Part shown: piece after piece, positions 1 through 32,000 of the stretch
Numbering within the stretch: position 1 is the first letter of the stretch
Layout: every line of letters begins with the position of its first letter
The notes under the pieces: generated by a model
Seen by the model: the letters and a program-made list of their open reading frames with translations, nothing else
What the model was told of the DNA's origin: nothing
Databases searched by the model: none
Assembly (NCBI GenBank): GCA_035193785.1
Contig: CP136572.1
Location: 2,000,627 to 2,032,626, forward strand
Direction of reading: 5' to 3'
DNA length: 32,000 nt
Source: Planktothrix sp. GU0601_MAG3
GTDB lineage: Bacteria; Cyanobacteriota; Cyanobacteriia; Cyanobacteriales; Microcoleaceae
Program-made: the position numbers and the translations under genes

Positions 1-227
1 CGGAACATTTGATTTTAGGGTAGATTCTAGCACAAAAAATTAAAACCCCAACGGATATTCAGATAGAACAGGGAACGGAACAGGGAAATCCATGATTAAA
101 ATTGGGTTAGGGGCTTGGTGATCCTCCAGTGGTTTCTAATCCGTTAAAATCAGAGTATGCTTAAAAATATAATCTGGTTTGCGTCCCTATTGCTTTTTTT
201 GCATCTTACTTACTTTCCTTACTATAT

Positions 228-734
228 ATGCCAGTCAGGATTATATTAAGAGTTATTTTATTAAGAACTATTCGGCTTTTAATCTCTATTACTGTGGAAG
301 CCTGGATTTTTCAAAAAAGTTTCAATATCTCCCCAAAATTGAGTGTACAATATGCAATGGCCCTAAATTTGTTGGCAAGTGCCTGTGAATGGATGATTGT
401 TTTAAATGCAGAAGCAATATTACCATTGGAAACTCGAAAACAATTAATTGATTATTTGTTGGTAGAACAGCTTGATACAACCTCCTTTGTGATTTTTTTA
501 TTGACGGTTTTTAATTTTACTTTCCTACTATTAATTAAATGGGTAGGCTTGGAAACCCTCCGATTTTTATTGATTAAAGACTACACTCAAATCAGTAAAG
601 TATTTTCAGGAAATTCAGAAAATCAAATTAAAATATCCGAACAATACAAAGATTTTAGAGTAATATTAATAGCACATATTTTAAGTTATTTTGTGTTCTT
701 GGGATTGGTATTTACATTATTAATTTTCAAATAA
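228..734 (+). CDS. Small multi-pass membrane protein, FraC-like (filament-integrity operon position)
   Basis: 168-aa ORF with several hydrophobic segments. It is followed 1 nt later by a second membrane ORF and then an ABC-2 permease, the fraC-fraD-fraE order known from Anabaena. The assignment rests on architecture and synteny, not an alignment. Confidence 0.5.
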   Translation: MPVRIILRVILLRTIRLLISITVEAWIFQKSFNISPKLSVQYAMALNLLASACEWMIVLNAEAILPLETRKQLIDYLLVEQLDTTSFVIFLLTVFNFTFLLLIKWVGLETLRFLLIKDYTQISKVFSGNSENQIKISEQYKDFRVILIAHILSYFVFLGLVFTLLIFK

Positions 735-735
735 A

Positions 736-1311
736 ATGAAAAAACTAATTGATGTTTTAAATATTATCAAACCCTCTCATCCCCTAGAATGGAGAACGTT
801 TATATTGATCAGTATTGCCATTTGGACGGGATCTGTTTTTGTATCTAATAATGAAGATACTAGGAATTTTTTGGCACTTTTAAGTTTATTAATACTAACG
901 ATTGCTATTAGTATCCGAACCAATAAACCTCCGTTTATAATTGGGAGAATTTCCCTAAGTCCCTGGATTACTTCTGGCTTAATATGTCTAATTATATATC
1001 AAAATACAGAAATAAATCAACCTAATTTTGCCTTAAAATCTTGGCCAATCATCGCGGCTTGTTTAATCTTTATCCTGGAATTTATTCAAGATAAATTTAA
1101 AATCCAGTCTCCCCCGCCCTTGGTTCGTATGGGGTTTATTATTATTTTCCTAATTCACATTAATATTTACTGTTGGATAGAATTTTCCTTGCGCGTGGAA
1201 AATTGGGTACAAAAGGTTCCCGATATTCTTCCTACACCGGAGACTTTGCAGCCGGATTCTGCTAAAATTAACCCAGAGTTTCAATCCTATTTATTTCTGG
1301 GAATGAAATAG
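736..1311 (+). CDS. Multi-pass membrane protein in the FraD position
   Basis: 191-aa ORF starting 1 nt after the previous stop (tight coupling), with about 5 hydrophobic helices. It is shorter than Anabaena FraD, so identity is tentative. Confidence 0.45.
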   Translation: MKKLIDVLNIIKPSHPLEWRTFILISIAIWTGSVFVSNNEDTRNFLALLSLLILTIAISIRTNKPPFIIGRISLSPWITSGLICLIIYQNTEINQPNFALKSWPIIAACLIFILEFIQDKFKIQSPPPLVRMGFIIIFLIHINIYCWIEFSLRVENWVQKVPDILPTPETLQPDSAKINPEFQSYLFLGMK

Positions 1312-1371
1312 GAATAGGGATATTGCTTATTTTATGTCAAACCTTATAACAATAATAATTGGGAAATCAAT

Positions 1372-2146
1372 ATGAATTTCAACCGAATTTTTACCATTGC
1401 CAGTAACGTTTTTTTAGAAGTAGTTCGCGACCGCATTCTTTATATTATTGGTCTTTTCGCCTTATTTTTGATAGGTTCCATTCGTTTACTTCCTGAAGTT
1501 TCCGCCGGGTTAGAAAACAAAATAATCCTAGATTTTGGCATCGCCATGATTAGTTTATTTGGCCTACTAATTACAGTTTTTGTGAGTGCTAATTTGCTTA
1601 ACAAAGAAATTGATAAAAAAACGGTTTATCTCCTGGTTTCTAAACCCGTCAGTCCGGCGGAATTAATTATCGGAAAACACTTTGGTATCTCGGCTTTTAT
1701 TGCAGTTTTAATCTTGGTGATGACCCTGCTATTTTTTGGAATTCTTAGTTTCAATAAAATTTCCTACCCCTCCACCCCTCTCGGTATTGCTTTTATATTT
1801 ATGTGGCTACAACTCTCTTTAGTGGCGGCGGTTGGTATTTTATTAGGAGTCTTTACCAGTTTCCCTACTCGCAAGTTTATTAACCCTGGGAGTTTATGCA
1901 ATGGGAAGTTTAAGTCGTGACTTACTCGCCCTAGGAAAAATTAGCGAAAACCCCGCCTTAGAACAAATGATGAAAGCCACCTACATGATCTTACCCGATT
2001 TAGCGAGATTGGATTTAAAAAATGAAGCCGTTTATGGTTACTTACCCCCATCTTCAGTGTTAACGACTAATGGAATTTATGCTATCCTTTATATGGTTCT
2101 TCTATTATCCCTGTCCATTACGATTTTTTGGCAGAGAGAATTTTAG
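1372..2146 (+). CDS. ABC-2 type transporter permease (FraE/NosY-like), interrupted by a +1 frameshift
   Basis: ORFs 1372..1920 and 1901..2146 are two halves of one permease. Deleting one T in GTTTC at 1859..1863 gives the continuous sequence ...LLGVFTSSLLASLLTLGVYAMGSLSRDLL... Confidence 0.7.
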
Positions 2147-2177
2147 TTAAATTAGAGAATTAGGTTTAATTTCAACC

Positions 2178-3002
2178 ATGATAGCCCGAGAAAAACTACA
2201 ACAACTTCAAGCCCTATTTCAAGAAATGGAACGGGCATTAATCGCTTATTCTGGAGGAATAGATAGCACTTTGGTGGCTAAAATTGCTTATGATGTATTA
2301 GGAGAACAATCTTTAGCCGTAACCGCCGTTTCTCCCTCCCTATTACCCGAAGACTTAGAAGATGCTCGCATTCAAGCCGCCGAAATTGGGATTCAACACC
2401 AAGAAATTCAAACCCAAGAAATGGCTAATTCTAATTATACATCAAACCCAATTAATCGTTGCTATTTTTGCAAAAGTGAACTCCATGATAGCCTCAAACC
2501 CCTGGCTCAAAGCTGGGGTTATCCCTATATTGTTGATGGCGTGAATAGTGATGATTTACGCGACTATCGCCCAGGAATTCAAGCGGCAAAAGAACGAGGA
2601 GTTCGTTCACCTTTAGCGGAATTAGGGATTAGCAAAACTGAAGTCAGAGAAATTTCTAAATATCTCGGTTTAAAAGCTTGGGATAAACCCGCTCAACCCT
2701 GTTTAAGCTCCAGGTTTCCCTATGGAGAAGAAATTACAATTTCTAAATTACAACGGGTGGGTAGAGCGGAAGTATATTTGAGAAAATTAGGCTGGAAAAA
2801 TCTGCGAGTTCGTTCCGAGGGAGATACCGCCCGCATCGAATTATCCCCAGAGGAAATTAAAGACTTTGTATTGATGATTGAACTTCCCAAATTAGTACAA
2901 TCTTTCCAAGAATTTGGGTTTATTTATGTTACTTTAGACTTGGAGGGATATCGAAGCGGAAAACTCAATCAAGTCTTGCCTTCAGAATTAATTAGTACCT
3001 AA
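2178..3002 (+). CDS. larE: LarE-family ATP-dependent sulfur transferase (PP-loop ATP pyrophosphatase, TIGR00268-like)
   Basis: Contains the PP-loop SGGIDS, then RCYFCK, DYRPG, CLSSRFPYG and the C-terminal ARIEL...YVTLDLEGYRSGKLN, colinear with LarE. Confidence 0.85.
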   Translation: MIAREKLQQLQALFQEMERALIAYSGGIDSTLVAKIAYDVLGEQSLAVTAVSPSLLPEDLEDARIQAAEIGIQHQEIQTQEMANSNYTSNPINRCYFCKSELHDSLKPLAQSWGYPYIVDGVNSDDLRDYRPGIQAAKERGVRSPLAELGISKTEVREISKYLGLKAWDKPAQPCLSSRFPYGEEITISKLQRVGRAEVYLRKLGWKNLRVRSEGDTARIELSPEEIKDFVLMIELPKLVQSFQEFGFIYVTLDLEGYRSGKLNQVLPSELIST

Positions 3003-3125
3003 ATACCCTCTACTTTTGTGAACCATAAACCCCAATTATTAACCCGATAAAAGAGGTAAAATGATAGAGCATTGTGTGATTCAGATTGTCAAATCTCCAT
3101 TCATTGGAGATTAGGAGTGAAAAAT

Positions 3126-4641
3126 ATGGATATGGCCAATAGTTTCAACAAAAACATCGGAGATAAAAAGCATTTATTGAGTCAATTTAAACTCAGAACT
3201 CAGATGCTTTTTGGTTATGCAATTCCCGTTTTTATGTTTGCGGGTTCTACCTATATTGTTTATAGTAATGCCAATAAGGTATTTGAGGCATTTAATCAGG
3301 TAGAAAATGTCCAAAAAAGTATTATTGAAGTGGATAAAATGGCATTAGCGGGGAGTAATATGGTCGCCAATAGTCGGGGTTATATTATTTCTGAAGAATC
3401 GCAATTTTTAGAGTTATATCAACAAAGTTGGCAGAGTTTCCAGGAAGCTAGTAATACTCTGGATAATACGATTACTGTTCTCGAACAAAGACAACGATTT
3501 GAACAAATGAAAGAAATTGCAAAAAACTATAATCAATATCAAAATCAGTTAGCTAGTTTGTTGGGACAGGGAAAGAGAAAAGAAGCTTTAGAGCTTTTTA
3601 AAACTGGTATAGGTAGTAAACTTCTTTTAGATTTTTTAACCCTTAATTCTGACTTTAACAAGACAGAAATCACAAGACTGAATACAGAAAATCTTCAAGC
3701 TAGAAACACGCTACAAAATGCAATAAACTTATTGGTTTTGGGTTCCATTGTTTCCGCGTTAACCGCTTTTATTATTGCTTGGTTAATTTCTTCCTTAGTG
3801 AGCCGTAAAATTACTCAAGCCATTGATGCCATTGATAATTCTTCCTTAGAAATTAATATTGCCGTTGACCAACAGGAAAAAATCACCAGCAGTCAAGCGA
3901 GTTCGGTGAATGAAACGACTCGCACGATGGATGAATTAGAATTTTCGGCAACACAAGCCAGTGAAACAGGCGGAAACTTCAACATCAGGAGCCAGACAGG
4001 TTTTAAGCCTAGCAGAAAATGGTAATGAATTAGTTAAGCAAACTTTGCTAGAAATGAACCAAATGAAAGAAAAAGTTGAGGCTATCGCGGAACAAATTTT
4101 ACGCCTGAGTGAACAAACTAATCAAATTGGGAATATCTCCCAATTAGTAGGTGATTTAGCCAACCAAACCAATATGTTAGCACTCAATGCCGCCGTGGAA
4201 GCCGTCCGAGCCGGAGAATATGGAAAAGGGTTTTCGGTCGTGGCTTCAGAAATTAGAAAATTAGCCGATGAAAGTCAAAAATCCGCCCATCAAATTAATA
4301 ATTTAGTAATGGGAATTAAACAATCTAATAATTCGACCGGAGTAGTCACCGAAGCTGGAATTAAAAGTGTGGTAAATACCCTGGATTTAGCCCAAAAAAC
4401 CGCTTCTGCTTTTAACGATATGTCCATAGAACTGAGTAATATTGTTCAGAGTTCTCAGCAAATTTCATTAAATTCTAAACAGCAAGCCGTAGCAATTCAA
4501 CAGGTCGTTGTGGCGATGAATAATCTTAATAAAAATGCTCGGGATAGTAGTCTGGGTATGGGTCAAATTAAGCTCGGAATTCAAAAACTCAGTGATGCTG
4601 CTTTTGATTTAAAAGATATTGTCCAAGAAACATCAAAATAA
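3126..4641 (+). CDS. Methyl-accepting chemotaxis protein with an N-terminal CHASE3-like sensor, interrupted by a +1 frameshift
   Basis: ATG at 3126 is preceded by AGGAG. There is a TM helix, a periplasmic helical sensor, a second TM, then the MCP signalling hairpin ([40 protein letters not shown]). ORFs 3072..4025 and 3961..4641 join if one A is removed from GAAAC at 3963..3967 (or 3973..3977). Confidence 0.85.
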
Positions 4642-4690
4642 TCAGTCATCAGTTATCAGTTATCATTTATCAGTCATCAGTTATCAGTTA
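4642..4690 (+). repeat. Heptamer (STRR-like) tandem array, ATCAGTY x7
   Basis: Direct reading: atcagtc atcagtt atcagtt atcattt atcagtc atcagtt atcagtt, immediately after the MCP stop codon. Confidence 0.85.
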
Positions 4691-4740
4691 AAGAGTTAAA
4701 AATAAGTCACAGTTTTTTCAATTCGTAAAAATCTTAGCAG

Positions 4741-4790
4741 CCTGTTCTTTATTCCCTATTCCCTATTCCCTGTTCCCTATTCCCTTCCAT
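4741..4790 (+). repeat. Heptamer array TTCCCTA/TTCCCTG (reverse complement of GGGAATA)
   Basis: Reads cctgttctttattccctattccctattccctgttccctattccc, upstream of the hydrolase start. Confidence 0.75.
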
Positions 4791-4801
4791 AACCAAAAAA
4801 T

Positions 4802-6509
4802 ATGATTATTAAAGAAACAACTTCTCTAATTACCCGGGATGGAATTAGACTGGATGCGGATATTTATCGACCTGATACGGAGGAAAAATTACCCGTTTTA
4901 TTAATGCGACAACCCTATGGGAAAGCGATCGCTTCTACCGTTGTTTATGCCCATCCAAAATGGTATGCTAAACAGGGGTATATTGTAGTAATTCAAGATG
5001 TGAGAGGTCGGGGAACCTCGGAGGGCGAATTTAAACTTTTTACTAATGAAATAGAGGACGGGTTAGATACTATTAATTGGGTTGCTAATCTTCCCAATAG
5101 TAACGGTCAGGTGGGAATGTATGGATTTTCCTATCAAGGATTAACTCAAGTTTATGCTGCTTCCGGTCGCCCAAAAGCATTAAAAACTATTTGTCCGGCG
5201 ATGATGAGTCATAATTTATATGGGGATTGGGCCTATGAAGGGGGGGCTTTTTGTTTATATGCTAACTTAGGATGGGCGATTCAAATTTCCGCCGAAACAG
5301 CCCGATTAAAAGGGGATAAAATAGCCTATAATTCTCTGTATCAAGCCTCTCGAAATTTACCCTTTTTTGATTCTATTCCTGCTAGTCCAGATGTGTTGAA
5401 AATCTACGATTCAGATTCATTTTATCACGAATGGTTAGCCCATGATAAACCCGATGAATATTGGCAAAATCTATCTCCTAAATTAGATGATTTAGACTTA
5501 CCAATGCTGCATATTGGGGGATGGTTTGATACCTATTTAAGAGGAAACAATTAATTTTTATCAAGAAATGGTCAAGCGTAGTTGCTCCCCCCAATATTTA
5601 ATTGTTGGCCCCTGGGCGCATCTTCCCTGGGGGAGAAAGGTTGGGTCTGTGAATTATGGGTTGACCGCATCTAGCTTTATTGATAGCCTCCAAATTCAAT
5701 GGTTTGATACCTTTTTAAAAGGCAAAGAAAATACAATTTTTAATCAAAATCAGGTTTGTTTGTTTGAGATGGGAAGTCAAGAATGGCGGCAATTTAAACA
5801 ATGGCCTTCATCGCCCTCCCAGATTTATTATTTATCAACTAATGGGTTGGCAAATTTGCGAGAAGATGGGGGAATTTTGACGCCAATTTGTCCTGACAAT
5901 TCCCAAGAAGATGTCTTTGTTAATGACCCTTGGCGTCCGGTTCCCGCCCTCGGAGGTCACGCCATGTATCCCACGGGTTCCTTTGACCGTTCTACCTTAG
6001 ATTGTCGCAGTGATATTGTTACTTATACCTCGGAACCCTTGAGTCAAGATTTACATTTAGTGGGGGATTTAGCAGTAGAAATTTATTGTACAGCAGACAA
6101 ACCGACCTTTGATTTATCTGCGGTTTTATCAGAAGTTAAACCCGATGGAACTGTCTATAATTTTAGTCAAGGGTATCAACGATTTACTTCTGTTAAATCT
6201 AACACAAATAATGATTTTAGTCAAGATAAAAATATAAATTATTATCAAATTAAATTGCAGCCTACTTGTATTAAAATTCCTCAAAACCATTGTTTACGTT
6301 TAAGTATTAGTGGGGCTTGTTTTCCAGCTTATCCTGTTAACTCAGGAACGGAAAAACCCCTCAATCAAACCCATTTAATGGAGCAGGAAATTATCACGTT
6401 AACGATTCATTCTGGGGGTAATTTCCCCTCAAAAATTATACAGGGAACAGGGAACAGGCTGCGTCGTGAGCCTGTCGAACGAGAACAGGGAATAGGGAAT
6501 AGGGAATAG
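4802..6509 (+). CDS. CocE/NonD-family hydrolase (S15 X-Pro dipeptidyl-peptidase fold), interrupted by a +1 frameshift
   Basis: The N-terminus (DGIRLDADIYRP...PVLLMRQPYGK) and GMYGFSYQG nucleophile elbow are typical of CocE/NonD. ORFs 4802..5554 and 5568..6509 join as ...GWFDTYLRGTINFYQEMVKRS...GPWAH when one A is removed from GAAAC at 5544..5548. The C-terminal tail runs into a repeat array. Confidence 0.85.
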
Positions 6510-6572
6510 AGAATAGAGAATAGGCTGCGTCGTGAGCCTGTAGAACGAGAACCGGGAACCGGATTATCAAAT
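6430..6572 (+). repeat. Composite repeat: GGGAACA/GGGAATA/GAGAATA heptamers plus two copies of a ~31-bp unit (aggctgcgtcgtgagcctgtMgaacgagaac)
   Basis: The unit is seen at about 6456..6486 and 6523..6553, each with a small AGGCT...AGCCT hairpin. Heptamers lie between and around the units. Confidence 0.8.
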
Positions 6573-6612
6573 CTTCCCTTACAAGGTTAATCTTAAAGTT
6601 CCAATTTTCCCA

Positions 6613-8879
6613 TTACGAAGGGGGGTTAGGGGGGTCAACTTTTAACAGCTTAATATTTTGATAAAGTTGATTCAGATATTTTTCAACCTCTGGAGGTTTA
6701 GCCGTAAACTCCACATAAAAAGCTCCCGGGTTCGCCGATTTTTCTAGGACTTTTGCATAAATATCATCACTCCATTGTTCTGATTCTAATTTAATATTAA
6801 GTTTTAAATTAGCCAACGCCCCAGGAATAATATTATTATTCGCCTCCATAACAATTAAACCTCTTTTTTCCGATAATTCCACCAAATTCCCCATTAAAAT
6901 ACTATCGCTGATATGTTTTCCTTCTAAAATAAAATATTGTAATAAAATGGGAGTAGGCATCGGATAAAAATGCTGTTCCTGTTTAGAAATAAACAGATTA
7001 TAGCTTCCGGCAATTCCCCCCACTTCATAAATAGTAATCGGCTTTTTAACTCCCTTGGGTTGAACTAATTTTTGATTTTCAATCTTAATTAAATTCCGAC
7101 CCGCTTGATTTAAGGTCATTTCAGAAACCAAGATTTGTCCAGCCGTTGTATAGGATTCAATCCGATAGGTTAAATTAACTTGACTTCCTACAACCCCATA
7201 TTTTGTGCGTTTTTCTGAACCAATATTTCCCACCACAACTTCCCCCGTATTAATCCCAATTCCCATGTCTAAAGGAGATAAATTCCACGTTTGTAATTGT
7301 TTCATTCACCTTCTCCATGGCTAATTGCATAGCTACCGCACAAGCAATCGCCCTTTGAGCATCATCTTCTCGCAAGGTAGGAGCACCAAATAAGACTAAA
7401 ATTCCATCCCCCATAAACTCATCAATAGTTCCTTGATAGAGAGTAATTACATCAGCCATGCAGGATAAATAAAAGTTTAAAATTTTAACCACTTCTTCCG
7501 GTTGTAAACGTTCTGAAAGGGCTGTAAATCCGCGTAAATCCGAGGTTAAAATGGTGATTTTTCGGCGTTCTCCCCCCAGTTTTAAACCTTCGGGTTTTTC
7601 TAATAAATTAGAAACAATTTCAGCACTCAAATAACGTCCAAAAATATTCCTAATATCCGAAGCCGAACGGGCAATATAAGCAGTAATGGCAATGGCCGAA
7701 CCCGCCAAAGCTAAAAAGGGAGGAACCACCGGAATCCACCATCCTTGGATAAAGAAAAGATAGGTACTTCCCAGTAAAATTCCCGTCGCTAAGATGAAAA
7801 TTGAAAACTGTCGAATAATTAATAATCGGACTGTAGCCGATGCTCTAAATTTCCAGGTTAAAATTGCTCCGGTTCCCGACCAAATAAATATCCAAATCCA
7901 TTCTAAAGTATCGGGTAACGTCTTAATTAACGGACGACTATCTAAGGCCGCACTAATAATTTGACTGGCAATATGAGCATGAACTTCTACCCCCGCCATC
8001 CGTTGATTAGCTGATAATGTATAGGGAGTAGACATTAAATCTTTGAAACTTTCCCCGACGGAACCGATTAAAATAATTCGATTTTCCCCCCAATCTTTAG
8101 GGAGTTTATCGGTTAAAATATCCCGAAAAGAAACAATCTCAAAACTGCGATTATATCCCCGATAATTTAAAAATATTTGATATCCTCCAGCATCAGCCCG
8201 CACATAGCCGCCATCATTTTTAGTCAAGGGTTGAAAAATAGTGTCTTTGAATTTCCACCAATTATTAGTTTCTGGAACAATTTCCGGTGAAATCCCTTGA
8301 GCGTCCAAATAAAACATGGCTAAAAATAAACCCAAACTGTAAATTGGTTGTTTTTGATCATTTTTAACCACTAATAACGCCCGTCGAATAATATTATCTT
8401 CATCTAAAATTAAATCATTGGCTGCTACTCGATTTTTTTCTTTTAAAATTGGAGGGGCGGCAACGGATTCTAAGGATTTATCCCCTACAACTTTTTCAAT
8501 TCCCAGTAAATTAGGAGTTTCTGCCAAGATTTTAATTAACTGTTCGTGACCGGGTTCAAAGGGTAAATCTCGATAAATGTCTAAGCCAATAACCGTAGGT
8601 TTCATGGCGACCAATTTCTCGATTAATTGAGCATAAATTTGGTCAGGGACATAACCTTGACCAATATATTTCATATCGGCTTCATCTAACCCTACAATTG
8701 CAATCCTTTTATCCCTAGGTTTCCGGGGGACGTAGACGCATATATTGGTCATAAACTGCCCATTCCCAGGACTGTAAAATCCCAGAAAAACGCAGTAGAA
8801 TTACTAAACCTGCCATGACTGGGGTTGTAATCCAAACACCACGCCACTCCCACACTAATTGTCTGGTTTTTGCCCTCAT
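6613..8879 (-). CDS. CHASE2 sensor-domain class III adenylate/guanylate cyclase with an extra C-terminal domain, interrupted by two +1 frameshifts
   Basis: The true N-terminus [53 protein letters not shown] starts at the ATG at 8879 and is too short for the ORF track. It joins [16 protein letters not shown]... after removing one base in GTTTC at 8719..8723. The CHASE2 region, 3 TM helices and cyclase core ([12 protein letters not shown]...[13 protein letters not shown]) join ...[33 protein letters not shown] after removing one base in GTTTC at 7299..7303. Confidence 0.85.
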
Positions 8880-8912
8880 AGAGCCTATTTTTAGAATATA
8901 TGCTTTACCTTA

Positions 8913-9686
8913 CTAGGGTTTAGATTGATAATCAGAATTACTCAACGTTGTTTCTGGCGCAAAGGGAGCTTCTACAATTTGTTGGTTAATTTTAATAGAA
9001 GTGAGAAACTCTTTCCATAATTCCGGTTCAACGTTTCGCAATTGAGCCATGATCATTAAGGTATCTTGCCAGAGGTTTTCTCGAGCATAAAGTTCAGCTT
9101 TTTTTAAGGGACTTTGAGCTTTTTCTATTTCATTTTTGAATGTAGGATTGAGTTCATTTCGCTGAATAGAAACCTTCAAAGTATCAATAAATTCTTGTTC
9201 CTCCGTTCCACAGGTAATCGAAAACATCCATTGATATTGACTTCCGGTTTCTAAGGTGACGGTTTCAGGGAGTTGAATCTGTACAATACTTGGTTTTAAA
9301 GGAAGTTGCACGACCGTCGTGTAAACATCTTTGCCCTGTTGATTAATCAGAACAAATTCACCCGTTTTTACCTTAGATTCAGGCACATAAACAAAAAATG
9401 TGGGACGAGCAGAAACCGTTGAGGTCTTCCGACTGGGGACTAAGGCGGTCATTTTTGTATTTCCTATACCACACTCACTGGCGGAAATGGTTTCACCCCC
9501 TCGGGTTCCTCCTCCAGCCGTACTCACTGGCCCATCTCCATCGGGTGTGGGGGGAAATTGCAAACTGATTTGCATGGGGGTATTGACAGGATTGTTCACC
9601 AGTGGAGCCATAGTCGCGAGACTCGCAGCAGTCGGTAATAGAATGCCCAAAATCAGACTGGAAAAACCAACAGACTTGATAACCAT
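8913..9686 (-). CDS. DUF928-family secreted protein
   Basis: Probable start is the ATG at 9686 (MVIKSVGFSSLILGILLPTAASLA signal peptide, AGAGG about 10 nt upstream); the longest ORF extends to 9779. DUF928 hallmarks are present: FFVYVPE..., LP...LETGSQYQWMFSITCG, ELYARENLWQDTLMIMAQLR. Confidence 0.75.
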   Translation of the reverse strand: MVIKSVGFSSLILGILLPTAASLATMAPLVNNPVNTPMQISLQFPPTPDGDGPVSTAGGGTRGGETISASECGIGNTKMTALVPSRKTSTVSARPTFFVYVPESKVKTGEFVLINQQGKDVYTTVVQLPLKPSIVQIQLPETVTLETGSQYQWMFSITCGTEEQEFIDTLKVSIQRNELNPTFKNEIEKAQSPLKKAELYARENLWQDTLMIMAQLRNVEPELWKEFLTSIKINQQIVEAPFAPETTLSNSDYQSKP

Positions 9687-9881
9687 GAGATTATGCCTCT
9701 TTAAATATCCATTGTAATGATCCCTAAGATGCACTATCGGGATCAAAAAATCTATATCCTTTTTTTTGCGAGTTTCCACACCAAATCAGTAGATGACGGG
9801 GACTTACTCCTCCGAGACTGTTTAATCACTTCAGAAGTTGCCAAAAGGCTATTTTTTTAAGAAGATTTATATAATATTTTG

Positions 9882-10383
9882 GAGTCTAAAATTCTAAATA
9901 TCCCCACCGTTTGGGCTAAGTTTGTCGAAGCCTACAATAATAGAGTCTAAAATTCTAAATATCCCCACCGTTCGGGCTGAGTTTGTCGAAGCCTACAATA
10001 ATAGAGTCTAAAATTCTAAATATCCTCACCGTTCGGGCTGAGTTTGTCGAAGCCTACAATAATAGAGTCTAAAATTCTAAATATCCTCACCGTTCGGGCT
10101 GAGTTTGTCGAAGCCTACAATAATAGAGTCTAAAATTCTAAATATCCCCACCGTTCGGGCTGAGTTTGTCGAAGCCTTCAATAATAGAGTCTAAAATTCT
10201 AAATATCCCCACCGTTCGGGCTGAGTTTGTCGAAGCCTACAATAATAGAGTCTAAAATTCTAAATATCCCCACCGTTCGGGCTGAGTTTGTCGAAGCCTA
10301 CAATAATAGAGTCTAAAATTCTAAATATCCCCACCGTTCGGGCTGAGTTTGTCGAAGCCTTCAATAATAGAGTCTAAAATTCC
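9882..10383 (+). repeat. Tandem array of a 61-bp unit, 8 full copies plus a 14-bp partial
   Basis: The unit gagtctaaaattctaaatatccccaccgttcgggctgagtttgtcgaagcctacaataata starts at 9882, 9943, 10004, 10065, 10126, 10187, 10248, 10309 and 10370 (partial). Copies differ only by a few SNPs (ccccacc/cctcacc, cctaca/ccttca). Confidence 0.95.
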
Positions 10384-10403
10384 CATCTTTGAGGACTAAA
10401 ATC

Positions 10404-10775
10404 ATGTCATTTTGGGTTTATATCCTCCGTTGTGCAGACGGTAGCTATTACACGGGACATACTGACAATCTTGACCAGCGATTTGCTGAACATACAACTG
10501 GAGCTATAGCATCCTGCTACACCTATCAGCGTCGCCCTGTAGAATTAGTCTTTTCTCAGGAATTTGCAACCAGGGAAGAGGCGTTGGCTTCGGAGCGTCA
10601 AATTAAGGGGTGGAGCCGGAAGAAGAAGGAAGCTATGATGCTTGGAGATTGGGCTGAGGTGTCACGTCTGGCTCGCTCTTACTCTGCTCAAATCCCAAAT
10701 CACAACGTTCAGACTTCGATAAACTCAGGCCAAATGTCCTTCGACAAGCTCAGGACGAACGGGGAGGATATTTGA
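10404..10775 (+). CDS. GIY-YIG nuclease family protein (UPF0213/COG2827 type)
   Basis: ATG at 10404 lies 8 nt after GAGGA. It encodes FWVYILRCADGSYYTGHTDNLDQRFAEH...RRPVELVFSQEFATREEALASERQIKGWSRKKKEAM. The last ~20 codons (..SFDKLRTNGEDI) are translated from repeat copies. Confidence 0.85.
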   Translation: MSFWVYILRCADGSYYTGHTDNLDQRFAEHTTGAIASCYTYQRRPVELVFSQEFATREEALASERQIKGWSRKKKEAMMLGDWAEVSRLARSYSAQIPNHNVQTSINSGQMSFDKLRTNGEDI

Positions 10776-10845
10776 TACTCCTGAATATTCCGGCGACTCT
10801 CTAATTTCTCCAAACGACAAGCTCAGGACGAACGGGGAGGATATT
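10742..10845 (+). repeat. Two perfect 31-bp direct copies (cgacaagctcaggacgaacggggaggatatt), inverted relative to the core of the upstream 61-bp unit
   Basis: Copies lie at 10742..10772 and 10815..10845, with a degenerate third at about 10714..10736 (cttcgataaactcaggccaaatg). The reverse complement matches aatatccYcaccgttcgggctgagtttgtcgaag at about 29 of 36 positions. Confidence 0.85.
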
Positions 10846-10856
10846 GCAAGATAGAT

Positions 10857-13586
10857 TTAATCTTGAATTCCTCGCCATTCTCCTTGTAAAGTAAACCCTG
10901 ACCAATAGTAGGGGGGTACCCATCCTGAATCGTTTTGCATCTGAATTTGAGCCTGTCGTAAAGCCGCCCCAGGAGCTAATCCTTCCTCTAATATTCCTTT
11001 ATAAAATTTAACCATTAATTCGGCTGTTGATTGGTCATCAACTTTCCATAAACTCACCACCACTCGACTTGCTCCCGCATACATAAATCCCCTAGTTAAA
11101 CCAACTAATCCTTCCCCTTTGATCTCTTGACCTAATCCTGTTTCACAGGCACTTAATACCACTAATTCTGCGGGTAAACTTAGGTTAAAGATATCATAAA
11201 GTCGTAAAAATCCATTCTGAGATTCTCCATTTTGATTAACTAAAGAAAAAACTAAACCTGATAACTGAGGATTTTCACTATTGAGTAAACCATGGGTGGC
11301 AAAATGCACAAAACGGTATTGACTTAATTGGGGATTGGTTGCGGTTTCTCGACTAGCATTAAAACCCACTTCTTGTAAACTATTGTCTTCAGGAACTAAC
11401 CCTAAAATTTGGTTTGCTTCTTCTTGGGTAAAGGGTAAACGATCAAATAAAACCCCCGATTCTCTGGCGGAACGTTCTAAATCTGGAGGAAGCGCTTTCA
11501 GTGCTTGAAGAACAACGGATTTTAAGCGATCATCTGTGGAAGCAAATACGGGATCAGCTAATACAGCTAAGAGTTTTTCTGGGGGTTTTCGATTTTGATT
11601 TTCTTCCCGCATAATTCCCAAAACTGAAGCCGAAGGTAGGGTTAATAATTCATGATTTATAATTAAAGGAATCGCCTCGCTATCCCCAGGGGCTCCCGGT
11701 TCGGGAAGGGCGGCAAAAGGAACATATTGTAATGCACCATCGGCGACAATCAATAATCGTTTATTTTTTAAGGATGGGATTAAGGGGAAAGCAATTTGGG
11801 TCAGGGCTTTTCCCGTTTCTTCGTATAGCGATCGCCGCAATCTTTTACTAGGTAAAATCAGATTATCTCTAAAGTTTTTAACGGCGGTTTCAATAGTTTT
11901 TTCTGGGGGTAATTCATAACTTTTGATAGAATTAGGAGTAACGGCCCATAAATAACTGCGTTCTTTGCCGACGGCATATTCTAATAAAACCGTCTGGTCA
12001 TCTAATAACTTTTGAATCCCAGTTAGAGTTAAGGGTTGGGGTTGAGTTAAGGTGGCATAATGGGGATTATTTACCCGAATGGTATCTAAAACTTGGCTAT
12101 AGTCTTGGAGTAAGATTTCAATTTCTTGGTTGAGTTCCTGTTTCTGTTGATTCGTATGGGGCTGACTCAAAAGTTTAACTCGCTGTTCTTCTAAAGTCGA
12201 TAATTTTTGTTTTAAGGTTTGTTTTTTAGTTAAAAGTTGGGGGTCAATTCCCGAGGTCACTTCTCCTTGAGCTTGAGCTAAAATATCTAATAGGGATCTA
12301 GCCTTTGCTCGTTCACTAATTTGTAAGGCTTTTCCATCCCATCCTTGATTCGGTTGTTGTTGATTCAGTTGCATTAACAAATCAATATAGAATTGGTAAT
12401 AGTCCTGTTTAGATGCTAAAAAAGAGGCTCTTAAGTCTTGACTATTAATCTTAGTTCGTAAATCTTCAACAATAGTTAAAGCCGTTTCAATTTGGGCGAT
12501 CGCCTCTGCAAAATTACCCTTTTTTCGTTCAACTGTCGCCACTCGATATCGAGATAAGGCTTCTTTTGGTTGATCGCCGATTTCTTGACGAATTTTTAAA
12601 GATTGATGATATAATTCTAAGGATTTCTCTAACTTGTTTTGCTGAAAATAAATAAACCCGATATTATTTAGGGTACTGGCTTCTCCGGTGCGATCGCCAA
12701 TTTTCTGCCAGAAATTTAAGGCTTGATTATAGGTTTCTAAAGCTGAATCTAATCGATTCAAATTTGCATAAACAAAACCAATATTATTTAAGGTTGCGCC
12801 TTTCCCACGCTGCACGTTAACCGCCACACTATCCCCAAATTTATTAATAACTTCTTCCCATAAAGCCAAGGCTTGTTGATTATGCTTGAGGGCGACTTCA
12901 AACCGATTTAATTCCGACTCCACCTGGGCAATATTATTTAAAACCGCCGCTACATTCGTAGGGTTTCCTAAAGGTTTAACCCCAACCAAGGCTTGATTAT
13001 AATAATTTAGAGCTTGTTGAAATTCTCCTAAATTAAAATAAATCAAAGCCATCTCATTTAAAGTGGCGATTTCTCCGGTTTTAAAATTAGTTTTTTGCCA
13101 TAAAGGGAAGGTTTGATTTAGAGTATCTAAGGCTTTTTGATATTCCCCTAATTGACCATAAATCTTAGCGATAGAAATTAACGTTGTGGCTTGGGTTTGT
13201 TGATCTTCCAAGGTTTGAGTTAAAACCAATAATTGATTATAACAATTAATCGCTTTGGGATATTCTCCTAAACTACTATAAACAGAACATAAAAAATTAC
13301 GAGTCATCAATTCCTGCTGAGGGTTATTAGCTTCTCGCCCCAGACGTAACCCTTCTTCCCATTGTTGAATCGCCCCCCGAAAGCCAGCTATCGTCCCCTC
13401 TCGATAACGTTTTATCCCTTGATTAAAGATATCTTCTGCCTTAGAATTAGAATTAGTGATTTCTGTAGATTGCCCTTCCCTTGCGATCGCCGGGAGAAGG
13501 ATTCCAGAAACTAAAAAAGACCCCAGAATCAGGAGGCAAAACCAGGCCAACAAAAATTGATTTCTGCGTCTATTACTGTGTATCAT
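10857..13586 (-). CDS. TPR-repeat CHAT-domain protein (caspase-like protease fold) with an N-terminal signal/anchor
   Basis: 909 aa. There is an N-terminal hydrophobic segment and about 8 TPR units (LNNIGFVYANL, LNNIGFIYFQQ...). The C-terminal CHAT domain has the His/Cys dyad context FVHFATHG and VVLSACETG. Confidence 0.9.
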   Translation of the reverse strand: MIHSNRRRNQFLLAWFCLLILGSFLVSGILLPAIAREGQSTEITNSNSKAEDIFNQGIKRYREGTIAGFRGAIQQWEEGLRLGREANNPQQELMTRNFLCSVYSSLGEYPKAINCYNQLLVLTQTLEDQQTQATTLISIAKIYGQLGEYQKALDTLNQTFPLWQKTNFKTGEIATLNEMALIYFNLGEFQQALNYYNQALVGVKPLGNPTNVAAVLNNIAQVESELNRFEVALKHNQQALALWEEVINKFGDSVAVNVQRGKGATLNNIGFVYANLNRLDSALETYNQALNFWQKIGDRTGEASTLNNIGFIYFQQNKLEKSLELYHQSLKIRQEIGDQPKEALSRYRVATVERKKGNFAEAIAQIETALTIVEDLRTKINSQDLRASFLASKQDYYQFYIDLLMQLNQQQPNQGWDGKALQISERAKARSLLDILAQAQGEVTSGIDPQLLTKKQTLKQKLSTLEEQRVKLLSQPHTNQQKQELNQEIEILLQDYSQVLDTIRVNNPHYATLTQPQPLTLTGIQKLLDDQTVLLEYAVGKERSYLWAVTPNSIKSYELPPEKTIETAVKNFRDNLILPSKRLRRSLYEETGKALTQIAFPLIPSLKNKRLLIVADGALQYVPFAALPEPGAPGDSEAIPLIINHELLTLPSASVLGIMREENQNRKPPEKLLAVLADPVFASTDDRLKSVVLQALKALPPDLERSARESGVLFDRLPFTQEEANQILGLVPEDNSLQEVGFNASRETATNPQLSQYRFVHFATHGLLNSENPQLSGLVFSLVNQNGESQNGFLRLYDIFNLSLPAELVVLSACETGLGQEIKGEGLVGLTRGFMYAGASRVVVSLWKVDDQSTAELMVKFYKGILEEGLAPGAALRQAQIQMQNDSGWVPPYYWSGFTLQGEWRGIQD

Positions 13587-13838
13587 AATTTAATTCCTGC
13601 TTAAACTCAATTTTTGAGGATCAGGTTGTTAAAAGTTTATGATCAATAATTATGATCAATAATAGGGATTATCTTACCCTGATCCGTGATCAAGAGTTTC
13701 TAATTATTGAAAGTTTCTCATTTTCTTCTTAACTTATGTTCACGATTCCTATTTTTTCTGCATCATTTCTGAGTTTCTCAACCTAATCGGGACTGGAAGC
13801 TAATTTTAAAGGGTTTCAGCGCTGGAGTTTCCCTAGTT

Positions 13839-14513
13839 TTGAGTCTGGGACTGTTTCAAAGACCAACGCTTGCTCAAATTGATCTTGCCATCATCCTAGA
13901 AATTATCGATGGAGATCAAGTTTTTATTCAAGAAAATCAAGCTAAAGTAGAAGACCAAGCGGAATTGGGACAAATTATTGTCACAAAAGAATCTCGCGCT
14001 GGGGTTATATTTAATAATGGTGCATCGGGACGCATGAATACTAACTCCCAAATTGCCGTCGGTCAATGTGTAGAAATTAAACAGGGACAAATATTAGTTA
14101 GTGGCCCGGTTAATGGATGTATTGCTGGGCTGACTGTTGGTGTTCAAGGAACAATTTATATCATGGAAATGACCGATGGAAAAACAGGTAATATTAAAGT
14201 TTTAGAAGGCACTGTGGAAGTCACCTCCGCCGATGGAACAGGAGAACCCATACAAGTTACCGAAGGACAAAAAGTATCTATTTTCCAGGGCATTTTAAGT
14301 CAAGTGATTCCCATGACTCCAGAAGAAATATCCTCTATTTTACTCGGTGAATTATTCTCCGGGTTTAATATTCCTATTACTCCCCAAGGATTATTATCTT
14401 CCGTTTGTTCTCGTCTTTTACCCGGGTTTACCTGTTCCCAAAATGGGATTCCCACCCCAGCCATTCCCACCCCTCCTATTCCAACGCCTCCAATTCCACG
14501 TTTACCATTTTAA
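13839..14513 (+). CDS. FecR-domain-like secreted protein with a Pro-rich C-terminus
   Basis: Beta-rich pattern ...AGVIFNNGASGRMNTNSQIAV...GQILVSGP...GVQGTIYIME...IKVLEGTVEVTS...VTEGQKVSI, ending in IPTPAIPTPPIPTPPIP. The start is uncertain: 13839 is TTG. The ATG at 13736 (MFTIPIFSASFLS...) would join in frame if one T were removed from GTTTC at 13773..13777. Confidence 0.55.
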   Translation: MSLGLFQRPTLAQIDLAIILEIIDGDQVFIQENQAKVEDQAELGQIIVTKESRAGVIFNNGASGRMNTNSQIAVGQCVEIKQGQILVSGPVNGCIAGLTVGVQGTIYIMEMTDGKTGNIKVLEGTVEVTSADGTGEPIQVTEGQKVSIFQGILSQVIPMTPEEISSILLGELFSGFNIPITPQGLLSSVCSRLLPGFTCSQNGIPTPAIPTPPIPTPPIPRLPF

Positions 14514-14604
14514 ATGATTAATAGGTAATAGCTAATAAACTGGTAACTGATGACTGATGTAATAATGATAGAATCTATAACTGTAAACAATTGTGCCAAA
14601 AAAT

Positions 14605-16480
14605 ATGACTCCATCTAATCCAGAAGATAGTATAATTATGACTGAATCGACTCATCCCTATACTGCCCTGATCACCGAACTATATCAACAGGCGATTAAA
14701 TTTCAGGAAAGTGAGAATTTTGCCGAAGCGATCGCTTGTTACCAAAAACTAATTAATATTGAACCTAAATTAGTCTTAGGATATCAAAGGATTGGCAGTC
14801 TTTCCCTAAAAACCCAAGAATTTGAACAGGCAATTGCAGCTTATCAAAAATTAATTGAATTGAGTCCCAATGAATTTTGGGCTTATAATAATTTAGGAGA
14901 AGCATTGCTAAAATTAAAGCGATGGGAAGAAGCTATTCCTATTTATGAAAAAGCGATTGAAATAGACCCGAATTGCTTTTGGGGTTATAATAGTTTAGGG
15001 GAATGTTTAATCCAAACTGGACAACTAGAAAAAGCCGTCCCTATTTATCAAAAAGCTATTGAATTAGATCCTGAATTTTGGGGAGTTTATCAAAAATTAG
15101 CAGAGGCATTAACCACTTTAGAAAAATGGGAAGAATCCATACCCATCTACCGCCGGGCTATTGAATTAAAACCAGACTTTTTTTGGTCGTATGTAAGTTT
15201 AGGAAAAGCCTTAATTCAGTTAGAAAGATGGCAAGAGGCGATTCCCGTTTGTCAACAGGCGATTTCTATTGATCCTAGTTTCTTTTGGTCTTATATTAAT
15301 TTAGCCGATTCCCTATTTAATTTAGGAAGATGGCCAGAAGCCATTGAAGTTTATACCACAGCTAATCAAATTAAATCGGATTTCTTTTGGTCTTATAAAA
15401 ATTTAGGGGATGCCTTGATTCAATTGCAGCAATGGCAAGGTGCCATTCCGGTTTATCAACAAGCCTTAGAACTCAATTCCACTGAACCCTCATGCTATTA
15501 TAACCTAGGTTTAGCCTATCTCAATTTACAACAAAACCCCGATGCTATTTCTGCTTTTAAAACCGCTTTAAAACTGAATCCAGATTATAGTTTAGCTCAA
15601 AAAAAATTAGACGAAATTATCGTAATTGATTCTCCCCCATCCCCCCATCAACTCGAACCCATTGACTGGTTAAAATATTATCCTAAATCGGGACAAGCCC
15701 CCTCCTATTGTTTACCTAAAACCACAACTTTAGGCAAAAATCCCCAAACCGGAAAATGGCAATTTCCCGTTCCTCCTGAAGATTTGAGGTTAGTTTTTGT
15801 AGAGAATGAAGAATATTATCTCAACTCGGGGAAAACACAAGTTCAAGTCATGTTAAGTATCTTGCGAGAGTGTGGATATTTCCTCAAAACCGGAAGCCGA
15901 ATTTTAGATTTTGGTTGTGCATCGGGACGCATTCTTAGGGAGTTAGCTGATTTATCGGATATTTGTGAAATTTGGGGGACGGATATTAGTGCCGATTGTA
16001 TTGCTTGGTGTCAACAAAATATGAGTCCTCCCTTTCATTTTTTCGTCGGAAACAACCCTACCCCATTTACCCTTTGAAGACCGCTATTTTGATTTAATTT
16101 ATGCGGGTTCAGTCTTCACCCATATTGACGATTTAGCCGATGCCTGGTTGTTAGAACTCCGTCGGATTTTAAAACCCGGGGGACTGGCTTTTATTACGAT
16201 TCAAGAAAGTTATATTTTTGATAAAATTAAAGAATCTCCTGAAGTCTGGCTTTCTAATAATAATGTCTGGCCGCCCGAACAAAAGTTAGCCTGTATTCAG
16301 AACTATTTTGAATATATTAATCAAGATTTTGCCATGTTTACCCTAGGACGGGATACCCGGTCTTTGGTGTTCTATGACGTGAATTATTTCCGCGAAAAAT
16401 GGAAACCCTTTTTCCAAGTTTTAGCGGTTAAACAAGAAGCCTATTATTGGCAAACAGGAATTTTATTAAAGCGCCTTTAA
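14605..16480 (+). CDS. TPR-repeat protein fused to a class I SAM-dependent methyltransferase, interrupted by a +1 frameshift
   Basis: About 9 TPR units (AIxxYQKAIELxP with FWxYxxLG) are followed by the SAM motif ILDFGCASGRIL. ORFs 14593..16077 and 16148..16480 join as ...FHFFVGTTLPHLPFEDRYFDLIYAGSVFTHIDD... when one A is removed from GAAAC at 16049..16053. The ATG at 14605 is preferred over the GTG at 14593. Confidence 0.75.
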
Positions 16481-16539
16481 TCTTTATAACTAGGGAACAG
16501 GCAACAGGGAATTACCCATTTTTATATTGTTTTTATATC

Positions 16540-16640
16540 AGGACTTACGCAGAAACCGGGTTTCTGAAAGAGAAATCACCGATTTCATCCGCAAAATTAG
16601 GGCTAGAAACCCGGTTTCTTTGGTCTTGTGCGTAAGTCCT
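16540..16640. mobile_element. MITE-like 101-bp element with 12-bp perfect terminal inverted repeats
   Basis: aggacttacgca (16540..16551) and tgcgtaagtcct (16629..16640) enclose two GAAACC(C)GGTTTC palindromes (16552..16564, 16606..16618). The element is flanked by TATAT-rich sequence and has no coding capacity. Confidence 0.5.
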
Positions 16641-16666
16641 ATATATATAATTTTTTTGATTGCAGA

Positions 16667-16696
16667 GGTAGAGACGTTAAATTTAACATCTCTACC
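16667..16696. terminator. Palindromic hairpin between convergent genes (candidate bidirectional terminator)
   Basis: ggtagagacgttaaa/tttaacatctctacc is a 15-bp arm palindrome with one mismatch, preceded by a T-run. It lies between the methyltransferase stop (16480) and the phosphoketolase stop (16705). Confidence 0.45.
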
Positions 16697-16704
16697 CGGG
16701 TTTA

Positions 16705-18899
16705 CTAATGAATTAACTCAATAGCTCGTTTCGTCAACGCTTCAGAAGTAATGCCATTAAATGCCATTAACTCCCCGGCACTGGCGGTGGTTTCGCCCCG
16801 TTTCCAAGCGAAAGTATCCCGATGAGAATTGCTGCGTAACATAATCGGTTCTAACATCAAACTAGAACCACCTGTTACTCCAATTAAGGCATCTCCAGCA
16901 AACAGTTGATTAAAGGTTTCATCACTGGCAAAATCGTTATCGGGTTCGGAACAAGTCTCGGATAAAACATCGTGAGAACGATATAAACGCCGAGGGTTAA
17001 TAATAGAAACAATTCGGACTCCAATCCCTTCAGTTTCCAAAAATGCCGCCGCTTCAAACACCGGAATTAAGGTCATATCCCCAATCACCGCAAACACAAC
17101 GGTTTTATCCCCTGGAACTTCCTGTAAGACCACCGCCCCATCTTTTAACCCTTGGCGAGTTTGCTCAAACGTCGTGCGGATGGGCAAGGGGGACTTACTG
17201 GCGGTAATAATAATGCTCTTGTTTTTGGTATTTAAAGCCCAGTCGTAGCATACTTGAATGCTGTTGGCATCGGGAGGAAACACCGGGAAAACATTGCCAC
17301 TGCGCATCATCGCGGCAAAATAGGCCTCAATTTCGGGCCGTTGGTGTGTCCAACCATTGCGACCCTGTTCCAACGCTCCGGCGGTGAATAAACACACCGT
17401 TGAGGGGGTGGCCCGCCGTAACTCGGCCATGGCTTGGGCGACGGTTTGCAAAACTGGCACACCGTTAATCGCAAAAGACTCGTAGGAAACACCATAAAGT
17501 TCGGGCTCCTAATAGGGATAATCCCACCGCTAACCCGGCACAAGCATCCTCACTTAAGGGTTCATAAACTTGCCCCTGGGGTTGTTGGAAATAAATATTA
17601 TCCGTTGTCGGGTGAATAATCTTTAATCCTTGGTTAATATTGTTAATTCCAGAAGCCGCATTTCCATCAGCATTGGTCACAATAAAATGGGGATCTTTTT
17701 GCCCAACATGAACAACTAACGCCCCCATTGCGGTTGTGGAAACCTTGGGATCTCCGCCAACTGGATATTCTTCTAGGGGTAATTCTCCCAGATCCGCTAA
17801 AGGATAATCAAACTCAGTGACAACGGTTTTGGCTGCTGGGCCACCACTGGAGCGTTCTAAATTTGTCCGCACTAATTCCCAAGCCGCCACAGGTAAGGCC
17901 CGTTCTTTTAAAGCGTTAATAATATGGGGACTATCTAGGGTATCTCCCGGATAAAGGTTGTGGGATTTTGCTCCGAGGGCGTGAACTCCGGCGCCTTTTA
18001 ATTGTTTAATAATAAACACGGTTAATTGACCCCCCAAAGCCAATTTTGCCGCCTTATCCATGGCGACTAAAATGGCTTGGGTAAATTCAATTCGTTTGTT
18101 AATAGAAAAGGCGGTACTATCAACATAATCACCCGGTTGATTCTGATCATCAAAATCCTTAGCATTAACTAAAATTACTTCTGAAAATCCATTTCCTTTC
18201 CAGTAAGCAATCATTTCTGCATTGGTTTTCGTGGAAACCATACTATGATGCTCTTGACTATAACCATTCCAGACCAACACAGGCAAGAAATTAGTCACTT
18301 CTGGATAGGCGGTGTGGAAGTGCATCATGCTACTCATGGGGTAGGGTTCGCCCATGCCCCCATCGCCGAGAGTGAAGGGAAATAGGACATTTCGGTGTAA
18401 CAGGGCGGCGGCCATGGCAAAATGTTGTCCCTGTCCCAAGGGCCCGGCGGGGTTGAGCAGACCGGGAATAAAGCCGGAAAGGTGGCCAAGCAGTCCATGT
18501 TTTTCGCGGAAGCGATCGCGCAATTGTTGGACGGTCACAATGCCCATATCTTCTAGGGAGCGATCCAAGAAACACCGCACTGTAAAACCCTGGCGCATGG
18601 TGTCCCACTTCCGTCATAATATTCTTATGGCCCAGCATCACCAAGGCGGCATAAGCTTCGACACTGGAGGCAAATCCCCCCGGGTGTCCCGAGGCTTTGC
18701 TGGCGGTGATTTGTAAGGTTAAATACCGCAGGGCATCGGCATACAGCAGGGTTTGATAGGCGGCTTTAGTATCATGGGCATCGGCAATTGAGGCAGTATT
18801 TTCAGCAATAATTGGGCTATTCCCATAGTGGTCAAATTCAGGAAAACTGTCTTTAAAATACTGAATTCCTTGACAAAATTCTGGTATTGTTGTTGTCAT
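16705..18899 (-). CDS. Phosphoketolase-family thiamine-diphosphate enzyme (divergent class), interrupted by two +1 frameshifts
   Basis: Contains the TPP-enzyme motifs SGHPGGF and LGDGGMGEP...LPVLVWNGYSQ, plus GRNGWTHQRPE (compare the Xfp NGFSHQDPG). The three ORFs join as ...FYSAVFLDRSLEDMG... (remove one base of GAAAC at 18569..18573, + strand) and ...GARTLWCSYESFAINGVPVLQT... (GAAAC at 17486..17490). Confidence 0.8.
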
Positions 18900-19144
18900 G
18901 TTTAATCCCTTCTCGGTAATTCTGATTTTTTGAGTTAATATTTATTTTACAATTACTTGTCCCTAAAAATGATAGTATTTTCCAACTAGGGAAAAAAAAA
19001 TCCAATCATTGATTAAAATAAATAGATATAAAACCCATCGGTTATTAGAGGTCTGGGAAATATTCAAACCCTATTGTAAATTTTTTCTATATCGTTACCA
19101 TAGAATAAACTATAACCTAATTTGATCATTCTAAAACTTTGATT

Positions 19145-20500
19145 ATGAATACACAACTGCCCCCCGCATCCCCCCGTCCAGATCTATTAGAAAAAGTCTA
19201 TTGGATTACTGATCCCCTCGATTATATGGATACCCATACCCAAAAATATGGAGATATTTTTAGTAATTATATTCTGGGGAAAAACACTCCTTGGGTTTTT
19301 GTAAGTGATCCCCAAGCTATTCAAAAAATATTAACCGATAATGTTTTTGAAGCTCCGGGTCATCTTAACAGAATTTTAGAGCCTTTAACCGGAGATAACT
19401 CTATCTTTATGTTAGAGGGCGATCGCCACAAACGAGAACGAAAATTATTAATGCCATCCTTCCATGGGGAAAGAATGCGAGAGTATGGAGAATTAATCAC
19501 GGATATTACCCAAAAAGTTATCGGTCAACTGTCTGAGGGACAGTCTTTTCTTGCCCGGGAAACCCTGCAACAAATTTCCTTAGATGTGATTCTAAAAGTT
19601 GTTTTTGGAGTCTATGCGGGAGATCGATATAGTCAGTTAAAACTTTTGTTATCGGGAATATTAGACGTTTTTAAATCCCCTGTTAGTTCTAGTTTTTTAT
19701 TCTTTCCAATTTTACAACAAAATTTAGGCCCCTGGAGTCCCTGGGGATATTTCTTAAAACAACGCCAACAAATTGACGAGTTATTATATACCGAAATTCG
19801 AGAACGTCGTGAAAACCCCGATCAATCTCGCCAGGATATTCTAAGTTTAATGATAGCCGCCCGGGACGAAGAAGGCAACCCGATGACGGATCAAGAATTA
19901 CGAGACGAATTATTAACGTTATTATTTGCCGGACATGAAACCACTGCTACGGCGATGTCCTGGGCATTATATTGGATTCATAGTCAGCCAGAAGTCTATG
20001 AAAAATTAATCCAAGAGTTAAAAAGTTTACCCCAAAATGCTGAGGGTATGGATATTTTTCGCTTGCCCTATTTAACGGCAGTTTGTCAGGAAACCTTGCG
20101 AATTTATCCCGTGGCAATGTTAACATTTGCTCGAACTAATAAAGAATCAGTGGATTTAATGGGTTATCAATTACCGCCTAAAACTTTAGTGGTAGGTTGT
20201 ATTTATTTAACCCATCGACGGGAAGACTTATATCCGCAAGCGAATCAATTTAAACCGGAACGTTTTTTAGAACGTAAGTTTTCTCCCTATGAATTTCTTC
20301 CCTTTGGTGGCGGTAGTCGTTTATGTATAGGAATGGCCTTAGCTCAATATGAAATGAAGTTAGTTTTAGCCACAATTTTATTGAATTATGAGTTAATTTT
20401 GTTGGAAAAACAACCCGTAAAAGCGGTGCGTCGAGGGGTGACTTTAGCCCCCAAAGGTGGGATCAAAATGCAACTGCTAAAAAAACTTCTACAACCGTAA
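19145..20500 (+). CDS. Cytochrome P450
   Basis: Has the heme-binding loop FLPFGGGSRLCIGMALA, the I-helix AGHETT and the ETLR K-helix motif. The ATG at 19145 is preferred over the TTG at 19139. Confidence 0.9.
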   Translation: MNTQLPPASPRPDLLEKVYWITDPLDYMDTHTQKYGDIFSNYILGKNTPWVFVSDPQAIQKILTDNVFEAPGHLNRILEPLTGDNSIFMLEGDRHKRERKLLMPSFHGERMREYGELITDITQKVIGQLSEGQSFLARETLQQISLDVILKVVFGVYAGDRYSQLKLLLSGILDVFKSPVSSSFLFFPILQQNLGPWSPWGYFLKQRQQIDELLYTEIRERRENPDQSRQDILSLMIAARDEEGNPMTDQELRDELLTLLFAGHETTATAMSWALYWIHSQPEVYEKLIQELKSLPQNAEGMDIFRLPYLTAVCQETLRIYPVAMLTFARTNKESVDLMGYQLPPKTLVVGCIYLTHRREDLYPQANQFKPERFLERKFSPYEFLPFGGGSRLCIGMALAQYEMKLVLATILLNYELILLEKQPVKAVRRGVTLAPKGGIKMQLLKKLLQP

Positions 20501-20830
20501 AAACCCAGAGAATTAGTCCGCAATCTTTAGTCTATTTATACCTGTTAATTGCCCCATTAACTCAGACCCCGGGGCAGGGGTATAGAAGATGAGAGTTAGG
20601 GCTTTTATCCTCGCCATAACTCAATAGATTAGAGTTTAAAAACCGTAGAGGTTTGGTCTCTAAGCCTTACTCAGAATAGGGTTTAGAGATCAAACCCCTG
20701 CGATAAAATATTACAACTTATTAAGGATTACTATAGATCAGAGTTGAATGAATTACCGTAAATTGATTGACCCAGAAATTGAGTTAATGACCCAATGTAG
20801 TAGCCAATTTTCGGGTTAGAGATTTGTGCA

Positions 20831-20875
20831 ACCATAAACTTATACAAAAATTGCATCTTTGTATAAGTTTATGGT
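20831..20875. promoter_or_regulatory. 18-bp perfect inverted repeat with a 9-nt spacer, upstream of the AAA-like ATPase gene
   Basis: accataaacttatacaaa (20831..20848), spacer aattgcatc, then tttgtataagtttatggt (20858..20875). It lies 90 bp upstream of the ATG at 20966. Confidence 0.4.
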
Positions 20876-20965
20876 ATGTTAGTTACAGCGTTCTTGTATT
20901 TTAATAATATAAAAATACTCAGATTTATTAATCTAATTTATTGATATAAAAATATTGGGGTTAAC

Positions 20966-22310
20966 ATGGTCAAAAGTGTTGAGGAAATTTTAGACTTAAC
21001 GGAAGCGTTGATTATTGCTAACGGAAAAAAACCGCTGAGTTATATTCAGAAAGTTATTTTAAAAGAAGCGTTATTAGAAACAAAAAAAACCTACGATCAA
21101 ATTGCTGAAGACAATGGCTATTCTCCCAATTATTTAAAAAATGGAGTCGCCCCGCACCTCTGGCAACTTTTATCGGATGTGGTGGGCGAAAAAGTGACTA
21201 AGGCTAATTGCCACTGTTTATTAAGACAGGAATTAAATTATCAAGATATCCCTAAAATTATTCCAGAATTTGTTTTTCCTAAAGCAAATTTTTTAGAATC
21301 TCCAGAAGGCCAAGTTCCGCTTGATTCTATTTTTTATATTGAGCGATCGCCCATTGAATTAACCTGTTATCAAGAGATTCAAAATCAAGGAGCATTACTG
21401 CGAATTAAAGCCCCTAGAAAGATGGGTAAAACCTCCTTAATGGCTCGAATTTTAGATCACGCTCAACAGCAAGGTTATCATCCCGTTCGTTTAAGTCTCC
21501 ATCTTGCCAGTAGTTTAGTCTTTACCTCAACGGAAAAATTCTTACGTTGGCTTTGTGCTAATGTAGCTCAACAGTTGGAATTAGAATCTAAAATAGATGA
21601 TTTTTGGGATGAAGATGTAGGAACATTAGTCAGTAGTTCTCTGTATTTTCAAGGGTATTTATTAGAATTAATTAAAGAACCGATTGTTTTAGCTATTGAT
21701 GAAGTTAATCAATTATTTGAGTATCCTTCCTTAGCCCGGGATGTCTTGGCTTTATTAAGATCTTGGCATGAAGAAACCCGAGATATTAGCAATTGGAAAA
21801 AATTAAGGTTTGTGATTGTCTATTCAACGGATATTTATATCCCCTTAGATACAAATAAATCTCCATTTAACGTCGGTTTAGGAGTTGATTTACTGCCTTT
21901 TAATATTAGTCAAATTGAAACTCTAGCGCAACGATATGGATTAAAATTAATGGATAAAGAGTTAAAAAAATTTACAGAATTTATTGGAGGATTTCCTTTT
22001 TTAGCAAGATTAGCCTTTGATCATTGTGTGCGTCGTAATATTCCCCTCCCAGAGTTACTAAAACAAGCCATCAGTGATACAGGAATTTATGCCGATCATC
22101 TCCACGAACAGTTATGGTTACTTGAGCAAGACCCCGATTTAGTCACCGCCTATCAACAAGTTATTAGTACAAATCAACCTATCAAAATTGAACATGTGAA
22201 AGCGTTTAAATTAAAAAGTATGGGATTGGTTTCATATTGATGGAAATTCAGTTATTCCCAGTTGTGAGTTATACCGTCAATATTTTCAGGAGTATTTTAG
22301 GGAAGTTTGA
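20966..22310 (+). CDS. AAA-like domain ATPase (PF14516-type) with an N-terminal helical/HTH-like module; the C-terminus is cut by a +1 frameshift
   Basis: Walker A is APRKMGKTSL and Walker B is VLAIDEV. The ORF stops at 22240, but deleting one T from GTTTC at 22229..22233 extends it to ...SMGLVHIDGNSVIPSCELYRQYFQEYFREV* (stop at 22308..22310). Confidence 0.7.
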
Positions 22311-22349
22311 TATACATAAACTACAGAAACAGAAACCGGGCTTGTCCAA

Positions 22350-22362
22350 GAAACCCGGTTTC
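22350..22362. terminator. GAAACCCGGTTTC palindrome between convergent genes
   Basis: A perfect 13-bp palindrome between the AAA-like stop (22310) and the dnaN stop (22369). A degenerate copy (agaaaccgggcttgtc) lies just upstream. Confidence 0.4.
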
Positions 22363-22368
22363 TAGGGA

Positions 22369-23545
22369 TTAATTTCTTAATTGTACAGGCATCACCAAAT
22401 ATGTCATTTTTATCCCACCCAAAGGATTAACAATAACTGGAGTAGTGGCGGCATTCAATTGCAGGGAAACTTCCGAGGTATTAAATACTTTTAAACCCTC
22501 TAATAAGTATTTAACATTAAATGCTAATTCCTTGGGTTCCTCCCCAGAAATTTGAGCGGGGAGAGATTCCAAAGCATTACCAACATCGGCGGCTTCTACG
22601 GATAAAGCAATTTGTTGATTAACATGATCAATGCTACATTTGACAATATCATTCTTTTGAGAAGCTAAAACCGCAATCCGTTCTAGGGCACCGATAAAGC
22701 CCCGCCGATCTAAGTTAATTTGATTGACAAATTGATGGGGAATTAACTGTTGATAAGCCGGATATGCCCCTTCTAATTTGCGAGTATTAAGTCTTTGTTC
22801 CCCCAGTTCAAAAATTACTTGACTCTCATCAAATCGCAACGTAATAATAACCGGAGAATCGTCTTTAGAGCCACCGTGGGTATCAACAGTTCGCATCGCC
22901 ACCATGCGTTCCACTTCCCTTAAAGCCCGGGCTGGAACTGTTACCTCAAATTCCTCTAATTCATCATCGGGATCGGTTTCGCTTAGATTTTCTGTTTGCA
23001 CAACTGCTAATCTATGACCGTCCGTTGAAGCAAATTCAATCGTATTATTTTGAACTTTTAAATGCACTCCAGTTAAAACCTGTTTAGTTTCATCGGAAAC
23101 TTGTAGCAAATAACGTCCCCTTCAATCCCGAAATTAAAGATTCCGCCGCCAAATGAATAGAATCGCCCGTTTGAATAGCAGGTAATTCGGGATATTCTTC
23201 CGCCGCCATACCTCGAACTTGATATTTTCCTGAACTAGAAGTTAAATTAACAATTGCTTCCCCAACTTGATCATCAATGGTAATTTCTCCCCCGGGTAAA
23301 CGGGAGACAATATCATTAAATAATTTAGCTGGGACAGTTAAGGTTCCTCCCTCCGTGACCGTCGCCTGCATACTCGCCCGAATCCCCAAACTTAAATCAA
23401 ATGCAGTTAAATTTAACCGTTGATTTTCCTCATCAGCATCAATTAAAATATTAGATAAAATTGGATGATTCGGACGGGATGGAATCGCCCTAGATACCCA
23501 AGATAAATTAGAACTTAATTTGTCCTGTTCAACAATAAATTTCAT
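22369..23545 (-). CDS. dnaN: DNA polymerase III beta sliding clamp, interrupted by a +1 frameshift
   Basis: The ATG at 23545 lies 6 nt after GGAGG. It encodes MKFIVEQDKLSSNLSWVSRAIPSRPNHPILSNILI.... The halves join as ...LKGTLFATSSDETKQVLTGVHLKV... when one base of GAAAC (23096..23100, + strand) is removed. Confidence 0.9.
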
Positions 23546-23655
23546 AGTTAACCTCCATTGGTATGTGTTAGCATAATCATAATGCCGACAATTTCTAACA
23601 TTCACGAGAGAAACGAACCCCTAATTATAACCTAGAAATCCCTCGATATCCTTAG

Positions 23656-24127
23656 CTATAGAATCTTCTGCATTAACAAAGATTGAGGTTGATAACCCAA
23701 TTTCTGATAGAGATTGAGAGCGGGTTGGTTATTCGTGAAAACCTGTAGACTCATTTTGCGATCGCCCCGTCCCGTGGCCCACCGTTGAGCATGGGCCATT
23801 AAAGCTGAACCAATACCCTGTTTTCGGTGTTCTGGTGCCACATACAACAAAAAAACATGGGCAGTGCGTTCTCCGTCGGCCAAATCAATCGCATTACCTA
23901 ACCATAAACAAGCTATCGGTTCGGGGCGGTGGTCTGGGTAGAATTTATCCACCCACCACAAAGGGGTTTGAGGCGAAAAATACTGCTCAACAGTTAGGGC
24001 GAGATGGCTTAAATCTTGATCAGGGAATTGTTCCTTATAGGTTTCTATATACAAACTTGAGTAATAAAGCCCGATCTAAACGTGACCCCTGGCGCAAATG
24101 ATAACCGGGGATAAAAACTTCAGACAC
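23656..24127 (-). CDS. GNAT-family N-acetyltransferase, N-terminus displaced by a +1 frameshift
   Basis: Acetyl-CoA motif RKQGIGSALM...NNQPALNLYQKLGY. An upstream segment from the GTG at 24127 (VSEVFIPGYHLRQGSRLDRALLLKFVYR) joins TYKEQFPDQDL... after removing one T of GTTTC at 24041..24045. The exact start codon is uncertain. Confidence 0.7.
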
Positions 24128-24299
24128 GAATATTATTAAGGAAATAGGTCGCCGATGCAGTCGGAGTAAAAATCGTGCCAATGGGTGCCGGGGCGCTCAT
24201 ATCTCCAGGGAGAAAAATTCGCGCACTGACAACGAACAGAGCGAATAAAAACATGATGACCACAATCAACGGGGCCATATATTGACGAAAGAATGCCAT
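24120..24299 (-). CDS. Small (59 aa) single-pass membrane protein
   Basis: Hand-translated, below the ORF-track cutoff: MAFFRQYMAPLIVVIMFLFALFVVSARIFLPGDMSAPAPIGTIFTPTASATYFLNNIRV*. Its stop overlaps the putative GNAT GTG start (GTGTCTGA). Confidence 0.4.
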   Translation of the reverse strand: MAFFRQYMAPLIVVIMFLFALFVVSARIFLPGDMSAPAPIGTIFTPTASATYFLNNIRV

Positions 24300-24349
24300 A
24301 ATCAGTTATCGGTGATCAGTAAACAGTTATCAGTGTAAGAGTTGTCAGT

Positions 24350-25717
24350 TTTTAGCTAACAACCTACAATACATTGACACTCCCTTTGCCTAAAGGCGTG
24401 GGGATTCTTTGTTCACAGAGCCAACTTGCTCGAACAGGATTTCTCCAGCCCGAGTAGAGGTCAATTCTCCCAAAGCGTTGCTTACATCTAGTGCAAAAGT
24501 TCCCGTATGCCCTACGGTACTCAATCCTCGACTAAGGATATTTCTAGCTGCATTTTCATCTCTATCCATGACACAACCGCACCTACAAACATGGGATAAG
24601 AGTGGATAGCGTTTTCTTAACAATTTCACCGCAACTAGAGCATTCTTGGCTGGTATATTGCGGATTTACCGCCACCGTGACTCTTTCAAATACTTTACCA
24701 AAGTATTCAAGCCAGACCCGAAACTGATACCAAGATGCGTCATTAATAGACTTAGCTAAACAATGATTTTTTACCAGATTTTTAATCCTCAAATCTTCGT
24801 AGGCTATCAAGTCGTTAGACTGAACTACGCACCGTGCTGATTTCACAGCATGGTCTTCACGTTGCCTACTTATTTTAAGGTGGCGTTTCCCTAAAATCTG
24901 TCTAGCTTTGCCTCGATTTTTTGAACCTTTTACTTTTCTGGAAATCCGACGTTGTGAACGTTTAAGAACCTTTTCCCCTTGACGGAGAAATTTAGGATTC
25001 TCAACCATCACACCATTAGAGTCGGTGTAGTATTCCTTCAAACCCACATCTAATCCTATCGTATTTCCAGAAGGCTTTGTATTTTCTTTCCGGTCAACAT
25101 CGACACAGAATTGAACGTACACGCCGTCTGCACGTTTTACTAATCTCACCCGTTTTATTTGGCTAATTTGGTAAAAGTGTAAGTCGCGCGTGCCTTTTAA
25201 CTTGAGTTCACCAATATTTTTTTTATCGGTAAACTTTATGGATTTTCTGTCATCTGCAAGTTTCCAACCCGTTGATTTATATTCAACAGAACGACAGTTT
25301 TTCTGGAATTTTGGATATCCTTTTTTACCAGGAATTGACTTTTTGCAGTTCTCGTAAAAACGGGAAATAGCAGACCAGGCTCTTTCGGCACAAGATTGTC
25401 TGGCTTGAGAATTGAGTTCATTAGCAAACGGAAAATTCTTAGCAAGCACGGCACAATATTTGTTTAGATCATACTTATCTATTTTTTTATTATCCATCCA
25501 ATAGCGTAAACAACTATTGCGGACAAATTGTGCTGTACGAATCGCTTCATTTACTGCTTCAATCTGACTTGCTTTTCCGTAAGATTTGAACTCAAATACT
25601 AACATTGCCCTACCTCTCGCCTTACTTCTTATGCTATATCTTTGGGCACAAGATTGGCTGATATTGCAACAAAGGTTTACAATTAAAGCCTAACTAGAAG
25701 TTAGGGGTTTTAAACCC
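24350..25717 (-). mobile_element. IS200/IS605-family element carrying tnpB only (no tnpA)
   Basis: The tnpB ORFs come with a 7-bp-stem subterminal hairpin cctaact-aga-agttagg at 25689..25705 and the palindrome gggttttaaaccc at 25705..25717 on the 5' side. The 3' side ends ...ggcaaagggagtgtcaatg. The exact ends are not determinable. Confidence 0.5.
24390..25605 (-). pseudogene. tnpB: TnpB (OrfB) RNA-guided endonuclease, frameshifted near the zinc finger
   Basis: RuvC triad contexts are IGLDVGLK, IAYEDLRIKN and DRDENAARNIL; the zinc finger is CSSCG...CRCG. ORFs 24583..25605 and 24390..24629 overlap with a +1 offset. The likely junction is KKTLST|LSHVCRCG near 24590..24600, which is not a GAAAC site. 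Confidence 0.85.
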
Positions 25718-25833
25718 AATTTTCTGATAACTAATAACTGGTACGGGTGCGCCAATAGCCTAACGAGATTGCGCTTTGCTAAGGTGCGTCTAACCACTGA
25801 TAACTGATAACTGTTTACTGATAACTGAATTAA

Positions 25834-27160
25834 ATGACTTCTATCCTCGTTAAACCATCTTTGCCTCGACCGATCAATACCCCCACTGTTCATCAACTCT
25901 CCAATGGTCTGACCATTGTGGCAGAACAGTTAGCCGTTGATGCGGTAAATCTCAATGTTTGGATTAATATTGGTTCGGCCATTGAATCCGATGATATCAA
26001 CGGTATGGCGCACTTTTTAGAACATATCGTTTTTAAAGGCACACCCCATCTGCAAATCGGCGAATTCGAGCAAAAAATCGAACAGCGGGGCGCGGTCACC
26101 AATGCGGCAACCAGTCAGGACTATACCCATTATTACATCACCACCGCCCCCCAGGACTTTGCGGATTTAGCTCCCCTACAGTTTGATGTGGTACTCAATG
26201 CCAGTGTGGCGGATGAAGCCTTTGAACGGGAGAGATTTGTCGTCTTAGAAGAAATTCGTCGGGCGGAAGATAACCCAGGTCGGCGTTTCCTTCCGTCAGT
26301 CCATGGAAATCGCCTTTGAGCAACTCCCCTATCGTCGTCCAGTTTTGGGGCCAGCATCGGTGATTGAGCAGTTACAATCCCAACAAATGCGGGACTTCCA
26401 TCGCACCTGGTATCAGCCCCGCTCCATGACCGTCGCCGTGGTGGGTAATTTACCCGTGGAAACTCTGATCCAAACGGTAGAAAATGCCGTTAGCTCCGTT
26501 TATCCCGCCTCCTCGATGGCTTCCGCCCTGCCGGAACTCCAACCCTGGACTCCTGAAGCGAGTTTTCAGGAAATTGTCCGTCAAGAAATTATTGATGATA
26601 CCTTGGAACAAGCCCGATTATTGATGTTGTGGCGTGTACCCGGTTTAGCAGAACTCCCTCAAACCTATCCTTTGGATATTTTAGCCCATATTTTGGGCCA
26701 AGGAAGAACCGCACGACTATTCCAAGATCTACGGGAAAATCGCGGGTTAGTTTCGTCGATTTCTGCGAGTAATATGACCCAGCGTTGGCAGGGGGTATTT
26801 TATATTTCAGCCCGTTTACCCGCAGAGAATTTAGCTCTAGTTGAAGAAATTCTCACCGATCATATTCGTCAAATCCAAAGCGAATTAATTACCGAAGATG
26901 AAATTGCCAAAGTTAGGATGCAGGTGGCAAATCGGTTTATCTTTGGCAATGAAACCCCTAGCGATCGCGCTGGGTTGTATGGATACTATCAATCTCTGGT
27001 GGGGGATTTAACTGCGGGTCTCCATTACCCCGATCATATTCAAGGTTTGAGTTCAGAAACCGTTCAACAGGCAGCACAACAGTATTTGTCTCCCAATGCC
27101 TATGGAATTGTGATTTTAAAACCTTCCTTAAACAGTCATCAGTCATCAGTTAACAGTTAA
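25834..27160 (+). CDS. M16 (pitrilysin/insulinase) family zinc peptidase, interrupted by a +1 frameshift
   Basis: Has the inverted zinc motif HFLEH, with the downstream E in EEIRRAED. The halves join as ...EDNPGRRSFRQSMEIAFEQLPYRRPVLG... after removing one T of GTTTC at 26285..26289. The C-terminal tail (SHQSSVNS) reads into heptamers. Confidence 0.85.
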
Positions 27161-27200
27161 CAGTTAACTGTTAAACAGTTATCAGTTAAACAGTTATCAG
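27127..27200 (+). repeat. Heptamer array CAGTCAT/CAGTTAA/CAGTTAT
   Basis: Reads cagtcatcagtcatcagttaacagttaacagttaactgttaaacagttatcagttaaacagttatcag, spanning the M16 stop codon. Confidence 0.8.
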
Positions 27201-27462
27201 TAAAATTACCTTCCCTGAATTCAAGAAAACCCAGAGTTGGGAAGTTTCTGGGGACTAATAATGGTAAAATCGTGAAACGCTTATATTGTAGGCGTCATCG
27301 CCTTCTAAAGTGATAAGGTTTAAGGGCAAAAACCGCTTGATTTTTATTGGGTTTTGTGGGTTAACCCCAATAATGTATCCAAATTTTTCCCAAATCTCGG
27401 TAAAATTGTCCTGACAACTTTGATCCCCATGTTTTTTGAGTCATTGGTGAGAATTAGCCTCT

Positions 27463-28492
27463 ATGAAACTACAAGATTTTCTCGGTAAAAATACTCGATA
27501 TGATATTAAAGGCATTTCTGAAGATGACGAACTTTCCCGTCAAATTCAGACCCGACTAATTGATTTAGGACTGCTTGATCCCCCTGTGGATGGGATTTTT
27601 GGCCCCAAATCAACGGCGGCATTACACCAATTTCAGAAGTTGATGGAGTGTGGTGAAGCGGGTTATCTGGGCGCGGTGACGGCGAAAAAGCTCACGGAAA
27701 CCAAACGAGAACAAATTCCCGTAGCCACCCCAATTCTGAAAACCGTTAAAAGTACAGTTTTTAAAGTTAAACCCATTGCTTCTTCTCAACTCAATGACTC
27801 GGAAAAATTTACGATTCCCGCCAATAAAGAATTTAGTGTTTTAGCCTACGATCCCATTCGTGGACATTTACGAGTCGCTTTACGCACCGAATCCTACGGA
27901 GGATATTCGGTCTTATATATCTGGGGAGAACACGCTGAAATTTATGAAAATGGGAGTCGGGTTTATCCTAAACCGATTCCTCCGAGTTTCCGGCTCAATG
28001 TTCCCTATAAATCTCAATTGGATAACTGGTTTAATCCAACAGGTTTCCTGTAATGTCACTTCCATCGCCATGTGTTTGGAATACCTTAAAGCCCGTCGCA
28101 AAACCAATTCCGGCCAGTTGGAAGATGAACTCTATGAATATGCTATCAATAAAGGCTACAGTCGCCATAACCCCAACGATTTAGCTCGAATTGTTCGAGA
28201 TTATGGTTGTCAGGATTATTTTACCGAAAATAGCACAATAGATGATGTCAAAGATTGGATTGCGGCTGGAAATCCCGCCGTAATTCATGGATATTTTACC
28301 TCCTTTGGTCATATCATGCCTGTGGTGGGTTATGACGAATATGGATTTATTGTCCATGATCCCTATGGAGAATGGTTTTCCTCCGGTTATCGCACGGATT
28401 TAAGTGGGTCTTATTTGAATTATTCCTATCTATTGATCCGCCGGGTTTGCATCCCTGATGGTACTTTTTGGGTGCATTTTATTTCTAAGTAG
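27463..28492 (+). CDS. Peptidoglycan-binding domain protein fused to a C39-like (papain-fold) peptidase domain, interrupted by a +1 frameshift
   Basis: The N-terminal PG_binding_1-like repeat is LIDLGLLDPPVDGIFGPKSTAALHQFQ. The halves join as ...NVPYKSQLDNWFNPTGSCNVTSIAMCLEYL... (candidate catalytic Cys) after removing one T of GTTTC at 28043..28047. A His context GHIMPVVGYDE lies downstream. Confidence 0.75.
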
Positions 28493-28516
28493 TTGTTAGG
28501 AATAGAGGTGTGATCT

Positions 28517-28546
28517 GAGGGCGAGAAAACCTCGCCCCTACTTTTT
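28517..28546 (+). terminator. Rho-independent terminator
   Basis: Stem GGGCGAG (28519..28525), loop AAAAC, stem CTCGCCC (28531..28537), then CTACTTTTT. It lies between the convergent peptidase gene and nadC. Confidence 0.6.
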
Positions 28547-28549
28547 GAT

Positions 28550-29404
28550 TTAGATTCTCATACTTAAATCTAACCAATTTGAACGGGTAATCGGGGCACT
28601 GGTTGAAATATAATCAACCCCGGTTTCTGCAACAAAACGAATGGTTTCTAAGGTAATATTTCCCGATGCTTCTATTTTAATTCGGGAGTTATATTCACGA
28701 ATTATATTAACAGCTTCCCCCATTAACTCCAAGGACATATTATCTAACATAATAATATCCGCTTGATGTTCTAAGGCTATTTTAACCTGTTCTAAGGTTT
28801 CTGTTTCCACTTCAATAGTTAAAGGATAAGGCATAGTTTCTCGAATTTTTGCGATCGCCTCTGCAATTCCCCCCGCCGCCGCAATATGATTATCTTTAAT
28901 CATAATCGCATCATCTAATCCCATTCGATGATTTTTTGCCCCACCGACTTGAATCGCATATTTTTCTAATAATCTTAATCCGGGTGTGGTTTTACGGGTA
29001 TCTACTAATTGACAGGGTAAATCAGCGATCGCCTCTACATATTTCCGCGTCTCTGTAGCAATTCCACTCAGTCGCATGGCTAAATTTAACGCCACTCTTT
29101 CCCCGGTTAATAACGCCTCTAAACTCCCCTCTAAAAAAGCAATTTTTGTGTCTTTTTCACACCATTCTCCCTCTTTAACTAAGGGGGTAAATTCTATCTG
29201 ATGATCCAACAGTTGAAACACTCTTTCCGCAATCGATAATCCAGCAATCACACCCTTTTCCTTAACAATCCAATCGGCGGATTTAATCTGATTAACGATT
29301 AATAATCCTGCGGTCGTGCGATCGCCTCGTCCAATATCTTCTAATAACCATTGTTGCAATAGGGGATCTAAAATAACCCTAGGAGGTAATATTGCCTTGA
29401 TCAT
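28550..29404 (-). CDS. nadC: Nicotinate-nucleotide pyrophosphorylase (carboxylating), i.e. quinolinate phosphoribosyltransferase
   Basis: 284 aa with WLLEDIGRGDRTT, DTRKTTPGLR, GGAKNHRMGLDDAIMIKDNH and IEVETETLEQ. Confidence 0.9.
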   Translation of the reverse strand: MIKAILPPRVILDPLLQQWLLEDIGRGDRTTAGLLIVNQIKSADWIVKEKGVIAGLSIAERVFQLLDHQIEFTPLVKEGEWCEKDTKIAFLEGSLEALLTGERVALNLAMRLSGIATETRKYVEAIADLPCQLVDTRKTTPGLRLLEKYAIQVGGAKNHRMGLDDAIMIKDNHIAAAGGIAEAIAKIRETMPYPLTIEVETETLEQVKIALEHQADIIMLDNMSLELMGEAVNIIREYNSRIKIEASGNITLETIRFVAETGVDYISTSAPITRSNWLDLSMRI

Positions 29405-29526
29405 ACATTAAGGATTTTCAAATATTCTATAATACCGAGGGTCAAAGAAACAGGGTTTCTGTATAAACCCTGATTTCCCATCCTAAATCTTGAAAGAAAC
29501 CCGGTTTCTGGGGATGGTAAAATACT

Positions 29527-29563
29527 AAAGCCCTCTCCCGATTTATCACTGGAAGAAGGCTTT
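29527..29563 (-). terminator. Hairpin terminator after 5S copy 1
   Basis: On the minus strand, AAAGCCUUCUUCC...GGGAGAGGGCUUU forms a ~13-bp stem (with G-U pairs) followed by AGUAUUUUA. It begins about 13 nt past the 5S 3' end. Confidence 0.5.
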
Positions 29564-29575
29564 AGTTTGATATTA

Positions 29576-29693
29576 ACCTGGCACCGAGCTATTTTCCCAG
29601 ACGGCTACCCGCCAAGTATCTTCGCCGTATCAGCGTTTCACTTCCGAGTTCGAGATGGATCGGAGTGGTTCCACTGAGCCATAGGCACCAGGA
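29576..29693 (-). rRNA. rrf: 5S ribosomal RNA (copy 1)
   Basis: The minus strand reads TCCTGGTGCCTATGGCTCAGTGGAACCACTCCGATCCATCTCGAACTCGGAAGTGAAACGCTGATACGGCGAAGATACTTGGCGGGTAGCCGTCTGGGAAAATAGCTCGGTGCCAGGT. It has the conserved CCGAAC-type loop region, GAAGTGAAAC and closing helix I, and is about 118 nt long. Confidence 0.9.
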
Positions 29694-29768
29694 AAGCTCT
29701 GTAAACTTTTCTGGGTTTTGAGGATTTAGCGTTTTTGTGTTTCGCTTGTTTTCCTCTCACAATTTACT

Positions 29769-29797
29769 AATCTACTTTATTTCTCTGGGAATGTCAA
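29769..29797 (-). promoter_or_regulatory. Sigma70-type promoter for 5S copy 1
   Basis: On the minus strand: TTGACA (29797..29792), a 17-nt spacer, then TAGATT (29774..29769). It lies about 75 nt upstream of the mature 5S 5' end. Confidence 0.5.
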
Positions 29798-29899
29798 CCC
29801 CTTTGGCAAAAGTTTTTTTTGATCCTCCGATCCGGCTTGTTCACGGGGTTTGGCGGAGCAAACAGGCCAAGGAAACCAGGTTTCTGAGGTTAAAATACT

Positions 29900-29936
29900 A
29901 AAGCCCTCTCCCGATTTATCACTGGAAGAAGGCTTT
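29900..29936 (-). terminator. Hairpin terminator after 5S copy 2
   Basis: Identical to the copy 1 terminator, shifted by the 373-bp repeat period. Confidence 0.5.
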
Positions 29937-29948
29937 AGTTTGATATTA

Positions 29949-30066
29949 ACCTGGCACCGAGCTATTTTCCCAGACGGCTACCCGCCAAGTATCTTCGCCG
30001 TATCAGCGTTTCACTTCCGAGTTCGAGATGGATCGGAGTGGTTCCACTGAGCCATAGGCACCAGGA
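29949..30066 (-). rRNA. rrf: 5S ribosomal RNA (copy 2)
   Basis: Same sequence as copy 1, offset by 373 bp. The track ORF 29850..30050 is antisense to it and spurious. Confidence 0.9.
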
Positions 30067-30141
30067 AAGCTCTGTAAACTTTTCTGGGTTTTGAGGATTT
30101 AGCGTTTTTGTGTTTCGCCTGTTTTCCTCTCACAATTTACT

Positions 30142-30170
30142 AATCTACTTTATTTCTCTAGGAATGTCAA
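30142..30170 (-). promoter_or_regulatory. Sigma70-type promoter for 5S copy 2
   Basis: On the minus strand: TTGACA (30170..30165), a 17-nt spacer, then TAGATT (30147..30142). Confidence 0.5.
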
Positions 30171-30242
30171 CCCCTTTTCCAAAAAAGTTTTTTTCGCCCC
30201 TACCTGAGCTACAACAGAAGACAGAAACCTATTCAGGGAACC

Positions 30243-31004
30243 ATGATTCAGTTTAACGTACCCCAGCCTCCCAGCTTTGAACGAGTCGAAGATGAACGTC
30301 TGCATCGTCAGCAACGGTTAGCCGCCGCCTTTCGGTTATTTGCCCATTATGGTTTTGATGAAGGAGTTGCGGGTCACATCACCGCCCGTGATCCCGAATT
30401 TCCTGACCATTTTTGGGTTAACCCCTTTGGAATGTATTTTGGCCAGATTCGGGTATCGGATTTATTGTTGGTAAACCATCAAGGGGAAGTTGTCAAAGGG
30501 AATAAACCCGTAAATGCAGCCGCATTTGCCATTCATTCCCAAATCCATCAAGCGCGTCCTGACGTGGTGGCGGCGGCCCATGCCCACTCATTATATGGCA
30601 AAACCTGGGCTTCTTTAGGAAGATTACTTGATCCTGTGACTCAAGATGCTTGTTCTTTTTATCAGGATCATGTTTTATTTGATGATTATACCGGAGTTGT
30701 TTTAGACCCGAATGAAGGCGAACGAATAGCTAATACTTTGGGGAATAAAAAAGCAGCTATTTTGCGAAATCATGGATTATTAACCGTTGGTCATTCGGTC
30801 GATGAAGCAGCCTGGTGGTTTATTACAATGGAACGCTCTTGTCAGGTACAATTAATGGCGGAAGCTGCCGGAAAAACAGTATTAATTAATCCTGAAATCG
30901 CTAATTTAACCCTGAGTCAAGTTGGTAGCCATTATATGGGATGGTTTAGTTTTCAATCGTTATATGACAAAATTGTCGCAGCAGAACCGGGTTTATTAGA
31001 ATAA
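30243..31004 (+). CDS. Class II aldolase/adducin-domain protein
   Basis: 253 aa with the motifs GVAGHITARDP, AFAIHSQIH, AAAHAHSLYG and LRNHGLLTVGHSVDEA, typical of the class II aldolase/adducin fold. Confidence 0.85.
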   Translation: MIQFNVPQPPSFERVEDERLHRQQRLAAAFRLFAHYGFDEGVAGHITARDPEFPDHFWVNPFGMYFGQIRVSDLLLVNHQGEVVKGNKPVNAAAFAIHSQIHQARPDVVAAAHAHSLYGKTWASLGRLLDPVTQDACSFYQDHVLFDDYTGVVLDPNEGERIANTLGNKKAAILRNHGLLTVGHSVDEAAWWFITMERSCQVQLMAEAAGKTVLINPEIANLTLSQVGSHYMGWFSFQSLYDKIVAAEPGLLE

Positions 31005-31028
31005 TATTCTGATTCAGGAGATTTAATC

Positions 31029-31559
31029 ATGCCAATTGATTTACCTTGGGCTTTAGCATTTGTGATTATTGCCGGACTGATTCCTGGATTAAAAACAATT
31101 AACTATGATCCGAATTCTCTCCCCGCCAATTTATCACAACGTCCGACATCTGAAACCACCTCTAACAATGCAGACTTAATATTTAGTGATGTTAAGTTAG
31201 TGACCATGGGAGAAGGTACGGCGGTGCGTTATTTTATTGAGGGTAAAGTTAAAAATACCAGTTCAACACCGATGCAATCACCAAAAGTTATTTATCGAGA
31301 ATATCAACAACAAAATGATCAGTTAGTAGAACTAGAAACCCTAGAAGCTAAGGTTAATCCAACGGAACTAAAACCGGGAAAAACTGGAATATTTGGTCGC
31401 CGGGTAAACAGTCCATCGGAAGTAATTTTAATTGAGAGTTTGGTTTCTTTGGATCGAGAAAAAATTGAAGTTAATGAATGTTATGCTGATAATTTAGAAC
31501 GGCGAGAGATCTGTCGCAGACAATTGAATCCGCGAGGGGTTTATTCTTTATTAAAATGA
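31029..31559 (+). CDS. Hypothetical protein with an N-terminal membrane anchor
   Basis: 176-aa ORF with the N-terminal hydrophobic helix LPWALAFVIIAGLIPGL. No motif was recognised. Confidence 0.55.
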   Translation: MPIDLPWALAFVIIAGLIPGLKTINYDPNSLPANLSQRPTSETTSNNADLIFSDVKLVTMGEGTAVRYFIEGKVKNTSSTPMQSPKVIYREYQQQNDQLVELETLEAKVNPTELKPGKTGIFGRRVNSPSEVILIESLVSLDREKIEVNECYADNLERREICRRQLNPRGVYSLLK

Positions 31560-31602
31560 TTCTGAGGACTAAAAAATCAGCGAAGATCAACCTATTTCCA
31601 AC

Positions 31603-32000
31603 GTGGAGATCGAAAAATCCTATAAAATCTTAGACCTAGAACCCGGGGTAAGCTTAGAGGAAGTCAGACAAGCCTATCGCCATCTAGCATTGATCTGGCA
31701 TCCCGATCGCTATCCCCAAAATTCTCCCATACAAATCCAAGCCGAAGCCAAATTCAAAGAAATCAGCCACGCCTACGAAACCCTAAAAACCCATTTAAGT
31801 CACCCTCCCCTCCCTCCCTCCCCCACCTCCCCTCCCTCCCCTCCCTCCCCTACTCCCCCTGCTCCCCCTGCTCCCTCCGCCCCCCCTGCCCCCCCTACTC
31901 CCCCTACTCCCCCTACCCCAACTATCCCCCTAGGTTGGCTAACGGGGGTGTTTATTTGCTATAGCCTGATTGCTTGGATTTTAACGACTTTGGGGATTCC
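31603..32000 (+). CDS. J-domain (DnaJ-like) protein with a Pro-rich linker and C-terminal TM segment (partial; runs off the window)
   Basis: YKILDLEPGVSLEEVRQAYRHLALIWHPDRYP...KFKEISHAYETLK carries the HPD motif. It is followed by PPLPPSPTSPPSPPSPTPPAPPAPSAPPAPPTPPTPPTP and then a hydrophobic stretch. The start is assigned to the GTG at 31603 (no in-frame ATG); this is uncertain. Confidence 0.65.
   Translation, partial: MEIEKSYKILDLEPGVSLEEVRQAYRHLALIWHPDRYPQNSPIQIQAEAKFKEISHAYETLKTHLSHPPLPPSPTSPPSPPSPTPPAPPAPSAPPAPPTPPTPPTPTIPLGWLTGVFICYSLIAWILTTLGI

What the first reader, a model, noticed from the sequence alone, without database searches (positions are those of the whole stretch)
1859..28047. 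Thirteen +1 frameshifts in eleven genes, every one at a GAAAC/GTTTC pentamer
Eleven otherwise well-conserved genes are split into overlapping or adjacent ORFs. In each case the reading frame and a homolog-like junction peptide are restored by deleting one A (or T) from G-AAA-C (or G-TTT-C). The sites are: 1859-1863 (ABC-2 permease); 3963-3967 (MCP); 5544-5548 (CocE/NonD); 7299-7303 and 8719-8723 (CHASE2 cyclase); 16049-16053 (TPR-methyltransferase); 17486-17490 and 18569-18573 (phosphoketolase); 22229-22233 (AAA-like ATPase); 23096-23100 (dnaN); 24041-24045 (GNAT); 26285-26289 (M16 peptidase); 28043-28047 (C39-like peptidase). A possible 14th lies at 13773-13777 (FecR-like). All are +1 (one extra base). 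They occur on both strands and in all three codon phases, and they hit an essential gene (dnaN). That argues against both real pseudogenisation and programmed ribosomal frameshifting. It favours a DNA- or data-level, sequence-context-specific event: either a GAAC to GAAAC homopolymer over-call (flow-based or nanopore chemistry, possibly modification-linked) or, less likely, a real slippage hotspot. The pentamer is also the arm of this genome's dispersed GAAACCNGGTTTC palindrome, which may be coincidence. Any annotation of this genome that ignores the pattern will fragment or truncate roughly one gene in three.
Basis: seen in the sequence. Interest (0 to 1): 0.75.

Follow-up and report, generated by a model that had tools for sequence, protein, structure and literature searches.

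The report
Motif-specific false frameshifts in HiFi assembly
About a third of the genes in this Planktothrix-like cyanobacterial contig look broken only because the PacBio HiFi reads carry one spurious extra A/T at roughly 5% of GAAC/GTTC sites, an organism-specific error that probably reflects a chemical modification of the DNA at that motif.

Summary
All 14 pentamers sit at the stated coordinates. Deleting one base in each fuses the split ORFs into full-length genes.

- **Relatives:** at 11 of the 13 firm sites, DNA of related Planktothrix genomes or contigs has exactly one base fewer, usually GAAC/GTTC.
- **Flanks:** five more such sites lie in the 19 kb either side of the window.
- **Specificity:** no frame-breaking indel falls in any other context. 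About 5% of GAAC/GTTC sites are hit, with no longer motif. Both sense orientations and all codon phases occur.
- **Source:** the window comes from GCA_030545275.1, a PacBio Sequel II HiFi metagenome assembled with hifiasm-meta. An independent k-mer assembly of the same reads is identical, so the extra base is in the reads.
- **Same-run control:** only this cyanobacterial MAG has an inflated gene count (5,913 CDS against about 4,300 in reference genomes). The five other MAGs from the run look normal.

Best reading: these are read-level artefacts, not mutations or recoding, caused by a native modification on both strands at GAAC/GTTC. Dnd phosphorothioation (GpsAAC/GpsTTC, known to modify only part of its sites) is the leading candidate but is unproven. 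I could not show dnd genes in this genome, and dnd-positive E. coli assemblies show no such errors.

The parts
1859..1863 (+). GTTTC with one spurious T. It splits the ABC-2 permease into 1372-1920 and 1901-2146.
   Evidence: Three metagenome relatives have GTTC here. The Pfam ABC2_membrane_2 match runs 44-252 across junction residue 164.
3963..3967 (+). GAAAC with one spurious A. It splits the CHASE3-MCP gene into 3126-4025 and 3961-4641. A second GAAAC at 3973 lies in the same zone.
   Evidence: ORF fusion to 504 aa. The junction lies between Pfam domains. The gene is absent from the available relatives, so 3963 versus 3973 is unresolved.
5544..5548 (+). GAAAC with one spurious A. It splits the S15/CocE-NonD hydrolase into 4802-5554 and 5568-6509.
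   Evidence: The permissible zone is only 15 bp. Relatives have GAAC. The Peptidase_S15 match runs 13-274 across residue 249.
7299..7303 (-). GTTTC (sense strand GAAAC) with one spurious base. It splits the CHASE2 adenylate/guanylate cyclase into 6613-7305 and 7250-8752.
   Evidence: ORF fusion. The Guanylate_cyc match runs 439-617 across residue 526. No relative DNA covers this site.
8719..8723 (-). GTTTC (sense strand GAAAC) with one spurious base. It cuts the N-terminal 54 aa (8715-8879) off the same CHASE2 cyclase.
   Evidence: PCC 11201 has GTTC. The CHASE2 match runs 24-339 across residue 53.
13773..13777 (+). Probable 14th site. A frame break sits between the ATG at about 13736 (MFTIPIFS...) and the FecR-like ORF 13839-14513. 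The extra base is in GTTTC or is the following T.
   Evidence: PCC 11201 encodes one continuous ORF of the same length. BLAST places the gap one base after the pentamer.
16049..16053 (+). GAAAC with one spurious A. It splits the TPR-methyltransferase into 14605-16077 and 16148-16480.
   Evidence: PCC 11201 has one base fewer (GCAC). ORF fusion to 624 aa. The same base is present in the Logan contig of the raw reads.
17486..17490 (-). GAAAC (sense strand GTTTC) with one spurious base. It splits the phosphoketolase into 16705-17460 and 17465-18598.
   Evidence: All 7 relatives have GAAC. The repaired 730-aa protein matches relatives over residues 1-730 at 96-98% identity.
18569..18573 (-). GAAAC (sense strand GTTTC) with one spurious base. 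It splits the phosphoketolase into 17465-18598 and 18330-18899.
   Evidence: All relatives have one base fewer, at a variable third-codon position. The match over residues 1-730 is continuous.
22229..22233 (+). GTTTC with one spurious T. It truncates the C-terminus of the AAA_35/HTH ATPase (20966-22240; 447 aa once repaired).
   Evidence: Three relatives have GTTC and one has GCTC.
23096..23100 (-). GAAAC (sense strand GTTTC) with one spurious base. It splits dnaN into 22369-23109 and 23090-23545.
   Evidence: Two relatives have GAAC and one has GGAC. The DNA_pol3_beta_2 match runs 133-262 across residue 150.
24041..24045 (-). GTTTC (sense strand GAAAC) with one spurious base. It removes the N-terminus of the GNAT acetyltransferase (called as 23656-24054, 132 aa).
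   Evidence: Relatives have GTTC and a GNAT of 162-164 aa.
26285..26289 (+). GTTTC with one spurious T. It splits the M16 peptidase into 25834-26319 and 26303-27160.
   Evidence: Relatives have GTTC. The repaired protein is 95% identical over 99% of its length to the intact 436-aa P0001. The Peptidase_M16 match runs 34-173 across residue 152.
28043..28047 (+). GTTTC with one spurious T. It splits the PG-binding/C39-like peptidase into 27463-28053 and 27860-28492.
   Evidence: Relatives have one base fewer (GCTC or GATC) and an intact 342-aa gene, the same length as the repaired ORF. The Peptidase_C39_2 match runs 178-301 across residue 195.

Best explanation
The frameshifts are not in the organism's genome. 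They are systematic one-base over-calls (AA read as AAA, TT read as TTT) in the PacBio HiFi consensus reads, at about 5% of GAAC/GTTC sites of this one cyanobacterium.

Shown:
- The extra base is absent from every relative.
- It is present in the bulk of the reads, not added by the assembler.
- It is confined to the 4-bp context G-AA-C.
- It hits a minority of sites, with no longer motif.
- It is independent of gene strand and codon phase, and it also occurs outside confirmed genes.
- It tracks one organism among six in a single sequencing run.

Inferred:
- The native DNA of this organism carries a modification at GAAC/GTTC on both strands.
- Every polymerase pass re-reads the same modified template, so the kinetic disturbance repeats and the errors are correlated across passes and strands. 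Slowed incorporation opposite the A or T next to the modified position would give a duplicate pulse of the same base. The consensus then confidently calls an extra A/T.
- Only sites modified in most genome copies reach the majority and survive read correction and assembly. That would explain the roughly 5% penetrance.

Leading candidate for the modification: Dnd-type phosphorothioation, GpsAAC/GpsTTC. This is exactly that motif, it is bistranded, and it is known to modify only a fraction of its sites. I put about 0.9 on 'artefact', about 0.65 on 'modification-linked' and about 0.35 on 'phosphorothioate specifically'.
For: Source and same-run control.
- The window is GCA_030545275.1, contig JAULAM010000015.1.
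- The published method is Sequel II HiFi with hifiasm-meta. MAG3 (Planktothrix/Oscillatoria-like) has 5,913 CDS against 4,275-4,328 in reference genomes, and BUSCO 95.9%. The other five MAGs, including a 32% GC Flavobacterium, have BUSCO 100% and normal CDS counts.
- The excess of about 1,600 CDS in 5.1 Mb matches the observed density of about 1 site per 3 kb.

Read level. Logan k-mer contigs of the same run are 100% identical over 16.4 kb, including five sites.

Relatives. They lack the extra base at 11 window sites and 2 flank sites. One of these (-240) lies in a 46-aa ORF with no Pfam match, possibly non-coding.

Specificity and penetrance.
- 17 affected sites against 360 unaffected GAAC/GTTC sites in 51.3 kb, with no significant flanking preference.
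- 10 of 178 sites (5.6%) where a relative has the 4-mer and the window keeps the motif.
- No frame-breaking insertion was seen at GAAAAC or at any other A3/T3 context.

Orientation. Both sense orientations and all three codon phases occur.

Phosphorothioate literature.
- GpsAAC/GpsTTC is the Dnd motif in E. coli B7A, S. enterica and R. anatipestifer.
- Only 4,855 of 40,701 sites are modified in B7A.
- Modification is partial per molecule.
- Phosphorothioate alters SMRT polymerase kinetics (review PMC6435447).
- dnd clusters are common in Cyanobacteriales. [quoted passage not shown]
Against: - No read-level or kinetic data could be examined.
- No orthogonal sequencing of this strain exists in the collections: the exact repaired proteins are absent.
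- I could not show dnd genes in this genome.
- No paper was found reporting HiFi insertions at phosphorothioate or any other modified motif.
- In dnd-positive E. coli RefSeq complete genomes (207 of 5,426), the listed rows at 99.9% identity or above (66 distinct records, counting those shown in both listings once) all span the 5,063-bp dndBCDE cluster, which has 28 GAAC/GTTC sites, with no length change. Phosphorothioate of this motif therefore does not visibly corrupt those assemblies. The test is weak: platforms are unknown, RefSeq removes heavily frameshifted assemblies, and per-site occupancy in E. coli is reported to be low.
- Phosphorothioate is described as a modest kinetic signal (my own recollection). 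A majority insertion call is therefore not an obvious consequence.
- BUSCO 95.9% is higher than one might expect if a third of genes are split.
Confidence: 0.62

Rival explanations
1. A generic PacBio chemistry or ccs-software context error at GAAC, unrelated to any modification. It would surface in this genome for a trivial reason such as coverage or composition.
For: The error is in the reads. HiFi errors are known to be mostly homopolymer indels (established knowledge). No modification has been demonstrated.
Against: - Five other MAGs of the same library and run, including a 32% GC Flavobacterium rich in such sites, show BUSCO 100% and normal CDS counts.
- Longer runs are spared. There are about 162 true GAAAC sites and many A5-A9 runs in 51 kb, yet no frame-breaking GAAAAC or long-run error. 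At a rate of 4.5% or more, about 7 would be expected at GAAAAC alone.
- The 3.5-Mb contig argues against low coverage.
Confidence: 0.2
2. A native modification other than phosphorothioate at GAAC/GTTC causes the over-call. Candidates are a bulky 7-deazaguanine-type replacement of the 5' G on both strands, or an unknown adduct.
For: The same evidence as for the modification-linked reading. Both strands of the motif begin with G. Phosphorothioate-positive E. coli assemblies show no comparable error.
Against: No such modification is known to me with a GAAC/GTTC motif and partial occupancy, whereas phosphorothioate has exactly these properties. A slowed step opposite a modified G would be expected to duplicate G/C rather than A/T (inference).
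Confidence: 0.12
3. The insertions are real mutations: recent pseudogenisation, or a GAAC-specific insertion hotspot in a mutator or polyploid population.
For: The reads consistently carry the base. Cyanobacteria are polyploid (established knowledge).
Against: - About 12 of roughly 31 genes are hit, including dnaN and argC.
- All events are +1 and all fall in one 4-bp context.
- No relative shares any break.
- Downstream frames are fully open and 90-98% identical to intact homologs, with no secondary decay.
- The organism grew in enrichment culture.
Confidence: 0.04
4. Programmed recoding restores the proteins: +1 ribosomal frameshifting or transcriptional slippage at GAAAC/GUUUC.
For: A recurrent short motif sits at every break.
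Against: - The motif is on the sense strand as GAAAC in 8 cases and as GUUUC in 8. It occupies all three codon phases.
- One site lies in a short ORF of doubtful coding status.
- A3 is far too short for slippage.
- Relatives encode the same proteins without any shift.
Confidence: 0.01

Closest known systems
Dnd DNA phosphorothioation with the GpsAAC/GpsTTC consensus (E. coli B7A, Salmonella enterica Cerro 87, Riemerella anatipestifer)
   Same: - Identical 4-bp complementary motif.
- Both strands involved.
- Only a minority of sites affected (12% in B7A, about 5% here), with no longer consensus.
- Organism-specific.
- dnd genes are reported in the genus Planktothrix and widely in Cyanobacteriales.
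   Different: Here the motif is seen only as a base-calling error, not as a kinetic or chemical phosphorothioate signal. dnd genes are not shown in this genome. No report was found that phosphorothioate causes HiFi insertions, and dnd-positive E. coli assemblies show none.
Modification-linked systematic base-calling errors in nanopore assemblies (for example at Dam/Dcm-type motifs), which need homology-based or short-read polishing
   Same: Motif-specific, organism-specific errors that survive consensus because every read of native DNA carries the same disturbance. They inflate pseudogene counts (own knowledge; the Homopolish abstract on uncorrected systematic errors).
   Different: The platform here is PacBio HiFi, where such errors are not generally expected. 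The error is a pure +1 insertion in a 2-base run rather than mostly substitutions.
Homopolymer-length miscalls of flow-based (454, Ion Torrent) and PacBio reads
   Same: One extra copy of a repeated base, producing frameshifts that split genes.
   Different: Ordinary homopolymer errors grow with run length and do not depend on both flanking bases or on the organism. Here only G-AA-C is hit, and longer runs are spared.
Programmed +1 ribosomal frameshifting (for example prfB)
   Same: A +1 shift at a recurrent short sequence inside otherwise intact genes.
   Different: There is no fixed codon phase and no sense-strand consistency. It affects a third of all genes and one locus of doubtful coding status, and it is absent from orthologs.

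Membership tests
Sequencing or consensus artefact (systematic context-specific over-call) | The extra base is absent from independent sequences of close relatives at every site. | tested here: met
   11 of 13 window sites and 2 flank sites have one base fewer in 3-7 relatives each.
Sequencing or consensus artefact (systematic context-specific over-call) | Repair restores full-length, conserved proteins with no other decay. | tested here: met
   ORF fusion. Pfam domains run across the junctions. The phosphoketolase matches over residues 1-730 at 98%. M16 is 95% identical over its full length.
Sequencing or consensus artefact (systematic context-specific over-call) | The event is independent of gene strand, codon phase and coding status. 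| tested here: met
   8 and 8 sense orientations; phases 6, 9 and 1. Site -240 lies in a 46-aa ORF with no Pfam match.
Sequencing or consensus artefact (systematic context-specific over-call) | The extra base disappears with an orthogonal chemistry or a modification-free template. | not testable with these tools
   Only one HiFi run exists. The exact repaired proteins are not in the 15-billion-protein collection.
Dnd/Ssp/BREX-4 phosphorothioate modification | dndBCDE (or ssp/brx phosphorothioate synthesis) genes are present in the genome. | tested here: inconclusive
   None in the 51 kb examined. No cyanobacterial DndC seed could be obtained to search further. The literature lists dndB, C, D and E in P. 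agardhii NIVA-CYA 126/8.
Dnd/Ssp/BREX-4 phosphorothioate modification | A short bistranded consensus, GAAC/GTTC for the B7A/Cerro 87 type. | tested here: met
   All 17 sites reduce to GAAC/GTTC, with no extended motif. This is indirect: the motif of an error, not of a measured modification.
Dnd/Ssp/BREX-4 phosphorothioate modification | Only a fraction of consensus sites is modified. | tested here: met
   4.5% (17 of 377) and 5.6% (10 of 178), against 12% in B7A. Again indirect.
Dnd/Ssp/BREX-4 phosphorothioate modification | A chemical or kinetic phosphorothioate signal: iodine cleavage, d(GpsA)/d(GpsT) by LC-MS/MS, or an interpulse-duration signature. | not testable with these tools
   No access to reads, kinetics or DNA.
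Programmed ribosomal frameshift or transcriptional slippage | A slippery motif on the sense strand, in a fixed codon phase, conserved in orthologs. | tested here: not met
   Mixed orientation and phase. Orthologs are unshifted.
Genuine pseudogenes or genome decay | Breaks are shared with relatives, or are accompanied by stops, deletions and relaxed conservation. Essential genes are spared. | tested here: not met
   No shared breaks. dnaN and argC are hit. Fragments are 90-98% identical to intact homologs.
Phase variation by slipped-strand mispairing | Long simple-sequence tracts in contingency genes, with both +1 and -1 changes. | tested here: not met
   The tract is 2 to 3 bases. All events are +1. 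The genes are housekeeping as well as accessory.

The most novel reading that the evidence does not exclude
The false frameshifts are a footprint of heavily occupied phosphorothioate (GpsAAC/GpsTTC) sites in a bloom-forming Planktothrix. That would mean two things. First, native backbone modification can defeat PacBio HiFi consensus and silently fragment about a third of the genes in public HiFi genomes and MAGs of phosphorothioate-bearing organisms. Second, the error positions give a ready-made genome-wide map of about 1,600 high-occupancy sites, which as far as I know would be the first such map for a cyanobacterium.
Probability: 0.33. Interest if true: 0.65.

Novelty: not a real feature. 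Interest (0 to 1): 0.45.

Why it matters
Practical side.
- This public assembly, and any annotation derived from it, has on the order of 1,600 false gene breaks. The published count is 5,913 CDS against about 4,300 expected.
- dnaN, argC, the phosphoketolase and others are deposited as fragments. These fragments are already in protein databases.
- The breaks can be repaired by rule: remove one base at GAAAC/GTTTC wherever the frame breaks.

Methodological side.
- If the cause is a native modification, HiFi reads are not uniformly trustworthy on native bacterial DNA.
- In that case an excess of motif-specific frameshifts could serve as a flag for unusual DNA modification in metagenomes.

Tried and rejected
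**1. Looking for an independent copy of this strain.** Eight repaired proteins were looked up by exact sequence, and none is in the collection.

**2. Looking for dnd genes in this genome.**
- None lies in the window plus 10 kb on each side.
- The 'dndC' on plasmid NC_013792.1 from the Jian et al. dataset is a solitary PAPS-reductase-family gene, scoring below the TIGR03183 cut-off.
- tblastn of the plasmid collection found true DndC genes, but none on a cyanobacterial plasmid.
- A Chlorohelix DndC query against the 5.8-billion-protein set returned Chloroflexota. Cluster names for ten large clusters were Poribacteria and Terriglobales.
- The PDB holds no DndC relative.

**3. Testing whether GAAC-type phosphorothioate corrupts other assemblies.**
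- 207 dnd-positive E. coli RefSeq genomes were found.
- No length change was seen in dndBCDE in the listed rows.
- The result is inconclusive, because platforms are unknown and RefSeq filters out heavily frameshifted assemblies.

**4. Literature.** I found no report of HiFi insertions at phosphorothioate or other modified motifs. Cao et al. 2014 is not held.

**5. A longer recognition motif (Type I or Type III-like).** Rejected: no flanking position is significant after allowing for multiple tests.

**6. A link to the GAACC-N-GGTTC-like palindromes.** Rejected: GAAACCNGGTTTC is genuine in relatives.

**7. False positives from the ORF-fusion scan.** Candidate zones at 32275-32454 and 40202-40484 lie inside intact DnaJ and acetyl-CoA synthetase genes, so I treated them as false positives.

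Full report
**What is there**

The window is 39.6% GC and contains 55 GAAAC and 70 GTTTC. Each lies at or next to a junction between same-strand ORFs. Deleting one base from each turns the fragments into single long ORFs:

| Gene | Repaired ORF |
|---|---|
| ABC-2 permease | 257 aa |
| MCP | 504 aa |
| S15/CocE | 568 aa |
| CHASE2 cyclase | 754 aa |
| TPR-methyltransferase | 624 aa |
| phosphoketolase | 730 aa |
| AAA_35 | 447 aa |
| DnaN | 391 aa |
| M16 | 441 aa |
| C39-like | 342 aa |
| GNAT | longer N-terminus |
| FecR-like | longer N-terminus |

An unbiased scan for places where a one-base deletion joins two ORFs of at least 70 aa recovered the same zones. The joint probability that all 13 zones contain a pentamer by chance is about 3e-9.

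**Origin of the sequence**

An intact 909-aa protein of the window is encoded on GCA_030545275.1, contig JAULAM010000015.1 (3.54 Mb). It is also on a Logan contig assembled from run SRR25183167.

The data paper (PMC10720407) describes an enrichment culture from the Han River. It was sequenced on PacBio Sequel II in HiFi mode and assembled with hifiasm-meta. Its MAG3 matches the window:
- 16S rRNA 99.1-99.4% identical to Planktothrix/Oscillatoria.
- 5.1 Mb, 40.5% GC.
- BUSCO 95.9%.
- 5,913 CDS, against 4,275-4,328 in the three reference genomes.

The other five MAGs of the same run have BUSCO 100% and CDS counts like their references. They include a 32% GC Flavobacterium.

**Comparison with relatives**

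A scan of species-representative genomes with the repaired phosphoketolase gave Planktothrix sp. PCC 11201, P. paucivesiculata PCC 9631 and five MAGs. All carry an uninterrupted gene matching residues 1-730 at 93-98%. Pairwise DNA alignments run at 82-94% identity. The window has exactly one extra base at:

| Site | Relatives have |
|---|---|
| 8719 | GTTC |
| 16049 | GCAC |
| 17486 | GAAC in all seven |
| 18569 | one base fewer, at a variable third-codon position |
| 22229 | GTTC or GCTC |
| 23096 | GAAC or GGAC |
| 1859 | GTTC (three JGI metagenome contigs) |
| 5544 | GAAC (same three contigs) |
| 24041 | GTTC; GNAT is 162-164 aa there against 132 here |
| 26285 | GTTC |
| 28043 | one base fewer; C39 gene 342 aa, equal to the repaired length |

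The last three rows come from contigs encoding the closest M16 homologs.

Other points:
- Site 7299 is supported by one uninterrupted Guanylate_cyc match across the junction. Six other junctions are likewise bridged by single Pfam matches.
- Site 3963 has only ORF evidence, and a second GAAAC at 3973 lies in the same zone.
- Site 13773 is a genuine frame break relative to PCC 11201. The extra base could also be the T after the pentamer.
- In all these alignments, no other frame-breaking single-base indel lies inside a gene.

**Beyond the window**

I extended the sequence 10 kb each way. This showed four more split genes, each repaired at a pentamer:
- argC at -9386
- an SDR at -8022
- a caspase-like C14 protein at -5057
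- a Ser/Thr kinase at 39036

There is also a GAAAC against GAAC difference at -240, in a 46-aa ORF of doubtful coding status.

The density is about 1 site per 3 kb. It matches the published excess of about 1,600 CDS in 5.1 Mb, so the phenomenon is genome-wide.

**Properties of the event**
- Reduced by one A, all 17 sites read GAAC. No flanking position differs significantly from the 360 unaffected GAAC/GTTC sites in the same 51.3 kb, so penetrance is 4.5%.
- Of 178 sites where a relative has the 4-mer and the window keeps the motif, 10 (5.6%) are pentamers in the window.
- GAAAC makes up 10.6% of A3/T3 runs. All 17 falling there by chance has probability about 3e-17.
- Nothing happens at GAAAAC, at other flanks, or at the many longer A/T runs.
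- On the sense strand the motif is GAAAC eight times and GTTTC eight times. Codon phases are 6, 9 and 1.
- The six GAAACCNGGTTTC palindromes are intergenic. Where relatives cover them they are ungapped, so they are real and unrelated.

**Where the error arises**

Three Logan contigs are an independent k-mer assembly of the same HiFi reads. They are 100% identical to the deposited contig over 16.4 kb and include five of the sites. The extra base is therefore in the majority of the CCS reads. It was not introduced by hifiasm-meta or by the authors' re-assembly.

**Interpretation**

Real mutation is very unlikely:
- Essential genes are hit.
- Every event is +1 and falls in one 4-bp context.
- No relative shares a break.
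- The shifted downstream frames are intact and highly conserved.

Recoding is excluded by the strand and phase mix.

A generic HiFi context error does not fit the same-run controls or the sparing of longer runs.

What remains is an organism-specific property of the template DNA. The pattern is a 4-bp motif, complementary on the two strands, with a small fraction of sites affected and no longer consensus. This is the published signature of Dnd phosphorothioation:
- GpsAAC/GpsTTC, with 4,855 of 40,701 sites modified in E. coli B7A.
- Partial modification per molecule.
- Detectable through SMRT polymerase kinetics (PMC6435447).

dnd clusters without restriction partners are common in Cyanobacteriales. 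[quoted passage not shown]

The mechanism I propose is inferred, not shown. A modification next to the AA/TT run on both strands slows incorporation. The polymerase then emits a duplicate pulse of the same base on every pass of both strands, and the consensus calls AAA. Only sites modified in most genome copies become the assembled allele.

**Limits**

I could not demonstrate dnd genes in this genome. The route to a cyanobacterial DndC seed failed.

In E. coli, 207 of 5,426 RefSeq complete genomes carry dndBCDE. The cluster has 28 GAAC/GTTC sites, yet it shows no length change in the listed near-identical rows. This is weak evidence against a general phosphorothioate-to-HiFi effect:
- Platforms are unknown.
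- RefSeq drops heavily frameshifted assemblies.
- Per-site occupancy in E. coli is reported to be low.

No publication describing such a HiFi artefact was found.

**Verdict**

I rate 'artefact' at about 0.9, 'caused by a native modification' at about 0.65, and 'phosphorothioate' at about 0.35.

Noticed in passing
window 9882-10382: A 61-bp unit is repeated 8.2 times in tandem (98% matches, no indels) between the DUF928 gene and a small GIY-YIG gene. Each unit contains a GTTC. No copy shows the extra T.
   Followed up: no
window 29513-29812 and 29886-30185: A tandem duplication of about 373 bp (300 nt at 98% identity) lies between the QRPTase and aldolase genes. Both copies align to one stretch of relative L101. 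A 49-bp insertion at 29447 carries an extra GAAACAGGGTTTC palindrome.
   Followed up: partly
window 16552, 16606, 22350, 29447, 29496, 29872: The GAAACCNGGTTTC palindrome (6-bp arms, 1-nt spacer) occurs six times, always intergenic. Where relatives cover it, it is conserved and ungapped. Its function is unknown, and it is not linked to the frameshift sites.
   Followed up: partly
window 24583-25605 (- strand): An IS200/IS605-type TnpB (OrfB_IS605, Cas12f1-like_TNB; 340 aa) sits between the GNAT and M16 genes. Relatives L101-L103 have these two genes adjacent without it, so it is a strain-specific insertion.
   Followed up: partly
window 3072-4641: The CHASE3-MCP gene is missing from the three otherwise syntenic metagenome relatives L088-L090. 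Their alignment jumps from 3037 to 4774.
   Followed up: no
window 4641-4690, 4750-4785, 6483-6524, 25796-25828, 27128-27205: Short heptamer tandem arrays (ATCAGTT, TATTCCC, GAATAGG, ACTGATA, AACAGTT) lie in intergenic spacers. They resemble cyanobacterial STRR repeats, and their copy number differs from relatives.
   Followed up: no
window 31803-31932: A C-rich, low-complexity repeat (CCCT / CCCCTACTC units) lies inside the DnaJ-domain gene, probably encoding a Pro-rich linker.
   Followed up: no
L085:2076-3623 (window -7697 to -6150): A 515-aa N6_Mtase/Eco57I-type adenine methyltransferase gene lies 6 kb upstream of the window. It is a candidate source of other DNA modification in this organism, with no evident link to GAAC.
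   Followed up: no
L109 (NZ_OL790696.1 in the plasmid collection): This PLSDB 'plasmid' record is a 4.8-Mb E. coli chromosome with almost no annotation. It carries a complete dndBCDE plus a dptH-like gene.
   Followed up: partly
L087:9175-10947 (NC_013792.1): The 'dndC' listed for Alkalihalophilus pseudofirmus OF4 in a published dnd survey is a solitary 590-aa PAPS-reductase-family gene on a plasmid. It has no dndB, dndD or dndE nearby and scores below the TIGR03183 cut-off. Relatives are widespread on Bacillus plasmids, including B. anthracis plasmids of about 182 kb.
   Followed up: partly
L106:4825-10966 (Ca. Chlorohelix allophototropha plasmid): The cluster is arranged dndB-dndC-dndD-dndE-dndB. 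The two DndB copies match the dndB count of 2 reported for P. agardhii and Limnospira/Arthrospira, though some listed Nostocaceae have 1.
   Followed up: no

What the first reader, a model, noticed from the sequence alone, without database searches (positions are those of the whole stretch)
6613..14513. CHASE2 cyclase, DUF928, TPR-CHAT protease and FecR-like protein: a candidate envelope caspase-like signalling module
Four neighbouring genes all encode proteins with signal peptides or membrane anchors. They are a CHASE2 extracytoplasmic sensor fused to a class III nucleotide cyclase, a DUF928 protein, a 909-aa TPR plus CHAT (caspase-fold, His/Cys dyad intact) protein, and a divergently transcribed FecR-domain-like protein. 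To my recollection, which I cannot verify here, CHAT, DUF928, CHASE2 and FecR-type genes recur together in cyanobacterial genomes, and no function has been assigned to the ensemble. The architecture suggests a periplasmic sensing and proteolysis unit (TPR scaffold, CHAT protease, FecR-like and DUF928 partners or substrates) coupled to cytoplasmic cNMP production. That resembles a regulated-proteolysis or cell-fate switch more than metabolism.
Basis: partly seen in the sequence, partly recalled or inferred. Interest (0 to 1): 0.7.

Follow-up and report, generated by a model that had tools for sequence, protein, structure and literature searches.

The report
Envelope protease pair beside cGMP receptor
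In this Planktothrix genome a membrane receptor that makes the signalling molecule cGMP sits, with its conserved helper protein, next to an exported caspase-like protease and that protease's partner; these genes recur together across cyanobacteria, nobody has worked out what they do, and the model strain Synechocystis 6803 has all of them, so the idea can be tested.

Summary
The CHASE2 cyclase is split into three ORFs. The FecR-like gene loses its membrane anchor to a frameshift. All mapped frameshifts are +1 insertions giving GAAAC, as in other split genes of the window including dnaN, so they are probably assembly errors. A GIY-YIG gene and a 61-bp tandem repeat lie between CHAT and DUF928.

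The cluster is two tightly conserved pairs.
- **DUF928 then CHASE2 cyclase.** DUF928 lay directly upstream in 6 of 6 further orthologues checked. The cyclase is the orthologue of the Synechocystis guanylate cyclase Cya2, so the likely product is cGMP.
- **Exported TPR-CHAT protease, divergent from a periplasmic FecR-fold protein (sll1892 family).** They are adjacent in 39 of 66 species-level loci, against about 0.2 expected.

All four genes lie together only in Planktothrix. The pairs are still linked in three ways. Orthologous DUF928 sits beside CHAT/FecR-like in Synechocystis and Snowella. CHAT-CHASE2 fusion proteins sit next to DUF928 on cyanobacterial plasmids. FecR-like, CHASE2 cyclase and CHAT genes cluster elsewhere.

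My best reading is a periplasmic proteolytic input to a cGMP receptor. The function is untested, and the "cell-fate switch" idea has no support. I found no published description of the ensemble.

The parts
6613..8879 (-). CHASE2-sensor guanylate cyclase, orthologue of Synechocystis Cya2. Layout: TM1, periplasmic CHASE2, about 3 TM segments, class III cyclase, then an uncharacterised C-terminal extension of about 130 aa. It reads as three ORFs because of +1 A insertions at about 8722 and about 7302.
   Evidence: Pfam CHASE2 2.8e-55 and Guanylate_cyc. The two indels are mapped against P. agardhii L004 at 91% DNA identity. Removing two A's gives an uninterrupted 754-aa ORF, with TM1 at 17-35 and a hydrophobic block at about 350-403. 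The catalytic domain matches Cya2 (PDB 2w01) at 1.7e-84 and keeps [10 protein letters not shown] (Glu) and KYGVVG (Gly). Cya2 is a CHASE2-regulated guanylate cyclase, and E488K turns it into an adenylate cyclase.
8913..9686 (-). DUF928 protein (257 aa). It has a signal peptide and a conserved N-terminal arm (GGGTRG...C...LTALVP), then an Ig-like beta-sandwich and a C-terminal helical bundle. It lies 33 bp upstream of the cyclase and is probably co-transcribed with it.
   Evidence: Pfam DUF928 2.6e-45. Alignments A1 and A3 give the invariant residues G60, R62, C159 and others. The AF2 model has pLDDT 78, above 90 in the core, and has no informative PDB match. DUF928 lies directly upstream of the cyclase in 6 of 6 further orthologues.
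9882..10382 (.). 61-bp tandem repeat, 8.2 copies, in the spacer between DUF928 and CHAT. It is an insertion and not part of the module.
   Evidence: TRF reports 98% matches. Inverted copies lie at 10739-10773 and 10815-10845.
10389..10775 (+). Small GIY-YIG nuclease-family gene inserted between DUF928 and CHAT. It is not part of the module. The same spacer holds an IS605 TnpB gene or a ParE toxin gene in P. agardhii, and nothing in P. pseudagardhii.
   Evidence: Pfam GIY-YIG 8.6e-20. Neighbourhoods L007, L010 and L011. The Logan contig of the same sample ends 41 bp after the CHAT stop codon.
10857..13586 (-). Exported TPR-CHAT protease (909 aa). It has an N-terminal signal or anchor (RRR, hydrophobic stretch, AIA|RE), TPR repeats within roughly residues 70-380, and a C-terminal caspase-fold CHAT domain (590-902) with an intact His/Cys dyad.
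   Evidence: Pfam CHAT 3.3e-68 and TPR_12 2.4e-48. HFATHG and VVLSACET are present, and the dyad motifs occur in all 49 full-length CHAT homologues examined. Most FecR-like-adjacent orthologues show an N-terminal hydrophobic segment: 26 of the 46 scored rows pass a strict cut-off, and many have AxA-type sites by eye. There is no indel against the P. agardhii orthologue.
13587..13735 (.). 149-bp divergent intergenic region shared by the CHAT gene and the FecR-like gene. It presumably carries a shared promoter or regulatory region.
   Evidence: Coordinates. The median spacing of the divergent pair is 111 bp across 39 loci. The scan gives only consensus promoter-like hits, which are not evidence of function.
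13736..14513 (+). FecR-fold periplasmic protein of the sll1892 family, 258 aa after repair. It has an N-terminal TM or signal segment, a beta-rich FecR-like domain with four invariant Cys, and a Pro-rich tail ending in ...LPF. A frameshift at GTTTC 13773-13777 leaves only 13839-14513 in frame.
   Evidence: It is 72% identical to the 257-aa P. pseudagardhii protein. Frameshift and repair are shown. Pfam FecR is weak but is the only family hit, in 8 of 20 members with best E 2e-4. The AF2 model of the 85%-identical P. agardhii orthologue P0038 has pLDDT 85. Its top Foldseek hits are the PupR C-terminal cell-surface signalling domain 6ovk (E 2.3e-5) and the anti-sigma factor BDI_1681, both at probability 1.0. 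Invariant Cys and the C-terminal Phe are seen.

Best explanation
The interval holds an envelope signalling module made of two conserved gene pairs.

**Pair 1** is an operon of DUF928 followed by a CHASE2 guanylate cyclase, the Cya2 orthologue. I infer that DUF928 is a secreted periplasmic co-receptor or regulator of the CHASE2 sensor domain, and that the receptor turns a periplasmic event into cytoplasmic cGMP.

**Pair 2** is a Sec-exported TPR-CHAT cysteine protease transcribed divergently from a small periplasmic FecR-fold protein of the sll1892 family. I infer that the FecR-fold protein is the protease's regulator or substrate. Its conserved Pro-rich tail ending in ...LPF-COOH is the kind of ligand that TPR arrays bind.

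I propose that Pair 2 feeds into Pair 1. Regulated proteolysis in the periplasm, of DUF928 or of the FecR-like protein, would change the state of the CHASE2 domain and so change cGMP synthesis. cGMP would then act through cNMP-binding proteins or channels and be removed by a metallo-beta-lactamase-fold phosphodiesterase; genes of both kinds flank the operon in relatives.

**Shown:** domain identities, the catalytic motifs, export-type N-termini, and conservation of each pair and of the links between them.

**Inferred:** every physical interaction, the protease substrate, and the direction of signalling.
For: **Identity**
- The cyclase domain matches Cya2 (2w01) at 1.7e-84 and keeps the Glu/Gly specificity residues and the Asp metal ligands. 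Cya2 is a CHASE2-regulated guanylate cyclase.
- The FecR fold is supported.
- The CHAT dyad is present in 49 of 49 homologues.

**Pair 1**
- DUF928 is directly upstream of the cyclase, with spacing from -4 to about 100 bp, in Capilliphycus, Limnospira, Aphanothece, a JGI genome, Lyngbya and Coleofasciculus, and in Planktothrix.
- 8 of 9 plasmid-borne DUF928 genes also abut a CHASE2 gene.

**Pair 2**
- 39 of 66 FecR-like loci from species-representative genomes have a TPR-CHAT gene of about 900 aa immediately divergent.
- The background is 0.0067 CHAT genes per kb, which gives a binomial tail of 8e-79.

**Links between the pairs**
- All four genes lie within 10 kb in several Planktothrix lineages, in two different gene orders.
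- In a neighbour-joining tree without bootstrap support, the DUF928 proteins that sit beside CHAT/FecR-like in Synechocystis and Snowella fall inside the cyclase-linked DUF928 clade.
- CHAT is fused to CHASE2 in three DUF928-adjacent proteins.
- FecR-like, FecR-like, CHASE2 cyclase and a TPS-CHAT protein are clustered in L052, with a similar cluster in L053.
- FecR-domain proteins are operon partners or neighbours of CHASE2 sensors in Burkholderia (PMC5192318) and next to the cAMP-controlled target smc02178 in S. meliloti (PMC5498481).

**Downstream**
- An Apyc1-like metallo-beta-lactamase gene and cNMP-binding genes follow the operon in L093 and L094.
- A cNMP-binding ion channel lies close by in P. 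agardhii.
Against: - In 29 of 39 FecR-like/CHAT loci no DUF928 lies within 10 kb. None of the six extra DUF928-cyclase operons has a CHAT gene within 8 kb. In Capilliphycus the two pairs are about 700 kb apart.
- Some P. agardhii strains have lost CHAT and FecR-like but kept DUF928 and the cyclase. The protease pair is therefore not needed for the receptor.
- Cya2-type operons occur in genera where my scan found no sll1892-like gene, although the scan used only two peptide patterns.
- In this window a repeat array and an opposite-strand gene separate CHAT from DUF928, so they are separate transcription units.
- There is no interaction, cleavage or expression evidence of any kind.
- In the CHAT-CHASE2 fusions the CHAT domain is cytoplasmic, unlike the exported one here.
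- The DUF928 tree has no bootstrap support.
- Three of the genes' reading frames are broken in the deposited sequence.
Confidence: 0.45

Rival explanations
1. The interval holds two independent systems that happen to be adjacent in Planktothrix. One is a DUF928/Cya2 cGMP receptor operon. The other is an unrelated exported TPR-CHAT/FecR-like pair whose job lies elsewhere in the envelope, for example processing or releasing surface or two-partner-secretion proteins, in the manner of the periplasmic protease LapG.
For: Most genomes keep the pairs apart. The CHAT/FecR-like pair is deleted as a unit in P. agardhii L004 and L005. The spacer between the pairs is an insertion hot spot. CHAT genes elsewhere sit beside TpsA/TpsB and RTX-repeat genes, and one is fused to a TPS secretion domain.
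Against: Orthologous DUF928 sits next to CHAT/FecR-like in Synechocystis and Snowella without the cyclase. DUF928 lies within 10 kb in 10 of 39 CHAT/FecR-like loci, well above my rough estimate of a few percent by chance. Linkage survives a change of gene order within Planktothrix. CHAT-CHASE2 fusions and FecR-like/CHASE2-cyclase/CHAT clusters exist.
Confidence: 0.33
2. The module is a conflict or programmed-cell-death system. The CHASE2 receptor detects envelope damage or an invader and triggers a caspase-like effector and a nucleotide alarm signal.
For: On cyanobacterial plasmids, DUF928-adjacent CHASE2 proteins carry three TIR domains, a CHAT domain or an AAA_35 domain. Published surveys place caspase-CHASE2 fusions in bacterial apoptosis-like systems (PMC8195603). 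The window also encodes an AAA_35 protein with an HTH_VMAP-M9 domain at 20966-22240.
Against: PADLOC has no match for DUF928, the FecR-like protein or the CHAT domain, and the cyclase gives only generic PycC hits. The Cya2-type operon is chromosomal and 60-90% identical across distant cyanobacteria, which is unlike fast-evolving defence genes. The CHAT protease here is exported, so it cannot attack cytoplasmic targets.
Confidence: 0.1
3. In this organism the module is a decaying remnant. The cyclase and the FecR-like gene are true pseudogenes.
For: There are three frameshifts in the deposited sequence. The Logan assembly of run SRR25183167 calls the same truncated FecR-like gene and the same split TPR-methyltransferase gene.
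Against: All four frameshifts that could be mapped, three within this interval and one in the adjacent TPR-methyltransferase gene at about 16050, are +1 insertions giving GAAAC/GTTTC where relatives have a GAAC-like sequence. Junctions of nearly all other split genes, including essential dnaN, carry the same pentamer. There are no other disabling changes, and identity to intact orthologues is 85-91%. Each frame is restored by deleting one base. This pattern fits a systematic base-calling or assembly error.
Confidence: 0.08

Closest known systems
Synechocystis sp. PCC 6803 Cya2 (sll0646), CHASE2-regulated guanylate cyclase (PDB 2w01)
   Same: The architecture is the same: CHASE2, TM segments, class III cyclase and a C-terminal extension, about 750 aa in total. 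The catalytic domains are near-identical and share the Glu/Gly GTP-specificity residues.
   Different: The papers read here describe Cya2 on its own, with no signal or partner given for its CHASE2 domain. The conserved upstream DUF928 gene and the link to a CHAT/FecR-like pair appear in no paper in the library searched.
FecR-domain protein plus CHASE2 sensor arrangements: the Burkholderia BiofilmReg operon (LysM-FecR protein with a CHASE2 histidine kinase), and the S. meliloti CyaD1/CyaD2/CyaK-Clr cascade with its targets SMc02177 (FecR domain), SMc02178 and SMb20495 (TPR)
   Same: A secreted FecR-domain protein is encoded with, or functionally tied to, a CHASE2 receptor. In S. meliloti a CHASE2 cyclase pathway, a FecR-domain protein and a large exported TPR protein act in one phenotype.
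   Different: The outputs differ: a histidine kinase in Burkholderia and cAMP with Clr in S. meliloti. Neither paper mentions DUF928 or CHAT. The S. meliloti proteins are downstream targets that are not needed for signal perception. I could not test whether SMb20495 has a CHAT domain.
FecR/PupR-type anti-sigma regulators of cell-surface signalling
   Same: The predicted fold of the periplasmic domain matches the PupR C-terminal signalling domain and BDI_1681. FecR-family proteins are regulated by periplasmic proteolysis; this last point rests on my own knowledge.
   Different: There is no cytoplasmic anti-sigma domain. Only about 45 residues, containing one TM or signal helix, precede the fold. 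No ECF sigma factor or TonB-dependent transducer gene is adjacent. The Pfam score is below threshold.
Characterised CHAT proteases: Anabaena HetF (cleaves PatU3), Craspase TPR-CHAT/Csx29, SAVED-CHAT
   Same: The caspase-fold CHAT domain with a His/Cys dyad is shared, and so is the TPR+CHAT architecture of Csx29. Each of these enzymes cleaves a specific partner protein to switch a pathway (abstracts listed, and my own knowledge).
   Different: Those enzymes act in the cytoplasm or at the inner face of the membrane. This one has an export signal, no CRISPR or cOA context, and no sequence hit to any solved CHAT structure.
LapD-LapG (functional analogy only)
   Same: A periplasmic cysteine protease is coupled to an inner-membrane protein tied to cyclic-nucleotide signalling. 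This rests on my own knowledge.
   Different: No homology was detected or tested. In the Lap system the nucleotide controls the protease from inside the cell; here I propose the opposite direction.

Membership tests
CHASE2 sensor (PF05226) | HMM match above the gathering score, with the domain bracketed by transmembrane segments | tested here: met
   188 bits against a 26.3-bit cut-off on the 500-aa fragment. TM1 lies at 17-35 and a hydrophobic block at about 350-403 in the repaired protein.
Class III nucleotidyl cyclase, Cya2-type guanylate cyclase | The two metal-binding Asp, the transition-state Asn/Arg, and Glu plus Gly at the positions that are Lys and Asp in adenylate cyclases | tested here: met
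   The alignment to 2w01 shows [23 protein letters not shown] and QVNLTYRIE all conserved. The role of E488 is taken from PMC5995499. Enzyme activity itself was not tested.
Class III nucleotidyl cyclase, Cya2-type guanylate cyclase | An uninterrupted reading frame | tested here: not met
   There are two +1 frameshifts in the deposited sequence. Both are at GAAAC and are probably artefacts.
DUF928 (PF06051) | HMM match above the gathering score | tested here: met
   154.9 bits against a 26-bit cut-off, covering profile positions 2-183 of 184.
CHAT caspase-fold peptidase (PF12770) | HMM match plus the catalytic His and Cys | tested here: met
   230.7 bits. HFATHG and VVLSACET are present and are conserved in 49 of 49 homologues. 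Proteolytic activity was not tested.
FecR domain (PF04773) | HMM match above the gathering score | tested here: not met
   19 bits against a 24-bit cut-off. 8 of 20 family members hit FecR weakly and hit nothing else.
FecR domain (PF04773) | The fold of the FecR/PupR periplasmic signalling domain | tested here: met
   Foldseek probability 1.0, E 2.3e-5 to 2.4e-4 against 6ovk_R and 4m0n/4m0h, with TM-scores of only 0.33-0.49. The model has pLDDT 85.
FecR-type anti-sigma regulator (cell-surface signalling) | An N-terminal cytoplasmic anti-sigma domain, and an adjacent ECF sigma factor or TonB-dependent transducer gene | tested here: not met
   Only about 45 residues with one TM or signal helix precede the fold. 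No such genes appear in the window or in the orthologous neighbourhoods.
Type III-E Craspase (Csx29 TPR-CHAT) | Association with gRAMP/Cas7-11 and Csx30/Csx31, and a cytoplasmic location | tested here: not met
   No Cas-family Pfam hits appear among the called neighbours. The protein has an export-type N-terminus.
Known anti-phage defence systems (PADLOC-DB) | A match of the components to defence-system models | tested here: not met
   There are no hits for DUF928 or the FecR-like protein. The CHAT protein gives only a generic TPR hit, and the cyclase gives generic PycC hits.

The most novel reading that the evidence does not exclude
An exported caspase-fold (CHAT) protease and its FecR-fold partner form a periplasmic proteolytic switch. 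The switch cleaves or releases DUF928, for example at the invariant Arg of its flexible GGGTRG arm. DUF928 is the hitherto unknown ligand or co-receptor of the CHASE2 domain, so proteolysis gates cGMP synthesis by Cya2. This would be an outside-in, caspase-like signalling cascade in the bacterial envelope.
Probability: 0.2. Interest if true: 0.8.

Novelty: new variant of a known kind. Interest (0 to 1): 0.55.

Why it matters
Cya2 was described in a 2014 review as the only confirmed bacterial guanylate cyclase. None of the papers I read says what its CHASE2 sensor detects.

A partner gene found directly upstream in every orthologue checked (DUF928) gives a concrete candidate for that input. A recurrently linked exported CHAT protease and FecR-fold protein give a second candidate layer.

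It would also give a first functional context to three sizeable groups of uncharacterised cyanobacterial proteins: DUF928, the sll1892 family, and the signal-peptide-bearing TPR-CHAT proteins.

All four genes have orthologues in the genetically tractable Synechocystis 6803: cya2, sll1891, sll1892 and the adjacent CHAT gene. The hypothesis can therefore be tested directly.

On plasmids the same DUF928+CHASE2 pair carries CHAT, TIR, AAA_35 or kinase modules. This suggests one shared periplasmic sensing device with interchangeable cytoplasmic parts.

Tried and rejected
- **DUF928-anchored genome scan.** The search for related loci with the DUF928 alignment failed because no conserved stretch of 7-10 columns exists. 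I anchored the genome scan on the FecR-like family instead, and used plasmid tblastn for DUF928.
- **Sequence search of PDB with the CHAT protein.** It returned only TPR proteins and no CHAT structure.
- **Foldseek on the DUF928 model.** It gave only generic Ig, Fn3 and CBM sandwiches with TM-scores around 0.25 for the query, so no function could be inferred.
- **Is S. meliloti SMb20495 a TPR-CHAT protein?** A tblastn of the CHAT domain against plasmids did not show it among the 60 of 260 records listed. The question remains open.
- **Close CHAT homologues on Nostocales plasmids.** They sit in arrays of CHAT and caspase genes without a FecR-like gene.
- **Supplementary tables of a Synechocystis expression meta-analysis.** They held none of the genes.
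- **FecR-like paralogues at about 40% identity without CHAT.** They neighbour a pentapeptide-repeat protein and a 2050-aa protein with no Pfam hit, which was not informative.
- **Wholesale GAAC-to-GAAAC conversion.** GAAC is not depleted, so only a minority of sites is affected.
- **Programmed frameshifting.** I did not pursue this.

Full report
**What is in the sequence**

The window comes from Planktothrix sp. GU0601_MAG3 (GCA_030545275.1, contig JAULAM010000015.1).

| Feature | Window coordinates | Pfam result |
|---|---|---|
| CHASE2 + Guanylate_cyc | minus strand, 6613-8879 | CHASE2 2.8e-55 |
| DUF928 | 8913-9779, likely start 9686 | 2.6e-45 |
| TPR + CHAT, 909 aa | 10857-13586 | CHAT 3.3e-68 |
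| FecR-like ORF, divergent | 13839-14513 | FecR E=0.002, 19 bits, cut-off 24 |

The CHAT dyad is intact: HFATHG and VVLSACET.

1. The cyclase is split into three ORFs of 54, 500 and 230 aa.
2. The FecR-like ORF begins after its membrane anchor. The anchor is encoded from ATG 13736 in another frame.
3. A GIY-YIG gene (10389-10775, + strand) and a 61-bp x 8.2 tandem repeat (9882-10382) lie between DUF928 and CHAT.

**Are the frameshifts real?**

I aligned the region to orthologous DNA. Four coding frameshifts could be mapped: about 8722 and 7302 in the cyclase, about 13777 in the FecR-like gene, and about 16050 in the neighbouring TPR-methyltransferase. All four are +1 insertions that give GAAAC/GTTTC where relatives have a GAAC-like sequence. 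The 2730-nt CHAT gene has no indel.

The junctions of almost all other split genes in the window carry the same pentamer. These include dnaN, phosphoketolase, PepX and an MCP gene. GAAC is not globally depleted, so only a minority of sites is affected.

Deleting one base at each site restores a 754-aa cyclase and a 258-aa FecR-like protein that match their orthologues in length. I conclude that these are most likely systematic sequencing or assembly errors. Only the reads can settle this. The Logan assembly of the same run reproduces two of the breaks, but it derives from the same reads.

**Identity of the parts**

- **Cyclase.** The catalytic domain matches the crystal-structure sequence of Synechocystis Cya2 (2w01) at 1.7e-84. 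It keeps [10 protein letters not shown], with the Glu whose E488K change converts Cya2 to an adenylate cyclase, and KYGVVG. Cya2 is a CHASE2-regulated guanylate cyclase of 756 aa. The window gene is therefore a Cya2 orthologue and the expected product is cGMP. The family is 60-90% identical across many cyanobacteria.
- **FecR-like protein.** It belongs to a well-conserved family of about 250 aa that includes Synechocystis sll1892. Members have an N-terminal TM or signal helix, four invariant cysteines, and a Pro-rich tail ending in LPF. FecR is the only Pfam family that members hit, and weakly (8 of 20). An AF2 model of the P. agardhii orthologue P0038 (pLDDT 85) finds the PupR C-terminal signalling domain and the anti-sigma factor BDI_1681 as its only significant PDB matches (probability 1.0, E about 1e-5 to 1e-4, TM 0.33-0.49). 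The protein has the FecR fold but no anti-sigma domain.
- **DUF928.** The model shows an Ig-like sandwich plus a helical bundle (pLDDT 78) with no informative structural neighbour. Its flexible N-terminal arm carries an invariant Gly-x-Arg followed by a Cys.
- **TPR-CHAT.** Most FecR-like-adjacent orthologues show a positively charged N-terminus followed by a hydrophobic stretch. 26 of the 46 scored rows pass a strict hydropathy cut-off, and many have AxA-type sites by eye. This fits Sec export.

**Conservation**

*FecR-like and CHAT.* A scan of one genome per species with the FecR-like alignment gave 70 loci. I searched their ORFs with HMMs that I built and iterated. In 39 of 66 eligible loci a CHAT gene of about 900 aa lies immediately divergent, with a median gap of 111 bp. 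The background in the distant flanks is 0.0067 CHAT genes per kb, which gives a binomial tail of 8e-79. The loci without CHAT are more distant paralogues.

*DUF928 and CHASE2.* Six further Cya2-type orthologues from distant genera all have DUF928 directly upstream, in one case overlapping by 4 bp. Eight of nine plasmid-borne DUF928 genes abut a CHASE2 gene. Those CHASE2 proteins carry an N-terminal CHAT domain (three cases), three TIR domains, AAA_35, a histidine-kinase ATPase domain, or nothing.

*All four together.* This occurs only in Planktothrix lineages. It occurs in two different gene orders. The contents of the CHAT-DUF928 spacer vary: IS605 TnpB, ParE, GIY-YIG plus repeats, or nothing. 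Some P. agardhii strains have lost CHAT and FecR-like as a unit.

**Are the two pairs one system?**

Evidence for:
- In Synechocystis 6803 and relatives, and in Snowella, DUF928 (sll1891) lies against the CHAT gene, which is divergent from sll1892, and no cyclase is nearby. From gene numbering the CHAT gene is probably slr1968.
- In a neighbour-joining tree without bootstrap support, these DUF928 proteins fall inside the Cya2-linked clade and away from the plasmid types.
- DUF928 lies within 10 kb of 10 of 39 CHAT/FecR-like pairs.
- CHAT-CHASE2 fusion proteins exist.
- FecR-like, FecR-like, CHASE2 cyclase and CHAT genes are clustered in L052 and L053. The L052 CHAT protein is a 1703-aa TPS-CHAT exoprotein.
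- FecR-domain proteins accompany CHASE2 sensors in Burkholderia. In S. meliloti a FecR-domain protein, a periplasmic protein and a large exported TPR protein act in the same phenotype as the CHASE2 cyclases.

Evidence against:
- Most genomes keep the pairs apart.
- The protease pair is dispensable.
- The Cya2 operon appears to be more widespread than the sll1892 family.

**Mechanism proposed**

Shown:
- The receptor is Cya2-type.
- Each pair is conserved.
- The N-termini are of the export type.
- The catalytic motifs are intact.

Inferred:
- DUF928 is the periplasmic partner of CHASE2.
- The FecR-fold protein is the regulator or substrate of TPR-CHAT, possibly docking its LPF tail in the TPR array.
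- Proteolysis modulates CHASE2 and hence cGMP.
- cGMP acts on cNMP-binding proteins or channels and is removed by an Apyc1-like metallo-beta-lactamase-fold enzyme. Genes of both kinds flank the operon in relatives.

I put about 0.45 on this coupled model and about 0.33 on two independent systems. A defence or cell-death reading gets about 0.1, because PADLOC gives nothing specific. A true pseudogene remnant gets under 0.1.

**Literature and novelty**

In the library searched, DUF928 appears in one paper. That paper notes a CHASE2-DUF928-WD40 cluster in Nostoc punctiforme and an acid-stress response of sll1891. sll1892 appears only as a heat-induced gene of unknown function. slr1968 appears only as an unknown protein repressed by iron deprivation. 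No paper links CHAT, FecR, DUF928 and CHASE2.

The cyclase is a known enzyme, and FecR-plus-CHASE2 pairing has precedents. The strict DUF928-Cya2 operon, the exported CHAT/FecR-fold pair and their linkage appear to be undescribed. I therefore rate this a new variant of a known kind, of moderate interest. It is well suited to testing in Synechocystis 6803.

Noticed in passing
window ~3963/3973, 5544, 7302, 8722, 13777, 16050, 18569, 23096, 23610, 27986/28043: Many genes in the window are split, including dnaN, phosphoketolase, PepX, an MCP gene, the TPR-methyltransferase, the cyclase and the FecR-like gene. Every frameshift that could be mapped is a +1 insertion giving GAAAC/GTTTC. This is probably a motif-specific base-calling or assembly error in this MAG, and it would inflate pseudogene counts across the whole genome.
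   Followed up: partly
window 9882-10382, 10739-10773, 10815-10845, 10389-10775: A 61-bp tandem repeat (8.2 copies, 98% matches) lies next to a small GIY-YIG gene. The 3' end of that gene and its downstream flank carry inverted copies of part of the repeat unit. The Logan contig of the same sample breaks here, which suggests a multi-copy or mobile element.
   Followed up: partly
L010 5364-6572; L011 6697-7074; L004/L005: The spacer between CHAT and DUF928 is an insertion hot spot in Planktothrix. It holds IS605 TnpB in one P. agardhii assembly and a ParE-like toxin in another. Some strains lack the whole CHAT plus FecR-like pair.
   Followed up: partly
L082, L083, L087, L088, L089 (cyanobacterial plasmids): CHASE2 proteins encoded next to DUF928 carry N-terminal CHAT, three TIR domains or AAA_35. 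These are membrane receptors with death- or defence-type cytoplasmic domains. TpsA/TpsB and RTX-repeat genes are often nearby.
   Followed up: partly
L093 10439-11887; L094 10282-12679; L011 135-1505: In two genomes the DUF928-Cya2 operon is followed by a metallo-beta-lactamase-fold gene resembling the anti-Pycsar protein Apyc1 and by a cNMP-binding protein or mechanosensitive channel. A cNMP-binding ion channel lies three genes away in P. agardhii. These are candidate cGMP turnover and effector genes.
   Followed up: no
L052 13614-18725: A 1703-aa protein has an N-terminal two-partner-secretion (TPS) domain and a C-terminal CHAT domain. It lies beside two FecR-like genes and a CHASE2 cyclase, and shows that CHAT domains can be secreted.
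   Followed up: partly
window 29576-29692 and 29949-30065 (minus strand): There are two 5S rRNA genes with identical scores, 373 bp apart, and no 23S or 16S rRNA match anywhere in the window.
   Followed up: no
window 20966-22240: A 424-aa protein carries HTH_VMAP-M9 and AAA_35 domains, a type of component known from conflict systems. It lies a few kb from the module. AAA_35 is also fused to CHASE2 in L088.
   Followed up: no
window 14593-16480: A TPR-methyltransferase gene, split at about 16050, follows the FecR-like gene in all Planktothrix loci seen but not in other genera. It is probably not part of the module.
   Followed up: partly

Follow-up and report, generated by a model that had tools for sequence, protein, structure and literature searches.

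A GIY-YIG nuclease gene framed by inverted hairpin repeats in Planktothrix looks like a relative of the Ssn nucleases and their repeats

In the window analyzed here, a 32-kb stretch of DNA from Planktothrix sp. GU0601_MAG3, a small GIY-YIG nuclease gene lies between inverted copies of a hairpin motif, and the gene and its repeats together look like an undescribed relative of the Ssn nucleases and their repeats. Ssn proteins are single-domain GIY-YIG nucleases specific for single-stranded DNA, whose genes lie between two hairpin repeats (NTS-ssnA-NTS) that also occur dispersed in hundreds of copies (Chenal et al., Nat Commun 2025, PMC11893778). We consider it probable, with some reserve, that the locus pairs a nuclease with its cognate repeats in the manner of Ssn/NTS, drawing on a different GIY-YIG clade and a different hairpin.

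The preliminary description had proposed an array of 8.2 units of 61 bp upstream of a UPF0213-type GIY-YIG gene, with two perfect 31-bp copies and one degenerate copy of the motif on the opposite strand at the 3' end of the gene, and every one of these elements was recovered. TRF delimited the array at 9882-10382 on the + strand (61 bp x 8.2, 98% matches, score 960). Each unit carries one motif unit in the - orientation, reading CCGTTCG-GGC-TGAGTTTGTCGAA-GCC on the + strand, with cores at 9907-9929, 9968-9990, 10029-10051, 10090-10112, 10151-10173, 10212-10234, 10273-10295 and 10334-10356. Divergence is greatest in the first unit, and a partial unit, gagtctaaaattc, closes the array just ahead of the ribosome-binding region. 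The gene (10404-10775, + strand) encodes 123 residues and has an alternative TTG start at 10389. It comprises a conserved 92-codon core (10404-10679) and, up to and including the stop codon, a non-conserved C-terminal tail translated from motif copies (10680-10775). As had been suggested for the C-terminus, the coding sequence runs into the first perfect motif copy with its last 12 codons, SFDKLRTNGEDI, and the stop codon occupies 10773-10775. All downstream copies lie on the + strand: a degenerate copy read directly from the sequence (TTCGATAAACTCAGGCCAAATG, 10715-10736), a unit of the form TCC-TTCGACAAGCTCA-GGA-CGAACGG with the local extension GGAGGATATT that overlaps the end of the CDS (10737-10772), and an outermost copy (10813-10845) that also carries the extension, is truncated on its inner side, where it starts with CGACAAGCTCA, and forms the right end of the cassette. 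The perfect 31-mer stands at 10742-10772 and 10815-10845. The core TTCGACAARCTCAGSMCGAACGG occurs eight times on the - strand in the array and twice on the + strand (10740-10762 and 10813-10835), against a chance expectation of 0 matches (100 shuffles), and the reverse complement of the array core agrees with the downstream copy (10737-10772) at exactly 29 of 36 positions, the figure estimated earlier. No further motif copies were found beyond the cassette in the 32-kb window. Over 20,372 bp, no difference was seen from a second assembly of the same genome (L081).

The proposed interruption of a CHAT-DUF928 cluster was borne out by a junction that lacks the cassette. In P. pseudagardhii (L086), intact CHAT and DUF928 genes, the latter directly downstream, are 172 bp apart, whereas here the TPR-CHAT gene (10857-13586, - strand; Pfam PF12770, E 3e-68) and the DUF928 gene (8913-9686, or to 9779, - strand; Pfam PF06051, E 3e-45) are parted by a cassette of about 1 kb inserted right after the CHAT stop codon. 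When the locus was aligned to this empty site, the insertion fell between two copies of AGATTTA, at 9863-9869 and at 10853-10859, the right one overlapping the CHAT stop codon (10857-10859), and homology resumed a few bases past the outermost + copy. This 7-bp direct repeat is tentatively a candidate target-site duplication, seen at one site, and may be a chance match in AT-rich DNA. The native 160-nt leader of DUF928 (9690-9850) is conserved with relatives. A conserved gene pair is split by the cassette, which may also change how the pair is expressed.

Such an insertion could be the work of a selfish element of the homing or transposon type, which would cut empty sites in double-stranded DNA and copy its gene into them, the repeats being merely the ends of the element. 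The placement right behind a stop codon, the possible duplication of 7 bp, the GC content of the cassette (0.46-0.49 vs about 0.38 in the flanks) and the inward-facing terminal repeats are consistent with this, and short doublets of the motif elsewhere, more often in the '-+' than in the '+-' order (120 vs 58), resemble gene-less derivatives. The history of the gene argues against it, as does the possibility that the 7-bp repeat arose by chance. Relatives in many phyla are 66-87% identical to the protein, on which purifying selection is strong (dN of 0.11-0.27). Very recent cross-phylum transfer was rejected as the source of the high identity, since dS is saturated and GC3 (0.35 to 0.76) follows that of the host. 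Protein clustering follows taxonomy in part: the window protein groups with cyanobacterial loci (L005, L010), and sphingomonad copies share a common nrdR-gene-methyltransferase site. Only 12 plasmid records carried the gene, all at <60% identity, and it was not found in 120 motif-bearing viral loci. Strand transfer also lies beyond a GIY-YIG nuclease. The likeness to homing endonucleases that had been offered earlier comes down to the catalytic domain and to the fact that free-standing homing genes can be inserted between host genes, whereas enzymes of the I-TevI/Seg type carry a separate DNA-binding domain, cut double-stranded DNA and are not framed by dispersed cognate hairpins, and the codon composition of the window gene is old and host-adapted. 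We therefore regard a selfish element as distinctly improbable, and of the two likenesses offered earlier, REP/RAYT and homing, classic homing is the weaker.

The protein belongs to the GIY-YIG superfamily by its profile and residues. Pfam PF01541 matches residues 3-75 (E 8e-20), the motifs VYIL, YYTG, R..EH and E.QIK are conserved across all aligned groups, and the catalytic GIY Tyr, YIG Tyr, Arg and Glu positions are retained. The 92-residue conserved core forms a single domain with no extra DNA-binding domain. Among solved structures, its best matches are the UPF0213 proteins 1zg2 (E 7e-16) and 1ywl (E 6e-13), upholding the UPF0213-type assignment. It resembles the UPF0213/COG2827 proteins (B. 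subtilis YazA, E. coli YhbQ, BH0048 and EF2693; Slx1-like stand-alone GIY-YIG proteins) in size, single-domain build and a mean identity of about 43%. However, YazA-type genes of B. subtilis and Listeria stand in a trmN6-yazA-rsmI operon without flanking repeats, whereas the window gene has CHAT and DUF928 rather than the COG4123 methyltransferase trmN6 as neighbors and is framed by repeats. YazA-type proteins also lack the C-terminal KGW...DW segment found here, and the motif is absent from E. coli, which carries YhbQ (5,426 genomes, searched as a negative control). Profile searches of NCBIfam, PADLOC and PHROGs yielded no family for the protein, so that the label of a known defense system or phage family is unsupported.

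The motif is a small hairpin: a 13-nt loop, TTCGACARGCTCA, sits on a stem in which three pairs covary, and CGAACGG forms the flank. Across 609 instances, the loop and flank are about 95-100% conserved. Among 103 dispersed copies, the three loop-adjacent stem pairs had changed on both sides 55, 48 and 14 times, unpaired cells numbering only 7, 8 and 0, and the stem covariation score was 0.287 vs 0.095 in shuffles, none of 500 shuffles reaching 0.287. Folding is more favorable for the strand with the TGAGC loop than for its complement (-8.6 vs -6.4 kcal/mol). In copies with a long stem, A.C and C.A mismatches outnumber G.T and T.G (132 vs 28), a strand asymmetry that is dominated by pair 4 and confounded by the sequence constraint on CGAACGG. 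The copies in the window are of a short form without the long stem and, taken singly, fold at -2.1 to -2.7 kcal/mol, no better than shuffles. Where the loop differs, the variants travel with protein subclades: TTCGAGRRCCTCA was found in four loci (L048, L049, L066 and L071), whereas L054 and L063 carry TTCGATACCTCA or TTCGACACCTCA upstream of the gene, with TTCGATACCTCA again downstream in L054 and a degraded copy downstream in L063. Literature searches with the motif string and the motif-derived peptides found nothing relevant.

The pairing of gene and motif is retained far beyond Planktothrix. We counted bracketing in 74 related loci with full flanks, which come from Beta-, Gamma-, Alpha- and Deltaproteobacteria, Campylobacterota, Cyanobacteria, Verrucomicrobia, Nitrospirota, Chloroflexi, Fibrobacterota and Binatia, more than 10 phyla in all. 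A motif unit stands beside the gene in 71 loci (96%), and in 47 (64%) units occupy both sides in the same inverted geometry; a - unit lies upstream in 57 loci and a + unit downstream in 60. This conservation lends weight to the earlier view of a nuclease gene framed by inverted cognate repeats. Since dS is saturated while the non-coding motif is conserved over the same span, selection on the motif as well is implied. The proposed clustering of the motif at GIY-YIG genes held in one direction. Up to 300 nt from the gene the motif has a density of 5.0/kb, vs 0.17/kb beyond, a 29-fold difference, but most copies in other genomes lie away from the gene, and only 3 of 120 metagenome loci have a copy adjoining it. 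The association is thus one-sided, as in REP/RAYT systems. Dispersed copies occur in metagenome and viral contigs. Motif centers fell within open frames of at least 600 nt in 55% of cases vs 80% for random positions, a crude measure in GC-rich DNA that weakly indicates an intergenic preference.

The likeness to REP/RAYT, raised in the preliminary description together with homing, is supported by the conserved bracketing, and it extends to IS200/IS605 TnpA. In each case, inverted hairpin repeats stand on either side of a small nuclease gene and are also dispersed as singlets and inverted doublets, the hairpin bears a conserved flanking tag and long-term vertical persistence is likely. The likeness is architectural only: a GIY-YIG nuclease without a covalent intermediate takes the place of an HUH Y1 enzyme, and REP sequences are lineage-specific, whereas the loop described here is the same across phyla. 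Literature searches joining GIY-YIG with REP/RAYT found nothing.

The closest parallel is with Ssn. Both systems have a single-domain GIY-YIG protein (about 90-100 residues here; about 94-150 in Ssn by the published criterion), the same catalytic Tyr, Tyr, Arg and Glu, and a C-terminal K(G/K)W.R..K...DW..L segment. In both, the order is repeat-gene-repeat, with the repeats facing inward and the conserved 5' repeat flank outermost, a geometry that we also found in NTS-flanked homologues, and many further copies of the repeat lie scattered, mostly outside genes, with the pairing present in many phyla. The two also differ. Ssn membership has been defined by blastp/tblastn against N. meningitidis SsnA at E < 1e-10 with at least 75% coverage, or by CDD cd10448 (PMC11893778). 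Against six NTS-associated homologues recovered here, the window protein is about 34% identical (32-37%) over 69-87 of 92 residues, with pairwise E values of 1e-10 to 1e-13 that come from a tiny database and would be weaker at genome scale; it is nearer to UPF0213/YazA (43%). The published SRM pattern, HGTCWYN(0-2)YYVSBRHN(0-5)WNVSBRGN(0-2)RNCYNB (PMC11893778), which finds NTS, had no match in the window cassette, nor in 80 related loci up to 500 bp from the gene. NTS has a conserved stem sequence and can do without its loop (PMC11893778), whereas here the 13-nt loop is conserved and the adjacent stem covaries. Motif-seeded tandem arrays, described below, are not mentioned in the Ssn paper (PMC11893778).

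We infer that the protein binds and cuts the motif. The 92-residue protein would most likely bind single-stranded DNA bearing the motif, the likely strand being 5'-CCGTTCG-nnn-TGAGCYTGTCGAA-n'n'n'-3', and its nick would probably fall a few bases beyond the CCGTTCG flank. In that case the gene would sit between two inward-facing copies of its own putative site, with more such sites scattered as singlets, inverted doublets and arrays in the genomes that carry it. Its role might be to restrict single-stranded DNA entering the cell, as happens in Neisseria, or to control recombination. If the protein does cut the motif, the principle of a minimal GIY-YIG enzyme reading hairpins in single-stranded DNA would extend from Ssn to a different clade, with a recognition logic of loop rather than stem, and the almost unstudied UPF0213-like proteins would gain a first functional lead.

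The hairpins might instead act at the RNA level, as terminators, stabilizers or mRNA leader elements, next to a nuclease gene that is unrelated or merely a regulated neighbor. The likely 5' leader contains the upstream copy, whose G.U-compatible mismatches are on the sense strand, and the downstream copy lies at the 3' end of the transcript. Nevertheless, the better-folding strand of the downstream copy is the antisense one, dispersed copies occur in both orientations, and a promoter and terminator scan of 9650-10950 called nothing above chance, including no terminator-like site. Rfam scans with gathering and E-value thresholds of the window and 17 related loci assigned no family, the sole matches being weak and miRNA-like and caused by long palindromes. 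The related SsnA does not bind RNA (PMC11893778), and an RNA role leaves the 29-fold enrichment around one gene family across phyla unexplained. We give it very little credence.

The array raises a separate question of origin. A CRISPR array was ruled out, the 61-bp units being near-identical including the part between motifs that would serve as a spacer. Under the nuclease-repeat reading, copying at the motif, either slipped or break-induced, would probably have expanded the upstream site into eight 61-bp units. Simple slippage of replication between direct repeats of 13 nt, gagtctaaaattc, with the motif as a passenger and the nuclease unlinked, would account for a perfectly head-to-tail array of 98% identity, the partial unit at its 3' end supplying the microhomology, and tandem repeats, of heptamers and others, are common in the window. 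Arrays seeded by the motif recur in unrelated genomes, however: its terminal heptamer was found in 18 of 53 tandem arrays of related loci vs 2.5% of random windows, and the outer end of the motif is a recurrent seed of tandem arrays. The shared anatomy of these arrays is a full motif and then N x [7-10 nt + GCTCAnnnCGAACGG], and their boundaries are reproducible, one falling within the loop ahead of GCTCA and the other 7-10 nt past CGAACGG. The earlier suggestion that the array originated from events at the motif gains support from this recurrence, with the qualification that the 61-bp unit of the window is larger than the units of motif-seeded arrays elsewhere and is not a clean example of the class. 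On balance, slippage unconnected with the nuclease seems rather unlikely. Motif-seeded arrays would be a natural record of sites of DNA breakage or copying and so open the mechanism to direct testing.

These observations can be joined in a bolder reading, which we put forward tentatively and at somewhat less than even chances: that the pair represents a second, undescribed nuclease-hairpin family on the UPF0213 side of the GIY-YIG tree, spread over at least 10 phyla including cyanobacteria. The nuclease of this family would recognize the 13-nt loop TGAGCYTGTCGAA and the CCGTTCG flank instead of a conserved stem, and its cuts, 7-10 nt beyond the flank, would be what makes the repeat recurrently amplify in tandem and nest. 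UPF0213-like proteins as a whole may then be site-specific nucleases for single-stranded DNA, and the toolbox of single-stranded DNA cutting proposed by the Ssn authors would gain a specificity from the new enzyme-site pair. A very widespread bacterial repeat would be accounted for, one whose translations contaminate databases as spurious ORFs and variable C-terminal tails, and the peptides VRPELVEG, FDKLRANG, LRQAQDER and SLSNHE in bacterial annotations would have one explanation. Such motif-translated C-terminal tails were present in nearly all of 120 homologues of the window protein, in the variants VRPEPVEG, STSSGRTE, LRQAQDER and FDKLRANG.

The GIY-YIG open reading frame of the window (10404-10775, plus strand; Pfam GIY-YIG, E = 8e-20), which matches the solved UPF0213 proteins 1zg2 and 1ywl, is placed between a tandem array and downstream copies of a shared motif, and the flanking DUF928 and TPR-CHAT genes are both on the minus strand. 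The array at 9882-10382 was the sole one detected by TRF in that region (period 61, 8.2 copies, 98% matches), and each of its units carries one 23-nt core on the minus strand. Downstream, two plus-strand copies of this core lie at 10740-10762 and 10813-10835 (0 expected by chance), a perfect 31-mer occurs at 10742-10772 and 10815-10845, and a degenerate plus-strand copy could be read at 10715-10736. The downstream copy is identical to the reverse complement of the array core at 29 of 36 positions, and the final codons of the reading frame overlap the first downstream copy. The preliminary description of array, gene and downstream copies proved accurate in every particular, as the coordinates, the 29 of 36 matches and the tail were all re-found.

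We searched for relatives of the protein and examined the best 120 of 5,725. These shared 63-87% identity across the first 92 residues, and those with a named source belonged to several phyla (Gamma- and Betaproteobacteria, Deltaproteobacteria, and Zixibacteria). The C-terminal tails were variable in nearly all of them and were built from a few recurring peptides (VRPEPVEG, VRAELVEA, SVHPSTSSGRTE, ILRQAQDERT, and PFDKLRANG), which are three-frame translations of both strands of the window's motif. When one genome per species was scanned, more than 558 relatives were found, and the best 80 loci, from Beta-, Gamma-, Alpha- and Deltaproteobacteria as well as Campylobacterota, Cyanobacteria, Verrucomicrobia, Nitrospirota, Chloroflexi, Fibrobacterota, and Binatia, were kept. 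At these loci, a minus-oriented copy usually lay 40-110 nt upstream of the start codon, and a plus-oriented copy started approximately 281-350 nt after the gene start, right behind the conserved core. Complete flanks were available for 74 loci, of which 57 had an upstream unit and 60 a downstream unit; units stood on both sides in 47 and on at least one side in 71. Up to 300 nt from the gene, the motif had a density of 5.0 per kb, versus 0.17 per kb farther out. This GIY-YIG gene family has conserved its bracketing by the motif, and these counts support the earlier reading of a nuclease gene framed by its cognate repeats. In sphingomonads, a gene of the same clade is found at a constant position, with nrdR on one side and an RNA methyltransferase gene on the other (related loci L327, 3001-4049, and L074, downstream flank), where it overlaps the methyltransferase gene start and carries the TTCGACTTCGCTCA loop variant.

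To describe the motif, we gathered 609 distinct instances anchored on its 13-mer alone. The invariant part was TTCGACARGCTCA, and the 3' flank CGAACGG was retained in about 93-97% of instances. The three bases on each side of the 13-mer were complementary in 91-97%, while their identities varied (CCC/GGG, TCC/GGA, TGG/CCA, TGC/GCA, and GGC/GCC). Pair counting in 103 dispersed copies from metagenome and viral contigs gave 55, 48, and 14 double-sided changes for the three stem pairs, against 7, 8, and 0 cells left unpaired; covariation scored 0.287 versus 0.095 after shuffling (0 of 500 shuffles reached it) and at most 0.109 with partner columns slid. The motif is a hairpin whose conservation is unusual, an invariant loop being combined with a covarying stem. 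Only about 40% of copies had the left arm CCGTTCR, which pairs with the CGAACGG flank; the window copies lack it and fold weakly. In 118 long-stem copies, mismatches that could pair as G.T wobbles on the opposite strand numbered 132, versus 28 wobbles on the TTCGAC strand, and a single position accounted for A.C in 79 of the 118. Together with the greater stability as single-stranded DNA of the strand with loop TGAGCTTGTCGAA (-8.6 versus -6.4 kcal/mol), this asymmetry points to the TGAGCTTGTCGAA-loop strand as the one that would fold, with sequence constraint on CGAACGG as a confounder.

Loci without the canonical 13-mer bear variants sharing the same outer arms (TTCGATACCTCA and TTCGAGRRCCTCA), and in further variants the loop centre is swapped for an extra GC-rich stem or units are nested in another unit's loop. 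The proteins of four TTCGAGRRCCTCA loci cluster together, and two loci with TTCGATACCTCA-type loops have a distinct protein C-terminus in common despite their different phyla, which is suggestive of co-evolution between loop variants and protein subgroups. Nested and loop-expanded units were seen in the gene flanks of L073, L080, L058, and L074 and at the compared loci L060, L075, L031, and L069; in nested units, both half-sites are symmetrically duplicated.

Exact-pattern scans revealed at least 120 motif loci in metagenome contigs and at least 120 in viral contigs. Among the 120 matches listed for each, the gene was within reach at 3 metagenome loci and at no viral locus. The association is one-sided, since the motif accompanies nearly every gene, whereas the gene is far away from most motif copies; the expectation that copies cluster beside GIY-YIG genes holds when viewed from the gene but not when viewed from the motif. 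Adjacent copies were mainly inverted (120 '-+' and 58 '+-' versus 32 direct pairs), as in REP doublets. The motif was not found in 5,426 complete E. coli genomes, and the GIY-YIG gene was rarely found on plasmids.

Repeated cleavage and repair or, alternatively, slippage had been proposed as the origin of the window array. In a census of 2.4 Mb of related and motif-bearing loci (period of at least 20, at least 2.5 copies), the terminal heptamer was present in 18 of 53 distinct arrays versus 2.5% of random same-size windows. The arrays showed a reproducible build: one full unit and, behind it, as many as nine repeats of [7-10 nt + GCTCA-nnn-CGAACGG] (or the mirror-image order), with one junction inside the loop and the other at a fixed short distance beyond the conserved flank. 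The heptamer frequency and the reproducible junctions favour a process that would act at the motif over generic slippage, and suggest that DNA may be broken, or synthesis restarted, 7-10 nt outside CCGTTCG. The motif recurrently gives rise to tandem arrays as a by-product; the window array, whose unit is larger and contains the entire motif, belongs to the same phenomenon. Elsewhere in the window, heptamer tandem repeats (ATCAGTT, TATTCCC, GAATAGG, and AACAGTT; 5-10 copies) occur at 4641-4690, 4750-4785, 6483-6524, 25796-25828, and 27128-27205, and a C-rich low-complexity tract at 31803-31932.

Comparison of the window gene with 25 relatives gave a dN of 0.11-0.27 and a saturated dS. Third-position GC ranged from 0.35 to 0.76 and tracked the host, and protein clusters partly matched taxonomy, the window protein grouping with two other cyanobacterial loci. 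Sphingomonad copies had one chromosomal context in common. Recent transfer, which could have produced the high cross-phylum identity, is rejected on the grounds of the saturated dS, host-like third-position GC and partly taxonomic clustering, and the identity thus reflects strong constraint. Because the non-coding 13-mer and heptamer are unchanged over the same evolutionary span, they must themselves be under selection, of which the simplest explanation is that the equally conserved protein, whose gene lies between the copies, recognises them.

The closest known system is the Ssn family, single-domain GIY-YIG proteins (CDD cd10448) of about 94 residues that cleave only single-stranded DNA beside a hairpin repeat, termed NTS in Neisseria and SRM generally; the repeat lies on both sides of ssnA and in hundreds of copies, a layout its authors liken to IS200/IS605 and REP/RAYT (Chenal et al. 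2025, PMC11893778). The predicted recognition logic also differs: NTS has a conserved stem and a dispensable loop (PMC11893778), whereas the window motif has an invariant loop and a covarying stem. NTS is recognised by the published SRM pattern, which had no match in the window cassette or within 500 bp of the gene in 80 related loci. An NTS scan of viral contigs identified six NTS-associated GIY-YIG genes, whose proteins share 32-37% identity with the window protein; at one of them (L380), NTS copies on both sides face inward exactly as in the window cassette. Neisseria-type NTS repeats were also densely clustered on viral-classed contigs, with as many as 13 copies in 1-2 kb (L329-L448, such as L338, L375, and L405). 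With the NTS-associated homologues representing Ssn, mean similarity was 65 bits (43% identity) between the window clade and UPF0213, 45 bits (34%) between the window clade and Ssn, and 24 bits (29%) between UPF0213 and Ssn; by these values, the window clade appears intermediate, overall nearer to UPF0213. The window clade and Ssn share a C-terminal K(G/K)W.R..K...DW..L segment. In contrast, YazA-type UPF0213 proteins lack this segment, and their genes lie in a methyltransferase operon with no repeats.

The cassette would be best explained as an Ssn-like module, for which binding, cleavage, substrate strand and biological role are inferred from sequence statistics and by analogy. In this model, single-stranded DNA carrying the motif would be bound by the protein and nicked close to the motif; the protein's gene would sit between two of its sites, the upstream one having been amplified locally into the array. 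The module is distinct in its protein clade, its very widespread motif missed by the published pattern, its conservation pattern, and its recurrent motif-seeded arrays, and no descriptions of such a clade, motif, conservation pattern or arrays were found in the searchable literature.

The window sequence is identical to an assembly of a Planktothrix-related cyanobacterium. In P. pseudagardhii, the CHAT, DUF928, and CHASE2-cyclase genes are consecutive, with a CHAT-DUF928 gap of 172 bp. Homology to the window runs to the CHAT stop codon and returns roughly 160 nt ahead of the start codon of DUF928, and about 1 kb is found only in the window. The comparison of relatives proposed earlier thus uncovered a junction without the cassette, and relative to that junction the cassette is an insertion. 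Two AGATTTA heptamers (9863-9869 and 10853-10859) bound the extra DNA and may represent a target duplication or chance; the right end of the insert is the end of the outermost motif copy. Because CHAT was lost or truncated differently among other relatives, the junction is a rearrangement hot spot. P. agardhii has only a short TPR-region remnant beside DUF928 (L082/L083, 5840-5900), and a metagenome relative (L085, 611-2209) has two small reading frames in place of the CHAT domain.

The CHASE2-adenylate/guanylate cyclase gene (6613-8879) is broken up into three reading frames by shifts near 8721-8728 and 7295-7302, and is therefore probably a pseudogene or a gene with two frameshifts. Planktothrix relatives encode a single protein of 744-754 residues, and a second assembly has an identical sequence over the frameshifted region. 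Two identical tandem 5S rRNA genes (29576-29692 and 29949-30065, minus strand) lie 373 bp apart in the window; no 23S rRNA signal was detected in the 1.9 kb that follows them on the minus strand.
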